From assembly GCA_965224085.1 (NCBI GenBank), contig CBDCYI010000009.1, forward strand, positions 1 through 64,000: a DNA stretch of 64,000 nt, in the 5' to 3' direction. This document shows, piece by piece, positions 1 through 64,000 of the stretch. The translations under genes and the position numbers were made by a program. The stretch comes from Candidatus Marinacidobacterales bacterium (GTDB lineage Bacteria > Acidobacteriota > Vicinamibacteria > Marinacidobacterales > SMYC01). The notes under the pieces were generated by a model. That model was not told the DNA's origin and ran no database searches. It worked only from the letters and a program-made list of their open reading frames with translations. Numbering within the stretch: the stretch's first letter is position 1; each line of letters begins with the position of its first letter.

Positions 1-1418
1 TATGGCACAACGGGCTGGGAGACCGTATGGAAACGCCCCACCTACCAGCTGGTAATACGAATTTTGCAGGACCCGATCCACGCGGGCGCCTACACCTACG
101 GCAAGACCGAAGTAACGACTGAGTTTGAGAGTGGAGTCGCTCGCAAGAAAATCAGGCGAAAACCGAAAGAAGAGTGGCTTGCTTTGCTCTACGATCACCA
201 TGAGAGCTATATTGCTCGCGAAGAGTTTGAGCGGATCCAAGAGATGATCTCAAACAACGCTCAATGGCCGAACGGCCCTGGACCTGGAGCAGCAAAAAAG
301 GGCGAGCGCTCCTGTCGGGCTTGCTGCGGTGCGGGCGTTGCGGCCGCAAGCTGATGGTGGTCTACACGGGCCGGAACTGCGACGTTGCGCGCTACATGTG
401 TGGTCGGGGAGCGCTGAACAATGCGGAAGCTCGTTGTATCAGTTTCGGAAGTCAGCCAGTAGACGATGCTGTAGCCGGTGAAGTGCTCCGGGTGATCGAG
501 CCTGGTGCCATAGAGGCAGCGATGCTCGCACAGCGAGAAGTTGCTTGCGAGCAGGATGACGTCGTCGAAGCGCTGCGTCTGGACCTCGAGGCAGCACGCT
601 ACACAGCGGAGCGCTCTTGGAAACAATACGATACCGCTGACCCAGCAAACCGCCTGGTGGTTGATGAGCTGGAAAGACGGTGGAATATCGCACTCGAAAA
701 ATTTCAAGAGCTCGAAGATAGGATCACGCAACAGGAAGCTCAGCGAAAGCAAGTGGTGGCGCCGGACCTGAAGGTTTTCGAACAGCTAGCCGAAGATCTC
801 GGTCGCGTATGGAGTGATCCAGAGACGGACGTCCGGCTGAAGAAACGCATCGTTCGTGCGCTGATTGAAGAGGTGATTGTCGACATCGACCGAACAATCG
901 GTGAAACCTCACTCGTGATTCATTGGAAAGGCGGCACGCACACTGAATTGCGCGTACCGATTCGTCGCCGCGGGCAAAACAGTCTCCATACGTCAAAGGA
1001 CATCGTCGATGCGGTACGAACTCTGACGCTGGTTTGTACTGATGATGTCGTAGCAGCTTACCTGAACCGTAACGGCCTACTCACCGGTCGTGGAAACCGC
1101 TGGACCCGAGAGAGAGTTGTTTCCCTTCGAAATAAGCGCGGGATCGCTAAGTATTCACCCCGACGGCAAGAGGCAGAAGGCTGGATGACCCTAACTCAAG
1201 CGGCCGCCTATCTTGGCGTCTCTGGCAGCGCCCTCCGGCACAGGGTCGAACGAGGTGAGCTGAAAGCCATGCATCCGCTGCCTGATGGACCTTGGGTTCT
1301 TAATAGGCAACAACTTGATCAACCGGGTGTTCGCAAGGTTATCGAGAGGATCCGTCAGAATCGGAACCCCGCATCGCAATCACTCGAACAACGAACCCTT
1401 TTTGAAACAACAACATGA
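1..1418 (+). CDS. Large serine recombinase, C-terminal part (recombinase domain, Zn ribbon, HTH); 5' end lies outside the window; -1 frameshift near 295-303
   Basis: Frame 1 reads ...ILQDPIHAGAYTYG...HHESYI...; the ORF 264-1418 frame continues RALLSGLLRCGRCGRKL...YMC...C...DPANRLVVDELERRWN, motifs typical of large serine recombinases. Confidence 0.85.
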
Positions 1419-2001
1419 CATGATGAGGCAGTATGAAACGTCATTCTAGTGCACTACGTATTCGGTTATCGCTGTCCGCAGGTGTCGCTCACTGAGAGGT
1501 ACGAAGCGGTCGAGACACTCTCGACGTATAGAGAGAACGAATCTTTCCGCATATGCGTTCAGATTCGGACTATTAGCGGGAAGGCGAAGGGGCTTCACGC
1601 CTGAATCTCTCAACAGCCCACGTACCGCCTCGGTGAATAGCGGGTCCCGGTCGTGGATGAGGTATCGCTTGCCAAGGAGGAAACCATCCCACATGTCAGT
1701 GAGGTTTCTTGCCACCTGCTTCATCCACTCCCCGTTGGGGTCCGAGGTCATCCCACCGATGCACACGCAGCGAGTGGCGATATCGATGACAAACAGGACA
1801 TGGTAGCGGACGAGCCCGAACGGGTTCACAACCTCGACGGTGAACAGGTCTGTCGCAGCGATGGTGCCCCAATGAGCCTTGATGAAGGTGCTCCACGACA
1901 TGCTCCTGCCCCGCTCCGGCGCAGGCGCGATACCGTGCTCGGCGAGGAGCCTCTTGATAGTGTTGCGTCCGAGTTCATGTCCGAGGTTCTTGAGTGCGCC
2001 C

Positions 2002-3358
2002 GATTCCCGTGGAAATAAGAATGGCGTAACCTCCGGTTAAGAAAAACCAAACCACGCCTGTAAAGGCGAGGAGGAGGATTACGCCATGAAGAAGCCTACC
2101 ACCATATCGAAGGAGTCTGTAAGCGAGTACCGGGAGTTCGTCCAACTTCGGCTGCGTAAGCGGGTACTGGAGGCGATCGAGGTCGTGCTCGAGGAAGAAG
2201 TCGACCAAGCGCTGGGGTGTCGTAGCTACGAGCGTGCGGAAGACCGCCGTGGGTATCGCAACGGAGCCGAAACCCGTCGCGTGACGACGTCGGTGGGAAC
2301 TCGCGAGCTCCGGGTGCCACGAGCCCGCGTGCGAGACGAGGAAACGGGAGAGACGACAGAGTTCAGGAGCGAGCTGTTGCCCCGGTATGCACGCCGGACT
2401 CGTGAGGTCGACGAGGCGATCTTGGGGACCTACTTGTCGGGCGCGAATAGCCGCCGGATCCGCAAAGCGCTGAAACCACTGCTCGGTGAGGAGCACCTAT
2501 CGAAGAGCGCGGTGTCTCGCGTGGTTAGTCGTCTGAAGGAGTGCTTCGAAGAATGGCAGAACCGTGCTCTCAGCGAGGAGGTCTATGCGATCGTTTACCT
2601 GGACGGCTTCCACATGAAAGTGCGGATGGCGAAGCGTGTGATCAGCGTACCCGTACTGGCCGCGCTCGGGATCGCGCCAGACGGGCAGAAACGTCTGTTG
2701 TCATTGCGTCTGGCGGTGAGCGAAGCCTCGACGCATTGGGGCTCCATGCTGGAGGGACTTCAGGCTCAAGGACTCCGGGCTCCCAAGCTAGTGATTAGCG
2801 ATGGCCACAAGGGGCTGACGAAAGCGCTCGAGAAGTGGCCGGGGTGCCGGGTGCAGCGATGTACCGAGCACAAGCGCGCCAACTTGCTCGAACATTGCCC
2901 GGCGCACGCACGCCGTGAGCTCCGGCGTGACTACAACCGGATCGTCTACGCCAAGAACGGGATCGATGCTCGCAAAGCCTATGACGAGCTCGTCGCCAAG
3001 TGGACGCCTCTCGCGCCGGCCGTCGTCCGAAGCCTAGAGGAGGCCGGTAATCAGCTGCTGACCTTCTACGAATTCCCTCGTGCCATGTGGAAATCGATTC
3101 GAACGACCAATGCTCTGGAGAATCTCAACCGCGAGTTTCGACGCCGGACGAAAACCCAAGCGTCGTTCTCCAGCGAGGAGTCCGCGGTCGCTTTGCTGTT
3201 TGGGCTTATCGCCTCTGGCCAGATTCAACTACGGCGCATCGACGGCTACCAAGGTCTGAGCGAGGTTCTCAAACACGCGGAGGTTGCCGCCTGATCTGAT
3301 ACCCTGATGACGGAGTGGAGGGCGCCGTTCTTTTTCCACGAACCTCGGGACACATCCG
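2002..3358 (+). mobile_element. IS256-family element; left IR partly lost
   Basis: Imperfect IRs CGTGGAAATAAGAATGGCG (~2007) and CGCCGTTCTTTTTCCACG (~3323-3340) flank the transposase. Confidence 0.85.
2086..3294 (+). CDS. IS256-family (Mutator) DDE transposase
   Basis: 402 aa; GYRNG, VPRAR, VYLDG, ISDGHKGL, QRC..H, RTTNALENLNREFRRR; strong RBS GAGGAGG. Confidence 0.93.
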   Translation: MKKPTTISKESVSEYREFVQLRLRKRVLEAIEVVLEEEVDQALGCRSYERAEDRRGYRNGAETRRVTTSVGTRELRVPRARVRDEETGETTEFRSELLPRYARRTREVDEAILGTYLSGANSRRIRKALKPLLGEEHLSKSAVSRVVSRLKECFEEWQNRALSEEVYAIVYLDGFHMKVRMAKRVISVPVLAALGIAPDGQKRLLSLRLAVSEASTHWGSMLEGLQAQGLRAPKLVISDGHKGLTKALEKWPGCRVQRCTEHKRANLLEHCPAHARRELRRDYNRIVYAKNGIDARKAYDELVAKWTPLAPAVVRSLEEAGNQLLTFYEFPRAMWKSIRTTNALENLNREFRRRTKTQASFSSEESAVALLFGLIASGQIQLRRIDGYQGLSEVLKHAEVAA

Positions 3359-3811
3359 ATGTCCTTCGCCGTCGGAGGTCGGCCTGGACTCCGGTTCTTG
3401 CTGCCATCGTACTTGGCTGCGATGAGGCAGCGGTACCAACGCAGAAGCGTAGCGGGTGTGGCAACGGACGCAATCTGGGCCAGCGCCTCGCGGCCCAAAG
3501 CCTGGGCCTTGACCGCGAGCCTGCGCCGCTCGTCGTCCGAGAGCCTGAGACGCTTGCCCCGAAGCCCGGCTCGGAGCACACGGTTCTCCTCTTGCAGGTA
3601 GTCGATCACATCCTGCTGCTGGCGGTTGACCCAGCCAGCTAGAACGAGCAGTAGGAATTGCACGTGGTACGTCATCATGGAGCTGAAGATAACACCCTCG
3701 GGCCAGACGATTGTAAAGCCTACGGCCCTTGGTCCGGTCGCAAACACAGACACTAAGCTGCTGATTTATGGCCTATTTCAAAAGGGCCGAGTTTTGGCAC
3801 AGGACGGGGTG

Positions 3812-3968
3812 GGCGTGAAGTCAAAATACTCATGCGACTTCCCGACGGTAGAAACGTAGCAACCCGCCACCGACGCAATAATGTGCTGGAGAAAGAACGC
3901 GTTGTTCGCCTCAAGAAGCTAGGTCAGTCAGGCGACGCGTGACAACCGGTAATCGTAATGGAGCCCCC
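3812..3968 (-). mobile_element. 3' remnant of a lineage-2 integrase element ending in an E-type end (GTGAAGTCAAAATACTCATGCG)
   Basis: 3866-3960 is similar to 5252-5345 (encodes GLHYDYRLSRVA*). Confidence 0.7.
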
Positions 3969-3971
3969 TCT

Positions 3972-4196
3972 CTACAGATCTAGCTCCATTTGCCAATCGG
4001 AGGAGGCGAGACGGTAGGCTGCGTACACCTGGGGAGCGCCGCAGACGTTGCACTCGCCGTGTTCCTCATGGCCCACTCTGCACTCCTGGTCAGCGCCGCA
4101 TACGAGACAAAACGCTGGAATGATGACTCCTCCCCTATCGTGCTCTATGGCGCAGTCGACCCGCTCGGCCGTGATGCTCTTGTGTATCCTCTCCAT
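3972..4196 (-). CDS. Small Zn-finger-like protein (CxxC...CxxC), phage/MGE-type
   Basis: AGGAGG RBS before ATG at 4196; FCLVCG...ECNVCGAPQVY. Confidence 0.6.
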   Translation of the reverse strand: MERIHKSITAERVDCAIEHDRGGVIIPAFCLVCGADQECRVGHEEHGECNVCGAPQVYAAYRLASSDWQMELDL

Positions 4197-4304
4197 ACAG
4201 CACCTCCTAGAGAGCAACGAGTATCGCGGGCGCCACCCGAAGTCAAGCCTAGAGGTATTTCTTGACGGCCCCGAGTTCGGTGGCAGCACCGGCGTAGTAG
4301 TGAG

Positions 4305-4421
4305 CCCATCCTGTGCCAAAACTCGGCTGTGCCTTCTATTTATTCATCCGCGCGCACCGAACTTGCTAAGCTGTTGATTTATGGTCTATTTCGAAAGATC
4401 CGAGTTTTGGCACAGGACGGC
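4305..4421. mobile_element. ~117-bp MITE with A-type inverted ends
   Basis: CCCATCCTGTGCCAAAACTCGG ... CCGAGTTTTGGCACAGGACGG. Confidence 0.8.
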
Positions 4422-4644
4422 ATCCCCTTGCTGGACGTTGTTTTCCCTGCGCGTACGGAGAACCCGAATCGCCGACATCGCCTCCGACACGCCCCAGATC
4501 TGGGGCTCGCCACGGGTCGATGACGATCGAAACGGCCCGGCGCGCCAGTCTTGAGTTCGTTTGTGTTTTTGGACAGGACGGGCTCAACTTCGAGCCAACT
4601 CCACCGGCGTGAGATAGCCGAGGGAGCTGTAAGGTCGAACGGCG

Positions 4645-4993
4645 TCAATGCGGGCAGCCTGAGCCTTGAGTCTCGCTCGTGCCAAGTTCCGCAGTGCGCG
4701 CGTTGGTGATCGTCGGCTCCGCCGCCAATCGCCTCCGCCAGTCCGCCACAACGTCCGGTTCGACACCGAGCGCCAACGCGGCCGCTTCGTCAATGATTTG
4801 CCGGACTTCACACTCCTCGGCCTGCCGCATCGGAAGCAACTCCTCGTCGCAGGTCAGATCAAAAGCGTCCTTCAATGCATCCCAAGCTGGGTTGTCCTGC
4901 TTCGGAATACGGATTTCGCGAAGGTGCGCAAGCTGCCATACGGGATAAGTCAGCTTTCGACCTCGGCGGTTAAGCAGCATTAGTCGCGTCACT
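4645..4993 (-). pseudogene. C-terminal gene fragment, possibly from a restriction-modification/DNA methyltransferase; 5' end cut at an A-type end
   Basis: Protein-like open frame (LMLLNRRGRKLTYP...RQIIDEAAALALG...LAAEPTI) starts at the element boundary. Confidence 0.4.
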
Positions 4994-5312
4994 GTCGTCC
5001 TGTGCCAAAACTCGGCCCTTTTCAAATAGACCGGAAATCAGCAGCTTAGACGCCCTTGGAATCCGTACAGAATCCAGGGTGTTTCGCGCCGCAGGGTTGG
5101 CTTCCGACCCCTGGGCTGCGGGTGGCGGGCGACAGGCCTTGTGCTCCGCAAAAAAGAAGATCGCGTATTGACGGGCAGACAGCCATGGGAGTTGAGGTCC
5201 CGCGAACTCGTGTTCGCCTCGGTGTAAGTTCTGCACTCTGTCGCTGCTGGGCCACCGACGCAATAACGTGCTTGAGAAAGAACGCGTTGTTCCCCGCGAG
5301 AAGCTAGGTCCG

Positions 5313-6948
5313 TCAGGCGACGCGTGACAACCGGTAATCGTGATGAAGCCCACCAAGGACCGACCTCGAGGCAACGGCGCGCTGGGCGGGTAATTGATGC
5401 CGGTGCTGGTCCGGTTTCATCGGAAGCTCGATACAGGGGGTGGGAAGGCCTGGCCCGAGCGATGAATGCGGTCTCGCCCGATTGTAGTAGTCACGCCATT
5501 CGGTCAAGAGTCGGCGGAGATGTTCCTCTGACAGCGGTATCAGAAAATCCAAGCACTCCCGGCGTCTGGTGCCGATGAGTCTCTCACAATAGGCATTCGC
5601 CTGCGGTGCTCTGCGCGGCGTCCTCAACGGCCGAACACCCATCCCCCGGACGGAGCGGCGGAGGTCTGCTGAGAACTTGTTATCGCGGTCCACGATGACG
5701 AATCGATAGTCGTGCTCGCACCCAATCGCCTCCAGGAACTGTTGCAGCGTCCACTCCGCGGTCGGATGCGCCGTCACGTTGAAGTGAAGCATCTTGCGGG
5801 TGCCGATTTCCATGATGACGAAGACGTAAAGCACACGAAAGCTGACGGTGACTACGTTGAAAAAATCCGCAGCGACGACCGCTTTTGCGTGATTCCGCAC
5901 GAATGTCGCCCAGCGATGCGATGCATTGCGCCGGTCCGGGCTGCCGTCATCTCGAATGGGTATGTACTTCCGAACGGTGCGCGGCGAGACGCAGACGCCA
6001 AGCTTGACGAGCAGCTCGTTGGCGATCCTCTCTTCGCCCCACGTGATGTTCGCGACCGCCATTTCAGCGATTAGTGTCTCTTCCGGGGATGGTCGAAACC
6101 CCTCGCCTTTAGGCGAAGAGAAGATCGTGGTATTGTGGTCGCGTGCGTCACTACAGGCACGGAGCGCACACGAAAACGGACCTAAAAGCGCACATCGTTT
6201 GGATACCGAAATATCGTAAAAAGGTTTTGATCGGTCCAGTAGCGGTTCGTGTGCGCGATCTGATTCGTCAGATCGCGATGGAACATGAGCTGCACATAAT
6301 CTCGGGTAAGGTTGCACGCGACCACGTCCACGTGTTCGTATCCTACCGACCACACCAGGACCTTGAGTACGATCGTGCAGTGGCTAAAAGGAATAAGCTC
6401 CCGAGTACTCCTTCAGGAGTTTGCTCACCTGAGGAAGAAGTTTTGGGGCCGGCACTTCTGGGCCCGAGGATATCTGGCGGTGAGTTCAGGAAGCATAACG
6501 GACGAGATGGTAAAGGAGTACATAGACTCCCAGGATGGCGAGCCTCTTCACGACGACAGTCAATTTCCAATTGACAGCCCTTGAAGCCACCGCCTTCTAG
6601 GCGGTGGTTGTTCACTTTTTTCAGCTCCTCTGGCAGCGTTGGACGTCCTTTTGGCCTAGACTTCCAACGCCAGAACAGCCGAAACCCTTTCCTGTGCCAC
6701 AGAACGAGCGTATCGGGCTTGACCACGATAAGGGCTTCCTTCCAGTCGAATATCCTCGCGAGAGTCGCCATCGTGACCCGTGTGGCGTTATTCGTGCGCC
6801 GAGGCGCCTGCTTACGCTCGACAAAGAACGTAAGCTGCTTCCGAAGGAAAAGATTCTCTGCGGCGAGGGCGCTGCGCGAGCGGCATAGGTTGCGAGCGAA
6901 CGCGATGGCGTCCAGAACAATAGACCGGATATTCGAAAACAGTCGCAC
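5313..6948 (-). pseudogene. rve/integrase-core transposase (lineage 2) interrupted by IS200
   Basis: Removing 6075-6615 restores ...PTLPEELKK|LIAEMAVAN... in frame; motifs ADFF, DRDNKF, ANAYCERLIG, GGLHHDY. Confidence 0.9.
6075..6615 (+). mobile_element. tnpA: IS200-type element (tnpA only), copy 1; tnpA 6143-6584 is frameshifted by one extra T near 6363
   Basis: HUH motif DHVH and catalytic Tyr (VKEYI); subterminal hairpins; inserted after TTAG, ends in TCAC, no TSD. Confidence 0.92.
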
Positions 6949-7116
6949 GAGCGAGCCTCTCCACGTTCCTAAGACGCCGGTGGCGTCGTCGGGTCGACCG
7001 GCACGAAGCAGCCGAGCATGGCAGGTCTAAACCGCGCAATCAACGCCGGATCGACTTTTTTTTGCGGAGCACAGCCTCTTTTCTGCTGCCGCACGGCCTG
7101 CTCAGCGCCCGCTCCC

Positions 7117-7499
7117 CTATTTGGCGCGCGTCGGCACCCGAAGGCGATGTCCGATTCGGATTGTGGTCTTACGCCCCATGTTGTTGGCGGCCTGGATCGC
7201 TCGGACGCTCGTGCCGTACTTGCTCGCGAGGCCCAAGAGGGTGTCGCCGCGCGACACCTTGTGGGTGGCGTAGGTTGGATTGGGCGGCGATGGTCTCACC
7301 TTGAGCACCGTACCGGGCCGAAGCGTCTCGTCCCAGAACAAGTTGTTGTCCCGGATGATCCGCCACGGCTGAGACTTCATCACCTTGGCCACCGACCTCA
7401 GGGTGTCACCCGGCTTCGTCTCGTACTCGTTGTACTTTCCCTTCCAGGTCAGCGGAATCTGTAGCACTTGGTCGGCCGGAAGTGTCTGCAGGCGCCAGA
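7117..7499 (-). pseudogene. Two-LysM-domain C-terminal fragment, truncated at an A-type end
   Basis: YETKPGDTLRSVAK and HKVSRGDTLLGLASKYGTSVRAIQAANN. Confidence 0.8.
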
Positions 7500-7500
7500 C

Positions 7501-7740
7501 CCCGTCCTGTGCCAAAACTCGGCCTTTTGAAACAGACCATAATATCAGCAGCTTAGTGTCTGTGTTTGCGACCGGGTCAAGAGCCGTGCTTCGGCTACCC
7601 CGTCCTGTGCCAAAACTCTGTCCTTTTGAAATAGACCATAAATCAGCAGCTTAGTGTCTGTGTTTGCGACCGAGCCAAGGGCCGTGGGCTTTACAATCGT
7701 CTGGCCCAAGGGTGTAATCTTCAGATCCATGATGACGTAC
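7501..7740 (+). repeat. Two tandem A+B1 left ends of the lineage-1 element; the second includes the first codons MMTY
   Basis: Near-identical to the reverse complement of 3667-3808. Confidence 0.85.
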
Positions 7741-7805
7741 TACTCGTCGTCGTGAAACGGCCAATCCTGGCAGGTCTAAACTCGGAATGGCACCGAAGTC
7801 AGGAC

Positions 7806-7996
7806 CGCGTCGTGTCCAAAAATACAAACGAACTCAAGACCCGCGTCGCAAGCCGGACGGAACGGATGGTCCGGAGGAAGGCTGTGCTCGGGCCCGCCTA
7901 TCGCAGAGCCAATGCCGCGTCGGCGGGTCTCCACGAATTTCGAAAACACCTCTAGGATTCCAGCTTTCGGCTCCGTTCGCGGTTTTGGACACGACG
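7806..7996. mobile_element. MITE with D-type inverted ends
   Basis: CGTCGTGTCCAAAA ... TTTTGGACACGACG. Confidence 0.7.
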
Positions 7997-8200
7997 CTGA
8001 TTAGGCATAGTGGCCTCCTATTAACTCCTCTGTTAGAATAGTTTAGGGGAGGCAGCCCGAGGGTGAGCGGCACTAAGGAAACGAGCGCCAAGGCGATCGT
8101 CGAGAAACTGACCTAGGCCGACAGACCGGAGATTAATCGCGTTCGGTGCGCGCGGATGAATAAATAGAAGGCACAGCCGAGTTTTGGCACAGGACGCGGT

Positions 8201-8252
8201 CAAACCTCTGCGAGTCACCCCGGCAGAGCCGGGGGTTTACCTGTGATAATTA
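8201..8252. repeat. Orphan IS200/IS605-like end hairpin
   Basis: CCCCGGCAGAGCCGGGGGTTTAC stem-loop resembling Y1-transposon subterminal hairpins. Confidence 0.5.
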
Positions 8253-8446
8253 CAGCCAAAATAGCGCTCGCGACCTTCGCCGCGCGCAAATGGAGCGTAA
8301 GCGATTTTTTTGCAAAGGGATACGTACACATCACCAACAGCAAACAGCGCAAGCACCGTGCCATGGCGGCATTCTTGCACACGTGAGCGTGGTTTGCCTA
8401 TAGTGCTGTCGCGTGCTCCATACCGCGCTAGGAGGAAAACATCTAA

Positions 8447-9163
8447 ATGAGCAAAGATAACTGGAGTGATCTTGCGTCGGCGCTCAACTCCAAGCTAAAA
8501 CTGCAAGCCACACCTATTGCCATCACCTTTTCCAACGACTTCCAAGGAGTTCCGCCATTCGAGGGACCGACCCCGGCGCCGATGCCCGATGGGCGGACTG
8601 GCAAGGTCCCTGCGGGCTGCGTTTTCTGGATGAAGGCAACGGACCGTACGTTCAGCACCGTCGCCGAAGATCACGGCAATTGCAGTGTCGGAAGCTTGAC
8701 GCACGGCCTCAAGACAATGGACGAAGTAGCCGGCAATAGCGACGTGGCTGCGCTCCTAGATAGCGGATGGGTCACGATGGATGTCGTCCCGCAAATCCCG
8801 GTGGTCAAGACCAAGTACCGCTACATTACCTACGGACCGCTCGTGGAGAGCTCGGATCCGGACGTGGTCGTCGTTCGCCTCAACGCAACACAACTTATGG
8901 TCCTTCATGACGCAATCCCCGGTCTTCGCTTCGAGGGAAAACCCCAGTGTCACATCGTCGCCATCGCCAAGGAGCAAGGTGAAATCGCGGCCAGTGTCGG
9001 GTGCATGCTAAGCCGGGTCCGTACAGGGATGTCACCCAGCGAAGTGACGTGCGCGATCCCGGCCTCCAAGCTGGGCGACGTCATCGAGGCGCTCGATTCC
9101 ACTTGCGTGGCGGACGGCAAGGTGGCGACGTACGCTGCAGAAGATGGGAAGCGATTCGCCTAG
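8447..9163 (+). CDS. DUF169-family protein
   Basis: 238 aa; GCVFW, DHGNCSVG, DPDVVVV, PQCH, SVGCMLSR; AGGAGG RBS. Confidence 0.75.
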   Translation: MSKDNWSDLASALNSKLKLQATPIAITFSNDFQGVPPFEGPTPAPMPDGRTGKVPAGCVFWMKATDRTFSTVAEDHGNCSVGSLTHGLKTMDEVAGNSDVAALLDSGWVTMDVVPQIPVVKTKYRYITYGPLVESSDPDVVVVRLNATQLMVLHDAIPGLRFEGKPQCHIVAIAKEQGEIAASVGCMLSRVRTGMSPSEVTCAIPASKLGDVIEALDSTCVADGKVATYAAEDGKRFA

Positions 9164-9367
9164 GACCCTAAGTCGGTCAAACCCCGTGAGGTCAAAATAC
9201 TCATGCGCGTCGCGTCCAAAAATACAAACGAACTCAAGACCGGCTTGCCGGGACGTTTCGGAATAGACGTGTCTACGCTTGGTTCGCAGCACTTGAATGA
9301 CCGGGTTGATTTCCGGGATTGCAGGCTAGCGTAATCTCTAAACAGACAGCGAGGAGAGGAGAGACAA

Positions 9368-9889
9368 ATGCAGCCACTTTACGATCCCGAGGGTGTTCGG
9401 CCCATGTGGGAGGAGCTTGCCCAATGCGGGGTCGAGCCCGTGCAAACAAGAGAGAACGTCGACGAGGCCTTGAAGAGGCCTGGGACAACGCTCGTGGTGG
9501 TGAACTCGGTTTGTGGATGTGCTGCCGGCTCGGCGCGCCCGGGTGTGACTCGCGCCCTGCAACACAGCACAATTCCCGATCACCTCACGACGGTCTTCGC
9601 CGGCGTGGACCGTGAGGCCACGGAGCGCGCCAGAGAGCACATGGTCGGCGTTGCTCCGAGCTCACCTTCGGTGGCTCTTTTCAAAGACGGCGAGCTCGTG
9701 CACATGCTTGAGCGACGGCATATAGAGATGATGAACGACGAGATGGTGGCGCAGAACCTGACCGAGGCTTTCGACAAGTACTGCTCTCGACAGGGACCGT
9801 CCGTCCTCAGAGAAGAGTACGAGAAGGTGGTGCACGCCCGGCAGTGTGGCTCCTCGGTGCCGCTGTTCGATCCCCTCTCAAACCACTAG
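9368..9889 (+). CDS. BrxA/BrxB-family bacilliredoxin (YphP/YqiW)
   Basis: VNSVCGCAAGSARP, TVFAGVD, PSSPSVALFKDG motifs. Confidence 0.9.
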   Translation: MQPLYDPEGVRPMWEELAQCGVEPVQTRENVDEALKRPGTTLVVVNSVCGCAAGSARPGVTRALQHSTIPDHLTTVFAGVDREATERAREHMVGVAPSSPSVALFKDGELVHMLERRHIEMMNDEMVAQNLTEAFDKYCSRQGPSVLREEYEKVVHARQCGSSVPLFDPLSNH

Positions 9890-10076
9890 CAGGCGCTCTT
9901 CTCCCCGGCAAAGTCCAGTCCATCGGGATTGTCTACGCGTTGGCGCTGCTGCGAACTGCCCGCTAGCGGTGCGGGTAAAGCTCCGTTCGGAACCGGAGAC
10001 GCGCCGGCGTCGGCTCTACTCAGGGGTAGAGGTGTAAGCTGGTGCGAAGTCCGGCAGCCGTTCCGAGCGGACCGGC

Positions 10077-10919
10077 TCAAGCAGCGGCGTGTCGAGTGTA
10101 ATAATGATGGAGACCACCGACCTTTGGAATGGCTCTCACTTTGCCCATCGCCGGTGACTCTACCCGGCGAGGCTCAGGCGCGTCCTTCTCAAGCGACAAA
10201 TGAGTCCGGCACGAATGATAGTAGTCGACGTATTTGCGTAGGATTCGCTTCAGGTGCCGCTCGTCGAGGACGATCACGTGGTCGAGACACTCACGTCGAA
10301 TGGAGCCGATTATCCTTTCGACAAATGGATTCTGCCACGGGGAGCGCGGTGCGGTAAGGACCTGCTCGATCCCGAGACCGTCGACGCGACTATCGAAGTA
10401 CGCTCCGTAGGTCTGGTCTCGATCCCGTACCAGGTACCGAGGCGCCGTGTCCCATGGAAAAGCATCGACCATTTGCTGCGCCGTCCACTCGGCAGAAGGA
10501 TGCTCGGTGACATTGAAATGAACGATACGGCGACGGTCGTGGCGAAGGACGATGAAGATGAACAGAACTCTGAAGGTTGCGGTCGGCAAAGTGAAAAAGT
10601 CGAGCGACACCAAGTCCTTTGCATGATTATCAAGAAAGCTCCGCCAAGTAGGGGACGGTGGCGTGCGATGGCGAACCATATACTTGGAGACGGCGGCCTG
10701 GGAAATGGAGATGCTCAGCTTTGCCAGCTCGCCATGCACGCGGGGAGCTCCCCAGAGAGGGTTGGCCCTGCTCATGTTCCGTATCAGCTCACGTATTTCG
10801 GGAGCGACGCCTGGTCGTCCGGGCCTACGCCGTCGGCTCTTCCAAGTCCAATATCGTCTGAACCCACAACGGTGCCAGCGGATGACCGTCTCAGGTTTCA
10901 CGATGACGAGGACGCTCTC
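10077..10919 (-). pseudogene. rve/integrase-core transposase (lineage 3), N-terminus removed at an A-type end
   Basis: VKPETVIRWHR, NPLWGAPRVHGEL, DFF, RDRD, SPWQNPFVER, GGLHHYY. Confidence 0.88.
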
Positions 10920-10953
10920 CCCGTCCTGTGCCAAAACTCGACCCATTTGAAAT

Positions 10954-11399
10954 GGGGCTTATATCCATGACTAGACAAGCCCCTATTTGGATTCACGAAT
11001 CAGAAAAAAGCCCTCATAGATGAGCAAGGAGACCGCAAACGGCACCATAACCAGCCACAAGGTCCCGCTCTCCAGTCCATTGCCCGCCATCTTCGCCAGG
11101 TAATTGTAGGGTATAAATGAACCAGCGCCCCCACCAGGACCGTCACCTCGAGCCGAGGCCATTCGGTTTCGCCCCGCATCGAACCGAGGATTTTCTCGAT
11201 GAAAACGAGTACGAGGGCGACGATTGCGAAAGGGTCGATCCAATCGAATATGGGCTTGGCCGCAGCGGGATTGACGGCGTAGAAGAAGTTGTTGAGCGTC
11301 AAAACGAAAGCTACGATGAGCATGAAGCATCCTTTTTAGTGACCGCATATTTCATCTTCTCCTATTCTTCTGTCGTGTCTAGTCATGGATATAAGCCCC
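10954..11399. mobile_element. Non-autonomous cassette with 24-bp perfect IRs and 8-bp TSD carrying a membrane-protein gene
   Basis: GGGGCTTATATCCATGACTAGACA at 10954-10977 and its inverse at 11376-11399; TTTGAAAT at 10946-10953 and 11400-11407. Confidence 0.9.
10983..11355 (-). CDS. Small multi-TM hypothetical protein split by apparent frameshifts
   Basis: AGGAG RBS and ATG at ~11355; hydrophobic segments spread over ORFs 11000-11323 and 10983-11348. Confidence 0.55.
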
Positions 11400-11546
11400 T
11401 TTGAAATAGACCACAAATCAGCAGCTTAGACGCCCTTGGAATCCGCCGACCCTTGGGCTGCGTGGCGAGCTACGGGCAGTGAACTTCGAACCCGGAAGTC
11501 CCTCATTAGACTGGACTTTATCGAGCAGAAGAGCGAACGTTCGGTG

Positions 11547-11978
11547 ATGCCGCAGGATACAGGGGTTGGCCGGAACGTCGTTCTGGACGGTTTGGACTTC
11601 GCCAGCTTACGGCGGGTCTGGGAGCAGACCTTTGGGGCTGCTCCTCCAAGCTCGCTCTCGCGTGTTTTCCTGCGCCGCGTTCTCTTGCACGAACGCCAGT
11701 GCCGGACCCATGGCTGGCTTTCGGCCGCAACCCGGCGCGCTCTGGCTGCCATGGCGAACGAGACACCAAGCTCCGGCGCTCCCGCAGGGTCCGTTTCTGC
11801 CGGCACCCATCTCTTCCGCGAGTGGAATGGCCGGACCTACCAGGTCGAGGTACTCGACAACGGCTATCGGTTCGATGGCAAAACCTATCCGTCCCTCACG
11901 GCCATCGCAAAGCGAATCACCGACACCCACTGGTCAGGACCACGCTTTTTCGGTCTGACGCCCCCGCGCAAGGCCTAA
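11547..11978 (+). CDS. DUF2924-domain protein
   Basis: GTHLFREWNG...YRFDGKTYPSLTAIAKRITDTHWSGPRFFGL; directly precedes a serine recombinase. Confidence 0.9.
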   Translation: MPQDTGVGRNVVLDGLDFASLRRVWEQTFGAAPPSSLSRVFLRRVLLHERQCRTHGWLSAATRRALAAMANETPSSGAPAGSVSAGTHLFREWNGRTYQVEVLDNGYRFDGKTYPSLTAIAKRITDTHWSGPRFFGLTPPRKA

Positions 11979-11979
11979 C

Positions 11980-13008
11980 ATGAAGAAAATCCGCTCTGCC
12001 ATCTATACGCGAAAGAGTGCGGAAGAGGGTCTCGAACAGGATTTCAACTCCCTCGATGCGCAGCGAGAAGCCTGCGCCGCGTATGTCGCGAGCCAGAAAG
12101 CGGAGGGCTGGGTGCTGCTGCCAACCGTCTACGAGGACGCGGGGCTCTCGGGAGGAACCCTGGAGCGCCCGGGCCTGCAGCGCTTGCTCGCCGACATCAA
12201 CGCCGGTCTCGTCGAGCAGATTGTGGTCTACAAGGTCGACCGGCTGACCCGTTCCCTCTCCGACTTTGCAAAGCTCGTCGAGCGGCTCGAGGCGGCCGGC
12301 GCGGTTTTCGTCTCGGTGACTCAGTCCTTCAACACCGCGACCAGCATGGGACGACTGACGCTGCATATGCTGCTGTCCTTCGCACAATTCGAACGCGAGG
12401 TCACGGCCGAGCGGATCCGCGATAAGGTCGCTGCCTCCAAGCGCAAGGGACTATGGATGGGCGGCCGCGTACCGCTCGGCTATGAGAAGGACGAGCGCAC
12501 GCTGCGCATCAACGAGGCTGAGGCCGAAACGGTCCGGACGCTCTATGCGCTGTACCGGAAGCACGGAACCCTCCGGCAGGTGAAGGCCGAGGCGGACCAT
12601 CTGGGACTGCGCACCAAGCAACGCTTCGCGGCGGATGGAACCCGGACAGGCGGGCTGCCGTTCCGTCGCGGACACCTCCACTGCCTGCTGACCAATCCTC
12701 TCTACGCCGGCCGCATCCGGCACCAGAGGCGTGTCTACGAGGGCCAGCATCCATCGATCATTGCTCCGGAGCTCTGGGACGCGGTCCAAACGCAGCTGCG
12801 GGCAGGGGCTGCCAAACCAAGGAGACGCACGACGAAGGGCCGTGCAGCCCGTTCCCCACTGGCAGGCAAGCTCTTCGACGAGACCGGCGACCGGCTGACG
12901 CCGAGCCACACCAAAAAGAAAAACGGGCAACGGCTCCGCTACTACGTCTCCCGGCGCCTCATCCAGCACAGTGGCCAAAAGGACCTCTCCGGCTGGCGAC
13001 TGCCCGCC
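11980..13008 (+). pseudogene. Large serine recombinase truncated at its junction with IS6
   Basis: AIYTRKS, FNSLDAQREAC, YKVDRLTRS, SFAQFERE; frame runs into IS6 sequence at ~13008. Confidence 0.9.
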
Positions 13009-13634
13009 AGGTGTCGTCCGACGCGGAAGAGGTTTTGGACAAGTCCATGAACGGACAAGAATCGCTGGGCTTGACCCGGAGATTTGAACCGTCGCATTTG
13101 CCGTTCACGTTGCCGCGTCGGCTCGTGCGAGACCTCGGCTCTATTGTTTTGGTACTGGTCGGTGCAGTGGACGACGGATGGCATGACCTCGCGGTGAGCG
13201 GCGCTGTAGCTTCTCAGCTTGTCGGTGACGAGCCGCCAGGGTGGCCGGCCCTGCCCCTTCAGCAGCTTACGAAAGAAGCGTTTAGCGGCTCGCCGAGCGC
13301 GTCGAGGCTGGACGAGGATATCGATGACGTCGCCATCTTGGTCCACCGCACGCCAGAGATACTGCCGTTGACCCTGGATGGTTACAAACACCTCGTCCAG
13401 GTGCCACGTATCGCCGAGGCGACCTTGCCGTCGCTTCAGCCCGCGAGCGTATTCTGGACCGAACTTGATGCACCAAAGTCGGATCGCTTCATACGAGACG
13501 GTGATCCCCCGCTGGGCAAGGAGGTCCTCTACATCTCGAAAGCTCAAACAAAAGCGATGGTAGAGCCAAACGGCGTGGCTGATGATCTCCGGTGGAAATC
13601 GATATCCGCGGTAGCTCGGCGACTTGCTGTTCAT
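13008..13634 (-). pseudogene. IS6-family transposase, 3'-truncated
   Basis: YRFPPEIISHAVWLY, WHLDEVF, LWRAVDQDG, VTDKLRSY, NNRAEVSH. Confidence 0.92.
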
Positions 13635-13674
13635 TGGCTCATTCTGTCAGTTAGAGGCCCAACTAATAAGAAAC

Positions 13675-14928
13675 TCAGGGTGTAGCGTTGGCAAGAGGTG
13701 TGAGAGTGACGTCAAAACCGAGCTCCCTTAGGCGTCGTGTCATTCGTATTGTGAGCTGTTCCTTGTCGCGTTGATGGAAGTAATCGGCACCCAGTTCCCG
13801 GTATGGAATCTCATTGTGGAGCATGTAGTAGACGGCGGTGATGATGGAGGCGGCGACGGCGACGACAGCTTTCTTGGGGCCCCGACGAGATTTGAGCCGG
13901 AAGAACTGGGCACGCAGATAGCTGTCGCGCTTGCGGCTTGCCGCCCAAGCGGCTTGGACAAGAGCGGTCTTGAGCCATGGAGCCCCTTTGCGGGTTTTCT
14001 GAGAAAAGCGTTTACCGGCACTCTCATGAAGCCGTGGGCATAGACCGGCCCAAGAGCGAAGGTGTCCGGCCGTTGGGAATGCCGAGACATCGGGTCCGAT
14101 CTCGGCGACGAGAATGGCCGCCGTGGCTTCACTGATGCCCGGGATCGTCACCAGAAGCTCGACGGCCGATCGAAAAGGGCGCAGGCTCTCTGTGATACGG
14201 GATTCGAGCGCGCTCACTGAGGCTTCAAGCTGCTCGATATGATTGAGATGAAAACCCAACAGGAAACGATGATGGTCGGTAACGTAGCCCTCGAGCGCTG
14301 CGCTCAATTCCTGTTCAGTGGCTTTGAGTCGGCTTGAGCCCAGCTCACTCAGCTTGTGAGGGTCGCTTTCTCCCGCAATGATCGCTCGGAGAATCGCCCG
14401 CCCGCTTACTCCCAAAATCGTGCTAATCACGCTCGTCAATTTGATGTTCGCGTCTTCCAACGTCTTTTGAATTCGCTGGGTCTCCCGAGCGATTTCTCGA
14501 ACGAACTGCTTTCGCGTTCGGGTCAGCTCTCGCAGTTCCTGGATCGGCGTTGGCGGAACGAAGCTAGCTCGAATGAGACCATGGGCAAGCAAATCCGCTA
14601 TCCACAAGGCATCACTGATATCGCTCTTACGACCCGGCATGTTCTTGACGTGGGCCGGTTGTGCCAACACCAACTCAAAATGACCTTCGAGCACATGCCA
14701 CACCGGCTTCCAATACACTCCGGTCGCTTCCATCGCTACAATCGTGCAACCGCACTGCCCCAGCCAATCCAACATTTCCAGCAATTCGCTCGTGGCCGTG
14801 CCGAACACACGCGTCTCGCGCACCACCTTCCGCTTCGTCGCTACCCGCACGCAAGCCGTAATCGATTTCTGGTGGACGTCCAATCCGGCGCATCGCTTAT
14901 GAACCACTCTCATCGCAGCCTCCTTCAC
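13675..14928 (-). CDS. IS110-family DEDD recombinase/transposase
   Basis: GLDVH, MEATG, KSDISDA, TIPGI, WAGLCP..HESAGK. Confidence 0.95.
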   Translation of the reverse strand: MKEAAMRVVHKRCAGLDVHQKSITACVRVATKRKVVRETRVFGTATSELLEMLDWLGQCGCTIVAMEATGVYWKPVWHVLEGHFELVLAQPAHVKNMPGRKSDISDALWIADLLAHGLIRASFVPPTPIQELRELTRTRKQFVREIARETQRIQKTLEDANIKLTSVISTILGVSGRAILRAIIAGESDPHKLSELGSSRLKATEQELSAALEGYVTDHHRFLLGFHLNHIEQLEASVSALESRITESLRPFRSAVELLVTIPGISEATAAILVAEIGPDVSAFPTAGHLRSWAGLCPRLHESAGKRFSQKTRKGAPWLKTALVQAAWAASRKRDSYLRAQFFRLKSRRGPKKAVVAVAASIITAVYYMLHNEIPYRELGADYFHQRDKEQLTIRMTRRLRELGFDVTLTPLANATP

Positions 14929-14929
14929 G

Positions 14930-15142
14930 TCGCACCGGCGTGGAGCCCACGAACTTGTAATCTAATAGACGCGCTCAACTATCCCAGCTGGAATAGAAAA
15001 CGCAATTTGGGGTACGCGCAGGACTCCCAGCCAAACTTGACAACGGGCTCAGTCGCACCAACGTTAAGCCGACCTCTGAGCCGGTGCCACCTTCACAGAC
15101 TACCGCGTTTCATTCATTCGGGGTGGCCGTCAGGCCGTGGAA
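14930..15142 (-). ncRNA. Candidate IS110 bridge-RNA region (5' non-coding end)
   Basis: ~215 nt non-coding, conserved in copy 2; contains TTGTCAAGTT, identical to the inferred target half-site. Confidence 0.6.
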
Positions 15143-15644
15143 AACTTGACAGCAATGGCACCGCCCGCGTGGGCGGAGGTCATCGGGGAGTGACCGAAAT
15201 CGTTCGTTCACTCGAAAGTACCTTTGGTCGTCTTCATGTAGGACGTTTTGAGGGTCGAGTCGGTTGTCCATCATCATTATTAACTGGACCGTCTGCGGAG
15301 TCATCTTCGTTTCCTCCGTAAAACTCCGCTGGATGAATTCGAGGTTTGGCCAATTCGAATTCCACTATTCGCCTTCTCCTCAGGCGCGATCTAGGCATTG
15401 AGCGTCTTCTCATTGTCTGCGCGATTAAGTGAAAAAACGTCCCGATAAGCCCCAAAATCGCCCCAAATTGCACGCTAATGGCCTGTTTAGCTCTGTTTCT
15501 GATCGTTTCCAGCCAAGAATCGGAAGCTCCACTCAAGCCTCCCGACTGCGATAGTCGGAAAGATGTTCCCGTCGACGAACATTCGCTGATGAGACGTAAA
15601 GCCTTTTGCGGCAATGAGTAACGGTCGGAGCCGCCTCCGGAGGG

Positions 15645-15952
15645 TTTACGACACGGCCCTCTTTCAAGCGTCCAGGAGGTTGAGATTGCCGTATAAAAAA
15701 TTTGATTGAAGCAAATTCGATTCCGGCTCGGAACGAGCACCCGTCGATGAGATGTGCGGGGACCAGCACGTGGTGGCTTCCGTTAAGTCACTGTAAAAAA
15801 ACAGGATAGAACGCTGTGGGCATCAGGGCTTCTCTGAGTTTTCGCTACATTGCCCCAACCACGCGCACGGCCAAAAGTTCGATCCTGACTCCCAAAATTG
15901 CCAAAATACCTTTTGCCGAGACCGGATGGCTCGAGACTGCACCATCCGCCAC
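15645..15952. repeat. Non-coding repeat with a diverged copy at ~21636-22005; probable end of a serine-recombinase element
   Basis: Shared blocks GCGTCCAGGAG, ATTGCCGTATA, GCGGGGACCAGCACGTG, TTTTGCCGAGACCGGAT, CTGCACCATCCGCCACCC. Confidence 0.65.
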
Positions 15953-16099
15953 CCCGTCTTGTGCCAAAACTCGGCCCTTTTGAAATAGACCATAAATCAG
16001 CAGCTTAGTGTCTGTGTTTGCGACCGGACCAAGGACCCATCGATACGCGATCTTCTTTTTTTGCGGATCACAACGAGGCATGGCATACTCTGCAGGCGT

Positions 16100-16627
16100 A
16101 TGCATACTTTCGCTGAACGCGTCGTTGGCGCTGCCCGTCTGAAACCAAACATCTACGAGGAGGTCGAGGCGGATCCGAGAGCCACCGCGCAGGCGATGGG
16201 TGTGGTTGTCCTCTCAAGCGTGGCCGGCGGTATCGGCCTGGCGGGGGGCCAGGGCGCGAACCTCATCGTCGGCACCCTGGGGGCGCTGCTCGGCTGGCTC
16301 ATCTGGGCCGTCCTGATCTACGTCCTCGGCACCAAGGTCTTCGCGCAGCCCCAGACGCGCTCCGATGTGGGGGAGTTGCTCCGGACCACCGGCTTCGCGG
16401 CGGCCCCAGGCGTGCTGCGCGTGCTTGGCATCGTGCCAGGGCTGCTCAGCGACCTGCTTCTGCTGGCGGTGCCGATCTGGATGCTCGTCGCGATGGTGCT
16501 AGCGGTGCGGCAGGCTCTTGATTTCACGACGATATGGCGCGCGGTGGTTGTGTGCGTGGCCGGGTGGGGTGTCATGCTCGTGCTGATCGCCGTGAGCGGC
16601 GGCTTCATGAGCCCTGTCGGCCAATAG
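16100..16627 (+). CDS. YIP1-family membrane protein
   Basis: YEEVEAD..AT.QA, LLRTTGFAAAPG, AVRQALD; about 5 TM segments. Confidence 0.8.
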   Translation: MHTFAERVVGAARLKPNIYEEVEADPRATAQAMGVVVLSSVAGGIGLAGGQGANLIVGTLGALLGWLIWAVLIYVLGTKVFAQPQTRSDVGELLRTTGFAAAPGVLRVLGIVPGLLSDLLLLAVPIWMLVAMVLAVRQALDFTTIWRAVVVCVAGWGVMLVLIAVSGGFMSPVGQ

Positions 16628-16685
16628 ACGGACGGGGCACGCGGGTGGTCCCTATGCCGCGTCGCGGTGGTGATAACTGAGCAAG

Positions 16686-16745
16686 CCCGTCGTGTCCAAA
16701 AACACAAACTCTATTTCAAAAGAGCCTAGTTTTGGCACAGGCGGG
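16686..16745. mobile_element. 60-bp hybrid MITE (D-type left end, A-type right end)
   Basis: CCCGTCGTGTCCAAAAACACAAAC...AGTTTTGGCACAGGCGGG. Confidence 0.7.
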
Positions 16746-17019
16746 CTGGAAAAACAGCCCGATCAGCCCCGAAATGCCCGTGAGGTCAAAATACTCATGC
16801 GGCTTCCCGATGGTAGAAACGTAGCATCCCGTCCTGTGCCAAAACTCGGCCCTTTTGAAATAGACCATAAATCAGCAGCTTAGACGCCCTTGGAATCCGC
16901 GCAGAATCCAGGGTATTTCTCGTCGCAGAGTTGGCTTCCGACTCCTGGGCTGCGGGTGGCGGGCGACAGGCCTACCGGGGGTACGCACGGCTGGCTCAAA
17001 TCGGCTGCGGGGCGAGCTG

Positions 17020-17186
17020 CAGGTGACCTCGTATTTGCTGAACGCACCTTTCGGATATCGTTGGTGGAACGACCTTGGAACGCCGCTGCTTTCGAGGAAC
17101 AAATGGAAACTGTTCCAGTACCAGAAGCAAGCGCCGGCAAGCTTCACCATTTGTTCTTTGACGTTGAAGCTGATCAGTTTCTCCAA
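17020..17186 (-). pseudogene. N-terminal gene fragment immediately after attC, possibly a restriction endonuclease
   Basis: AT-richer ORF MEKLISFNVKEQMVKLAGACFWYWNSFHLFLESSGVP, then degenerates. Confidence 0.4.
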
Positions 17187-17223
17187 TTGGGAGCTTCTCC
17201 GTTTTCAATAGCGTGCCGCTACA

Positions 17224-17296
17224 GCCTAACGACCGGTGCTCGCCAGCGGCAACTCAGCACAGCACGGCGGGCGTCGTGTGCAGCGCAGGGTTGGAC
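17224..17296 (-). other. Integron attC site
   Basis: Minus strand GTCCAAC (R'')...GCGCTGCACACGAC...GGCGAGCAC...GTTAGGC (R'), 73 bp, between two co-oriented ORFs. Confidence 0.7.
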
Positions 17297-17355
17297 GACT
17301 CCCTCGCTTCACCAGTGTCGGTATTGACCAGCCCGAGACGGTTGCGGCGGCGGGC

Positions 17356-18093
17356 TCAAGCCGCCGGCCTCGCCGCCGGCGTCAGCACAAGAAGACCGGA
17401 TCTGTCGCCGGTCGTGCGAATCCATTCACCGCGATAGAATCTTCCCAGACCTGCGCGCTCGATAACAACGCGACCGTCGTCCGGCTGGCCGTCAATCAGC
17501 TGACTCATAAGCTGCTCCAACTGATAACGAGTTGGGCATGCCGGCCCCCGCCTCCAGCGCATCCGTCCCTCGTGAACATAGACCACGGAGATCGGGCGCA
17601 CATCAACGCACCGGAGTGCGGTTGCAGTTAACGATGTCTGGAACCGTGAGGCAAATACCTTGATCACTGCGCCGTCTACCGTAGCCTCACCAAGAGCGGA
17701 TTCAAATACGGCTCTAGGCATCAGGATCTCCGCCGCAAGCATGTCACATAGTCTTTCCAATTCCGCTCCCACACGCGGGGCACGCGGGCCGCTCGACTCG
17801 AAGAGAACGTGCGCCAACTCGTGTGCGATCGTAAAGCGCCGTCGGGCCGCAGACTGTCCTACAGCACAGACAATCCGGAAGGCACCGTTCTCACGATGTA
17901 ACGCGCCCACGACCGGGATGTCGTCGTCAACGATTTCTCCCACGTTCAGTCGGGCGCAGAGCGCGTCGAGATCAGTAGGCGGGCAGCTTATCCCCGCAAG
18001 AATCTGGGCAACGACAGCCGGAACCGCCTGATCAACGCCGTCGCTTCCGCCCAACTCGCGCAACCGTCTGGCCGCGGCGCTCTTCCATTTCAC
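17356..18093 (-). CDS. ImmA/IrrE-family (M78) metallopeptidase
   Basis: RRRFTIAHELAH, ERLCDMLAAEILMP, FQTSLTA; GTG start with GAGG RBS. Confidence 0.85.
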   Translation of the reverse strand: MKWKSAAARRLRELGGSDGVDQAVPAVVAQILAGISCPPTDLDALCARLNVGEIVDDDIPVVGALHRENGAFRIVCAVGQSAARRRFTIAHELAHVLFESSGPRAPRVGAELERLCDMLAAEILMPRAVFESALGEATVDGAVIKVFASRFQTSLTATALRCVDVRPISVVYVHEGRMRWRRGPACPTRYQLEQLMSQLIDGQPDDGRVVIERAGLGRFYRGEWIRTTGDRSGLLVLTPAARPAA

Positions 18094-18329
18094 AATTCGC
18101 CTCACGTTTTTTCGCCCGTTATCTGCAGAACCCTGATGCGGACTGACGTGGAGCGAACCCCGATCAACCACCCGAAGGCGAGACATCCGGTGAGCAACGT
18201 CGTCACCGCCGGCACCGGAAGGATGACGCTCTCGGCATTCCAGCCGTGCAAAAGAGCCCAGCCGCAACACCGAGTACGGATTTCGGCGAAACCTGCTCGG
18301 GTTGAAGAAGATCGGACTCAGCGTAGCGG

Positions 18330-18977
18330 TTGTCGCGCTCGGGGCCTCGGAAGAGCGAAGAGACCGAGGATTTCAAACGCTACAAGAGCCTCCGCGACGA
18401 CACCAAGAAGGCGTTCTACCTGAAGCGCGGATGTAAGCGCAGATGGATGAACCAGTCCGACGAGACGTGCGACACGGCCGGTATCAACATCCGCTGGCCA
18501 ATCCTGAACAACGAGCATTTCAAAGATGCCCTTGAGCAGGCTGAAGACGGCGGTAGCCCCAACAACATCTCGCCTATCATCCGTTACAGCCGCGCCGAGG
18601 GGGCTCGCGTGATGTGGATGGGCGACCTTGAGACCGATTTCATGGAGAAGATCAAGGACGCCATCACCCCCGAGGCCTCGCACGTTTTGTTCGCACCCCA
18701 TCACGGCCGTAAGAGCGGCCGCGTACCCAAGGATTGGTTGGAGAAGATCGACCCCACGATCATTGTGGTCGGAGAGGCCCCCTCATCCGAGCTCACCTAC
18801 TACGACGGGTGGGACACGATCACCCAAAACTCGGCCGGGGACATCGTCTTCGAATGCCTTAGCGGCAAGACGCACGTCTTCGTGTCGGAATCGACGTACT
18901 CCGTCGACTTCCTTACGAAGGAACAAGGCGTTGGCAATCGACACGGCTGCTACTACATCGGGACCTTCTACGCGTAG
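18330..18977 (+). pseudogene. ComEC/Rec2-like metallo-beta-lactamase-fold protein, N-terminus missing
   Basis: NNISPII, WMGDLE, APHHGR motifs. Confidence 0.7.
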
Positions 18978-18989
18978 GGCCCGACGCCT

Positions 18990-19330
18990 GCCCAGGGCCG
19001 CGGGCATTCATCCGTCCACCTTTTACCGGTGGCGGGTGCGCGGGCGCAAGGCGAAGCGCGGGCAGTTTCGCGCGTTTTGCGAGCAGATCGATGCAGCTGA
19101 AGCAATACTCGCTTCAAAATATCTGGAGGCCATCGAACGATCCATCTTAGAAAAGAGGGTTGTCACCAAGGAACGTGTCCGACAGCTCCCCGACGGCTCC
19201 ATTACTCGCGAGATCATCAGGGAGCATCATCCACCCAACATGGGGCCCGCTATGTGGTGGATTGAACGGCGCGTACCGGGCTTCGGCCGCAAGGTCGAGC
19301 ACCGTGGCTTGGCCCGTGAGCGGTTCGAGG
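18990..19330 (+). pseudogene. Fragment of a phage-type HTH protein resembling small terminase subunits
   Basis: AAGIHPSTFYRW...FCEQIDAAEA...AMWWIERR. Confidence 0.5.
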
Positions 19331-19406
19331 GGTACTTTCGAGTGAACGAACGATTTCGGTCACTCCCCGATGACCTCCGCCCACGCGGGCGGTGCCATTG
19401 CTGTCA

Positions 19407-20704
19407 AGTTTTCCACGGCCTGGCGGTCACCCCGAATAAATGAAACGCGGTAGTCTGTGAAGGTGGCACCGGCTCAGAGGTCGGCTTAACGTTGGTGCGA
19501 CTGAGCCCGTTGTCAAGTTTGGCTGGGAGTCCTGCGCGTACCCCAAATTGCGTTTTCTATTCCAGCTGGGATAGTTGAGCGCGTCTATTAGATTACAAGT
19601 TCGTGGGCTCCACGCCGGTGCGACGTGAAGGAGGCTGCGATGAGAGTGGTTCATAAGCGATGCGCCGGATTGGACGTCCACCAGAAATCGATTACGGCTT
19701 GCGTGCGGGTAGCGACGAAGCGGAGGTGGTGCGCGAGACGCGTGTGTTCGGCACGGCCACGAGCGAATTGCTGGAAATGTTGGATTGGCTGGGGCAGTGC
19801 GGTTGCACGATTGTAGCGATGGAAGCGACCGGAGTGTATTGGAAGCCGGTGTGGCATGTGCTCGAAGGTCATTTTGAGTTGGTGTTGGCACAACCGGCCC
19901 ACGTCAAGAACATGCCGGGGTCGTAAGAGCGATATCAGTGATGCCTTGTGGATAGCGGATTTGCTTGCCCATGGTCTCATTCGAGCTAGCTTCGTTCCGC
20001 CAACGCCGATCCAGGAACTGCGAGAGCTGACCCGAACGCGAAAGCAGTTCGTTCGAGAAATCGCTCGGGAGACCCAGCGAATTCAAAAGACGTTGGAAGA
20101 CGCGAACATCAAATTGACGAGCGTGATTAGCACGATTTTGGGAGTAAGCGGGCGGGCGATTCTCCGAGCGATCATTGCGGGAGAAAGCGACCCTCACAAG
20201 CTGAGTGAGCTGGGCTCGAGCCGACTCAAAGCCACTGAACAGGAATTGAGCGCAGCGCTCGAGGGCTACGTTACCGACCATCATCGTTTCCTGTTGGGTT
20301 TTCATCTCAATCATATCGAGCAGCTTGAAGCCTCAGTGAGCGCGCTCGAATCCCGTATCACAGAGAGCCTGCGCCCTTTTCGATCGGCCATCGAGCTTCT
20401 GGTGACGATCCCGGGCATCAGTGAAGCCACGGCGGCCATTCTCGTCGCCGAGATCGGACCCGATGTCTCGGCATTCCCAACGGCCGGACACCTTCGCTCT
20501 TGGGCCGGTCTATGCCCACGGCTTCATGAGAGTGCCGGTAAACGCTTTTCTCAGAAAACCCGCAAAGGGGCTCCATGGCTCAAGACCGCTCTTGTCCAAG
20601 CCGCTTGGGCGGCAAGCCGCAAGCGCGACAGCTATCTGCGTGCCCAGTTCTTCCGGCTCAAATCTCGTCGGGGCCCCAAGAAAGCTGTCGTTGCCGTCGC
20701 CGCC
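19407..20704 (+). mobile_element. IS110 copy 2, two frameshifts (~19724, ~19920), 3'-truncated at a C-type end
   Basis: Near-identical to the reverse complement of 13850-15146. Confidence 0.92.
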
Positions 20705-20860
20705 TGTGCCTTCTATTGATTCATCCGCGCGCATCGAACTGGATTAGTCTCCAGTCTGCCGGCATCATGCCTGCATGATTTCGTCGTTTGTTCGCGCTCT
20801 CATCGCAGCCCTCAAGGCTCGGCCCGAGCTAGCTCTCGGGAAAGTCGCTCTTCGCGCGTC
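20705..20860 (+). mobile_element. Left end (C-type, TGTGCCTTCTATT) and N-terminal remnant of a lineage-3 integrase
   Basis: MISSFVRALIAALKARPELALGKVALR resembles the N-terminus of this transposase group. Confidence 0.65.
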
Positions 20861-21090
20861 TGGAGATTCAGGGTTTAGTCCGACATCTGCTGGTAGCCGC
20901 TTCCGGCTCCCTTCGCGTTTTCAGACACGACGGGGTCCAGGCGCGCCTGTCTTGAGTTCGTTTGTATTCTTGGACACGACGCGAAGAGCGACAGGACTAC
21001 GCCGGCCGTTGCGCGCTGATGTGTGCAACGCCGCAAAAACAGGACGACGCACAACCCGACCTAAACGCGAGGACTGATACTGAACGCGCG

Positions 21091-21287
21091 ATGCGAGGTC
21101 TGATTCTGGTGGCGGTCGGCACCGCCTCTCTTGCCGCCGGCGGTTTCATCGCGCTGAGACGCGCCCACGTGGAACGCGCGCGATCGGGCCGGGTCACCGT
21201 GCCGACGGTCATCGCCGCCTTTGTCGCCTACCTTGGGCCGAGCGTCTGTTCGCTGCTGGCGTCGTGGTGGTCGGCCTGGCTGCTTCC
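21091..21287 (+). pseudogene. Membrane-protein N-terminal fragment cut by a C-type end
   Basis: MRGLILVAVGTASLAAGGFIAL...IAAFVAYLG. Confidence 0.45.
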
Positions 21288-21738
21288 TGTGCCTTCTATT
21301 TATTCATCCGCGCGCACCGAACTTGACTAGTCTCCGGTCTGCCGGGACCATGCCGGCATGATTTCGTCGTTTGTTCGCGCTCTCGTCTCTAGAGGACCTA
21401 GAACCGAGGCCGGGGCTACCGCGGCGCAGCGGGCTAGCACGTTCTGGTCCAGGTGCGGCCCGGGCCTGGACCCAGGTTTCCGCTCGGGAGCGTGGCATCC
21501 CGTCGTGTCCAAAAATACAAACGAACTCTAAGACCCGCACGCCGGGCTGTCGCCGAGTTCATCTATCATCATTAAGAAGAGCGCAACCATCAAGGGCTTG
21601 GCGGCGCGTTTGTGTTTTTGGACACGACGGGGTTCACGACACGACCTTCTTTCAGGCGTCCAGGAGATTGAAATTGCCGTATAGAAAATCTTACTAAAGC
21701 CAATTAAAATCCCGGCTCGAACGACCACCCGTCGATAA
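21287..21738 (+). repeat. ~450-bp block duplicated at 31577-32027; contains the D-D MITE 21499-21631
   Basis: Near-identical sequence by direct comparison. Confidence 0.92.
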
Positions 21739-22090
21739 TGCGTGCGGGGACCAGCACGTGACGGAGGCCGTTAAATCACTGTAGGGGAAGAGGATGTAAC
21801 GAAATTGGCATCATGGTTGAAACCCGAGAGGGCGTAAAACAGCCTTCTCGCAAAACCTGTTCGTACGCGTCAAAAAAGTCCAGAAATGCGCGAAACTCGA
21901 AACCTCCTGAATCTCCACTTATTTTTCTATTTGAGGATTTCCGCCAAAAGCTGGACCACCTTTTGCCGAGACCGGATAGCCAACCTGCACCATCCGCCAC
22001 CCAGTCTGGCCAATTGTGGCACTGCAGAGACGGGTGAGCTTTTCCGCGCCGTTGGCGCGGTTTTGCAGGATCAGGTGGCACCAGAGACGC

Positions 22091-22165
22091 GCTAGAAGGG
22101 CGGACCGGGCCTCATTTCCAGTATTCGTCTCTAATCCCGATTTTCGAGTGCCACGTTTGCGCCAA
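22091..22165. repeat. ~75-bp repeat with an inverted, diverged copy at ~26785-26860
   Basis: GCTAGAAGGGC...TTCGTCTCTAATC.CGATTTTCGAGTGCCA.GTTTGCGCCAA. Confidence 0.7.
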
Positions 22166-22191
22166 AGGGGGGGAGCGAGTCGCTGACAGGG

Positions 22192-22287
22192 CTACCGCGT
22201 GCGTAGACCCGCCTCATATTCACGCCAATTCCTCACGCGATAGGCCTTCTTCACATACTTCCGCTGAGTGCGTTTGAAAATGCTCAT
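22192..22287 (-). pseudogene. IS5-family (IS903-like) transposase N-terminal remnant
   Basis: YRVRNWREYEAGLRTR motif. Confidence 0.7.
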
Positions 22288-22320
22288 GGGGAACCTCGTA
22301 TCCGCGAGTACAGGACAATT

Positions 22321-22575
22321 ATGGACCGAGATCACGAGTTGTGCACCAAGGCAGAAGTGAAGAATCGCAGATGTCTCAATCTCGCATGTCCGTTGCGGGG
22401 CAAAGTCAGTTCCGGAAACATCGTTCGCCACGGATTCTACCGAACCAGGTCCGGGAAACGCCGTCGATACCGGTGCGGCGAGTGCGGAAAGACGTTCTCC
22501 TCGACGAAAGGCACGCCCTACTACCGTCTCCAACATCGAAGAGCTACTTTCGATGTGGTCATCGCTCTCAGAGTA
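22321..22575 (+). pseudogene. IS1/IS1595-like Zn-ribbon transposase remnant
   Basis: CLNLACP...GNIVRHG...RYRCGECGKTFSSTKGTPYY. Confidence 0.7.
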
Positions 22576-22654
22576 GCGGTGCAACAACGCCTCGGGAGCT
22601 ACGAGACCTGTCCTGGGGCCACTCGTGGAGGGCAGGCGGTATTGTCGCACCCTT

Positions 22655-23500
22655 CTACTTTTTCTTGCGCGTCCCGGCGCGAGCCGTCGGCTTCCTGAAC
22701 GGGGTAGAACGTCTACCTGGTTTCCTTCCGGTCTGCCCAGCGCGCCGACTCTTCTTGGCAAGCGGCGCAAGATCGTCATCAGAGACCCCACCCATATCGA
22801 TGTCGACACCGAAGACCGATGACAGCCTGTCGGATTTGAGCACCCTGCCACTCCGGGACTTGTCTCCAGTCGGTGGCTGGTCGACGGCGGCCTCCACCAT
22901 CTCGGCTGGGTCGACACCTCGCAAGGTGAACAGTAGCTCCGGCTCGTGGTCGAGGCGTGCGCCTACGCCGTAGAGCGTCGCCGCCACGTGCTTGCACATG
23001 GTCGCCCAGTCGGGGCACGAGCAACTCAGCGAGATCTCCCGGGGGGCAGGAAACAATCCCTCTCCCTTGCAGGTCACGATCTCCATCACGCCCTTGGAGA
23101 TGGAGCCCTGCAGCAGCTCGACCAGCGAGTCGATTTTGCCTGCACATTGGCCCTTGATGTCGGTCCAGCGCTTCTTCGCCAGGCTTTTGATCTGGGTGTC
23201 CACCTCATAGATGTCGGAGCCGCTGACGAGAGATCGCACACGCCCCGCCTCGATCTGAAGATCGATCACCGAACCGTTGTGCACGTAGGTTCGGCCGCGA
23301 GGCAGGCGGTTCGAGTAGTCGCTGTACGACTCGAGGTTCTTGCACCAAGCATCACCCCAGAAGGTGGTTGCGATCTTGCGGCCCACGATCTCGATCGGTG
23401 AGATCTTGCGTCCGGCTTTTTTCATCTTAGCGACCGTCTTCGCGGCATGACGGCGGCGCGCTGCCACGGAGACGTAAGGGCGCCACGAGTACCAGCCCAT
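22655..23500 (-). CDS. SWIM zinc-finger protein
   Basis: NRLPRGRTY, CSCPDWATMCKHVAATLYGVG. Confidence 0.9.
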   Translation of the reverse strand: MGWYSWRPYVSVAARRRHAAKTVAKMKKAGRKISPIEIVGRKIATTFWGDAWCKNLESYSDYSNRLPRGRTYVHNGSVIDLQIEAGRVRSLVSGSDIYEVDTQIKSLAKKRWTDIKGQCAGKIDSLVELLQGSISKGVMEIVTCKGEGLFPAPREISLSCSCPDWATMCKHVAATLYGVGARLDHEPELLFTLRGVDPAEMVEAAVDQPPTGDKSRSGRVLKSDRLSSVFGVDIDMGGVSDDDLAPLAKKSRRAGQTGRKPGRRSTPFRKPTARAGTRKKK

Positions 23501-23545
23501 GAGCTCACCTCACGCTTTCTTGTGACGAGCGCGTTCGTGCATCTT

Positions 23546-25465
23546 CTATTCCTCCAAGGCGCTGCTCAAGTCGAGGGACACCATAGAGATCAAATCCTCG
23601 TTGCTCATCTCCGTCAAGGCCGACTCCGCACCACCTGAAAGGAGCTTGCCTGCGAGCTTCTGCTTCCCGGCGATCAGTTCGTCGATGCGCTCCTCCACCG
23701 TGCCCCGGCAGATGAACTTGTGAACGAGTACGTTCTTCTTCTGGCCGATGCGAAAGGCGCGATCCGTGGCCTGGTTTTCAACCGCCGGGTTCCACCATCG
23801 GTCAAAATGGATGACATGGGACGCCGCGGTCAGATTGAGCCCAGTACCGCCAGCCTTTAGAGAAAGGACCATGAACGGTACCCGGTCGTCCTCCTGAAAC
23901 CTGTTTACCAGCCCTTGGCGCTTCTTGACCGGCGTTCCGCCATGCAGCACGAGGCCGCCGTGACCGAAGACCTCGGTCAGAAAGCGAGACAGCGGCGCCG
24001 TCATCTCGCGGAACTGGGTGAAGACCAGCACCTTATCCTGGCGCGCGGAGATGGACTCGCAAAGCTCGCGCAGCCGGGCGAGCTTGCCGCTGTCTTCGGC
24101 CTCGTAGCTTCCGTCGCCGAGCCAATGGGACGGGTGATTGCAGATTTGCTTGAAGCGCATCAGAAAGACCAGGACCATACCGCGCCGCTCGATGCCTTCC
24201 AGCTCCTCGATGACCCTCTTCATCTCATCGACCGACTGCTTGTACAGGGCGGCCTGGCGCTTGCTCAGCAGGCAGTAGGCATTGACCTCGGTCTTGTCGG
24301 GCAGATCGGCAATGACTCTCTTGTCGGTCTTGAGCCTTCTTAGAATATACGGTTGCACCAGCCTGCGCAGCGGCGCGTAGCCTCCTTGCTTACCCGACGC
24401 CATGGATTTGCACAGGCCATTGAAGGCCTTCGCCGAGCCTAGCAGCCCCGGATTCAGGAAGTCGAAGATCGACCACAGGTCGCCGAGGCGATTCTCCACC
24501 GGTGTGCCGGTGAGAGCCAGGCGCCACCGCGAGTCCAGTGCTTTGACCACCCTGGTTTGCTTGGCGCTGGGGTTCTTGATGGCCTGGGCCTCGTCGAGGA
24601 TTACGTTCCGCCAGGCATGCGACTTCATCCACTCGGTCCGCATGGCGGTGCCGTAGGTGGTGATCACCGCGTCGTGGGCATCCACCTTCTCCTTTGGCAG
24701 CTTCTTGAGCTCGGGCGAGGGGATGCGCGACGGGTGGGCGATGAGAAACTTCATATGGGGCGCGAAGCGTTCAATCTCCAGGCGCCAGTTGTCGACGAGC
24801 GAGGCCGGCACGACCAGGAGGTCGGTACCCTTCTCCTTGTTGCGCCGGCTCATGGACAGCACACCGAGCACCTGGATGGTTTTCCCCAGGCCCATATCGT
24901 CGGCAAGGCAGCCGCCGAGCTCCAGGCCACGCAGGGTCCAGAGCCACTCCACACCGAGCTTCTGGTAGGGACGGAGCTCGCCCCGCAAGCCCGCGTCCGA
25001 GTCGATCTCGGCCCGTAGCTCAGGCGAGCGCAGCGCGTCGAGCCTTGACGAAAGCCATTTTCCTGCGATGACCTCCGACCATTCCTGTCGAGCGTCCTCG
25101 GTGCCGTTCGAGTCGTCGCCATCGAGCTCGGCGCCAGCCAGCATGCGCATGGCCTCGCCGAAGCTGACTCCGCCGGCCTGGGCCTGCTTTTGCACGTCCC
25201 GCCACTGTTCGAGAACCGCGCCGAGCTTGTCCTGGTCCACCTCGACCCACTTCCCCTTGACCAGCACCAGACCCTCGCTGGCTTCGAGCAGCATATGCCC
25301 GCGCCCCACGTTGAACGCATCGATAATGCGCCGTTGCACTGCGGCGGACAGGCCCGTGCCCTCATCGGGCGAGCCGGGGTGGACGTCAATGCGGCCACTC
25401 GGGGTCAATCCGCAAAGAAGGGTGGCGTTGGCCCCGGTGGCACTATCGTGGAAAAGCTGCCTCAT
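23546..25465 (-). CDS. SNF2-family helicase with an apparent internal N-terminal deletion
   Basis: LRPYQ, LADDMGLGKT, DEAQAIKN, LTGTPVEN, GGTGLNL, WWNPAVENQATDRAFRIGQ. Confidence 0.9.
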   Translation of the reverse strand: MRQLFHDSATGANATLLCGLTPSGRIDVHPGSPDEGTGLSAAVQRRIIDAFNVGRGHMLLEASEGLVLVKGKWVEVDQDKLGAVLEQWRDVQKQAQAGGVSFGEAMRMLAGAELDGDDSNGTEDARQEWSEVIAGKWLSSRLDALRSPELRAEIDSDAGLRGELRPYQKLGVEWLWTLRGLELGGCLADDMGLGKTIQVLGVLSMSRRNKEKGTDLLVVPASLVDNWRLEIERFAPHMKFLIAHPSRIPSPELKKLPKEKVDAHDAVITTYGTAMRTEWMKSHAWRNVILDEAQAIKNPSAKQTRVVKALDSRWRLALTGTPVENRLGDLWSIFDFLNPGLLGSAKAFNGLCKSMASGKQGGYAPLRRLVQPYILRRLKTDKRVIADLPDKTEVNAYCLLSKRQAALYKQSVDEMKRVIEELEGIERRGMVLVFLMRFKQICNHPSHWLGDGSYEAEDSGKLARLRELCESISARQDKVLVFTQFREMTAPLSRFLTEVFGHGGLVLHGGTPVKKRQGLVNRFQEDDRVPFMVLSLKAGGTGLNLTAASHVIHFDRWWNPAVENQATDRAFRIGQKKNVLVHKFICRGTVEERIDELIAGKQKLAGKLLSGGAESALTEMSNEDLISMVSLDLSSALEE

Positions 25466-25916
25466 TGGGTGTTGACCCGCGAGTGCAGCCGACTCTCGGC
25501 AACGTCGGGCAACCCCGCGAGGAAGATGACTTCCGTTCGGTGATTCACGTAGGCCTGGAACATGAACTCAGTCCAGTAGTCTCTCATCATTATTGATCCG
25601 GATTAGGACGAGCCAGTGGGTGGATTCGCTATCAAGACAGTCGATGTCTTCAAAACCCTCAGGGACGAGTTCAACAAAGGGGAGAACTCGCCTTCGGGAC
25701 TCGGCGAGCAGGAGAGCTGTAACGGCCAGCTGGTAGCGAACGCCGGCGACGTTCCGAGCGCCATGGCGCAAGGCGCTCCATAGTGGTCCTTCAAAAGGTG
25801 CGGCGACAGGAGATTGGCCAGAGGTTCGCCTCGTTGGTTTATTCATGCGCTACGAGAAGCAGGCACTTCGCGCGATCGGGATTGTCTGCTGCTTCTTCTT
25901 GCTGACATTGGTGTTG

Positions 25917-26063
25917 TGAACCGTACCGGGTTTCCCGGAGAGTGTTTTAGTTGAGTCTCGCCATCTCTAGGAGCCTTCCTGCGACCGATAGTAGTTCATC
26001 TCGTACTCGACCGGGGGACATTTCCGATCGGCTCCAAGAGTCGTTGCGTGTTGTACCAATGCA
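25917..26063 (-). mobile_element. IS3-family (IS51-like) 3' end remnant
   Basis: IR TGAACCGTACCGGG; encodes WYNTQRLLEPIG..PVEYE; cut at an A-type end. Confidence 0.7.
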
Positions 26064-26211
26064 CCCCGTCCTGTGCCAAAACTCGGCCCTTTTGAAATAG
26101 ACCACAAATCAGCAGCTTAGACGCCCTTGGAATCCGCGCAGAATCCAGGGTATTTCGCGCCGCAGGGCTGACTTCCGACCCATGGCGCTGGCGTTCCCTA
26201 TAGCAACAGCG

Positions 26212-26442
26212 CTAGATCAACGCGCGCCTCAGAATCCGAAGGAGGACGAGCAGAATCAACGGCGAGAAGTCCACCCCAGCCGCCGTTGGCACCAGTCTGC
26301 GAATCGGTGTCAGAGCCGGCTCGGTCAACATCCTGGCGATGCGAACCACCTGGTTGCTTGGCGGGAGCTGAAGCCAGCTGAGGACTACAGCGACGAAGAC
26401 GACAACGGAGTAGTAGTCAATCAGTTTGGCAATCAATAGCAT
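26212..26442 (-). CDS. YggT-family membrane protein
   Basis: VLSW...LTEPALTPIRRLVP...GVDFSPLI. Confidence 0.85.
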   Translation of the reverse strand: MLLIAKLIDYYSVVVFVAVVLSWLQLPPSNQVVRIARMLTEPALTPIRRLVPTAAGVDFSPLILLVLLRILRRALI

Positions 26443-26869
26443 GACTGGACCGGAGTTTACCACGCGGGTTGTCCCTTCCATAAACTCGAGCTGCATGAGA
26501 TTGGCGAACTGCCTCCAACCAGGATGCTTTGGTCGCGTCGTGTCCAAAAACACAAACGCGCTCAAGACCTGCGCTCACGATCACGCCGCAGACCCGGGAA
26601 TAGAGAACGGCACGCCTGTGAATCGGTGCGCCTGGTAACTCGGCCGCCCATCGGTGGTAGGCACGGCTCCAAGTAGTGACCGGGGCACACCCGCTCCGCC
26701 GCGGTAGCCCTGGACTCGATTCTGGACCTCTCGGGCGACCTCTTTTGCGCCGCCGCATGGTCCGGTCAGCGCCTACTCCTTTATTTGGCGCAAACTTGGC
26801 ACTCGAAAATCGAGATTAGAGACGAAAATCGAGAATGAGGCGCTTTCAGCCCTTCTAGCGGTATTGTCA

Positions 26870-27009
26870 AGTTTTCCACGGCCTGACGGCCACCCCGAAT
26901 GAATGAAACGCGGTGGTCTCTGGAGGTGGCACCGGCTCAACACGACGCCTGAGGGAGCTCGGTTTTGACGTCACTGCCCCCAAACGCTACACCCTGAGTT
27001 TCTTATTAG
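26870..27009 (+). mobile_element. Miniature IS110 (both ends retained, interior deleted)
   Basis: AGTTTTCCACGGCC...ACCGGCTCA joined to ACGACGCCT...CCCTGAGTTTCTTATTAG. Confidence 0.85.
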
Positions 27010-27549
27010 TGTCTCTTCCGGGGATGGTCGAAACCCCTCGCCTTTAGGCGAAGAGAAGATCGTGGTATTGTGGTCGCGTGCGTCACTACAGGCACGGAGC
27101 GCACACGAAAACGGACCTAAAAGCGCACATCGTTTGGATACCGAAATATCGTAAAAAGGTTTTGATCGGTCCAGTAGCGGTTCGTGTGCGCGATCTGATT
27201 CGTCAGATCGCGATGGAACATGAGCTGCACATAATCTCGGGTAAGGTTGCACGCGACCACGTCCACGTGTTCGTATCCTACCGACCACACCAGGACCTGA
27301 GTACGATCGTGCAGTGGCTAAAAGGAATAAGCTCCCGAGTACTCCTTCAGGAGTTTGCTCACCTGAGGAAGAAGTTTTGGGGCCGGCACTTCTGGGCCCG
27401 AGGATATCTGGCGGTGAGTTCAGGAAGCATAACGGACGAGATGGTAAAGGAGTACATAGACTCCCAGGATGGCGAGCCTCTTCACGACGACAGTCAATTT
27501 CCAATTGACAGCCCTTGAAGCCACCGCCTTCTAGGCGGTGGTTGTTCAC
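27010..27549 (+). mobile_element. IS200-type element, copy 2 (intact)
   Basis: Identical to 6075-6615 except for one base; inserted after TTAG. Confidence 0.93.
27078..27518 (+). CDS. tnpA: IS200/IS605 Y1 transposase TnpA
   Basis: HIVWIPKYR, DHVH, LKGISSR, FWARGY, KEYI. Confidence 0.95.
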   Translation: MRHYRHGAHTKTDLKAHIVWIPKYRKKVLIGPVAVRVRDLIRQIAMEHELHIISGKVARDHVHVFVSYRPHQDLSTIVQWLKGISSRVLLQEFAHLRKKFWGRHFWARGYLAVSSGSITDEMVKEYIDSQDGEPLHDDSQFPIDSP

Positions 27550-27846
27550 TTGACGTTGAGCGAGCGAACCTATCGCGTCGAGCTGACTTCCTTTGCTCTC
27601 ATCGGACGGCACAGGTTACCTCCTGCCAGACGATGAAAGCGCGGTCTCGTAGCTCCCGATGATGATGCGCTTGCAACAAATGCCGTCCGACGCGAAAGAG
27701 ATTTTGCACGAGTCCATGCACGGTCAAGAATCGTTGCGCCTGCCTCGGCGGTCTGCTCAGGGGTCATCCTATCCTTCACGATATCGCGAGCTTCTCTCGC
27801 ATTTTCATGTCCTCTAGCCCTAGCAAGGCACGGATGGTCGGTCGCG

Positions 27847-28430
27847 CTACGCCTTGTCGAGCTTCGCGTCATAGACCAGCGCGAGCTTCGCCTTCCCGAC
27901 TTCTCGGCGATACTCACTTCGGAGAGCATCGACCCTCTGCCACTCGCCGCCTGCGTCGCGGTAGTACCAGTAGTCCCACCCGTTGCCCGATTTGCTGGTC
28001 ACGGCAGAGAAGGCCTTGCTCGGGCTGTTGTGGTACTCGTCGTTTACCTCCAGTTGTCCGTTGCTCTTTATGCGGCCCCAAACAACTTCGCCCTTGAGCG
28101 ATAGACGCCACTGGTCACCCTCACGGACGAGTCCGGCCTTCAAAAGATCCCCGATAGCAACGCGCTTGCCGTGCGCACTGACGGGTCCCCCCTTGACCCG
28201 ATTGCCGCTTTCCGGCTCGCGGTCCTGGACGGCAGCGTCGGTGTGAATTGCCTCGGCCCCGAGCTCCACCGGGGTCCGGACCAGCGCGAGCTTCGCCTTC
28301 CCGACTTTCCGGCGATACTCACTTCGGAGAGCATCGATCCTCTGCCATTCGCCCCCAGCGTCGCGGTAGTGCCAGTAGTACCACCCGTTGCCCGGTTTGC
28401 TGGTCACGGCAGAGAAGGCCTTGCTCGGGT
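27847..28430 (-). pseudogene. Tandem RAMA-like (modified-DNA reader) domains, 5'-truncated
   Basis: DLLKAGLV...G.I..G.L...SPSKAF...NGWDYW; ~150-bp direct repeat at 27874-28025 and 28280-28430. Confidence 0.7.
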
Positions 28431-28564
28431 TACCGTGACCCTCGTTGTTAACCTAGGGAGTCGGCTTCCTCACCTATCTCAAGGGGCGAAAAGCCGGGCG
28501 GCGTTATCCGGTGAAGGAGTTTCAAACGAGTTGGTTCTCGTTAGACAACCAGCGCCATACGTAT

Positions 28565-29218
28565 CTGCGTCTGGCGGTTAGCGAAGCCTCGACGCATTGG
28601 GGCTCCATGCTGGATGGACTCCAGGCTCAAGGACTCCGGGCTCCCAAGCTAGTGATTAGCGATGGCCACAAGGGGCTGACGAAAGCGCTCGAGAAGTGGC
28701 CGGGGTGCCGGGTGCAGCGATGTACCGAGCACAAGCGCGCCAACTTGCTCGAACATTGCCCGGCGCACGCACGCCGTGAGCTCCGGCGTGACTACAACCG
28801 GATCGTCTACGCCAAGAACGGGATCGATGCTCGCAAAGCCTATGACGAACTCGTCGCCAAGTGGACGCCTCTCACACCGGCCGTCGTCCGAAGCCTAGAG
28901 GAGGCCGGTAATCAGCTGCTGACCTTTTACGAATTCCCTCGTGTCATGTGGAAATCGATTCGCACGACCAATGCTCTGGAGAATCTCAACCGCGAGTTTC
29001 GACGTCGGACGAAAACCCAAGCGTCGTTCTCCAGCGAGGAGTCCGCGGTCGCTTTGCTGTTTGGGCTTATCGCCTCTGGCCAGATTCAACTACGGCGCAA
29101 CGACGGCTACCAAGGTCTGAGCGAGGTTCTCAAACACGCGGAGGTTGCCGCCTGATCTGATACCCTGATGACGGAGTGGAGGGCGCCGTTCTTTTTCCAC
29201 GAACCTCGGGACACATCC
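28565..29218 (+). mobile_element. IS256 copy 2, 3' half only
   Basis: Near-identical to 2705-3358. Confidence 0.92.
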
Positions 29219-29268
29219 ATTTTTTGCGGAGTACACCGGGCTAGCGTTTAGAATGAGATTCCCTTTCG

Positions 29269-31194
29269 TTATTGTTCCGCGTGCCTGCCAAAGTGCTTCT
29301 GGTAGAGGAAGGAAACAAACATCAAAACCAGTCCCAGCACGAGGAACGATAGGATGCGATAACCCCGTTCCAAAAAGGATATATCAATCAGGAACGCCTT
29401 CAGCACAACCACACCAATGAGAGCCAGCCCCTGCCGGCGCAAGGCAGCGGAACCACGCTGCACTCCCAATACAATGTGTACGGATGAGTAAAGAATCCAC
29501 AACAGCGAGAGTGCCAGTTGTTGGGATAGCCGCGGCTCAATGGTAGTCGTTTCCAACCGGCCAAACGCCTCCCAGATTTCCATGGAAAGGGCCGAGAGGA
29601 GTAACACATTTGCGGCAAGACCGACAGCTTTGAAGAAGCGCTCTTCGTCGCTCGAAAGTGTACCCTCACCTTCATGGTGTTCCCTTGCCAGAAAGAAGGC
29701 CACAGCGAAACAGGCCGCCACAACCACAAAGGTGGCAAAACGAGGATTGGCGAGGAAGCGGTCGGCTTGAATCGGAAGGGCCCACAGTCGAATTGCCACC
29801 AGGACGAAAAGCGAAAGGCCGAACCATCGCAGCAGGTAATGTCTGATGCGTAGGCCGGTCCACACCAGTACGGTTCCTTCAATCGCCCACGCCATCGTGA
29901 CCCATTTGCCCTCGAACTGGGTGAATACAGCGAGGGTTATCAGCGTGAGCCCCAGTCCCGTGTAAAGCAATACCGTCGGAGAAGTCATCCCTCTCTCATT
30001 CTGTGCGGCCAACCAGGCTGCACTCCAGTGGATCGCAACCAACACCAACAGCCAGAAAGTAAGAGACCCGCGGTAATGGTCGTAGAGCATGGCGTCAAGT
30101 GCCGCCATGTACCAGGTCACGTTTGCCAGCACGACGACCATCTGTGCGGCGCGCAATTTCGGTCCCTGGCGTGCTTGCAAAAGTGGAATGATTCCGAACT
30201 CGGTGAAGAAAGCGGTCGCAAAGAAGAAAGTCACAAGAAGCTTTTCCGAGGTGTAGTATTGGTCGTACCAGGTGGTGAAATAACCGATTGTCCAGACCAG
30301 ACAGACAATTTCCAGAGCGCGCCAGGTGCGCCACCGGGACAGCACCAGCAGGCCCGCGTTGAGGACTACCAGATAGCTGAACAACGTACGCTGTGAGTCT
30401 TCTCCAGTACTCAACAACGCGGGAGTCAGAAAGCCACCCAGCATCGCCAGAAATGCGGCCGACTGCGAGTTGCGCCGAATGGCCACCGTAAGCATTCCCG
30501 CAGTAACCGCCACCATTGCGATAAACGCCACGCCTTGCGGAACCAGATGGTAGAACCACCAGGCGGCATAGACAGCGAGGTAGAGCACGCCTGTGGCCAG
30601 CCCCGTAATCCCCTCGGAAAAATAGCGGTAGCCACGGCTGAGCAGCCGATGGCTGTACCAGAGCAGTAACCCGCCTATCAGCAGCAGGATGAGCACGCGC
30701 CCCACCGGCCCCACCCACTGGTTATCAAAGGCAAATTTTACAAAAAACGCCACCGAGAGCAGTAAAGCGACGATCGCGATCCAATTGAGCCAGCGCCCGG
30801 CAAAACGGGTTTCCATGTCCAGACCTCCGGCACCAGGTTTGATCTGAACCGCATCGGCCGGAGAGTGTGTTGCTTGAGTTGACGGCGGCGGAACTTGTAG
30901 TGAGGGGCAGAGCGAAGGCTCGACTGCCATGGCAGTGCCTTCCGACTTCGGCGCAGCAAGATGTTCGGCTGGGGGCCCCTCGGGCTCAGTCGTTTTCAGT
31001 ACTTCCTGGAGGCGACGACTCAGTTCAGAGACTTGCCTCTCCAAAGCGGACACACGGCCCACAACGCTTTCGTTGCGGCCGGACCGACGCCGTCCCTCCA
31101 GCCGCGTAAGGCGCACAAAAGCAACCACGCCTAGAATCGGAGCAACCAAGAAAAAGAGAACTACTAGAATAATGAAAGGAGCAGCAACGCCCAT
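29269..31194 (-). CDS. DUF2339-family multi-pass membrane protein
   Basis: E..FAGRWLNWI, AFDNQWVGPVGR, GGFLTP, K.FLIDIS.LERGYRILSF. Confidence 0.85.
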   Translation of the reverse strand: MGVAAPFIILVVLFFLVAPILGVVAFVRLTRLEGRRRSGRNESVVGRVSALERQVSELSRRLQEVLKTTEPEGPPAEHLAAPKSEGTAMAVEPSLCPSLQVPPPSTQATHSPADAVQIKPGAGGLDMETRFAGRWLNWIAIVALLLSVAFFVKFAFDNQWVGPVGRVLILLLIGGLLLWYSHRLLSRGYRYFSEGITGLATGVLYLAVYAAWWFYHLVPQGVAFIAMVAVTAGMLTVAIRRNSQSAAFLAMLGGFLTPALLSTGEDSQRTLFSYLVVLNAGLLVLSRWRTWRALEIVCLVWTIGYFTTWYDQYYTSEKLLVTFFFATAFFTEFGIIPLLQARQGPKLRAAQMVVVLANVTWYMAALDAMLYDHYRGSLTFWLLVLVAIHWSAAWLAAQNERGMTSPTVLLYTGLGLTLITLAVFTQFEGKWVTMAWAIEGTVLVWTGLRIRHYLLRWFGLSLFVLVAIRLWALPIQADRFLANPRFATFVVVAACFAVAFFLAREHHEGEGTLSSDEERFFKAVGLAANVLLLSALSMEIWEAFGRLETTTIEPRLSQQLALSLLWILYSSVHIVLGVQRGSAALRRQGLALIGVVVLKAFLIDISFLERGYRILSFLVLGLVLMFVSFLYQKHFGRHAEQ

Positions 31195-31285
31195 GAACTT
31201 AATTTAGGCTTGAGAAGCTCACGCCATTTTTTCGTGCGCGGTCTTTTCTGCTGTTGTGGCCCATCGTCCGGATGCGTACCTAATC

Positions 31286-31408
31286 ACGTGAAAAAAGAAT
31301 GGCGCTTCTCCGCGTCGTCGTGATGGTATCAGATCAGGCGGCGACCTGGCCTCGAGCAAGAACGTCGTCGAGGTGTTGGTAAGCATCGATGCGTCGTAGT
31401 CTGATCTG
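31286..31408 (-). mobile_element. 3' remnant of a diverged IS256-like element
   Basis: Encodes QIRLRRIDAYQHLDDVLARGQVAA*, compare QIQLRRIDGYQ...EVAA*; IR-like CGTGAAAAAAGAATGGCG. Confidence 0.7.
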
Positions 31409-32026
31409 AGTTGAGTAGGCAGCGTCTACGGTTCTCGATCATTGCCCTTCGGTGAGGGCAGCCGCAAAAAAGGCGTCGGTCTTGGCGGCCATGATGAAAT
31501 CGTTGCGGTGTAGGCCTCGTATCTTGTGGGTCCACCAAGAGACCGTGACGCGACCCCGTCCTGTGCCAAAACTCGGCTGTGCCTTCTATTTATTCATCCG
31601 CGCGCACCGAACTTGACTAGTCTCCGGTCTGCCGGGACCATGCCGGCATGATTTCGTCATTTGTTCGCGCTCTCGTCTCTAGAGGACCTAGAACCGAGGC
31701 CGGGGCTACCGCGGCGCAGCGGGCTAGCACGTTCTGGTCCAGGTGCGGCCCGGGCCTGGACCCAGGTTTCCGCTCGGGAGCGTGGCATCCCGTCGTGTCC
31801 AAAAATACAAACGAACTCTAAGACCCGCACGCCGGGCTGTCGCCGAGTTCATCTATCATCATTAAGAAGAGCGCAACCATCAAGGGCTTGGCGACGCGTT
31901 TGTGTTTTTGGACACGACAGGGTTCACGACACGACCTTCTTTCAGGCGTCCAGGAGATTGAAATTGCCGTATAGAAAATCTTACTAAAGCCAATTAAAAT
32001 CCCGGCTCGAACGACCACCCGTCGAT

Positions 32027-32217
32027 ACCCTAATCGCAAAATCTTCGAAGCACGAAAACGCGAAACAGCCGCACTGGGCGCAGGCGAGAAGCTCATGCTG
32101 GGGCACCCGCTCGCCGCCACTATAGGTGATTCTGCACGGTGTATGCAGAACCTGGAAAAGGTGCTATTCACGGGGCCAAAGACCTCAGACACGGTGACGT
32201 TTATTTGCGATTAGGGT
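32027..32217. mobile_element. 191-bp MITE with 14-bp IRs starting ACCC (IS982-like)
   Basis: ACCCTAATCGCAAA at 32027-32040 and TTTGCGATTAGGGT at 32204-32217. Confidence 0.65.
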
Positions 32218-32382
32218 TAAAAAGGGCCGCGTTTTGGCACAGGACGGGATCGCGAAACACTGACGCCGCGTGATCGCCGGGGCGCTAGTTCCCGCGAATG
32301 CTGCGATAACTGAAAAACGCGCGGATCAAATCGGAAAATATGGGTTCCTGACAGGTGCGGGCGCACGTCGGCGAGTTCTGTG

Positions 32383-34010
32383 CTAGCCTATACTGGCGCG
32401 GCGCTCACGAAGCAGGCTGGCTGGTTGTTGTCGGCGTCGCCCAACAAGGAGGTTTCGATGACTCGACGACGTAGTTGGAACGCGGTGTGCGCAATGTTTG
32501 TCGAGGTCGTAATATAGACGCAGATCGAACGCGTCGCTATCCATGACGAGCCGTTCGCCTTCCAGCTCGTCGTGCTCGTCATACGCTTCCAGCGTCATTC
32601 GAACGACCGTGCCCTCTTGCCGCGCCGCCGTCACAAGCACCTGGCTGTTTCGGATGACCCAGTGCGCCACGAGAACCTTCTTCTCTTCGTAGGTGCCGGC
32701 TACGACACGAACGACTTCGTACTCGTTGACGAGCAGAGCCCGTCGGTAAGGAAGGATCGACCCGGGCGTAGGAATCGGGGCGCTTGCGAGCACCCGAGCC
32801 TCGACGACCAGCCGGCCGCTCGCCGTTTCGGCCGTTGACGGGCGCCCTGACCCGCGCTCGATGTCGCGCACCACCCCCGCCGCAGGTTGCTCGGTTGGAT
32901 CAATCCACGCATCTGGATAGAAGTCGGCGCGACGGTTGGATGTGACCCGGACCCACTCTTCGACGGACACAAAATCCGCTGCGAAGCGGCCAAGGTAGAT
33001 CTCGACTTGCTGACCACCACCACGGATCTTGTTCGCGTCGTCGCCCACGGTATAGGGGCCAGTCACAGCGAGGAACCGGGGATGGTTGGTCCAGCGTGGA
33101 TGATAAATCTCGTAGCCCTCAATCCCGGGTGCATTGTTTATGTTGACCTGCCACCGTTCGTCCCGCTCCATATCCACCATCGTCAGATTGCGGTGAGATC
33201 CGTCGAAGTACCAGAACAGTGAGCTGCCGTGACCCGCGAATGCGGTCCAGCATCCCCGTCCGATACGGCGCCAGGAGCCGTTGGGCAGCTCCACCACACC
33301 GGCACTAGGCCAGGGGAACAGGCCTCCGGCGAGGCGACCGTCGGCGGACAGCTGGAAGCTGTTGTTGTTCACCGGCCGCTTGTCCCAGACGACTTCGCTC
33401 ACGTCCCATCGGTCGATCTGGTACCGCGTGACGATTCGATACGAGGGAGCTCGGGTCGGCGCTTCATTCGTGCCCATGTAGACCCATTCGATTCGCGTCT
33501 CGGGGTCGATCCAGGTTGCGAGGGAAAACCCTTCGCCGAGCCGTCTCAGGCCGGATCCGTCCCAGTTCACGACGAAGGCGCTCTTCTGCTGATGGTCCGA
33601 GAACACCACCCGGTTGCCGAGAGGGGTGATCAGGGGTTTGGCATAGTTGGCCGGTGTGTCGAGGATAGCTCGCTCGCCAAGTCGGTCGTGGGTGTCAAAG
33701 CCCATCAAGATCAACTGCCCGCCCGCGCTGAGGATATCCGTCCCGTCGGCGACATCCTGGGTCCAGACGACCCGGGTTCGAGCCCCGGTCAGGCTCCGTA
33801 GCGCACCCGGCTCCGCCGACGCATCGTGCTTGCTCCCATCAGCCTCGTTGCGTTCGATGACACCACGAGCGCCCGCACGTGGCGTGCGAGTATCCGCCAG
33901 GCTGTCGTCACGCTGACTCTTTTGCCATGGGCCGGGGGATCCGCACGCCAGAGAGAGAACGAGCCAGGCCGCCGAGGCTACCCCCAACAAAGGCAACCTC
34001 TTGGAGGCCG
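32383..34010 (-). CDS. Exported beta-propeller/TolB-like protein, possible lipoprotein; start approximate
   Basis: Hydrophobic stretch ending LSLAC; VVNWDGSGLRRL, HPRWTNHP, DFYPDAW; the ORF extension over 34072+ is a shadow. Confidence 0.6.
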
Positions 34011-34071
34011 ATTGGAAGGCGCGGCGGGAGACCCAGCATAACGGCCGGCGTTTCGCGTACAGGAGGAACCG

Positions 34072-35484
34072 ATGAAACGTGTCATTTTTCTCGCTATCAC
34101 AATCCTCGCCTTCCAGAGCAACGTGGCCCGGTCTCAATTCGCCGACGAGCTCTCGCCGGCCGTGTTGGAATTCGTGCGCGTTCGGGCTCCCGTCTTCGCT
34201 CTGACGAACGTCCGCGTGGTGGATGGCACCGGCGCCCCTCCGCAGGCCGGTCAGACGATCGTGGTGGAACGGGGTCGGATCACCGCCGTCGGCGCTACGA
34301 GTGAGGTCCCTGTCCCGAGCGGAGCCGAGGTGCTGGATCTTACCGGACACACGGTGATCCCCGGTCTCGTCGGCATGCACGATCACACCGACTACGCGGG
34401 AGCTCGGGCGCGGCTGACGTTGAGCTTCAGCGCGCCCAGGATCTACCTGGCGTCCGGTCTCACGACGATACGTACCACCGGAAGCCTGTCGCCCTACACG
34501 GAGATCAACTTGAAGAAAGGCATCGAGGCGGGCGAGTTGGTGGGTCCCCGAATGCACATCACCGGTCCGCGGCTGAGCGAGGGGCTTCGAAACTACTCAC
34601 CCTCCTCCCCCGAGGACGCTCGCCGGATGGTGCGCTACTGGGTCGAGGAGGGCGCCACGTGGATCAAAGCCCACAGCCGAATCAGCCGGGAGAACCTGAA
34701 AGCCGCGATCGATGAGGCTCATCGTCAGGGCATCAACTTCACCGGCCATCTCTGCTCGGTGACGTTCGGCGAGGCCGTCGAGCTGGGTATCGACAACCTG
34801 GAGCACGGGCTGCTCGTCGCATCGGACTTCGATCCCGCGAAGCAGTCGGACGTCTGCCCCCCCATGCAGCGGGCTAGCCTCGCGAACGTCGAGATCGGGA
34901 GCGACGAAGTGAAATCCTTGATCCAGCGCATGGTGGACAAAGGCGTGGCGGTGACGTCGACCCTGGCCGTCGTCGAGCAGATGGTCCCCGGGCGGCCGGT
35001 CGAGGATCGCGTGCTGGAGATCATGGCTCCCGAGGTCCGTGAGGCTTTTCTGGAGCGCCACCGCGCCGTGCAGGAATCGGCCCCCGAATCCTTCATGCCG
35101 CAGGTCTGGACGCGGGTGCTGGCCTTCGAAAAGGCTTTCGCCGACGCGGGCGGCCTTCTGGCGGCAGGTGTCGACCCGACGGGAAACGGGGGAGCCCTTC
35201 CGGGCTTCGGGGATCAGCGCAATTTCGAGCTGCTGATTGAGGCCGGCTTCACTCCCGTTCAGGCGATCGAGATCATGACCGCTAACGGCGCAAGGATCCT
35301 AGGAGAATACGATCGACTGGGATCCGTCTCCGAAGGCAAGCTCGCCGACCTGGTGGTCCTAAAGGGCGATCCGATCGCGAACCCGGCCGACATTCGCAAC
35401 ACCACCATTGTGTTCAAAGACGGCGTCGGCTACGACGCGCCGAAGATTCTGGAATCGGTGAAGGGGATCGTCGGCGCCCGCTGA
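34072..35484 (+). CDS. Secreted amidohydrolase-family protein
   Basis: Signal peptide; PGLVGMHDH, GHLC, LEHG, GVDP, GKLADLVV. Confidence 0.9.
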   Translation: MKRVIFLAITILAFQSNVARSQFADELSPAVLEFVRVRAPVFALTNVRVVDGTGAPPQAGQTIVVERGRITAVGATSEVPVPSGAEVLDLTGHTVIPGLVGMHDHTDYAGARARLTLSFSAPRIYLASGLTTIRTTGSLSPYTEINLKKGIEAGELVGPRMHITGPRLSEGLRNYSPSSPEDARRMVRYWVEEGATWIKAHSRISRENLKAAIDEAHRQGINFTGHLCSVTFGEAVELGIDNLEHGLLVASDFDPAKQSDVCPPMQRASLANVEIGSDEVKSLIQRMVDKGVAVTSTLAVVEQMVPGRPVEDRVLEIMAPEVREAFLERHRAVQESAPESFMPQVWTRVLAFEKAFADAGGLLAAGVDPTGNGGALPGFGDQRNFELLIEAGFTPVQAIEIMTANGARILGEYDRLGSVSEGKLADLVVLKGDPIANPADIRNTTIVFKDGVGYDAPKILESVKGIVGAR

Positions 35485-35572
35485 ACCGACGCGTAACGAA
35501 GCGCTGGGCTCATCGGGCGAGCGCTTCGAGCACGGGCCGCACGCTGTCGGCAGAGGACTCCAGTCGAGTGCT

Positions 35573-36577
35573 TCACGAGCTGGGCGTGGCGCATGGAACG
35601 AGGCCCTCACCCCGAACGAAAGGCTGTATGTGCTGGTGGACGATTTGTGCCGCCAAACGATGGCCTTCCGGGTTGAAGTGAGACTCGTCCACAAAAAGCT
35701 CGTCACGATCCCTGAAGTGCGTGTACAGATCGACCAGCGGCAGATCGAGGCGCTTGGCCACCTCCGCAGTCATGGCGTTGTACTCGTGAGCGAAGGACTT
35801 CCATCGGATCACCGGCGGCATATTGCCGTAGTAGGGCCGCGTAAGAAGGACCGGCACTGCACCGTCCGAGCGAACGCGCTTCGCCATCTTTTCCAAGTTG
35901 CTGCGATAGTCCTCTAGGCTGACGCGGCGGGTTATCTCGCCCATGCGCATCACGGTGAGTTGGGTCAGCACTCCCGTGGCTAGCCTCGCCACACGAGAAG
36001 GATAGGTGAGCCCCTCCAACCTGCGGGACCACATGGATCGGGCCATGTATTGTTTGTCCGGCACGGTAGTGGGATGGGCATCATTTGATCCGAAGCTGAT
36101 GAGCACCATATCCGGTTGAAACTTTCGTACTTCCTCGAGACGTAGGACTCCTTGGTCCGAGGTGTAGCCCGTGACGCCGGCGTTCACCACCTGAAAAAGA
36201 CCGCAAGACTCGTCAAGGATGCGGTGCAGGTCTTCCGGCCAGCTCGCCTCCGGGGATCCCAACGTGTTGGAGTCCCCGAGAGCAAAGATCCGAAATTCCC
36301 CATCACGCTTTGCGGTCTCCAACTCGGGTCCACGATAGCCCTGCCCGTTGAAGGGCTCGTAACTCGGCCTCGGACGCCAAAGAAGATCGGGATCGTAGAT
36401 GAAATGCCTATCGTCGAAGCTGTGCGAGTAGCGATGATAGGTAGTGCCGAATTTGATCTTGAGCGGCTGATACTCGTAGCCCGTCCAGCGTAACAGGATC
36501 TCGGCCGCGAACAGGCTGGCGAACACGCTCCCGATGAGGAGACAGAACTTCGAGACCCAGCGAGGAGGAGTCTTCAC
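35573..36577 (-). CDS. SGNH/GDSL hydrolase with N-terminal TM anchor
   Basis: LGDSNT, NAGVTGY, GSND, DESH. Confidence 0.88.
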   Translation of the reverse strand: MKTPPRWVSKFCLLIGSVFASLFAAEILLRWTGYEYQPLKIKFGTTYHRYSHSFDDRHFIYDPDLLWRPRPSYEPFNGQGYRGPELETAKRDGEFRIFALGDSNTLGSPEASWPEDLHRILDESCGLFQVVNAGVTGYTSDQGVLRLEEVRKFQPDMVLISFGSNDAHPTTVPDKQYMARSMWSRRLEGLTYPSRVARLATGVLTQLTVMRMGEITRRVSLEDYRSNLEKMAKRVRSDGAVPVLLTRPYYGNMPPVIRWKSFAHEYNAMTAEVAKRLDLPLVDLYTHFRDRDELFVDESHFNPEGHRLAAQIVHQHIQPFVRGEGLVPCATPSS

Positions 36578-37144
36578 GATCCGTTTGGGCCTGTGGAAGT
36601 GCCGTCGGATAAGAGTTGCGCCACCGTTTCGTGCCCGATGACCTTGGCCCACCAAGCCGCGTCCACACCATCGATGCTCAGGTCACGAGCTCCCGACCGC
36701 AACAAGAAACGCACCATCTGCGCATCGCCTCTCTGCGCGGCTCGAATGAGCGGGCTGAGCCCCGCCTTGCTCGCGGCGTTCGCGTCGGCGCCTGCCTCCA
36801 GCAGCGTTTGTAGAACGACGCGGTACCCTTCTATCGCGGCAAACATGGACGGAGTCCACGCGGTTTTGGTCGGTAGATTGACGTTCGCACCCGAGTGGAT
36901 GAGTATGCGAACCATCCGGTCGTTGCCGTTTCGGGCGGCGTAGGTCAACGGTGTCCAGCCGTCCAGATCGGCCACGTTCACGTCCGCCCCATGCCTGACG
37001 AGTTCGCGAATCGACCTTTGCTGTTCTCCCTCGACCGCTTGGATCAAAGCGGTCTTCCCATTACGGTTGGGCTCGTTGGGATCCACACCGACTGCAAGGA
37101 GGACTTTGAGCAAAGGGATGTGTCCTTGGTTGGCTGCTTTAGTT
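36574..37144 (-). pseudogene. Ankyrin-repeat protein, 5'-truncated by the IS
   Basis: GKTALIQA, GWTPLTYAA, GLSPLIRAA; frame open up to the IS boundary. Confidence 0.85.
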
Positions 37145-37319
37145 AGTTCCTGTCCAGAAACACCATAACTTGTGGTGTACGAGAGGCCTATCGAAGATGT
37201 GGGTATTATACGTTTTCAGTCGGCACCTCGTAGGCTCGGAAGCGAATGAAAATCTTGGACGAAACGAGAGGCGAATCGTCAGCAATCCATGGCTATAAAC
37301 GCAGTAAGAGTAATCATTA

Positions 37320-38684
37320 TTATCGTAATAGGTGCCTTGCCATTACCAACAGGTTGCAGGTGATGATGGAACTCCATACGTAGGATTTGAAAGAAGGCAA
37401 TGAGCGCCATGTGCATCGGTCGAGACCAAAGACTCGTTTCAAGAACGAAATGACGCCTTCGATTCCGCAGCGAAATCGCCGTAGGCGTTGATAGACCCAG
37501 GAACTCTTGACCATATCGGTCACCGCGAAGTGAGCCTTGGTAAAGGCAACATCTTCAACTCCCTTGCCTTTGATGGCTTCCAAGTTTGCCTTTGAAGAAA
37601 ACGCGCCATCGTAGGCAACCTGGCGCGGGGCCCGTTCGTAGAGTTCGACTTGACGGTCGATCATGGTTTCCGCGAGAGTTGAATCGGACGGATTCCCATC
37701 CAAGATCACGCAATCCAAAATCATCGAGGACGAGCCACCAGTCAAACACACCTTGTGACCGTAGAGAGTCTCGCGCCGGTCTTTGCGAATAATGTCGGTG
37801 TGTTCTTCGAAGATCGAAACGACCTTTTCCTCCGCAGGCACACGCTCTTCATCAATCACTCTACGCCGAGTTTGGTTGATGACTTTTTCGGTGAGGACGA
37901 GAAAGTGCTTAAAATCCGCGGCGATCTTCTCCGCACTCGCTCGCTTCACCGGCTCGGTCAAGCCGGACTCGTCCAACTGGTCTGCAACGCGTTGAGCGGA
38001 GCGATAGGTTTCTTCCGACACCTTCAGTAGATCTCGATAGACGCGACGCCTTTGTTCCTTATCCTTCGCGTTTAGAACTCCCAGTCGACGTCTCTTCGCT
38101 CGACGCGTTCGATTGCCGAAGACCACTACTGTACCCAGCAGTTCGCGAGTTCGGCACATGAGGCGAGTGAGAACTCGGACGCAGTCATAAAGAAGCTCGG
38201 AGTCCGTAGGAGAATGAATATTCGACTCCACTACCGTGCAGTCCACTCGTACTTTTCTTCCTTTTTCGATCGCGGTCTTCTCGGCAACACTCACCAACTC
38301 TCGGTTGATTTTCTCCAGCGTTTCGAACTTCACGGCTTTGATGTTTGCTGCTAGGGTCGACTTCGACGGGCTCGGCTCTATGATGCCGAGCTGGCAAAAC
38401 GTCCGATAGCTTCGAGAGTCTGCCAAGTGAAACGCCAGCTCCCGATAGGTGAACTGATTCAGCTGCTTGACCAACAACGCCCGGAGAACCTGCTCCGCGC
38501 TCATTCCCCCACGACCAACATCGCTCCCTGCCGATGGGGTGACCGACCTCAGGTCTTGCAGTACCAGCTCATTCAGCTTAGGATGGGCATCGAGCAGCGA
38601 TGATATCGTTTCGAGCTCGCGTGCGTGCTCCAGCTCCAGCCAGGGCTCGCGAAGGCTTGGTTGTGGGTTGATCGTTTTTCGCAT
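37320..38684 (-). CDS. DDE transposase (ISNCY/IS5-like), copy 1
   Basis: RVDCTVVESNIH.PTD, KVVSIFE.H, YGHK, GNPSD, RFRCGIEGVISFLKR. Confidence 0.9.
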   Translation of the reverse strand: MRKTINPQPSLREPWLELEHARELETISSLLDAHPKLNELVLQDLRSVTPSAGSDVGRGGMSAEQVLRALLVKQLNQFTYRELAFHLADSRSYRTFCQLGIIEPSPSKSTLAANIKAVKFETLEKINRELVSVAEKTAIEKGRKVRVDCTVVESNIHSPTDSELLYDCVRVLTRLMCRTRELLGTVVVFGNRTRRAKRRRLGVLNAKDKEQRRRVYRDLLKVSEETYRSAQRVADQLDESGLTEPVKRASAEKIAADFKHFLVLTEKVINQTRRRVIDEERVPAEEKVVSIFEEHTDIIRKDRRETLYGHKVCLTGGSSSMILDCVILDGNPSDSTLAETMIDRQVELYERAPRQVAYDGAFSSKANLEAIKGKGVEDVAFTKAHFAVTDMVKSSWVYQRLRRFRCGIEGVISFLKRVFGLDRCTWRSLPSFKSYVWSSIITCNLLVMARHLLR

Positions 38685-39009
38685 TTAGGGCTGGTCTCCT
38701 TTGGAGTTAAGTCGTTTAGAATCTGCGTTTTTGTCGACTCGATACTAAACGACACTCCCTCAGAAGGCTAGCCCTAAATTTGCGATTACCCCTTTTTTCT
38801 CAACCTCTTACACCTGTCAGGACGGGTACTAGCTAGTTCCTGTCCAGAAACACCATAACTTGTGGTGTACGAGAGGCCTATCGAAGATGTGGGTATTATA
38901 CGTTTTCAGTCGGCACCTCGTAGGCTCGGAAGCGAATGAAAATCTTGGACGAAACGAGAGGCGAATCGTCAGCAATCCATGGCTATAAACGCAGTAAGAG
39001 TAATCATTA

Positions 39010-40374
39010 TTATCGTAATAGGTGCCTTGCCATTACCAACAGGTTGCAGGTGATGATGGAACTCCATACGTAGGATTTGAAAGAAGGCAATGAGCGCCAT
39101 GTGCATCGGTCGAGACCAAAGACTCGTTTCAAGAACGAAATGACGCCTTCGATTCCGCAGCGAAATCGCCGTAGGCGTTGATAGACCCAGGAACTCTTGA
39201 CCATATCGGTCACCGCGAAGTGAGCCTTGGTAAAGGCAACATCTTCAACTCCCTTGCCTTTGATGGCTTCCAAGTTTGCCTTTGAAGAAAACGCGCCATC
39301 GTAGGCAACCTGGCGCGGGGCCCGTTCGTAGAGTTCGACTTGACGGTCGATCATGGTTTCCGCGAGAGTTGAATCGGACGGATTCCCATCCAAGATCACG
39401 CAATCCAAAATCATCGAGGACGAGCCACCAGTCAAACACACCTTGTGACCGTAGAGAGTCTCGCGCCGGTCTTTGCGAATAATGTCGGTGTGTTCTTCGA
39501 AGATCGAAACGACCTTTTCCTCCGCAGGCACACGCTCTTCATCAATCACTCTACGCCGAGTTTGGTTGATGACTTTTTCGGTGAGGACGAGAAAGTGCTT
39601 AAAATCCGCGGCGATCTTCTCCGCACTCGCTCGCTTCACCGGCTCGGTCAAGCCGGACTCGTCCAACTGGTCTGCAACGCGTTGAGCGGAGCGATAGGTT
39701 TCTTCCGACACCTTCAGTAGATCTCGATAGACGCGACGCCTTTGTTCCTTATCCTTCGCGTTTAGAACTCCCAGTCGACGTCTCTTCGCTCGACGCGTTC
39801 GATTGCCGAAGACCACTACTGTACCCAGCAGTTCGCGAGTTCGGCACATGAGGCGAGTGAGAACTCGGACGCAGTCATAAAGAAGCTCGGAGTCCGTAGG
39901 AGAATGAATATTCGACTCCACTACCGTGCAGTCCACTCGTACTTTTCTTCCTTTTTCGATCGCGGTCTTCTCGGCAACACTCACCAACTCTCGGTTGATT
40001 TTCTCCAGCGTTTCGAACTTCACGGCTTTGATGTTTGCTGCTAGGGTCGACTTCGACGGGCTCGGCTCTATGATGCCGAGCTGGCAAAACGTCCGATAGC
40101 TTCGAGAGTCTGCCAAGTGAAACGCCAGCTCCCGATAGGTGAACTGATTCAGCTGCTTGACCAACAACGCCCGGAGAACCTGCTCCGCGCTCATTCCCCC
40201 ACGACCAACATCGCTCCCTGCCGATGGGGTGACCGACCTCAGGTCTTGCAGTACCAGCTCATTCAGCTTAGGATGGGCATCGAGCAGCGATGATATCGTT
40301 TCGAGCTCGCGTGCGTGCTCCAGCTCCAGCCAGGGCTCGCGAAGGCTTGGTTGTGGGTTGATCGTTTTTCGCAT
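39010..40374 (-). CDS. DDE transposase (ISNCY/IS5-like), copy 2
   Basis: Identical 454-aa protein. Confidence 0.9.
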   Translation of the reverse strand: MRKTINPQPSLREPWLELEHARELETISSLLDAHPKLNELVLQDLRSVTPSAGSDVGRGGMSAEQVLRALLVKQLNQFTYRELAFHLADSRSYRTFCQLGIIEPSPSKSTLAANIKAVKFETLEKINRELVSVAEKTAIEKGRKVRVDCTVVESNIHSPTDSELLYDCVRVLTRLMCRTRELLGTVVVFGNRTRRAKRRRLGVLNAKDKEQRRRVYRDLLKVSEETYRSAQRVADQLDESGLTEPVKRASAEKIAADFKHFLVLTEKVINQTRRRVIDEERVPAEEKVVSIFEEHTDIIRKDRRETLYGHKVCLTGGSSSMILDCVILDGNPSDSTLAETMIDRQVELYERAPRQVAYDGAFSSKANLEAIKGKGVEDVAFTKAHFAVTDMVKSSWVYQRLRRFRCGIEGVISFLKRVFGLDRCTWRSLPSFKSYVWSSIITCNLLVMARHLLR

Positions 40375-40522
40375 TTAGGGCTGGTCTCCTTTGGAGTTAA
40401 GTCGTTTAGAATCTGCGTTTTTGTCGACTCGATACTAAACGACACTCCCTCAGAAGGCTAGCCCTAAATTTGCGATTACCCCTTTTTTCTCAACCTCTTA
40501 CACCTGTCAGGACGGGTACTAG

Positions 40523-41542
40523 CTAGTTCGCAGTCACTTTGCGAACGCGTTCGGTCTCCTGCCGAAGGCGCTCGAGCAGCTCGTCGCCCCCTTCGAGACT
40601 AGAGGCCAGCTCTTCCCACACCCGGGGACGGACGATGGGCTCGAACGCATCGAGCGACGGGCGAGAAACCACCACGCCCGCGGATTCCATCTCCGCGATC
40701 GCGTCTCGCTCGAGCTCGCGGGCCACTTCCGACTGGTACGAGAGGGCCTCGGCGGCGGAGCGGTCCAGGCTCCGTTGCACGTCTTCGGGGAGGGAGCGGT
40801 AGAAGCGCTCGTTCACGAGCAGCGTGATCGGGTTGTAGGTGATGGAGGTGAAGCTGAAGTAGTTGCCCACCTCTGAAAAACGGTCGGTTACGAAGCCGAT
40901 GACGTTCGCTTCGCCACCGTCGATGACGCCCTGCTGGAGAGCCGAGTACACCTCACCGTAGCTCATCGGAGTCGCCTGGACACCGAAGGCCTCGTAGGCG
41001 GAGAGATAGGTAGCATTCTGGAGCACGCGAAGTTTCAAGCCCACGAGATCGGAAGGCTCGTTGATGGGCCGCTTGCTGTTGTATACGTGCCGGAATCCGT
41101 AGTCGAGAAACCCGACAGAGCGAACACCGGTTCTCTCGAGAAGCTGCTCGCGCCACCAGTTTCCCAGCGGACCGTTGAGAACCTGCAGGCCTTCGTCGCG
41201 CGTCTCGAAGGTAAAGGGCAGATCGAAGATCTGTCCTTCCGGCACCCAGCCGGAGAGCACCGGCGTTCCGGAGATGGCCATGTGCGTGGCACCCGCCTGA
41301 AGCTGCTCGAACGCTGCCCGCTCGCCGCCCAGCTGAGCCGACGGGTAGATGACGACGCGGAATCTCCCGTCTGTTCTCTCGTCCATGAGATCGCGGATAC
41401 GCTCGGCCATCAGCTGGTAGTCCGACGCGCTCGTGTAGACGTGCGTGAAACGCACGTGCCATATGTCTTCGGACACCTCCGGTTGGCAGGCGGCCTGAGC
41501 GAGCAAGCCGCCGAGCACGAGAGGAACGACTCGCTCGATCAA
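40523..41542 (-). CDS. dctP: TRAP transporter substrate-binding protein
   Basis: YPSAQLG, DLPF, GFRHV, DLVGLKLRV, EVYSALQQGVIDG.E. Confidence 0.92.
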   Translation of the reverse strand: MIERVVPLVLGGLLAQAACQPEVSEDIWHVRFTHVYTSASDYQLMAERIRDLMDERTDGRFRVVIYPSAQLGGERAAFEQLQAGATHMAISGTPVLSGWVPEGQIFDLPFTFETRDEGLQVLNGPLGNWWREQLLERTGVRSVGFLDYGFRHVYNSKRPINEPSDLVGLKLRVLQNATYLSAYEAFGVQATPMSYGEVYSALQQGVIDGGEANVIGFVTDRFSEVGNYFSFTSITYNPITLLVNERFYRSLPEDVQRSLDRSAAEALSYQSEVARELERDAIAEMESAGVVVSRPSLDAFEPIVRPRVWEELASSLEGGDELLERLRQETERVRKVTAN

Positions 41543-42570
41543 CAGGCTAGCTCCTTGACATGGGCCACCCAGAAGCAGTCGGCACCAGGCTCGGTGACGC
41601 CAGCGCTCGCGACGCGGAGAACGATCCCCGAAGCCGGTGCTCGCAGTTTCTCGACGACTCGAAGACCGTCCGCAACGTACCCCACCCGCTCTGCCTCTTC
41701 CACTCGATCCCCCGGGCCTTTGTTCAGGCGCAGGATTCCGCCGCGGTTAGGCCTCAGGATGGAAACCCGATCGAAGCGGAAGCGTATTTCCGGCACGCGC
41801 GGCTCGCCGGTCAGCATTCCCACCGCGCGCATCACGTTCAAGACACCGTCGAGCGCCAGGGACACGAGATCATCGCGAAGCCGTCCTCCCTCCCCGAGCT
41901 CCACGACGAGTGTCGGTACGCCGGCGAGGCGGGCCTGCTCGGCGAACGAGAATTCGAGACCGCGAAAGACGACGTGCCGCCCCCGCTCCTTCGGCCTCAT
42001 CTCGTAGATGAGCTCGGTTCCGAACGCGTCCGCCATGAGCTTTCGCTTTGCCAGCGTTCGGTGCTCGTCGTCCAGCATCACCACTTGCGCGAAAGGAGCC
42101 TCGCTGGAACCGCTCATGCCGCCGTGAAAGTCGAGGCAGTAGTCGGCGGATGGAAGAACGCCGTCGAAGATCGCCCGGGCAATACGCGCGGTGAGCGGAC
42201 CGCTCGCGTCTCCTGGACACACCCGGTTCATATCGATGGGGCCCCTTGCTTCGAAGGGCCAGCCTCGCTGCCGGCTCATGAAAGCCGGTGGATTGGCGAT
42301 GGGAACCGAGACGAGAGTCCCCCGAATCTCGCGCGGGCGAACCCGCTCGACGATCTGTCGCGCCGCCTCTACCCCCACGATCTCGTCTCCGTGAAGGCCG
42401 CCCTGAACATACAGAGCCGGTCCGGGGGCTCCGGACGCGACGAGGATCGGCAATGCAAGGGGTGAGCCGTCGGGCCACGTGGCCACTGCAACGCGGCGTC
42501 TGAGGACGGTACCGGCGCGCGCGCGCACGCCGAGAAAGCTTCTACGCGCCCCAGATCGTTTGGCCGGCAT
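41539..42570 (-). CDS. Succinylglutamate desuccinylase/aspartoacylase (M14) family protein
   Basis: GLHGDE, DMNRVCPG, LDFHGG, VELG. Confidence 0.9.
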   Translation of the reverse strand: MPAKRSGARRSFLGVRARAGTVLRRRVAVATWPDGSPLALPILVASGAPGPALYVQGGLHGDEIVGVEAARQIVERVRPREIRGTLVSVPIANPPAFMSRQRGWPFEARGPIDMNRVCPGDASGPLTARIARAIFDGVLPSADYCLDFHGGMSGSSEAPFAQVVMLDDEHRTLAKRKLMADAFGTELIYEMRPKERGRHVVFRGLEFSFAEQARLAGVPTLVVELGEGGRLRDDLVSLALDGVLNVMRAVGMLTGEPRVPEIRFRFDRVSILRPNRGGILRLNKGPGDRVEEAERVGYVADGLRVVEKLRAPASGIVLRVASAGVTEPGADCFWVAHVKELAC

Positions 42571-43312
42571 CGATGAACACCGAAGCTCCGGTCACCAGTC
42601 GAGCTTCCTCGTTGCTGGCCAGAAACACCACCGCACCCACCACGTCTTCCGGGACACCAATCTCCTTCAGGGGAATTCGTGCCAGGCGGCGCTCGCGAAA
42701 TGCGGGGTCTTGGATGTCGCTCCGATTGAGATCGGTCTCGATGAGACCGGGAGCGATGGCGTTGACTCTGATGCGGTGCGGGGCCAGCTCCAAGGCCATT
42801 TGTTTGGTGAGCATCTCGATACCCGCCTTGGCCACGCAGTAGTGCGTCAAGTTCGGCGCCGCGATCGCCTGGCCTGCCGAGGACACATTGATGACCGCTC
42901 CCGCGATCTCCCGATCGATCATGCGTCGGGCCACCGCCTGGCCGACGAGAAAGTAACCTCTCAGATTCGTTTCTAGCGTCCAGTCCCACTCTTCCTGGGA
43001 AATTTCCAGAAATGGCGTTCGCTTGAGAACGCCAGCGTTGTTCACCAGTAGATCGATACCACCCAGGAAATCGTCGGCCTCCTTGACCAGGCGGTTGACA
43101 TCCTCGCTCGAATCCGTGCTCCCCTGTACCGCAGTGGCGCGCCGACCGAGCTCCCTCAATGAGCCGACGACCTCCTCCGCCGCGTCGCGACGTGACTTGA
43201 AGTTCACGACCACGTCGGCGCCTTCGCGACCGAGCGCCAGCGCAATGCCGCGGCCGATGCTTCGAGACCCTCCAGTGACCAGCGCATGCCGGGCTTCAAG
43301 GCGCATACTCAT
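42542..43312 (-). CDS. Short-chain dehydrogenase/reductase
   Basis: TGGSRSIG, NNAG, YCVAK, IRVNAIAPG. Confidence 0.93.
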   Translation of the reverse strand: MSMRLEARHALVTGGSRSIGRGIALALGREGADVVVNFKSRRDAAEEVVGSLRELGRRATAVQGSTDSSEDVNRLVKEADDFLGGIDLLVNNAGVLKRTPFLEISQEEWDWTLETNLRGYFLVGQAVARRMIDREIAGAVINVSSAGQAIAAPNLTHYCVAKAGIEMLTKQMALELAPHRIRVNAIAPGLIETDLNRSDIQDPAFRERRLARIPLKEIGVPEDVVGAVVFLASNEEARLVTGASVFIDAGQTIWGA

Positions 43313-43406
43313 TCTCCTCCGATCGAATCCAGTTGACGGAGAATAACGTCAAGCTCCGTAAGAAGCAAGCTCGGATCCTCACAAGCATCGCTTCAGTTCT
43401 AAGAGG

Positions 43407-44945
43407 CTAACCGTCCGGAACGGCCCGCCAGCACGTCATCCCAAAGCTCTCTGCTTCGTCCGGGCAGCGAATCCGACGGAAACGATCATCGAAAGACCTA
43501 AAGAGGAACTGATTTACCTCGGCGAGGAGGCGCGAGTGCACAACCCAGAGAAGATCGGACGGTTGTAGTCTGTCGTGAAGAGCTTTGACCAAGTCTCGGG
43601 CGTCAGCCGCCATCAGACTTTTATCAGCGATCTCGTCTTCGTCTATCCAACCTCGGTGTTCGGCCGACGATGTCGGATAGGAGAAGAAGGCTATCGGGCC
43701 TTTCTGCAGTCGGACGTAGTACTCCAGCGGATTGCGGGTAAATCCGGTGCAGAGCACCGCGTCAGAAGCTTTGGCATGCGTTCGGATGATCCGCGCCTGC
43801 GCCGCAACTCCTTGAAGAGGCGGCTTGGAATAATAGAAGAACAGCGCCCAGGCGGCGAGCCCCGCCGTGAGCATTACGGCCGTCGCATAGGTAACGCCAC
43901 GGAAGCTACGGGCGCCGCTGGCACAGAGCAGAAGAAAAAGAGGCAATGCGATGACGTCATAACGAGCAACCATGTAGATAGGTAGATAGAACGATACGAG
44001 AAAGGGGACGGCCAGGATGAGCATCATATTGACGGCGAAAACTCTGCCCGCTCGACCTTCTTGCCCCGAACGTGTCAGTCCCCGCAGTGCCAGGGTGCCA
44101 AAAAGCAGGTAGGCAAGAAGCTTCGGCCAAACGGGCATCGCGGCGGATCCGGTCGGCACGTAGGCTGGTATATCCCCTCCTATCGAGAACGCGGCGAATG
44201 ATTTGACGAGGGCGAGAGCGGGCGGAGTCTCGCTCCAGATGCGCTCGAGCCAGGAGGCCGCTCCCGTCTGGATCTGGTGCCGGAGGAGTGGTGTCCATGG
44301 ACTGTAGGCAAGCAGTATCGCGGTCACGCAGGCCAGGCCGAAACGAGCGGATACTTGTCGCCGAACGACGTAGAGCAACGGAGGGATCAGGAGGAAGAGT
44401 CCATAATTGTGGGTGTATAAGGAAAGCGCGGTGACAAAGCTGTAGAGGAGTCCCACATACGAAGATTTGGATCGCTTCAACCACTCGAGGCATGAGAGGG
44501 ATCCGAGTGCGAGCAGGATGAACAGGGCGTAAGGCCGTACCTGTTGGCTATGATAGATGTGTAGCGGCGAGACGGCGAGCAGAAGAGCTCCGAGCCAGGC
44601 GACGTCGGCGCCCCACAGTCGATGGCCGAGCCGGTACGCGAGCAAGACCGCCGTGACCCCGCAAAACACCGACAGACCACGCAGTGCCGCCGGCCCTGAA
44701 CCTGCTAAAGCCCTCCACAGATATAGCAGCCAGTAGTAGAGCGGCGGCGACGAGTCGTTCTTCAGTTCCGCGAGAATTCCGGTCGGAGACGCACTGGCGA
44801 CGAGCGCTGCAAAGGCTTCGTCGAACCAAAGCTCGTTCCTCTGTAGTCCGAGTAGGCGGAGTCCAAGGGCTAGGGCGAGCACGAGCCCGAGGACAACAAG
44901 CCCCCTGCGATCCGGTGGCGACGCCGGGTCGGGACGGGGAGCCAC
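43407..44945 (-). CDS. GT-C (family 39/PMT-like) membrane glycosyltransferase
   Basis: LWFDEA, PPLYY, HSQQVRPY, YTHNYG; many TM segments. Confidence 0.85.
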   Translation of the reverse strand: MAPRPDPASPPDRRGLVVLGLVLALALGLRLLGLQRNELWFDEAFAALVASASPTGILAELKNDSSPPLYYWLLYLWRALAGSGPAALRGLSVFCGVTAVLLAYRLGHRLWGADVAWLGALLLAVSPLHIYHSQQVRPYALFILLALGSLSCLEWLKRSKSSYVGLLYSFVTALSLYTHNYGLFLLIPPLLYVVRRQVSARFGLACVTAILLAYSPWTPLLRHQIQTGAASWLERIWSETPPALALVKSFAAFSIGGDIPAYVPTGSAAMPVWPKLLAYLLFGTLALRGLTRSGQEGRAGRVFAVNMMLILAVPFLVSFYLPIYMVARYDVIALPLFLLLCASGARSFRGVTYATAVMLTAGLAAWALFFYYSKPPLQGVAAQARIIRTHAKASDAVLCTGFTRNPLEYYVRLQKGPIAFFSYPTSSAEHRGWIDEDEIADKSLMAADARDLVKALHDRLQPSDLLWVVHSRLLAEVNQFLFRSFDDRFRRIRCPDEAESFGMTCWRAVPDG

Positions 44946-44951
44946 GCCGCG

Positions 44952-46031
44952 CTATTTCGCGAATAGCCGACGGGCGAAGTCGGGGTCGTCTTTGAAATAG
45001 CGGCTGAACCGGTCCAAGGTGCCGGTCCGGTCCCGGATGACCTTCATCCGCATTTTCCAAAGCTGCTCGTAACGCGGGTTTCGCGAAGCCGCTTCGCGAA
45101 ACCACTGTATCGCCTCGTCCTTGTTGCCGAGCTGGTAGTGAACGAGGCCGAGCGCCTCGTAGGCGCGGGACTCGTTGGGGTAACGGTCAACGAACTCCTT
45201 CGCGGCGGCAATCGCTTCGTCGGGTCTCCCGTCGGCTGCAAGGCGTACCGCATTTCCGTAGAGACGGTAATCCTTCCGCTTCTGCCAGAGTCGATTGAGC
45301 TCACGAACTGGCTCTTCATGGTCCATGACGCGGAGGTCGATATAGTAGCTTATCGGATACACGTCAGCACCGACGGTGGTACTGGCATCCTCAGCCCCGC
45401 CTTTACGGTAGATTCTCAACGCCGCGGACTGCTTGCCCCGCGCGTCGCCGCCCACCGTGTCTGCCTGGAGCAGTGCCGCCATGAGACGGTCGGCCAATTC
45501 GCCCTCGGTCGACTCGAAGGTGTCACCCATCGCGTCCGTCGTCTCCTTGCCGGTGAGCATGTTCCCCTGGGTCGTGTAATACTTCCCCTGGCGGTCGCCG
45601 GAATAGAAAGTACACTCGGGACCGGTGTGGGCGGCAACACGCCCTTTCGCGTCCACCGCGCCCATCTGCCGAAACTCCCGACCGGCGTCCTTGGACATGA
45701 GCATCTGGAGGCTGTCGGCGGCCGAGAAGCCCAATTCCATGAGCTGAACGCCTTCGACGGCGGTCAAGAGGTTTTGCCCGGCAAACGAGTGCTGCATGGC
45801 GATCACTCCCACGCCGGCCTTTCCGTAAAACGACATGACGTTGAAGACGCGGGAGGCGATCGCGATACCGACGTCACCCGTCTCCGGGTCGTAGCCGAGA
45901 ATGGAGTAGGTGGTGATCAACTCGTCCGGCTCGGACGCGGGCGACGAGCTCTGCATGGCTTTTAATGACGTGGTGGCAAACAGGCTGAGGCCTGCAAGCG
46001 CGAGCAGTGTCCGTCTCGCTTTTCGAAACAT
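44952..46031 (-). CDS. DUF1028 (Ntn-hydrolase-like) protein with C-terminal TPR
   Basis: Signal peptide; TYSILGYDPETG, RQMG.VD, QGNML, GGDARGKQSAAL, DLRV.DH. Confidence 0.88.
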   Translation of the reverse strand: MFRKARRTLLALAGLSLFATTSLKAMQSSSPASEPDELITTYSILGYDPETGDVGIAIASRVFNVMSFYGKAGVGVIAMQHSFAGQNLLTAVEGVQLMELGFSAADSLQMLMSKDAGREFRQMGAVDAKGRVAAHTGPECTFYSGDRQGKYYTTQGNMLTGKETTDAMGDTFESTEGELADRLMAALLQADTVGGDARGKQSAALRIYRKGGAEDASTTVGADVYPISYYIDLRVMDHEEPVRELNRLWQKRKDYRLYGNAVRLAADGRPDEAIAAAKEFVDRYPNESRAYEALGLVHYQLGNKDEAIQWFREAASRNPRYEQLWKMRMKVIRDRTGTLDRFSRYFKDDPDFARRLFAK

Positions 46032-46087
46032 GAAATCCTCCTTGAGTTCAAAACAGGGATGTTCGATCGATGGACGCATTAGGGCCC

Positions 46088-47362
46088 TCAATATCCGACG
46101 AGTCGCGGGAGAAAGAGCACGACTTCCGGGACGAAAGCGATGATAAGTGTAAAGGCGAATAAGAGTGCGAGATAGGGAATGATTGGCCGGGCGACCTCCG
46201 CCGGGGTAACCTGGCCCACGGAGCAAGCCACCAGCAAGCTCACGCCGACCGGTGGCAGGAAAACCGAGATCCCCTGCGTCGCGACGATGACGGTGCCGTA
46301 GTGAACCGGGTCAATGCCCATTTGTTTCGCGATGGGCAATAGAATCGGGGTTAGCATGACGACGGCCGGAACCCCCTCCAATATGGCGCCCAATGGTATG
46401 AAGACGAGAATCGTAAGAATGAGAAAACCCACGTCTCCCCCACCCAATTCAACCAGAGAGGCGGCCAGAGTCTGTGGCACTTGCTTCACCGCCAATGTCC
46501 AGGAGAGGAGTTTTGCGGCGCCAACGACGAAGAGCACCATACCGGTGAGGACGGCCGTGCGGACGAGCACACCCCACAGGCGACGTGGCGAGAGCTCTCG
46601 GTAGAGAGCTCCAAGTAATAGGGCGTAGGCGACGGCAATTGCGGCCGCCTCGGTGGCAGTAAAAATACCGAGGCGAATACCCCCAAGCACAATGACGACC
46701 AGCAACAGGGGGAGGGCGCCCGATAATGCCGCCCGAGCCGTAGTACCCCAGGTCTCTCGAGGTCCGCGAGGCCAGCCTTGGCGTTTCGCATGCCACCAGA
46801 TTTGGCACATCAAACCGATAGCCATGAGCAAACCGGGCACCAGACAGGCGGCAAATAGTTTTCCAATGGAGACGTTGCCGATAACGCCGTAGATGACCAT
46901 CACGATGCCGGGAGGAATCAAGATGCCCATGGCACACGCGGCGCCTACGATAGCGGTGGCACGTGCACGGCCGTATCCCTTTTCGACGAGCTGAGGGATC
47001 ATGATGCCGCCAATCACCGCCGCTTGTGCCGAAGTGGATCCAGAAACACCCGCAAAGAATGTCTCCGCGACGACCACCACATGCCCGAGTCCGCCATGTA
47101 GATGGCCCACCAAGGAATAGGCCAACGTCACCAATCGTCGGCTGATGCCTCCTATATCCATGATGAGGCCGGCAAGAATGAACAGCGGGACCGCCAGCAT
47201 GGGAAAGGAATCCATGCCGGCCACAATTTGCTGCGGGATAATCACGAGGGGTAGTTCCTCGTCGAGAACAAAAGTAAAAGCGGCTGTTCCCACCAGTGCG
47301 AAGCCGATGGGGATGCTCAGCAGCACCAGCACGATGAAAGCGACCAGAAGAAGTACAGGCAT
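46088..47362 (-). CDS. dctM: TRAP transporter large permease
   Basis: SFPMLAVPLFILAG, LIPPG, FTATEAA, GIDPVHYG, PPVG. Confidence 0.93.
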   Translation of the reverse strand: MPVLLLVAFIVLVLLSIPIGFALVGTAAFTFVLDEELPLVIIPQQIVAGMDSFPMLAVPLFILAGLIMDIGGISRRLVTLAYSLVGHLHGGLGHVVVVAETFFAGVSGSTSAQAAVIGGIMIPQLVEKGYGRARATAIVGAACAMGILIPPGIVMVIYGVIGNVSIGKLFAACLVPGLLMAIGLMCQIWWHAKRQGWPRGPRETWGTTARAALSGALPLLLVVIVLGGIRLGIFTATEAAAIAVAYALLLGALYRELSPRRLWGVLVRTAVLTGMVLFVVGAAKLLSWTLAVKQVPQTLAASLVELGGGDVGFLILTILVFIPLGAILEGVPAVVMLTPILLPIAKQMGIDPVHYGTVIVATQGISVFLPPVGVSLLVACSVGQVTPAEVARPIIPYLALLFAFTLIIAFVPEVVLFLPRLVGY

Positions 47363-47871
47363 CAGTGAGTCTTCCCCTTCAGGCCCTCTTGGCCCCCCTG
47401 CTCGGCAAGCGTGCCGCCGAGACGGGCCGCCAAATGTAACAGCATGAGCATCCCGGCCACCGGTACCGAGGCGTATACCCACGCAAGCGGCAGATCCAAC
47501 GCCGCTGAACGCTGGCCGTGGGCCAGATGCACAAGTCCAAAGCCCAAGATGATGAGGCCGAAAGCCGCGGCTGCGACGATGCCGGTGCCAAAGCGGTGGG
47601 CCCAGATTCGCGGACGACGAGGGAGCTTGGCTACCGCCAGATCGAACACAAAATGACTCTGAGACTCCAAGGCGAGCGAGGCGCCCATCATGGATAGCCA
47701 GATGAAGCAGAATCTCGACAACTCTTCGCTCCAGGGATTTGGCCGCTCGAACAGATAACGCATGGTGACCTGAAGCAGCACCACCGCGAAGACGGCGAGC
47801 ACGAGGCTTCCGGCAACTGCTGTCTCGACCGCGACCATAAAGCGGTTAAGACGTCTCACGAACTGCAACAC
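47362..47871 (-). CDS. dctQ: TRAP transporter small permease
   Basis: QVTMRYLF..PNPWSEELSRF; 4 TM segments. Confidence 0.92.
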   Translation of the reverse strand: MLQFVRRLNRFMVAVETAVAGSLVLAVFAVVLLQVTMRYLFERPNPWSEELSRFCFIWLSMMGASLALESQSHFVFDLAVAKLPRRPRIWAHRFGTGIVAAAAFGLIILGFGLVHLAHGQRSAALDLPLAWVYASVPVAGMLMLLHLAARLGGTLAEQGGQEGLKGKTH

Positions 47872-47946
47872 TGGTGTTGTCCACCTTCCACAAAAAGGTC
47901 GGGACCCCCCAAGTCAAAGTCAAAGAGTGTATCAGCCTCATAGCGT

Positions 47947-48927
47947 TTAAAGTAGAACCCCCGCCTGCACTCTCACCGTCTCGAGAGACTCCATGTCGAT
48001 GTGGGTTTCGGTGGGGATGACGGAAGCCAGCCGCCTCGCTTTCTCGGGAAGCTCCTCCCACAAATGTACGCTGACGATCAGAAGTCGGTACTTTCCTGTG
48101 ACAGCCAGCTCGGCAAGTTCCGGAATCTCACCGATGGACTTCGGCTCGAGGGTCACTTTGTCGCCTACCTCGCCTTGAAGGTAGTCGACGACGGCGCCTC
48201 CGAACCGCTCGCGGTCGGCGTCGGGTAGAACGAGCAGCACCGACGAGCCCGCAGGCAGTCTTCGAATCTTGCGAACAACGCGTTCGGACATTTTGAGCCG
48301 TATCGGGTAGATCCGGTCTTTCGCGCCCGTGCCCTCGACGATCTCGAGAAGTCGCTCGTAGCGATACGAGTTGACGAGGATTGCGGAGTAGCGTCCGAGC
48401 TCCTCCTGGGACAGCAGGGCAGCGTCATCGAAGCCGCGACCGGCGCACTTGATCTCCCAGGCGTGCTCGATCACAGCAGCATGCTCCTTCGCTGAGCTCG
48501 CGCTCAAGTCCACGTAGAGGTAGGACGGCGTGCGCGTCTCGTGCGCGATCGCCCGGCGCACGAGGAGACGGGCCAAGCCGATGGAGCTAACTTTCTTTGA
48601 CTTCGCCCACTCCACCATGCGATCGCACTCTGCCGTCGCCTCGGAAGCGACCTTCTCCACCTGCGGCGACGTCACGAGGTGGTCGGTCACCATCACGTGG
48701 CTTCGGCTCTTCGACGACAGGAACCCCAGATCCGTGAGCTCTCGATAGGCGCGTCGCACGACCGCCTCACCGACCTCGAGCTGCTTCGCGAGAGCGCGAA
48801 TCGATGGCAGGAGGTCGCCTCCGTGCAGCCGGCCGAAGGTGTAGGCGATCTTGATCTGCTCTTTGATTTGAATCCAGGGAGGCAACGAGCTCGAGCGGTC
48901 GACAAATAGTGACTTCAAGGTCTCCAC
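47947..48927 (-). CDS. GntR-family (YtrA-like HTH) regulator with a long C-terminal domain
   Basis: QIKEQIK...LPSIRALAKQLEV....VRRAYREL. Confidence 0.9.
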   Translation of the reverse strand: METLKSLFVDRSSSLPPWIQIKEQIKIAYTFGRLHGGDLLPSIRALAKQLEVGEAVVRRAYRELTDLGFLSSKSRSHVMVTDHLVTSPQVEKVASEATAECDRMVEWAKSKKVSSIGLARLLVRRAIAHETRTPSYLYVDLSASSAKEHAAVIEHAWEIKCAGRGFDDAALLSQEELGRYSAILVNSYRYERLLEIVEGTGAKDRIYPIRLKMSERVVRKIRRLPAGSSVLLVLPDADRERFGGAVVDYLQGEVGDKVTLEPKSIGEIPELAELAVTGKYRLLIVSVHLWEELPEKARRLASVIPTETHIDMESLETVRVQAGVLL

Positions 48928-49020
48928 TCCGTGTCCGACTCTGGAATGACTTTAACACAGTTGTAGCAATTCGCGGGCACCGAACCTGCAAACACAACTC
49001 GATCCAACTGCTTGAATCGA

Positions 49021-49068
49021 ATAACTAGTTATAAATCAGTTACTTAATATGTGTCATCTTTACGACAC
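49021..49068. promoter_or_regulatory. Palindromes and an IHF-like site in the divergent gntR/TBDR promoter region
   Basis: ATAACTAGTTAT (49021-49032), AATCAGTTACTTA, GTGTC-N8-GACAC (49051-49068). Confidence 0.45.
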
Positions 49069-49324
49069 TGAAAACCAGCGAATTCGCTTGACATGGACGC
49101 TTATTTTCTCCTAGATTCACTCTGTGTTCTTGGAAACATAGGCATAAATGCCATAGCGAAGGTCCGAAATGAGGGTACTGCGATGATCCGCCGACTCTTC
49201 CCCGTTCGCAGGGATGACGTGGCTGCGTTTGTTTTCGGTGCTCGCTCGGGCTTTGTGCGAAGGTTCGTGGAACGCGCCCATGTGGCCGTTCCCTATCACC
49301 GTTCATAACGGAGGACAAGAAAAA

Positions 49325-52243
49325 ATGAGGCATTGGGCTAGTTCAAAGACGTTTGTGTCCGTGGTCGTGTCATGCATCCTGCTGAGCCTTGCAGCGGTCC
49401 CCGCCTTCTCCCAGGAGATGGTGGGATCGATCGTGGGAAAGGTCTCGGACGAGCAGGGGCTGGTGTTGCCCGGCGTTGTCATCGCCGTCTCTTCGCCGAA
49501 CTTGATCGGCGGCAGTCAAACGGTGACCACCGTCAATGATGGTACCTATCGGGTGCGGAACCTGCCGCCCGGCACGTACGCCGTGTTGGCAGAACTGGCC
49601 GGCTTCACGTCCATCAACCGTGAGGGGATCATCCTCGAGGCGGCCAAAACACTCGGAGTGGATTTCCAAATGTCGATCAGCAGTGTCGAGGAGACCATCA
49701 CCGTCACCGGGGAATCGCCTCTGGTCGAGATCCGGAGCTCCCGTGTCGGCGTCACGATGGATGAGGACCTGCTCGTGAACATTCCCACCGGACGCGAATT
49801 CGAGGACATTTTGAGTTTTCAGCCTGGCATCGTGGAGAGTCCCTATTCCTTTGCGCCGGTAAACTCGGTTCACGGCGGTCATGTGCGGGCCAACTACTAC
49901 AGCATGGACGGCTTCCAGATGATCGATACGACCGTGGGATACTTTATTGGGGATATCTCGTACGATTCGTTGCAGGAAGTTCAGATCACGACCGGCGGGA
50001 TTTCTGCCGAGTTCGGCCAGGCGAGTGGAGGAGTCTTCAACTTCATCACCAAGTCGGGCGGGAACGACCTTAGCGGAGGCGTTCGATATTACTTGAACGA
50101 CGAATCCTTGAACAGGAATAATATTTCGGACGAACTCAAGGCCCAAGGGTTCACGGAGGGCACGTCCATTACCAGCCAGCACAACTGGGGCGGCGAGATG
50201 GGCGGGCCTATCTCACAAGACAAGGTGTGGTTCTACGCCGACTATGCCCGGACGGACAGAACGGAGCGGGCTCCAGCGCTGGTTGGAATCATCGATCCGT
50301 CGTTCAACATCAATAAATACATGGGCAAGGTTACCTGGCAGGTTAACGCGAACAACACCTTCGTCGGAACCGTTCAGGGGCGCCACGACGACTGGGTTCC
50401 GGCCAACGCGAATCAGCAAGTCACCGAGGACCCGGGCTCCTATATCTTCAACACCCGCAACCAGGATAACTATCTCTTCAAGTGGACGTCGACGCTGGGC
50501 CAGAATTCGATCTTGGACATCCGCTACAGTGAGAACCTCGGCGGTGGCTCCGATAGGGAAAGTTTCGACAATGCCGATGCGATCCCCGGCTTTCAAGATC
50601 GAGGAACGGGGAAGAACTTCGGTTGGTTCCGGCAAGACCGGTGGAACAAGAACCGCGATGCCAAAGTGTTCAAAGTGGATTTGACTTACTTCAACGATGA
50701 CCTTGCGGGGGGGAAGCACGATATCAAAATCGGCTATGAAAACGGGCGGGACCCTTTTCAATCCATTTTGCACACTCCGGGCTCGCTCGAACAGCATCTG
50801 CTCTTCGGCGTGCCGGATGCAGTCAGACTCATCGTTGAACCGAGAAGAGGGGCCAGGAGAAAAACGCGCAACAGTTTTTACATCAACGATCAATGGACGA
50901 TGTCGGACGTAACGCTCAATCTGGGCATCCGGTTCGATAGCACCGAAGCTTGGACACCGGAGTACACGGAAGGGGGTGGCCTCCAGGCTTCAGACAAAGC
51001 CATCCGAGATGACAGCTTCAGCATCGAGTGGTTCCCGGCGGTTACGTTTCCGGAGACGCGGGACATCTGGAATATGAATACCTGGGCGCCACGGGCCGGC
51101 GTCGTGTGGGACGTCGGTGGCGATCACACGCTGGTCGTGAAAGCGAGCTATGGTCGTTGGTATGACCGGGTCACGAGTGTGCCCGCCGGGGGTGCAGGGA
51201 ATGCTACGTACGATTGGAATGACTTGAACGGAGACGGCCTGTTTTTGACCCCAGACCGCACTGAACAGCCCGGCGAGCGAGGGGACCTTCGCTCAAGCAG
51301 CGTAATTAGTAGTGGATCCTTTGATGTGAGGCTGTTCGGAGACCCCAATCTGAGCAACCCCTGGACCGATACCTATAACTTTGGGGTCGAATGGGAGCCG
51401 CGTCAAGGCTACGCGCTGCAAGTGACCGGGATCATCAAGCGAGAGACGAACCTCATTGGCCGACGTCACCTAGCCAGGCCTCCATCGGCCTATAACCCCG
51501 TCCAGGCGGTCAACCCTCTCGACGGCTCGCCGATTACGATCTTCGCCCTGGACCCGGCCTTCCGAACGGCGAGCTCTATCAGGCAATCAACGAATATCGA
51601 ATTTGTGGACTTGAAGCGAAGCTACGACGGTGTCGAAATCGTCGCGAAGAAGCGGTTCGATGGACGTTCCCAGTTTCAACTCTCGGCCAACATTGGAAAT
51701 GCAGAAGGCAATCAGGGAACCAGTTTCGGGCAGAGCTTCGGCGGGGTCACCTATAGCAATCCGAATAACCTCACCAACTTTTTCGGGGGAACAAACCTGG
51801 ACGCGGACCTGATATTAAAGTTGGCCGGCACCTATGTGGCACCGTGGGACATCAGCATAAGCGCCTTCTACCAGTACATTTCCGGGTTTCCGCTGGACAC
51901 GTTCGAGACGAGCCAGGGCTTCCAGCCGGGTTCGCGGACCGGTCGCTTTCTTAGGTCGGATTTTCCGGGACAAATCGTGGTCGAGCGCTTCATCGACGTT
52001 CCCCTGGAGCCACGGGGCACCCTTCACCAGGACGCTCAGCACAATTTGTCATTTCGGGTGGAAAAGTCGTTCATTTTCGAAGAAACGGGAAAGCTCGGGC
52101 TCATCTTCGACGTCCTCAACGCGACCAATTCAGGCACGATAACGCACACGCAGAGTTTGCGCCTGGACTCTCCCACTTTCCTGCTGCCTGAGGTGACCGT
52201 GTTGCCCTTTACAGCGCGGCTCGGGATTCGCTACAGCTTCTAA
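49325..52243 (+). CDS. TonB-dependent receptor (Oar-like, with carboxypeptidase-regulatory N-domain)
   Basis: G.I.G.V.D..G..LPGV, LPPGTY, ETITVTGE, SAEFG..SGGV.N.ITKSG, C-terminal RYSF. Confidence 0.92.
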   Translation: MRHWASSKTFVSVVVSCILLSLAAVPAFSQEMVGSIVGKVSDEQGLVLPGVVIAVSSPNLIGGSQTVTTVNDGTYRVRNLPPGTYAVLAELAGFTSINREGIILEAAKTLGVDFQMSISSVEETITVTGESPLVEIRSSRVGVTMDEDLLVNIPTGREFEDILSFQPGIVESPYSFAPVNSVHGGHVRANYYSMDGFQMIDTTVGYFIGDISYDSLQEVQITTGGISAEFGQASGGVFNFITKSGGNDLSGGVRYYLNDESLNRNNISDELKAQGFTEGTSITSQHNWGGEMGGPISQDKVWFYADYARTDRTERAPALVGIIDPSFNINKYMGKVTWQVNANNTFVGTVQGRHDDWVPANANQQVTEDPGSYIFNTRNQDNYLFKWTSTLGQNSILDIRYSENLGGGSDRESFDNADAIPGFQDRGTGKNFGWFRQDRWNKNRDAKVFKVDLTYFNDDLAGGKHDIKIGYENGRDPFQSILHTPGSLEQHLLFGVPDAVRLIVEPRRGARRKTRNSFYINDQWTMSDVTLNLGIRFDSTEAWTPEYTEGGGLQASDKAIRDDSFSIEWFPAVTFPETRDIWNMNTWAPRAGVVWDVGGDHTLVVKASYGRWYDRVTSVPAGGAGNATYDWNDLNGDGLFLTPDRTEQPGERGDLRSSSVISSGSFDVRLFGDPNLSNPWTDTYNFGVEWEPRQGYALQVTGIIKRETNLIGRRHLARPPSAYNPVQAVNPLDGSPITIFALDPAFRTASSIRQSTNIEFVDLKRSYDGVEIVAKKRFDGRSQFQLSANIGNAEGNQGTSFGQSFGGVTYSNPNNLTNFFGGTNLDADLILKLAGTYVAPWDISISAFYQYISGFPLDTFETSQGFQPGSRTGRFLRSDFPGQIVVERFIDVPLEPRGTLHQDAQHNLSFRVEKSFIFEETGKLGLIFDVLNATNSGTITHTQSLRLDSPTFLLPEVTVLPFTARLGIRYSF

Positions 52244-52257
52244 GTCGTTCATAGAGT

Positions 52258-52300
52258 AGCGCGCTGATGCAGGCACCGCGTCAGCGCGCTCTTTTTCTTT
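52258..52300 (+). terminator. Intrinsic terminator/attenuator
   Basis: AGCGCGCTGATGC-loop-GCGTCAGCGCGCT followed by CTTTTTCTTT. Confidence 0.8.
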
Positions 52301-52370
52301 CTCAGGCTCATCCATCCCGCTAACGAGTACTCCCCATAACGCCTGTGGGCGTGGGTGTCGAGGAGGGGTC

Positions 52371-53972
52371 GTGAAAACTTCAAGAATGAGGAAAAGATTC
52401 GCCATTAGCTTCACCTTTCTGTCCGGTCTCGTTATTCTCGGCAGCATCGGCGTCCAGGCGCTGCAGGCGCCCGCTCCCTCGGTTTTCGATCAGGTATCGG
52501 TCGAGCAACTCGTCCAGGGGCCGCAGGGGCCTCCCTACGTGCCGCAGGGACCGATTGCGATTGTAGGGGGTTTGCTCATCGATGCCACCGACGCCCCGCC
52601 GCGGCACGATCAAACGGTTCTGATCGACGGCGAGCGGATCGTCGAGGTAGGACCGATGGAGGACGTACGCATCCCGAGCGAAGCACGCGTCATCGACGCT
52701 CGGGAGATGACGATCATGCCTGGGCTCATCGATTCGAACCAGCATTTCGTCTTGAACCCGCTGTTCTCGACGCCGGATGTGAGTTTTTCATACGAGGACT
52801 TCAAGGCGCGCTGGGAGCACAACTGGGCGCAGATGGAGTACGTTGCCTTCGTGTACTTGATGCAGGGCGTCACCGGGTTTCGGCAAACTCCCGGTCCGGC
52901 GGATCGGCAGCTGGAGGTCATTCGGAGAATTGACAAGGGCGAGATTCCGGGTCCCAGGATATATCTGGGTGGATCGTTGTGGATGAGCAAAGCGCACTGG
53001 GACCGTCATCTGAAGCAGAACAGTCAAATGGATCCTAAGGCGATTGAGTTCATCAAGCATCAGTTCGAATATAACGTGATAGAGGATATGAACAATCTGG
53101 ATCCGAATGGTTGGGGGCAGGAAGGCCCGGACTTCAACTTCTGGAAGCTCTACATGTGGCGTGAGCCCTTTGACGGGGAGAATGATTTCACCGACGAAGA
53201 GTTGAGGCAGATCATCGAGCGCGGGCACGAGCTCGGGAAGATCATCGACGTTCACGCCGGCGGCCATAACAACGGCCTCAGACGGATGCTTGCATTCGAC
53301 GTGGATACCCTGGAGCACCCCTTTTACGGAAATGAGCTGATTGACTGGGACATCATCGAGGGCTACGTAAAAAAAGGGGTCATCATCGACACCTTGCTCG
53401 AAGTGATGATCCAAAAGATCGAGCTGGCGGCGGACCCTCATCGGTTTGACGAGACGCTGTACTCGATGTCGCTTTACGGGCACGGCACGCGTCCCGCACC
53501 CTTCGAGCATCGTCTCCTGATGCAGTATCGCGACAAGCTGCTCTACAACAAGCGCCATCCCGACAAGCCGGGACTGACGGTTTACCCGCCAGATTCGACC
53601 GAGACTGGGCGTTCGTACAATGACCAGATGAAAGCCATGGAAACCTCCAAAGAAAACATGCGCCGTTTTATCAAGGCCGGTGCCAAGTTTTGGATGGGAA
53701 CCGATACCGGCGCGTTCATGACCATGCGACAAGAAGATCCCTACGCGCGGGAGATGGCTTATATGGTGGAGATGGGGATGACGCCGGTGCAAGCGATCCA
53801 GGCGGCGACCCGCAACGGGGCGGAAGGCCTTGGCCTGCTGGACGAGCTCGGCACGATCGAGGAGGGCAAACTGGCCGACGTGATCGTGGTGGCTGGAAAT
53901 CCGTTGCAGGATATGAAGGGTGCCATGAAGCGCGTCTATGCAGTCATCAAAGGCGGCGTCCGCTACAAATAG
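52371..53972 (+). CDS. Secreted amidohydrolase-family protein, paralog 1
   Basis: PGLIDSNQH, FWKL, DVHA, LEHP, GTD, GKLADVIVV. Confidence 0.9.
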   Translation: MKTSRMRKRFAISFTFLSGLVILGSIGVQALQAPAPSVFDQVSVEQLVQGPQGPPYVPQGPIAIVGGLLIDATDAPPRHDQTVLIDGERIVEVGPMEDVRIPSEARVIDAREMTIMPGLIDSNQHFVLNPLFSTPDVSFSYEDFKARWEHNWAQMEYVAFVYLMQGVTGFRQTPGPADRQLEVIRRIDKGEIPGPRIYLGGSLWMSKAHWDRHLKQNSQMDPKAIEFIKHQFEYNVIEDMNNLDPNGWGQEGPDFNFWKLYMWREPFDGENDFTDEELRQIIERGHELGKIIDVHAGGHNNGLRRMLAFDVDTLEHPFYGNELIDWDIIEGYVKKGVIIDTLLEVMIQKIELAADPHRFDETLYSMSLYGHGTRPAPFEHRLLMQYRDKLLYNKRHPDKPGLTVYPPDSTETGRSYNDQMKAMETSKENMRRFIKAGAKFWMGTDTGAFMTMRQEDPYAREMAYMVEMGMTPVQAIQAATRNGAEGLGLLDELGTIEEGKLADVIVVAGNPLQDMKGAMKRVYAVIKGGVRYK

Positions 53973-54018
53973 ACTCTCGCTTACAAGATAGCAAATTCTG
54001 TCTGGCGAGGTTCGATCG

Positions 54019-55608
54019 ATGAAAATGAACAAGAGCAGTTTCACCGCGGGTTTCGCTGCACTCGGTGGCTTGGCCATGATCGTCGGTTTGGCTGTGACCA
54101 GAGTGGGGGCGCTTCAGGCGCCCGCCCCTTCGGTTCTCGATCGGGTTTCTGTCGAGCAGCTGACTCAGGGGCCGCAGGGGCCTCCCTACGTGCCGCAGGG
54201 ACCGATTGCAATTGTAGGCGGTCTGCTCATCGACGCCACCGGCGCTCAGCCGCGGCACGACCAGACGGTTCTGATCGACGGCGAGCGGATCGTCGAGGTG
54301 GGACCGATGGAAGAAGTGCCTATCCCGAGGGGAGCGCGCGTCATCGACGCCCGGGGGATGACGATCATGCCGGGGCTCAGCGATTCCAATCAACATGTGG
54401 TGCTGAACCCGTTGCTCTCAACGCCGGACGTGAGCCTATCATATGAGGATTTCAAGGCGCGGTGGGAGCGCAACTGGGCCCAGATGGAGCGGAATGCGTT
54501 CACCTACTTGATGCAAGGGATAACAAACTTCCGGCAGACTCCGGGCCCGGCGGACTTGGAGCTTGCGCTGAAGCGACGGATCGAGAAGGGGGAGATACCG
54601 GGGCCGCGCGTATTTCTGGGTGGCTCGTTGTGGATGAGCAAGGCGCACTGGGAGCGTCACCTGAAGATGAACAATCAAACCGATCCTAAGGCGATCGAGT
54701 TCATCAAGCATCAGTTCGAGTACAACGTGATCGAGGATTTGAACGATCTCGACCCGAACGGCTGGGGACAGGAAGGCCCGGACTTCAACTTTTGGAAGCT
54801 TTACATGTGGGGCGAGCCCTATGACGGGAAGAACGATTTTACCGACGAGGAGCTCGAGTACATTATCAAGCGCGGGCACGAGCTCGGGAAGATCATCGAC
54901 GTCCACGCCGGCGGAGGTGGCAATGCTGGCTTGAGGAGGATGCTGGCCTTCGACGTCGACACGCTGGAACATCCTTTTGAGCGCTATGAAATCGTTGACT
55001 GGGACATCATCGAAGGGTACGTCAAGAAGGGAGTTATCATCGATACCTTGTTGGAGGTCAAGGTCCAAAAGGTCGAGTTAGCGGCGGATCCCCACCGGTT
55101 CGACGAGACGCTCTACACGATGTCGCTCCATCCTTCCGAGCATCGCATCTTGATGCGGTACCGGGACAAGATGCTGTTCAATCAACGACATCCCGACCAA
55201 CCCGCTTTGAGGCCCTACCCCGCGGCATCGACGCGCCAGACGGACCGCTCCTACAACGAGCAGATGAAAGTGATCGAGACGGCGAAGGAGAACATGCGCC
55301 GGTTCATCAAAGCGGGCGCGAAGTTCTGGATGGGGACGGATACCGGCGCTTTCATGACCCTGCGTCAGGAAGATTCCTACGCCCGGGAGATGGCACATAT
55401 GGTGGAGATGGGGATGACGCCCATGCAGGCTATCCAGGCGGCGACCCGCAACGGAGCGGAAGGTCTGGGCATGCTGGACCAACTGGGCACGATCGAGGAG
55501 GGCAAACTGGCGGACGTGATCGTGGTGGCCGGCAACCCCCTCGAGGATATGGAAGGCGCCATGAAGCGGGTCTATGCCGTCATCATGGGAGGCGTCCGCT
55601 ACAAATAG
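54019..55608 (+). CDS. Secreted amidohydrolase-family protein, paralog 2
   Basis: Highly similar to paralog 1; PGLSDSNQH. Confidence 0.9.
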   Translation: MKMNKSSFTAGFAALGGLAMIVGLAVTRVGALQAPAPSVLDRVSVEQLTQGPQGPPYVPQGPIAIVGGLLIDATGAQPRHDQTVLIDGERIVEVGPMEEVPIPRGARVIDARGMTIMPGLSDSNQHVVLNPLLSTPDVSLSYEDFKARWERNWAQMERNAFTYLMQGITNFRQTPGPADLELALKRRIEKGEIPGPRVFLGGSLWMSKAHWERHLKMNNQTDPKAIEFIKHQFEYNVIEDLNDLDPNGWGQEGPDFNFWKLYMWGEPYDGKNDFTDEELEYIIKRGHELGKIIDVHAGGGGNAGLRRMLAFDVDTLEHPFERYEIVDWDIIEGYVKKGVIIDTLLEVKVQKVELAADPHRFDETLYTMSLHPSEHRILMRYRDKMLFNQRHPDQPALRPYPAASTRQTDRSYNEQMKVIETAKENMRRFIKAGAKFWMGTDTGAFMTLRQEDSYAREMAHMVEMGMTPMQAIQAATRNGAEGLGMLDQLGTIEEGKLADVIVVAGNPLEDMEGAMKRVYAVIMGGVRYK

Positions 55609-55795
55609 GGTCTTGATTCGAGCTCGGCAGGAATCCTTTTAATAGAAGCTTCGAACAGTCCCTCGGCGCGGGCCAACTCCACGAACTCTCCGACTTCAAA
55701 AAACGACCCCGACCCCACCCATCTGGTGAGTCCGGTCGGATTCAACTAAAATGGGACGCTGCCACGAAGTCATGGCTCGCCGAATTGCGTAACGG

Positions 55796-57217
55796 ATGAG
55801 GAAAAAGGCGTTACGAGTCGATAAATCGGGCAAACCCTCAATGCCTCTCTCCGGATCCAAAAAGACCGTTTTTTCTCTAGTCGCAGCGGTTCTGATATTG
55901 GCCTCTCTCGAGGGCGCGGCTCGCCTGCTGCTTCTAGCCATTGGACCACCGAAGCGAAACACCGCTCGATTCGTCTCCGGGGCGGTGTGGGCACACGAAC
56001 GTAACCCAATCCACATGGTGGACCGAGAGCTCTTTTGGAAACTGGTTCCAGGCCACTCGAGTGGACAGGTCGTTATCAATCAGGAAGGCTTCCGATCTAA
56101 AGAGCGTACCCGCCCAAAGCCCGACGGTACGCTCCGAATCGTTGTTCTCGGGGACTCTGTTACTTTCGGCTTCAACGTTGCCGAAAAGGAAACGTACGCT
56201 TATAAGTTGGCCCAATACCTCAGTGACCGATCCTTTCAGCGTCCCGGGTGGAGGTACAGGAGAACGGAAGTGATAAATGCTGGAGTGCCCGGCTATAGTT
56301 CCTGGCAGGGCAGGAAGCTCTATGAGATGGTCGTGCGCGGCTATGAGCCCGATCTGGTTATTGCCATGTTCGGCTACAATGACCACCATTCAGCCTTGGA
56401 GAGCGATCGAGAGAAGTACCAGAGACGAGACGTTGAGTCGTTCGTCCATACGTTCCGCAGCACAGGAATCTACCGGATGATTGACAGGTTTCGCGGGGAG
56501 CCCGTTGATCCGCTGCTTCGCGAAGAGCCTGTCCCCCGGGTGGGTCTGGACGAGTTCAAGGAGAACGTTCTTGATCTACAAAGTATGGTCCAAGCTGACT
56601 CTGCGGATTGCGTCTTTATGACCGTTCCCATCAGGCCCGATATTCCACTCGTGGAGAATTTTGTAGGGGTCGATTACGAGCTTGACGGGGCGACAAGAAA
56701 AGCATGGCTTCGACAAATAGACTTTGCTTCACGGATTCTGGGAGCTCAATGGTCTGAGCGCCTCACCAATCACTTCTTTCACTCCGCCGATGTGGACGAT
56801 CTCACTTTCGAAAGCGCGCCCGATGTGTGCCCGAAGGTTGTCGAGGCCTCACGCAGGTTTCCCGATCTTTCTGTCTTTCAATACCTGCTGGCAAGCTGCT
56901 TTCGGGCAGGCGGCGACGAGGATGAAGCTCAAAGGGCTCTTCTGGAGTACCGCCGCTTGGACAGAGAAAGACTGGAAATGGAAGCCTACAACGCTCTGTT
57001 GCGACGGATGGCTCAGGAGTCTCTGATCGATCTCGTTGACTTGGCGGCACTCTACGAAGCTCAGGAAGAGGGAGGGCGCCTCTTCCTCGACGTGGTCCAC
57101 CCCTCGGCAAAAGGTCACGCCCTGATCGTAGAGTCAATAGCCCAGCACCTCTTTAGCGGTGCGGAGCGCGATGACCGTGTTGAGGATGCTACGCCAGATC
57201 CGACGAGCCCACGCTGA
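55796..57217 (+). CDS. SGNH/GDSL hydrolase with TM anchor and TPR-like insert
   Basis: LGDSVTFG, NAGVPGYSS, GYND, DVVHP. Confidence 0.88.
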   Translation: MRKKALRVDKSGKPSMPLSGSKKTVFSLVAAVLILASLEGAARLLLLAIGPPKRNTARFVSGAVWAHERNPIHMVDRELFWKLVPGHSSGQVVINQEGFRSKERTRPKPDGTLRIVVLGDSVTFGFNVAEKETYAYKLAQYLSDRSFQRPGWRYRRTEVINAGVPGYSSWQGRKLYEMVVRGYEPDLVIAMFGYNDHHSALESDREKYQRRDVESFVHTFRSTGIYRMIDRFRGEPVDPLLREEPVPRVGLDEFKENVLDLQSMVQADSADCVFMTVPIRPDIPLVENFVGVDYELDGATRKAWLRQIDFASRILGAQWSERLTNHFFHSADVDDLTFESAPDVCPKVVEASRRFPDLSVFQYLLASCFRAGGDEDEAQRALLEYRRLDRERLEMEAYNALLRRMAQESLIDLVDLAALYEAQEEGGRLFLDVVHPSAKGHALIVESIAQHLFSGAERDDRVEDATPDPTSPR

Positions 57218-57239
57218 TGGCGCGACCACATAGTTCGGT

Positions 57240-60200
57240 TTGGGGGCCGCCCACCCGGTGAAGAAATCATCGAAGAACAGAAAAAAGAAGGCCGCGGTGG
57301 ATGGTCTTCCGCATGATTCGAATGATACGAAGTTTGGAAAGAAAAAGTCTGACCACGAAGTGCAACTTTTGAGAGGAACGTTCCGATCTCTGCGCGCGCA
57401 TCCGGGGACCCTGCTCGTGTTGCCCCTGGTGGTGTTGTTACTTGGTACTCAGTGGTCGTGGCAAGGGCCCGCCCTGCCCGCGCGCGCCTTCATGTACAGA
57501 GGAGGCTTGGAGCTCGGAGATGCGGCTTTTCTCGAGCTCCGTCTGGACAAACCGATCCGTGAATTCACACTCGAAGCCCAGATCGACAACGATCTTGTCT
57601 TGGCAATCTCTGCGTCGTCCGACGGGCAAAGCTTCCAACATCTTTGGACCGTTCCTGCCGGCCCGGAAGGGCAGCGGGGGCCGAGAGCGTGGAAGAGCCC
57701 CGTTTTGAAGGTTGATTCCGCGATCGGGTTTATCCGGCTGACCCAACTCGAAGGGGACGGTCGCTACCGTGTATCCGAGCTGCTGCTGAGACTGCCCCCA
57801 CGGGTCTTGGCCCACTGGCTCTTGATACCGATCGTGTGGGCCCTGTGGAGCGGCCTGCTGCTCGCCGCGCGCTCCTCGCGGTTGAGCGCCAGGGCCAGCG
57901 CAACACTTGGCTGGTGGAGACGGGCCGATCTGTGGCTCGCTGGCTTGCTCATTTATGTGGTGCTTTTCCAGGTGCCGTTCGTGATATTGCCGGCCCTCAT
58001 CTTCGTGGCGTGGATCGTGGGGATACGCCATGCCTTGAGCCGCGCGCGACCAGTCCTCGCGACACTCCTGGTATTGGTCGGCCTCTCGACGCTCTATGTC
58101 TTGCCCAAGGTGATTCACAAGATCGTGCAGGCCAAGGTTGCCGAGGCCCAGTACGCCGCGGCGGATCATCGCCTGGCTCCCGATCCTGAGAAGCAGGTCA
58201 ATGAAGACGGGATCCGCTTTGCCGGAACAGCCGATGATCTAAAGGAGGAGGACTTCGTCATCCTGTTCCTGGGAGACGCCTACACTTATGGTCTTGCCAT
58301 GCGCTATGACCAGGCGTATCCCTACGTCTTCGAAAGAATGGTCAATAACGACGCGGGAAGCCGAGTCGTTCGCGCGGTCAATTTTGGCTGGAGCAGCTCC
58401 TCACCGTTGCTGAGCTTGCGACTTTTGCAGGATATCGGGAAGAAATACAAACCCGATCTGGTGGTCTACAACCTGGACATGAACGATTTCCACGACGACC
58501 TCGTTTACGACCAGAAGCTCAGCGAGATCGACATGGCGGACGTCGCCGAGGGCGTTGAACGCTTCTACGGCAATTATCTGCCGTGGCTGCGGCTTGGCAG
58601 CGACCATGTGGAGAGGATGCAGAGGTTGCTCGGATTCGAACGCGATGCACAGGTCTCGATACCCGAGGATCGGTTCTTCGTCACCAACCAGCCACTGGAA
58701 GCGTCCCGTTCCAACATGGAACGGGGCTCCATGAAGAACTTGCTGGCGATGCACAACTACAGCGCGGACGTCCTGAAAGCGCCCATGGTGCTGGTGGTCT
58801 ATCCTCGCCACTACCAGTACTCCATTCGGGAGTCCCCCGACAATTGGGAGAAAGATGCGTACCGAGTGCAGGGGCCCTACGTCAAAGAGCCCTTTCGATA
58901 TCTCGAAGAGGTTCGAGACGAGCTCCCCTATCGCGTGATCGACTTGCTGCCGGTTTTCGAGTCCAGCGATCATTTCCCGCTCTATCTGCAAAACGATCCC
59001 CACTGGAGCGCTGCAGGACACCGCATCGCTGCGCAGGCGGTCGCGAGAGGTCTTGCCGCATATGGTCTGCTGCCTCTCAACGAAAGACTCCAGGGCGCGA
59101 TCGAAGGCGTCACGGACGCTCCAGCTGCGGGCGACCTGGTCTCTTTGCATCGCGAGGAGCACTTGGCAGCGGGTGATGCGCGATCGCCTGAAGAGACAGC
59201 TCGGGGCATGCAGTTGCCCGAGGGCTTCGACGTGACGGTCTTTGCCGGGGAGCCGGACGTCGTCCAGCCCATTGCGATGGCGATCGACGGCCGTGGCCGA
59301 CTGTGGGTCGTGGAGAACTACTCCTATCCCAATTGGAGCGAGACCGGAAGCGATCGCATCCTGATTTTTGAGGACCGGGACGGAGACGGCACGTTCGACG
59401 AGCGCCAGGTGTTTTGGGACAGAGGCGGCTTTGTTTCGGCCATCCAGATCGGCTTTGGCGGTGTCTTCGTCGGCAGTGCGCCCTACCTTCTCTTCATCCC
59501 CGACGCGAACCGTGACGATATCCCCGATGGACCTCCGCGAATACTCCTGGACGGTTTCGGCTACCAGGACACCCACGAGATGATGAACAGCCTGGTCTGG
59601 GGGCCGGACGGGTGGCTCTATGGGCTCCAGGGCGTGTTCGTCCAGTCCCTTGTCGGCTCGCCGGGAACACCTGCACACGAGCGAGTACGCATGAATGCGG
59701 GGGTCTGGCGCTATCATCCGACCCGTCGTGAATTCGAACTCTTCGCCGAGGGCGGCGGCAACCTGTGGGGTGTAGACTTCAACGACCGCGGCCAGTGCCT
59801 CGTCACCGCCAACGTCGTACCGCATCTCTATCACATGAGCCTCGGCGGAAGATACGAGCGCCAAGCGGGAGCGCACTTCAACGCCCACACCTACAAGGAC
59901 ATCTACGCGATCGCGGATCACCTCCATTCCAAGGCGGCCTACGCCGGGGCCATGATCTATCTCGCCGACCATTTCCCGGAGCGGTATCGCAACAAGCTCT
60001 TCCTGAACAATATCCACTCGAACCGGATCCACACCGACGAACTCGTGCGCCGTGGCTCGACCTACATCGGAAAGCTGGGCCCGCACGGTCGAGAGGACGG
60101 CAATTCTTCCGGCGGGGAAGACGTGCCTACTGGAGTTAGGCCCGAGTTCTGGAGAGGGGAATACGGCAACGGCGGCTTCATGGTGAGCGAAGACCTATGG

Positions 60201-62084
60201 ACGCGCGGACTCAGCCTGCAGCAAGGACCCGAGGGCGCCGTCTTCCTCAGCGATTGGTACGACAAATATGCGTGCCACGGAGAGCCGGCATATGACCGCC
60301 GCAACGGCCGGGTCTATCGGCTCAGTTATCGCGGGACGAAGCCTGTGCGCGTGGACATGGGGAAGCTGAGTGACATGGATCTGGTCAACCACCAGCTCAA
60401 TGGGAACGACTGGTACGTGCGACAGGCGCGCCGGATCCTTCAAGAGCGTTCCCACACTAATGAGCTAGGTTCGGGAGTCCACACCGCGCTACGCGAAATC
60501 CTCTACGACAACGCTGACGAGACCCGCAAGCTGCGCGCGCTTTGGGCGCTCCATGTCACGAAGGGCTTGACCGAGGCTATGGTCCTCGATCAGCTGCAAA
60601 GCCCCATGGAATTCGTCCGCGCCTGGACCGTCCAGCTCGAAGGCGAGGACAAGAAGGTGTCGGCGGCGGTGCTTCAGAGGTTTTCTGCCATGGCGCGCGA
60701 GGACGAGTCCGCCGTTGTCCGACTCTACCTGGCTTCGGCGGCCGGAAGACTGCCGCTCGAAGATCGATGGACCATCGTCGAGGGCCTCGCCGGCCGCGCC
60801 GAGGATGCATCAGACCAGGCCATTCCGATGATGCTGTGGTACGCCCTCGAACCGCTGGTCCCGGGAGAGCCAGGCAGAGCTCTGGATTTAGCTCGGCGTT
60901 CACGAATACCCATGATCCGGCAATTCATCGCCAGGCGCGCAGCTCGCGTGAGCATCCATCTCCTGGTGGAGACGTTACCCGACGTCGGTGATGCAGCCCT
61001 CAGACGTGATCTACTCGAGGGCATGAAGGAAGGGCTAGCCGGAATCCGCACGCTGGGCGCGCCGGTCGAGTTCGAAGCGTGGTCAGACGTCTATCCCATG
61101 CTGATGCGGGAAGGCGATGAACCCACGCGGGAACTGGCGTTGGAGCTGGCGCTGCGATTTGGAGACCGCGAAGCCGTAACTAGCATGAAGACGCTGGCCA
61201 GCAACCGTGAAGCCGATGCAAGCCTGAGGCGAGAAGCGATCCGCAAGCTCGTTCAAGCAGGGGTGCTGGAGCTCACCCCGTTGCTGCACGAGCTGGTCGG
61301 AGAGAGAGCGGTCCGCGCAGAAGCCATCCGGGGACTGGGTGTATACGCTGCGGCGCAAACCTCGGAGGTCCTATTGAGTGCCTATGCGTCCCTTACGCGA
61401 GAGGAGAAGCAGAGCGCCCTCGGCGTGCTCGCGACGAGGGCTGAGCACGCGCACGCCCTTCTGGAAGCACTGCGCGCAGGTCGAGTCCCGAAGGACGATC
61501 TCACCGCAGAGACCATCCAGCAACTTCGACTCCTCGAGGAGCCCCGGATCGAAGCGCTGATGGAGGCGGTTTTCGGAAGCACGCCCGGATCGAGCAAGGC
61601 GGCCGAAATCGCCCAGCACAAGCAGGTGATCGAGTCTGCGCCCAAGGGTGCGGACAGGTCCCGGGGGCGGCTGCTTTTCTCGAGGGTTTGTCAGCAGTGC
61701 CACACACTTTTTGGTCCCGGGGGCAACCAGGGCCCCGACCTCACAGGGACGAACAGGGGCGAGCTGGATTACCTGCTGCTCCACGTAGTCGATCCGAGTG
61801 CGACCGTGGGGGAACCCTACCGGACTGTGGTCGTGAAGACGACGGACCAACGGACGATTTCTGGTGTAGTGGTCGCCGAGGACGAAACGTCACTGCACAT
61901 CAGGACGGCGACCGAGACCCACTTACTTTCGCTCGAGGAAATAGCGGAGCGGAGGCAGTTGACGAGCTCGGCGATGCCCGAAGGGTTGCTCACGTTTCTC
62001 GAAGACGAGCAGCTACGCGACCTCGTGGCCTACCTTCAAAGCAAAGAACAGGTAGCTTTACCTGAGCCTGATGAGATCCCTTAG
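57240..62084 (+). CDS. Fusion: TM region + SGNH-like domain + PVC-type membrane-bound dehydrogenase propeller + HEAT repeats + c-type heme domain
   Basis: GDAYT..DPHW; LPEGF.V..FAGEPD...P.AM.ID.RGRLWV.E; DTHE..NSL.WGPDGWLYG; CQQCH...GPDLT...SAMPEGL. Confidence 0.85.
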   Translation: MGAAHPVKKSSKNRKKKAAVDGLPHDSNDTKFGKKKSDHEVQLLRGTFRSLRAHPGTLLVLPLVVLLLGTQWSWQGPALPARAFMYRGGLELGDAAFLELRLDKPIREFTLEAQIDNDLVLAISASSDGQSFQHLWTVPAGPEGQRGPRAWKSPVLKVDSAIGFIRLTQLEGDGRYRVSELLLRLPPRVLAHWLLIPIVWALWSGLLLAARSSRLSARASATLGWWRRADLWLAGLLIYVVLFQVPFVILPALIFVAWIVGIRHALSRARPVLATLLVLVGLSTLYVLPKVIHKIVQAKVAEAQYAAADHRLAPDPEKQVNEDGIRFAGTADDLKEEDFVILFLGDAYTYGLAMRYDQAYPYVFERMVNNDAGSRVVRAVNFGWSSSSPLLSLRLLQDIGKKYKPDLVVYNLDMNDFHDDLVYDQKLSEIDMADVAEGVERFYGNYLPWLRLGSDHVERMQRLLGFERDAQVSIPEDRFFVTNQPLEASRSNMERGSMKNLLAMHNYSADVLKAPMVLVVYPRHYQYSIRESPDNWEKDAYRVQGPYVKEPFRYLEEVRDELPYRVIDLLPVFESSDHFPLYLQNDPHWSAAGHRIAAQAVARGLAAYGLLPLNERLQGAIEGVTDAPAAGDLVSLHREEHLAAGDARSPEETARGMQLPEGFDVTVFAGEPDVVQPIAMAIDGRGRLWVVENYSYPNWSETGSDRILIFEDRDGDGTFDERQVFWDRGGFVSAIQIGFGGVFVGSAPYLLFIPDANRDDIPDGPPRILLDGFGYQDTHEMMNSLVWGPDGWLYGLQGVFVQSLVGSPGTPAHERVRMNAGVWRYHPTRREFELFAEGGGNLWGVDFNDRGQCLVTANVVPHLYHMSLGGRYERQAGAHFNAHTYKDIYAIADHLHSKAAYAGAMIYLADHFPERYRNKLFLNNIHSNRIHTDELVRRGSTYIGKLGPHGREDGNSSGGEDVPTGVRPEFWRGEYGNGGFMVSEDLWTRGLSLQQGPEGAVFLSDWYDKYACHGEPAYDRRNGRVYRLSYRGTKPVRVDMGKLSDMDLVNHQLNGNDWYVRQARRILQERSHTNELGSGVHTALREILYDNADETRKLRALWALHVTKGLTEAMVLDQLQSPMEFVRAWTVQLEGEDKKVSAAVLQRFSAMAREDESAVVRLYLASAAGRLPLEDRWTIVEGLAGRAEDASDQAIPMMLWYALEPLVPGEPGRALDLARRSRIPMIRQFIARRAARVSIHLLVETLPDVGDAALRRDLLEGMKEGLAGIRTLGAPVEFEAWSDVYPMLMREGDEPTRELALELALRFGDREAVTSMKTLASNREADASLRREAIRKLVQAGVLELTPLLHELVGERAVRAEAIRGLGVYAAAQTSEVLLSAYASLTREEKQSALGVLATRAEHAHALLEALRAGRVPKDDLTAETIQQLRLLEEPRIEALMEAVFGSTPGSSKAAEIAQHKQVIESAPKGADRSRGRLLFSRVCQQCHTLFGPGGNQGPDLTGTNRGELDYLLLHVVDPSATVGEPYRTVVVKTTDQRTISGVVVAEDETSLHIRTATETHLLSLEEIAERRQLTSSAMPEGLLTFLEDEQLRDLVAYLQSKEQVALPEPDEIP

Positions 62085-62126
62085 CTTAGCTCAACCGGTA
62101 TCCCAGCCCGTGCTGTACGAGCGGGT

Positions 62127-62519
62127 GTGACCACCTCCTCATTGAGCATGCGCGTGGTGTTTCGAATCATCAGCGCTGCTATGACAGGGGTGTTCGCCGT
62201 CGCTGTCGCGGTGCAGTACAACGATCCCGATCCCTTCCGATGGATGATGATCTACGGCGCGGCCGGTGTACTGTCGGCGTGGGTCGTCCTACGCGGAGGC
62301 GCGCCGCTCCCGCTGGCGGTCATCGTGGGCCTGGTCGCGCTCATCGCGGGTCTCGCCGTCGCCGGCGTGAGCGATTGGACGGCCTTCAGAGAGATGTTCC
62401 AGGCGTGGGAGATGAAGTCGTCGACGATCGAGCAAGCGCGCGAGGCAAGTGGCCTGCTGATTGTCGCCGGCTGGATGGCCGTGCTCACGATTGAGGCGTG
62501 GCGGGTGCGGCGACGATAG
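62127..62519 (+). CDS. TMEM220-family membrane protein
   Basis: VQYNDPDP..W..IY, E.AREA.GL. Confidence 0.85.
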   Translation: MTTSSLSMRVVFRIISAAMTGVFAVAVAVQYNDPDPFRWMMIYGAAGVLSAWVVLRGGAPLPLAVIVGLVALIAGLAVAGVSDWTAFREMFQAWEMKSSTIEQAREASGLLIVAGWMAVLTIEAWRVRRR

Positions 62520-62539
62520 TGGAGACTTCAAACTCCATA

Positions 62540-64000
62540 TTGGAAGGCTTGGGAAAGCTCACGCTGAGCCTGTTGTGCCTGAGCGCCCTCGGCGCTCCCG
62601 TCACGGCGTCCGTTCAACAACAGGAGCGAACGGGAGACGATCGCAAGGGGGATTCCAGCCAAGAAGAGCGCGAAGCCGAGCTGCCGACGCTCGACGTCAC
62701 GATAACGGTGACGGCGCGTTCGCCCTCCTCCACGCCCCACTCGGTAACCGTCATCGATCGCGAAACGATCGATGACTCTGGCGCACGGACCGTAGGTGAG
62801 CTGCTCCCCTATGCGCCCGCCCTGTTCGTTCTCCCGAGCGGCTCTCGCGGTGGCTTGACGACCGCACAGATAAGGGGGGGAGACCCGAATTTTACTCTCG
62901 TGCTCCTGGACGGGGTGCCGCTCAACGACAGCACCGACCCGCTCGGTGGAGCCGTCAACCTCGAGAGCCTGCCCCTAAGCGGCATCGAGCGAATCGAGAT
63001 TGCCCGTGGTCCGATGTCCTTCTACCATGGCTCCGCAGCACTGGCCGGCGTGATCAATCTCGTGACACAACGGAGTGAGCGCGACGAAACCGAGGCTCGC
63101 GCTGAGATTGAAGCGGGAACCGCGTCTGCCTTCCGGACCGGGGGCTCGTACTCAGACGGCTTCACCGGCGGCGACTATTTTACCGCGGTGCAATGGGAAG
63201 AAGAGGCGGGCCGGGTGGCCGAGGATCGGTTCCGGCAACTGCACGTTCTGGGGAACCTAGGTCTGAAGCTGGGCGAACACGCCCGGCTGCGCCTGGGCAC
63301 CCGAGTGGCGAGCTGGGAGAGCGACGATTACCCGGAAGCCTCCGGCGGGCCGCTCTTCGGCTCCGGCGAGGTGCGGCGATCGGAGCACAACGAGCTGAGT
63401 CTCCGCGGCGAGCTGAAGCTCGGCGAGCCCGGGCGCCGGCGACACAAGCTGACCGCCAACCTAAACCAACACCACCTCGACCGTGCCAGCCCCAGCATCG
63501 GATTTCTCGTGCCTCGCTCGATGGAAAAGACCCGGTACACGCGTACCCGTGCGGAATGGGCAACGGAACTGCTCACTACCCGCCGCCTGCACCTTAACGC
63601 CGGCATCGACCTGGATCACGAGAATGCACGTAACGAGAGCGTGCTTGAGCTGCCTCTCTTTTTGGGCGGCGACGTTTCCGGCGACTACGCCTCGAGCCGC
63701 ACCACGCCCGGTGCGTTCGCCGAGCTCATCGTGGAGCCCGGCAATCTGGTCGTGGATGCAGGCGTGCGATTCGATTTTCCCGAGACCGCCGGTAGTCAGG
63801 GGAGCCCCCGCTTGGGAATGTCTTACGGCTTCAACGACGACGCTACCGTGCTCCGTGGCTCGGCGGCCCGAGCCTTCAAGCTGCCGAGCTTCTTTGCCCT
63901 CGCCAGTCCCGATGCCCTGGGAGGAAATCCGGCCTTGAAGCCGGAGACCTCCTGGGGCCTAGATCTTGGTATCGAGCAAGAGCTCGCTCACAGTCTCCGA
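62540..64000 (+). CDS. TonB-dependent receptor (BtuB-like), runs off the window
   Basis: Manual translation from TTG 62540: signal peptide, SVTVID, IRGGDPNFTLVLLDGVPLND, IERIEIARGP.S..HGS.A.AGVIN. Confidence 0.85.
   Translation, partial: MEGLGKLTLSLLCLSALGAPVTASVQQQERTGDDRKGDSSQEEREAELPTLDVTITVTARSPSSTPHSVTVIDRETIDDSGARTVGELLPYAPALFVLPSGSRGGLTTAQIRGGDPNFTLVLLDGVPLNDSTDPLGGAVNLESLPLSGIERIEIARGPMSFYHGSAALAGVINLVTQRSERDETEARAEIEAGTASAFRTGGSYSDGFTGGDYFTAVQWEEEAGRVAEDRFRQLHVLGNLGLKLGEHARLRLGTRVASWESDDYPEASGGPLFGSGEVRRSEHNELSLRGELKLGEPGRRRHKLTANLNQHHLDRASPSIGFLVPRSMEKTRYTRTRAEWATELLTTRRLHLNAGIDLDHENARNESVLELPLFLGGDVSGDYASSRTTPGAFAELIVEPGNLVVDAGVRFDFPETAGSQGSPRLGMSYGFNDDATVLRGSAARAFKLPSFFALASPDALGGNPALKPETSWGLDLGIEQELAHSLR

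Follow-up and report, generated by a model that had tools for sequence, protein, structure and literature searches.

The window is the whole 64,000-nucleotide stretch analysed here, and its first 32.2 kb are a graveyard of mobile elements, those of A, D and E type among them. An unclassified IS family, related to IS481 and IS3 and with a single-ORF rve DDE transposase, is represented here by three sibling lineages, whose terminal inverted repeats are the A, D and E motifs. In the window, A matched 13 times with at most 3 mismatches, D 11 times with at most 2 and E 3 times with at most 3, against expectations of 0.00 (100 shuffles), 0.01 and 0, respectively. With up to 4 mismatches, the degenerate ends A 16746 (minus) and D 7998 (minus) are also matched, together with a D end at 20934 (minus) absent from the initial annotation. 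The sum of 29–30 ends, versus virtually none in shuffles, agrees with the about 28 claimed there. The last end is at 32,248, and none was found in 32,249–64,000, just as had been claimed for everything past 32.3 kb; the next one along the contig is at 86,136. The parts are as follows.

1447..2000, minus: A-type IS fragment, reference positions 512–1065 (blastn)
3358..3808, minus: A-type IS fragment, reference positions 3–451 of 1432 bp; tip 3806, flank dinucleotide 3807–3808 (blastn of the reference copy and motif match)
3812..3870, plus: E-type end stub, 7 nt from the A tip, spacer gggtggg
4305..4421, no strand: A-A unit of 117 bp, two A ends face to face, no direct repeat at its flanks
4420..4582, minus: D-type end fragment, tip 4580 (motif match)
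4994..6140, plus: A-type end of the second A lineage, inner sequence ...TTAGACGCCCTTGG; adjoins ORF 4645–5025 (minus) at tip 4994
7501..7598, plus: A end fragment of 98 bp; adjoins LysM ORF 7120–7515 (minus), with a second A end directly after it, at 7599
7599..7805, plus: A end fragment (motif match)
7806..7998, no strand: D-D unit of 193 bp, right arm degenerate (motif matches)
8073..8198, minus: A end, variant with inner sequence GGCTGTGCCTTCTATTT (motif match)
9183..9205, plus: E end stub of 21 nt, cut by the following D end (motif match)
9206..9290, plus: D end, joined after ...CATGCG of the E stub (motif match)
10080..10946, minus: truncated sibling rve transposase ORF, 289 aa, cut at A tip 10920–10922
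10920..11430, plus: A end, further variant, about 510 bp in common with C9:506616
15953..16040, plus: A end fragment (motif match)
16686..16746, no strand: D-A hybrid unit of 61 bp, a D end (24 nt) fused to a degenerate A end (37 nt)
16777..16827, plus: E end stub, cut by the following A end (motif match)
16828..17020, plus: A end of the second A lineage (motif match)
20885..20983, minus: two D ends in the same direction, outer coordinates 20934 and 20983
21499..21631, no strand: D-D unit of 133 bp, first copy in the window, with 4 copies in the source genome
26065..26195, plus: A end joined to an IS3-like transposase C-terminal gene piece left of the tip; the junction recurs in relatives G002, G012 and G015
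26534..26600, plus: D end; adjoins YGGT ORF 26215–26565 (minus)
31555..31788, plus: A end, GGCTGTGCC variant (motif match)
31789..31921, no strand: D-D unit of 133 bp, second copy in the window (motif matches)
32200..32248, minus: last A end, the right border of the repeat-rich island

The two A pieces at 1447..2000 and 3358..3808 are separated by an IS256-family element (transposase ORF 2086–3294; Transposase_mut, E 2e-88), and 60 bp of the A element is absent between them. The A element at 4994..6140 has a truncated rve_3 transposase ORF (5316–6353, minus), and a frameshifted IS200-like Y1 gene (6143–6584) overlaps its far side. The Y1 genes in the window belong to another repeat, which has ends of its own. 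Up to 15954, the flank of the A end at 15953 matches C9:500487–501163 at 99% identity, and that locus continues uninterrupted. The 61-bp hybrid unit sits just after a single-copy Yip1 ORF (16061–16627), and the junction at 21500 is occupied in G002 by a full-length A-type IS.

The ends are clustered in islands, often within sibling copies, at the breakpoints of gene fragments. As initially described, genes are cut at the tips; LysM, rve, the 4645 ORF, YGGT and IS3-like pieces adjoin them. The paired short units are the A-A of 117 bp, the D-D of 193 bp, the D-A of 61 bp and the D-D of 133 bp in two copies, and no direct repeats flank them or any of the 38 paired ends listed. This upholds the description of units of 60–190 bp without target-site duplications. 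The 133-bp unit is multi-copy and the other short units of the window are single, while an E-E unit of about 110 bp is found at 4 distinct loci in 3 genomes. Some short units are internally deleted derivatives of the A, D and E elements. Calling the units MITEs is apt for some, which are multi-copy, and not for the rest.

The source genome holds one intact A-type copy of 1,432 bp, with A ends on both sides, inverted repeats of about 100 bp and a 356-aa transposase (rve_3/HTH_32). Its remaining ends are in fragments or short units, while related Marinacidobacterales genomes contain dozens of full-length copies at 95–98% identity. D-D and E-E elements bear their own related transposase genes. 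The ends had been described as modular but, rather than being exchangeable parts of a single element, belong to three sibling lineages, each with its own transposase gene.

The transposase is one ORF of 356–381 aa spanning HTH_32/HTH_21 and rve_3, and contains ATDLF, HDRD and AERF, which we take to be its D, D and E motifs. NCBIfam IS481 (NF033577) is the best-scoring family with 99.3 bits against a cut-off of 224, and IS3 (NF033516) scores 84.3 bits against 160. The rve-transposase subfamily initially proposed is supported. Homologues with 55–66% identity and the same CGT tips are present in MAGs labelled Myxococcota, Planctomycetota, Verrucomicrobiota, Gemmatimonadota, Acidobacteriota and others. 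In public annotation, the family appears only under the names 'integrase core domain-containing protein' and 'transposase InsO family'.

The true tips are 5′-CGT..(T/G)GT..AAAA and ...ACG-3′, and the preceding CC, of consensus ACCC, is flank. The flank dinucleotide is that of the uninterrupted paralogue at 33 of 39 distinct junctions, and at 16 of the 19 junctions where it is not CC. The orthologous uninterrupted gene in G002 gives the same element boundary, and CGT-NN-(T/G)GT tips occur in 16 of 41 distant relatives from other phyla. The CC before CGT is target-derived, so part of CCCGT is target sequence. The initial annotation had claimed non-canonical CCCGT termini, to be refuted if CCCGT proved to be target. 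The outermost bases are indeed not TG..CA, but the first two C's are flank; CGT is element.

Target-site duplication was also denied initially, and this stands on 49 distinct full-length copies plus the short units. The best direct repeats of the 49 are distributed as in shuffled pairs (tested to 30 bp). Orthologous empty sites are scarce in the repeat-rich islands that contain nearly all the copies examined. An 11-nt direct repeat, imperfect at one position, is present in a single copy, L144. Among the 98 flanks, the consensus toward the tip is ACCC, with A at −4 in 72, C at −3 in 64, C at −2 in 92 and C at −1 in 83. Left and right flanks are similar in this motif, and the two flanks of one copy are statistically independent of each other. 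No signal was found at −5 to −32 of the 98 flanks, so a palindromic duplication up to 30 bp is excluded. Targets resemble the inner tip modestly, with 81 matches out of 195 against 64 out of 195 in the control. The data establish this likeness and the 4-nt ACCC preference; that the family targets its own neighbourhood, as initially proposed, is only inferred.

The junctions are one-sided. No collinear far flank within 8 kb was found in 199 filled/empty comparisons covering 70 ends. Reciprocal junctions were flagged at 7 of 65 ends, which are one true pair, implying a 6-bp overlap (GCATCC), and trivial cases. A multi-copy recombinase element has truncated copies in 5 genomes, and in none of these did the same genome contain the complementary halves. 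Abutted end pairs number only 2 in 21 genomes, and neither a circle junction nor a branched form was seen as a transposition intermediate. Because of the near-repeat of L144 and the 6-bp overlap pair, ordinary insertion may occur occasionally.

On balance, we slightly favour a one-ended reaction in which an IS tip becomes joined, without duplication, to the flank of an end that is real or only resembles one. Two-ended insertion followed by scrambling does not fit the missing duplications, the independent ACCC flanks and the missing target halves. Junctions would be made singly, one end per event. The 3′ end of the IS tip (...GGACG) would be joined 5′ of GGGT on the target strand, in register with the would-be tip of the look-alike end, and one target side would be retained and the other lost. 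Most likely, the transposase would move one IS end alone to a position flanking another IS end, real or pseudo, and the branched product would then be processed by the host. Alternatively, intramolecular events would lead to deletion or inversion of the DNA in between. We infer both the enzyme step and what became of the lost halves; the reaction would be of the type described for the targeted insertion of IS911 and the targeted or intramolecular transposition of IS26. One-ended joining accounts for the junctions, not for the origin of whole new copies.

An ordinary two-ended insertion with duplication, erased later by homologous recombination among copies and by deletions, is unlikely. Tens to hundreds of ends per genome would allow it, missing duplications are usually ascribed to inter-copy recombination and adjacent deletions (PMC11708052), and the near-repeat of L144 can be counted in its favour. 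So can a D copy that G000 and G003 have in common with its left context while their sequences differ from the tip outward, a flank replacement that recombination between copies explains equally well. However, ACCC on both sides would need a GGGT...ACCC duplication, and there is no GGGT signal to 30–32 nt. Right-hand target halves should also be as frequent as left-hand ones, but one pair was found among 65 ends, and multi-copy targets identical over 80 bp run on into unrelated sequence, not GGGT. It is quite unlikely that the transposase only nicks or breaks at the tip and that host microhomology repair joins the tip to a resected flank, leaving adjacent deletions. The modest excess of target-tip matches would suit such repair, as would the truncated genes that adjoin tips with their remainder absent and some ragged junctions with target bases in place of the first tip bases (GCACTC/GTGTCC, GGAGTC/CTGTG and CCAGTCT/TGTG). 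Yet the majority of tips are complete and exactly in register, and deletion alone could hardly yield full-length copies that have two new flanks. The motif of A at −4 and C at −3 to −1 is also external to the conserved element, so simple homology to that element does not account for it.

Two other explanations concern the boundary and the assembly. A TGT begins at element base 6 (positions 6–8), and IS481 and IS3 members end with TGT or TG (PMC10045372). The real termini could then be canonical TGT...ACA five bases inward, with CCCGTCC as a specific target or a palindromic target stem like a REP hairpin. This is very improbable, as agreement with the uninterrupted paralogues and the orthologue stops after the two bases that precede CGT, the distant relatives keep CGT while the next two bases vary, and CCCGTCC at the two ends is in inverted rather than direct orientation. 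That the mosaic is an assembly artefact is barely credible. The window does begin at a contig end, another contig end carries a duplicate of its first ~11 kb and short-read contigs break at every repeat, but identical junctions exist in independent genomes (26065 in G002, G012 and G015; 21500 in G002) and the pieces are far shorter than long reads.

Among known systems, the elements resemble the IS481 family in the single-ORF rve DDE transposase with an N-terminal helix-turn-helix and no programmed frameshift, the size of ~1.2–1.4 kb, the terminal inverted repeats and the TGT near the tip. They differ from it in the score below cut-off, in tips of CGT...ACG instead of TGT...ACA and in inverted repeats ~100 bp long. 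Duplications of IS481 and the related IS1202 group are given as 4–15 bp, mostly 6 bp, or 15–29 bp (PMC10045372); none of either range is found in the 49 copies, bar the 11-nt near-repeat. The IS3 family shares the rve catalytic core, whereas the present element has one long ORF rather than a frameshifted orfAB, a score below that cut-off too, termini other than TG...CA and no 3–5 bp duplication seen.

IS911 without OrfA is reported to target end-like sequences by a one-end transfer with a host-processed branched product, as cited in an IS6 review (PMC7986276), and the present element likewise has no separate OrfA. Unlike in IS911, there is no head-to-head abutment: the incoming tip and the look-alike tip share one register, and the outer flank is retained. 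IS26 and other IS6 members also have copies without flanking repeats and gene fragments ending at IS tips in mosaic regions. Sections of the same review (PMC7986276) describe the intramolecular loss of flanking repeats and, for both IS26 and IS911, a model in which a single cleaved IS end moves to the flank of a target IS end. The IS6 transposase is, however, of the unrelated DDE_Tnp_IS240 domain and those of A, D and E of the rve_3 type; the present targets include non-IS sequences merely ending in ACCC, and the copy-in mode of IS26 makes 8-bp duplications. An unrelated IS6 transposase gene lies in the window at 12945–13634.

The short units are MITE-like in being non-coding, 61–193 bp long and bounded by the inverted ends of an autonomous element, with multi-copy cases (E-E of ~110 bp and D-D of 133 bp). 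They differ in lacking target-site duplications, and several are unique hybrids (D-A and A-A) that resemble nested joins rather than amplified families. A REP/RAYT or IS200/IS605-type single-strand element, with a Y1 HUH transposase, hairpin ends and insertion 3′ of a fixed tetranucleotide at one end only, was rejected, as the ends flank rve genes and ACCC is at both ends, inverted.

Textbooks give target-site duplication as the footprint of DDE transposition, and tools for IS annotation set boundaries by it. Here, an IS481/IS3-like family is without this footprint in 49 recent copies from several genomes and has a flank motif and one-sided junctions instead; the practical gain is the correct boundaries (CGT...ACG) for annotation. 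A wider reading is tentative and rather doubtful: a widespread rve branch would move mainly without duplication, each end being transferred alone to the ACCC/CGT.. scissile position of a real or look-alike end, swapping flanks and deleting or reshuffling the neighbouring DNA rather than simply inserting. If so, targeted strand exchange of the IS911/IS26 type would be the default mode of a whole IS family. Targeted strand transfer has so far been studied as a side reaction of IS911 and IS26; if the junctions are due to transposase action, a natural IS family can use targeted end-to-end strand transfer as its main route. This, if true, would explain the gene loss and reshuffling in the very IS-rich genomes of these sponge-associated Acidobacteriota.

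The outer flank of each A-, D- or E-type end was compared with uninterrupted paralogues (minimum identity 90% over 40 bp or more). In 33 of 39 distinct junctions, the dinucleotide preceding CGT is that of the uninterrupted copy; among the 19 junctions where it is not CC, it is exactly the uninterrupted dinucleotide in 16. An orthologous chromosomal gene in the related genome G002 reads ...CCTGGCACCC followed by CATCTCC..., and its counterpart in the present genome (G000) reads ...CCTGGCACC followed by CGTCTTGTCCAAAAA, with the remainder of the gene absent. Judged from these shared dinucleotides and this orthologue, the leading CC belongs to the flank and the elements start with CGTCC (A), CGTCG or CGTCC (D) or CGTGA (E) and end with ...ACG. 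Hence, of the CCCGT termini in the initial annotation, the CGT part stands and the leading CC does not. In a survey of 41 loci of homologues at 55-66% protein identity, CGT-NN-(T/G)GT-[GC]C..AAAA tips bound the homologous elements at 16, in MAGs of several other phyla, and a convincing repeat pair was not found at the rest.

The longest extensions of A ends led to a complete A element at C5:1887072-1888503 (1,432 bp including two flank bases on each side), which has A ends on both sides and a single ORF of 356-381 aa. Its inverted repeats are about 100 bp long (positions 3-104 versus 1329-1432, 89-96% match). The protein carries HTH_32/HTH_21 and rve_3 domains. Among NCBIfam families it scores highest against IS481, with 99 bits (cut-off 224), and next against IS3, with 84 bits (cut-off 160). 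As both scores are below their cut-offs, the A transposase falls in the IS481/IS3 superfamily and in neither curated family. The A element has no separate OrfA-type regulator. All the remaining A matches in G000 are fragments broken at differing internal positions, and the window holds two matching the reference copy.

A-type fragments in the window
3358-3806: A-type fragment, match to the reference copy
1447-2000: A-type fragment, match to the reference copy

The D-D and E-E elements elsewhere in G000 carry related transposase genes of their own, in frameshifted or truncated form. Thus A, D and E are sibling lineages and not the modules that had been proposed. The A transposase homologues number thousands, with all 8,000 scored candidates significant, and are named 'transposase InsO family protein' or 'putative transposase' at their sources. 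The closest genomes are Candidatus Marinacidobacterales MAGs; the element is matched in 11 of 21 related genomes, and in seven of these the matches number 38-66 per genome, with many full-length copies at 95-98% among them. We also sought a named IS in annotated plasmids, where the 101 matching records are all below 60% identity (best 42%) and annotated 'integrase core domain-containing protein'. That the element is an unclassified IS481/IS3-like member of a widespread family is secure.

The enrichment of the ends in the window holds up in a motif scan. The A motif has 13 matches at up to 3 mismatches (shuffle expectation 0.00), the D motif 11 at up to 2 (0.01) and the E motif 3 at up to 3 (0.00). 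Allowing 4 mismatches adds the degenerate sites 16746(-) and 7998(-), both already annotated, and a D end at 20934(-) that had not been listed. No A, D or E end lies past 32,248 in the window even so, just as had been noted. Sequence with a second copy in the genome at 85% identity or more makes up 77% of positions 1-32,248 versus 16% of 32,249-64,000. The short paired units are also real, with lengths of 117, 193, 61, 133 and 133 bp, and the ORF and tip positions agree that gene pieces stop at the tips. As to their description as MITEs, it fits the E-E unit of about 110 bp, found at 4 loci across 3 genomes, and the 133-bp D-D unit, of which there are 4 copies, whereas the other short units are unique hybrids, unlike multi-copy MITEs.

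The genome comprises 6.87 Mb in 12 contigs, and the window corresponds to C9:1-64000. A loose genome-wide scan yields 202 distinct ends (A 104, D 67, E 31), some of whose 4-mismatch matches are false, such as an IS200-type end at C11:1198272. They cluster in a handful of islands and at contig ends. Window 1-11000 is duplicated at 99.1-100% at the end of C5 (about 2,284,000-2,296,000) with every A, D and E end included, and both copies lie at contig ends. For the solitary F-type ends (CGTAGTGTGCC...) on C11, a partner was not found within 2.6 kb. Abutted ends, which could indicate circles or tandem dimers, number zero in G000 by exact pattern; a single A-E pair lies 7 nt apart. Of 21 genomes, only 2 show an A-A abutment, one with a 12-nt and the other with a 24-nt spacer. 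At one of these loci (L160, G017:C20:28834-28871) the A tips face each other over the 12-nt spacer GGGTCACAACCC, of the form GGGT...ACCC; nowhere else were the two half-motifs seen so close together.

The absence of target duplications, first noted by eye, extends to full-length copies. Six relatives provided 53 loci whose A-type copies were putatively complete; 50 proved to be so, and 49 are distinct. Among these 49, the short exact direct repeats across the boundaries are distributed as in shuffled left/right pairs, and no excess over shuffling appears when mismatched repeats as long as 30 nt are allowed or when the boundaries are shifted up to 14 nt outward. The sole outlier, locus L144, has an 11-nt direct repeat with one mismatch.

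The flanks nevertheless carry a motif, identical at both ends when read toward the tip. Of 98 flanks, 72 have A at position -4, while C occupies positions -3, -2 and -1 in 64, 92 and 83 flanks, respectively; positions -5 to -32 give no signal. The genome-wide scan of outside flanks suggested by the initial annotation returns the same ACCC-type motif from 130 distinct G000 flanks. An inverted target duplication was rejected, as the flanks on either side of a copy, compared as inverted copies, resemble each other no more than random or shuffled pairs do. A long palindromic duplication or a deletion between half-sites was rejected as well, with no GGGT upstream and none consistent downstream in the uninterrupted copies read. 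Multi-copy targets identical over 80 bp run on past ACCC with unrelated bases, not GGGT, so that blunt insertion between ACCC and GGGT is excluded.

The junctions are overwhelmingly one-sided. An initial naive pass for empty sites in G000 gave only 10 matches. In the subsequent batch of 199 comparisons for 70 ends, the far flank never continues the interrupted sequence, and collinear empty sites were rejected because the 3 matches are each a separate complete target copy. A missing target half beside any IS end was flagged for 7 of 65 ends: two are an E end abutting an A end (window copy and duplicate), one is ambiguous, and four (two junctions with their duplicates) amount to one genuine reciprocal pair, which overlaps by 6 bp (GCATCC). 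Likewise, truncated copies of a 401-bp serine-recombinase gene piece end at many points in five relatives, with no complementary pairs within a genome.

The comparison of filled and empty sites in relatives, also suggested earlier, failed for the full-length copies and succeeded for solitary D ends, which supplied two useful orthologous cases. Full-length copies are flanked by sequence that is itself a mosaic of further repeats, which left paralogous comparison as the only option for them. At window 21500, G000 has a D end where G002 has a full-length A element. The 26065 junction recurs in G002, G015 and, at the other IS end, G012. One D copy with its left context is common to G000 and G003 (about 98-99%) and fully different from the tip outward. 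This D copy in G003 (locus L169, G003:C1:8806300-8808000) has an extra internal insertion of about 160 bp relative to G000, with CTAG at its start and end. The inner target positions +1 to +5 show a slight likeness to the tip (81/195 matches versus 64/195 in the control), and some junctions are patchy, for example target CCAGTCT versus filled CCCGTCT followed by TGTG.

Other repeats share the window. Window 34018-35248 has an exact opposite-strand copy at C9:156583-157813 and a 99% identical counterpart in G003; hence the mosaic of duplicated pieces continues past the last A end, at a breakpoint without an A, D or E motif. Window 36000-41000 is a very high-copy repeat unrelated to these ends (other copies at 85% identity or more: median 67, up to 112 in the genome). 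IS200-like elements with a Y1 transposase lie at 6143-6612 (frameshifted) and 27078-27546. Their common end, ...GCGGTGGTTGTT followed by CACTT, is found about 40 times genome-wide with different following sequence each time, a pattern typical of a separate, active single-strand IS. Window 11436-13047 holds a DUF2924 gene and a large serine recombinase gene; the 401-bp piece of the latter has 39-40 matches at 95-99% in each of G002 and G010, so this unit is itself a highly amplified mobile element. A repeat of about 80-100 bp (15123-15222, 19329-19432 and, at locus L009, 927-1008) is present in dozens per related genome at 94-100% identity. A single-copy, cassette-like Yip1-domain ORF (16061-16627) sits between an A end fragment and the 61-bp D-A unit.

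Four explanations compete with one-ended joining of IS tips as the account of the mosaic. Misassembly is refuted by the same junctions being shared among independent genomes. Part of the stretch is present in 19 of the 21 public runs listed, and several of these carry the label sponge metagenome; in four of them the short-read contigs end at each repeat and the joints are repeat-mediated alternatives. Conventional TGT...ACA termini with CCCGTCC as the target are likewise refuted, here by the empty sites. Ordinary insertion followed by scrambling is disfavoured. PMC11708052 reports IS movements without duplications at large rearrangements and names recombination and adjacent deletion as the usual causes of missing duplications. 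However, a staggered insertion with ACCC on the left and GGGT on the right needs a GGGT...ACCC duplication and thus GGGT at a fixed upstream distance, which the flank motif lacks, and the reciprocal junctions are missing save for the one real pair among 65 ends. Break repair at microhomology may have made a ragged minority of the junctions.

We favour one-ended transfer by the transposase, with genuine or look-alike ends as targets, a reasoned account with about an even chance of being right. A single IS tip would become attached to a new flank, exactly where a tip would lie, and one target side would be lost. Related reactions appear in PMC7986276: replicative transposition within one molecule leads to deletion or inversion of neighbouring DNA with loss of the flanking repeats, and in the 'targeted' reaction, proposed for IS26 and IS911, a single cleaved IS end is joined to the flank of a second IS end, after which the host resolves the branched product. 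By titles cited there, IS911 OrfA turns targeting away from IR-like sequences. The one-ended transfer leaves unexplained the two new independent flanks of complete copies and the fate of the lost halves.

The element thus resembles IS26 and IS911 partly, in its behaviour, and is not a member of the IS6 family. IS481 and IS3 are its relatives, though their curated model scores are not reached. By the values in PMC10045372, their termini have TGT or TG at the outermost base and their duplications are 3-15 bp, whereas the present tips are CGT...ACG and no duplication is detected in 49 copies. A literature search on MITEs and IS481 gave nothing relevant. Literature and plasmid annotation name no such element; these searches were not aimed at the tip motif or the missing duplications, so a prior description is possible. 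Within that scope, the family defined by CGT...ACG tips, inverted repeats of about 100 bp, an ACCC flank preference and no detectable duplications may be new.

Follow-up and report, generated by a model that had tools for sequence, protein, structure and literature searches.

An IS110-family element with a predicted bridge RNA and guide segments matching the terminal repeat of an IS6-family insertion sequence

The window analyzed here is a stretch of 64,000 nucleotides (C9:1-64000) from a 6.87-Mb, 12-contig genome. A full IS110-family element is located on its minus strand at 13663..15146, both copies of the AG core dinucleotide counted. We will use the term "element A" for this element. Its left core lies at 15146-15145, its body at 15144..13665, and its right core at 13664-13663. 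The recombinase gene (13675..14913, minus strand) encodes a 412 aa protein with an N-terminal DEDD (RuvC-like) domain and a C-terminal Tnp domain, the combination that defines the IS110 family. PF01548 matches residues 9-155 (E=4e-28) and PF02371 matches residues 252-335 (E=2e-23). The model NF033542, named "IS110 family RNA-guided transposase", scores 292.8 bits against a cut-off of 140, confirming the IS110 identity proposed for this product in the first-pass annotation. The likeness to the solved IS621 protein (8wt6) is distant only (E=1.3e-10). Element A has a left non-coding end of 231 nt, located upstream of its gene, and a right end ~10 nt past the stop codon. The neighboring gene (12942-13634, minus strand) encodes an IS6-family transposase, as had also been annotated, with a PF13610 domain and an NF033587 score of 211 bits against a cut-off of 125.

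The ends of element A have been set from ~10 full copies and ~15 mini copies, found by a BLAST search of the genome, and from relatives. An element had previously been placed at 13640..15160. The element is real, but its ends are shifted to 13663 and 15146, and the target and guide relations described below still hold with the corrected ends. At all 23 target junctions in the genome, (T/C)GTCA-AG is found immediately before the left end TTTTCCACGG, and the right ends of the copies read ..TTCTTATT-AG. The flank after the right-end AG is most commonly TTGA, and TCAAGG and GGTTTC also occur. Because some right flanks diverge in this way straight after ..TTATTAG, the shared core is AG only, and the AGTT core proposed initially has been dropped. 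The AG dinucleotide is present at both junctions in element A and in the relatives examined, and in nine multi-copy relatives it is the sole sequence common to both. At C4:29375, a full copy is directly followed by a mini copy. The tandem junction formed there, ..TTATT-AG-TTTTCCA, is the sequence expected of a joined right-end/left-end donor.

Element A interrupts a terminal repeat of the neighboring IS6 element. Along the minus strand of the window, the order is GGTA, a mini copy of a second IS110 lineage (lineage B; mini-B), CTGTCA-AG, element A, TTGGGCC.., and the IS6 gene. The outer part of the IS6 left repeat (15145..15222, minus strand) is made up of GGTA (15222..15219), the 66-nt mini-B (15153-15218, plus strand) inserted between nt 4 and 5 of the repeat, and CTGTCAAG (15152..15145). 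The inner part of the repeat (TTGGGCC..) and the transposase gene occupy 12942..13662 on the minus strand. A target site ~77 nt inside the IS6 element, instead of at its terminus, was considered and rejected, since the site looked sub-terminal because of the 66-nt mini-B insert within the left repeat. The IS6 next to element A is a diverged variant, 82% identical over 13012-13651 to the IS6 type that is common in the genome. A second terminal repeat (right end) of this variant was looked for within the window and none was found.

The full IS6 copies in the genome (~30 copies of ~800 bp) have an IS6-type DDE transposase and two terminal inverted repeats, reading GGTAyTGTCAA(A/G)TTGAGC on the left and GGTATTGTCAAGTTGACGTTGAGCG (reverse complement) on the right. 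These ends equal the insertion consensus of element A, GTAyTGTCA-AG-TTGAcg. Element A therefore has as its insertion target the terminal inverted repeat that an IS6-family element and small elements derived from IS6 have in common, and the target named in the first-pass annotation was correct. The insertion point lies between nt 12 and 13 of the IS6 repeat, and the left end of the element always points outward.

The genome contains 451 TGTCAAG sites, 23 of which continue into the left end of element A, and this association is not due to chance. A loose 13-mer search for left junctions returned mostly noise and was not used for the junction counts. The IS6 repeat prefix is found at 14 of the 23 target junctions compared with 4 of 379 background TGTCAAG sites. 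Ten of these 14 junctions have GTA[CTG], and the remaining four are repeats split by mini-B. The other nine junctions are without the IS6 prefix. Several flanks are unique sequence. For one of the nine, at C9:508189, the right flank is an IS6-type repeat in three of four other copies. There are also 47 empty TGTCAAGTTGA sites in the genome, of which 32 lie within 200 bp of an IS6 gene. Some of the remaining empty sites are in ~100-bp elements bounded by the same IS6 repeats.

TGTCAAG precedes every copy of element A, as would be expected if it belonged to the element's own left terminus and had no bearing on target specificity. This explanation is extremely improbable, given that the 47 empty sites carry an unbroken TGTCAAGTTGA inside IS6-type repeats and that the tandem junction described above is without TGTCA. 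Upstream of TGTCAAG, conservation among the copies also declines gradually, and in relatives the equivalent 5 nt vary between copies whose bodies are 99% identical (L017/L019, L001/L002, and L006/L010).

The IS6 left repeats also provide a natural test of the core. Among the left repeats that carry a mini-B or a full B, those reading CAAG are occupied by element A in 4 of 11 cases, and those reading CAAA or CAAC in 0 of 19 (~0.012 in a hypergeometric calculation done by hand). In this test, G is tolerated at the core and A is not.

Other copies of element A are found in the window. A second copy (19407..20705, plus strand) is inserted in another IS6 left repeat that also holds mini-B (19331-19406). 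It has two frameshifts, is truncated at 20705 by another repeat, and has left-end variants in common with the copies at C4:32480 and C9:508189. Its guides are located at 19511-19517 and 19584-19591. A mini copy (26870..27009, plus strand) joins ~75 nt from the left end to ~65 nt from the right one and is located in an IS6 right repeat (GGTATTGTCA-AG ...). It had been described as GGTATTGTCA-AGTT-GACG. This reading holds once both inserts are removed, but the sequence directly following the mini copy is an IS200/IS605-like element (27010-27549) and not GACG. The interior of the IS6 repeat, TTGACGTTGAGCG, restarts at 27550, beyond that element. In general, the mini copies of element A are fusions of the left end's first ~75 nt with the right end's last 65-70 nt. 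Since both the gene and the guides are absent from them, the mini copies must move in trans.

The left non-coding end has been compared among relatives of element A. A total of 78 loci encoding relatives at 45–65% protein identity were fetched, and the 200 nt upstream of the start codon could be aligned for 57 of them. Duplicates, loci with short upstream sequence, and loci with poor alignment (L050, L052, L054, L056, L066, L067) were left out. The records of the relatives are labeled Planctomycetota, Acidobacteriota, Gemmatimonadota, and Proteobacteria. The RNAalifold consensus of the 57 left ends predicts a structured core of ~156 nt for a bridge RNA (14932..15087, minus strand). Its target loop and donor loop lie within an outer helix formed by 15087..15080 and 14939..14932. 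Inside this helix, the first stem-loop comprises an internal loop and a small inner hairpin, and a second long-range helix follows around the rest. The target loop comes before the donor loop, the order that had been proposed from IS621. A hairpin GGAC..GUCC directly after the left target guide was rejected as it shows no covariation, and the long-range helix is preferred.

In the consensus fold, 94.8% of cells are paired and 18 of the 24 pairs have compensatory changes, figures to be read with the shared descent of the relatives in mind and with the structure having been predicted on the same alignment as was tested. None of 500 shuffles scored as high on any of five measures, and controls with slid partners gave 27–51% pairing against the 94.8%. 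The single-sequence fold of the left end of element A is no better than shuffles (z -0.25), and an Rfam search of 13500-15400 (E<=10) returned two chance-level hits and no bridge RNA family. Element A has, upstream of its gene, the long non-coding end with a conserved structured RNA that characterizes a bridge RNA system.

Two segments of the predicted RNA match the sequences that flank the core. The first, (U)UGUCAAG (15036..15043, minus strand; alignment columns 105-111), is on the 3' side of the target loop. In element A, its UGUCAAG (15042..15036) reads the same, at 7/7 positions, as the left target flank with the AG core on the top strand. The segment is the 7 nt following the conserved GAGCCCGU and corresponds to the left flank plus AG in every relative inspected by hand. 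The second segment, UCUAUUAG (14962..14969, minus strand; columns 196-203), is the 8 nt following GAGCRCG. Its UAUUAG (14967..14962) equals the right end ..TTATT plus the AG core, and the segment as a whole matches at 6/8 positions in element A. By the pairing rules of IS621, the first segment is the left target guide and the second one the left donor guide. The sequences on which the guide had first been placed, TTGTCAAGTT at 15034-15043 (minus strand) and 19510-19519 (plus strand) and TATTAG at 19586-19591, are all present at those positions. These placements are correct. In relatives, one of the two alignment blocks concerned varies with the left flank and the other with the right end, and both left guide segments are unpaired in the consensus fold instead of lying in a stem.

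The correspondence between guides and flanks has been measured with junctions called from conserved end motifs, independently of the guides, which succeeded in 36 of the 57 loci. All five target-guide positions outside the core match in 28 of the 36 loci, with a mean of 4.72/5 compared with 1.51 for shuffled pairs. The donor guide has a mean of 5.19/6 non-core matches compared with a null of 2.74 and is perfect in 15 of the 36 loci. For neither guide did any of 2000 permutations reach the observed mean, values that overstate independence because the relatives share ancestry. A column-by-column covariation was also carried out with junctions found through the guides, which is circular for the left guides, and the guide-independent calls have replaced it for them. 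The two nucleotides after the left target guide (UU, UC) are the first two of the element's own left end in 32/32 relatives compared with a null of 25, a regularity that comes from this covariation with guide-found junctions.

Recognition of the IS6 repeat by the protein, with the matches in the non-coding end being leftovers of past insertions and not guides, is very unlikely. The production of the RNA and its binding by the protein are inferred here, which leaves some room for this explanation. On the other hand, the matching segments are at fixed, unpaired positions of a conserved fold and, across 36 relatives with a wide variety of targets, change in step with the flank. The family model matched by the protein is itself named for an RNA-guided transposase, and RNA guidance has been demonstrated by experiment for IS621 and ISEc21 (PMC11208160, PMC11187229).

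The right-hand guides had not been placed with confidence in the first-pass annotation, and a probable right target guide can now be located at 15067..15063. Blocks of 22 columns were scanned over alignment columns 52-265, and columns 68-97 form the only RNA block complementary to the core plus right flank (z 3.3-4.0; permutation p<=0.002), with 10/10 matches at locus L005. In element A, this block is CUUAACGU (15068..15061). Its UUAAC (15063..15067, minus strand) belongs to the target loop's 5' side, and pairing with either G-TTGA or G-TTGG is possible, one G-U pair included. This pairing agrees with the conserved TTGR of the right flanks and parallels that of GGUAC with G-TACC in lineage B. 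The probable right target guide of element A would form five pairs, and these only in a register shifted by one. We infer this register because the CU found opposite the core in most relatives is absent from element A. From these complementarities, UUAAC is probably the right target guide, positioned 5' of the left guide.

For a right donor guide, that is, a complement of the core plus the start of the left end, no alignment block reached z 3. Such a guide is hard to detect by covariation since there is too little variation where the left end starts. The column-by-column covariation among relatives likewise yielded no column for the right guides. A segment 5' of the donor-loop hairpin was considered as a guide and is not claimed: it is identical, not complementary, to the left-end start in element A, L017, and L035, the likeness is absent in L012 and L001, and its score is only z 1.7-2.3.

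A second IS110 lineage is associated with the same repeat. The lineage B protein (462 aa) belongs to the IS110 family and is 33% identical to that of element A. About 20 IS6 left repeats in the genome hold the 66-nt mini-B insert between nt 4 and 5. Lineage B inserts on the opposite strand of the same IS6 repeat (..CAAyTTGAC-AG|CAATGG..), and its right end reads ..CGAA-AG|TACC. The left end of B has UUGACAG and UCGAAAG at RNA positions homologous to the guides of A, and GGUAC opposite G-TACC. The guide layout is as in A: both left guides occupy the 3' sides of their loops, and the block for the right target guide comes 5' of the left one. In B too, the two nucleotides after the left target guide (CA) are the first two of its left end.

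The specificity of element A is a motif of ~12-13 nt that IS6 ends carry in bulk. The earlier description of an RNA-guided recombinase programmed against IS6 ends is upheld, with the amendment that the specificity is for this motif, since 9 of the 23 junctions are without the IS6 prefix. It could be argued that element A reads a short motif only (about TTGTCAAGTTGR), with the IS6 ends being merely its most abundant carriers and no specialization on IS6. The unique sequence at several flanks fits this explanation, as does the guide footprint, which stops short of the GGTA prefix so that GTA[CTG] falls outside it. The relative L037 shares the left guide, yet it is inserted next to another right flank, and its right guide differs accordingly. 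We consider this absence of specialization unlikely. The share of junctions in IS6-type repeats (14/23) is far from that of the background sites (4/379), and the guides of the 33%-identical lineage B to the other strand of the same 16-bp repeat are a coincidence hard to credit. The two explanations involve the same mechanism and differ in evolutionary intent alone.

Contigs from RNA libraries (X18 and X19; two runs of one study) cover 14792-15052 and 15077-15151, so that the left end is covered in part only, and its uncovered portions say nothing either way. As a sign of transcription they are at most a weak hint, since such libraries can hold DNA and the contigs give neither ends nor strand. 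A scan of 13600-15300 in its linear form for the sigma-70 consensus found 0 promoter-like sites. The stretch was found at a level of at least 0.65 of sampled words in 17 runs from 10 studies, and these runs carry nine coded organism labels and one metagenome label.

Taken together, element A is very probably an IS110-family element with a bridge-RNA-guided recombinase and a guide to the IS6 terminal repeat. In the proposed mechanism, its 5' non-coding end would give rise to a ~156-nt structured RNA in which an outer helix surrounds two stem-loops that both contain an internal loop. The bridge RNA would presumably be produced and bound by the recombinase, and a circular intermediate would be formed. 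In the target loop, UUAAC would pair with the top-strand G-TTGR, and the guides of this loop together may specify ~12-13 bp, TTGTCA-AG-TTGR. In the donor loop, the partner of UAUUAG would be the right end of element A itself together with the core, as present when the right and left ends are joined. The exchange, taking place at the shared AG, would insert the element between nt 12 and 13 of the IS6 terminal inverted repeat. Targets would also include the ~100-bp derivatives with the same repeat, with IS6-type repeats being the commonest carriers of the motif in the genome, and the mini copies would be mobilized in trans. The AG core, the probable right target guide, the reversed guide order, the guide-less mini copies, and lineage B are additions to the initial reading.

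The closest comparison is with IS621. In the IS621 papers (Durrant et al. 2024, PMC11208160; Hiraizumi et al. 2024, PMC11208158), pairing with the bottom strand is assigned to the left guide and pairing with the top strand to the right guide, each guide takes in the core, and the target loop precedes the donor loop. Element A resembles IS621 in its DEDD and Tnp recombinase, in the long 5' non-coding end encoding a structured RNA, in having the target loop before the donor loop, and in a 2-nt core common to target and donor. In both, the left guides reproduce top-strand sequence, taken from the left half of the target or of the donor with the core included. The core is AG in element A and CT in IS621, the A protein is distant, and the left guides of A are on the 3' side of both loops, while those of IS621 are on the 5' side. 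Element A also differs in that one outer helix encloses its two loops and in that the two nucleotides after its left target guide follow its own first two. The block of the probable right target guide of A lies 5' of the left guide, the opposite of the order described for IS621 and ISEc21. Durrant et al. 2024 describe bridge RNA structures as diverse (PMC11208160).

The guide order of element A is found in another group. According to Siddiquee et al. 2024, the segment complementary to the top strand comes first in IS1111-type RNAs, and the reverse is the case in the IS110-type ISEc21 (PMC11187229). In this order, element A resembles the IS1111-group seekRNA elements (ISEc11, ISPa11, ISKpn4), in which the top-strand-complementary segment precedes the bottom-strand one. 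It differs from the IS1111 group in having the IS110-type layout, with the non-coding region upstream and only ~10 nt between the stop codon and the right end. By eye, element A has no long sub-terminal inverted repeats, and it has a 5-nt GTTTC/GAAAC pair that is unevenly placed. In its target, element A is similar to IS4321/IS5075, another case in the IS110 family of insertion at one set point within a different mobile element's terminal repeat. Element A belongs to a different group, however, and its victim is an IS6-family IS instead of a Tn3/Tn21-family transposon; in A, the match of guide to repeat can be read directly from the element. A narrow literature search found nothing specific on an IS110-family element aimed at IS6 repeats, and an equally narrow search of paper texts on bridge-RNA guide order also found nothing specific, so that an earlier description of either is possible.

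Element A is a clear natural example of the known bridge-RNA mechanism and not a new mechanism. Both left guides and a candidate for the right target guide are legible in the genome sequence itself, dozens of sites, filled and empty, are available for comparison with them, and the IS6 repeats supply a natural core test. For the IS110-type elements, the ends of another IS serve as a safe landing site present in many copies, as Tn21 ends do for IS4321/IS5075, and two IS110 lineages at 33% identity converge on the same IS6 repeat. It is also possible, although we put this forward tentatively and hold it to be somewhat less probable than its opposite, that the clade of element A has a distinct bridge-RNA layout, encoded upstream, with the right guide first, one outer helix, and a 2-nt extension reading its own left end, and that A and B are specialized parasites of opposite strands of the same 16-bp IS6 repeat. 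If it is real, the 2-nt extension of the left target guide could be of help in the second exchange, on the bottom strand. The design rules for AG-core bridge recombinases would become wider if the reversed guide order and the extension matching the donor are real.

A second IS110-family lineage, lineage B, encodes a 462 aa protein that is 33% identical to that of IS110-A and is represented by about 10 full copies and some 20 mini copies. One locus (L079) is located on the minus strand of this genome at G000:C5:1401300-1403360, and mini copies lie in the window at 15153-15218 and approximately 19337-19402. Lineage B inserts into the same IS6 terminal repeat as IS110-A, on the opposite strand and between repeat nt 4 and 5, and also uses an AG core. 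Its left end contains the matching predicted guides UUGACAG and UCGAAAG.

IS110-A also lands in MITE-like elements of roughly 100 bp that have IS6-type terminal repeats at both borders (C5:718133-718250, C11:683475-683580 of this genome, and similar). An IS200/IS605-like family of about 540 bp is found at window 27010-27549 and 6070-6617. Genome-wide, TTAG is directly 5' of 36 of the 37 left ends of this family. Four copies directly abut the IS110-A right end, ..TTATTAG, and in these the TTAG is supplied by IS110-A.

Many other repeat families crowd window 3660-32250 at many places, including a 46-93-nt unit, CCCGTCCTGTGCCAAAACTCGGCC.., which occurs 7 times, and several exact repeats of 300 nt. 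The second IS110-A copy is cut at 20705 by one of the window's other repeats. A right end was looked for in the window's IS6 variant and was not found; therefore, near 13012 this copy may have been cut short or rearranged. A 356-aa plus-strand open frame (11980-13050) extends into the 3' end of the IS6 gene.

The ends of IS110-A and its relatives share an inverted pair of 5-8 nt, which is unevenly placed throughout the clade. GTTTC is conserved 7 nt from the right tip (window about 13670-13674), and (AT)GAAAC is conserved roughly 33 nt in from the left tip (about 15107-15111). The two nt that follow the left target guide, the predicted bridge RNA segment equal to the left flank plus core, occupy columns 112-113 of the left-end alignment A1 (window 15035-15034). 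In 32 of 32 relatives (null 25), and likewise in lineage B, they are identical to the two nt with which the element's own left end begins. This match to the element's own left end may help the second strand exchange.
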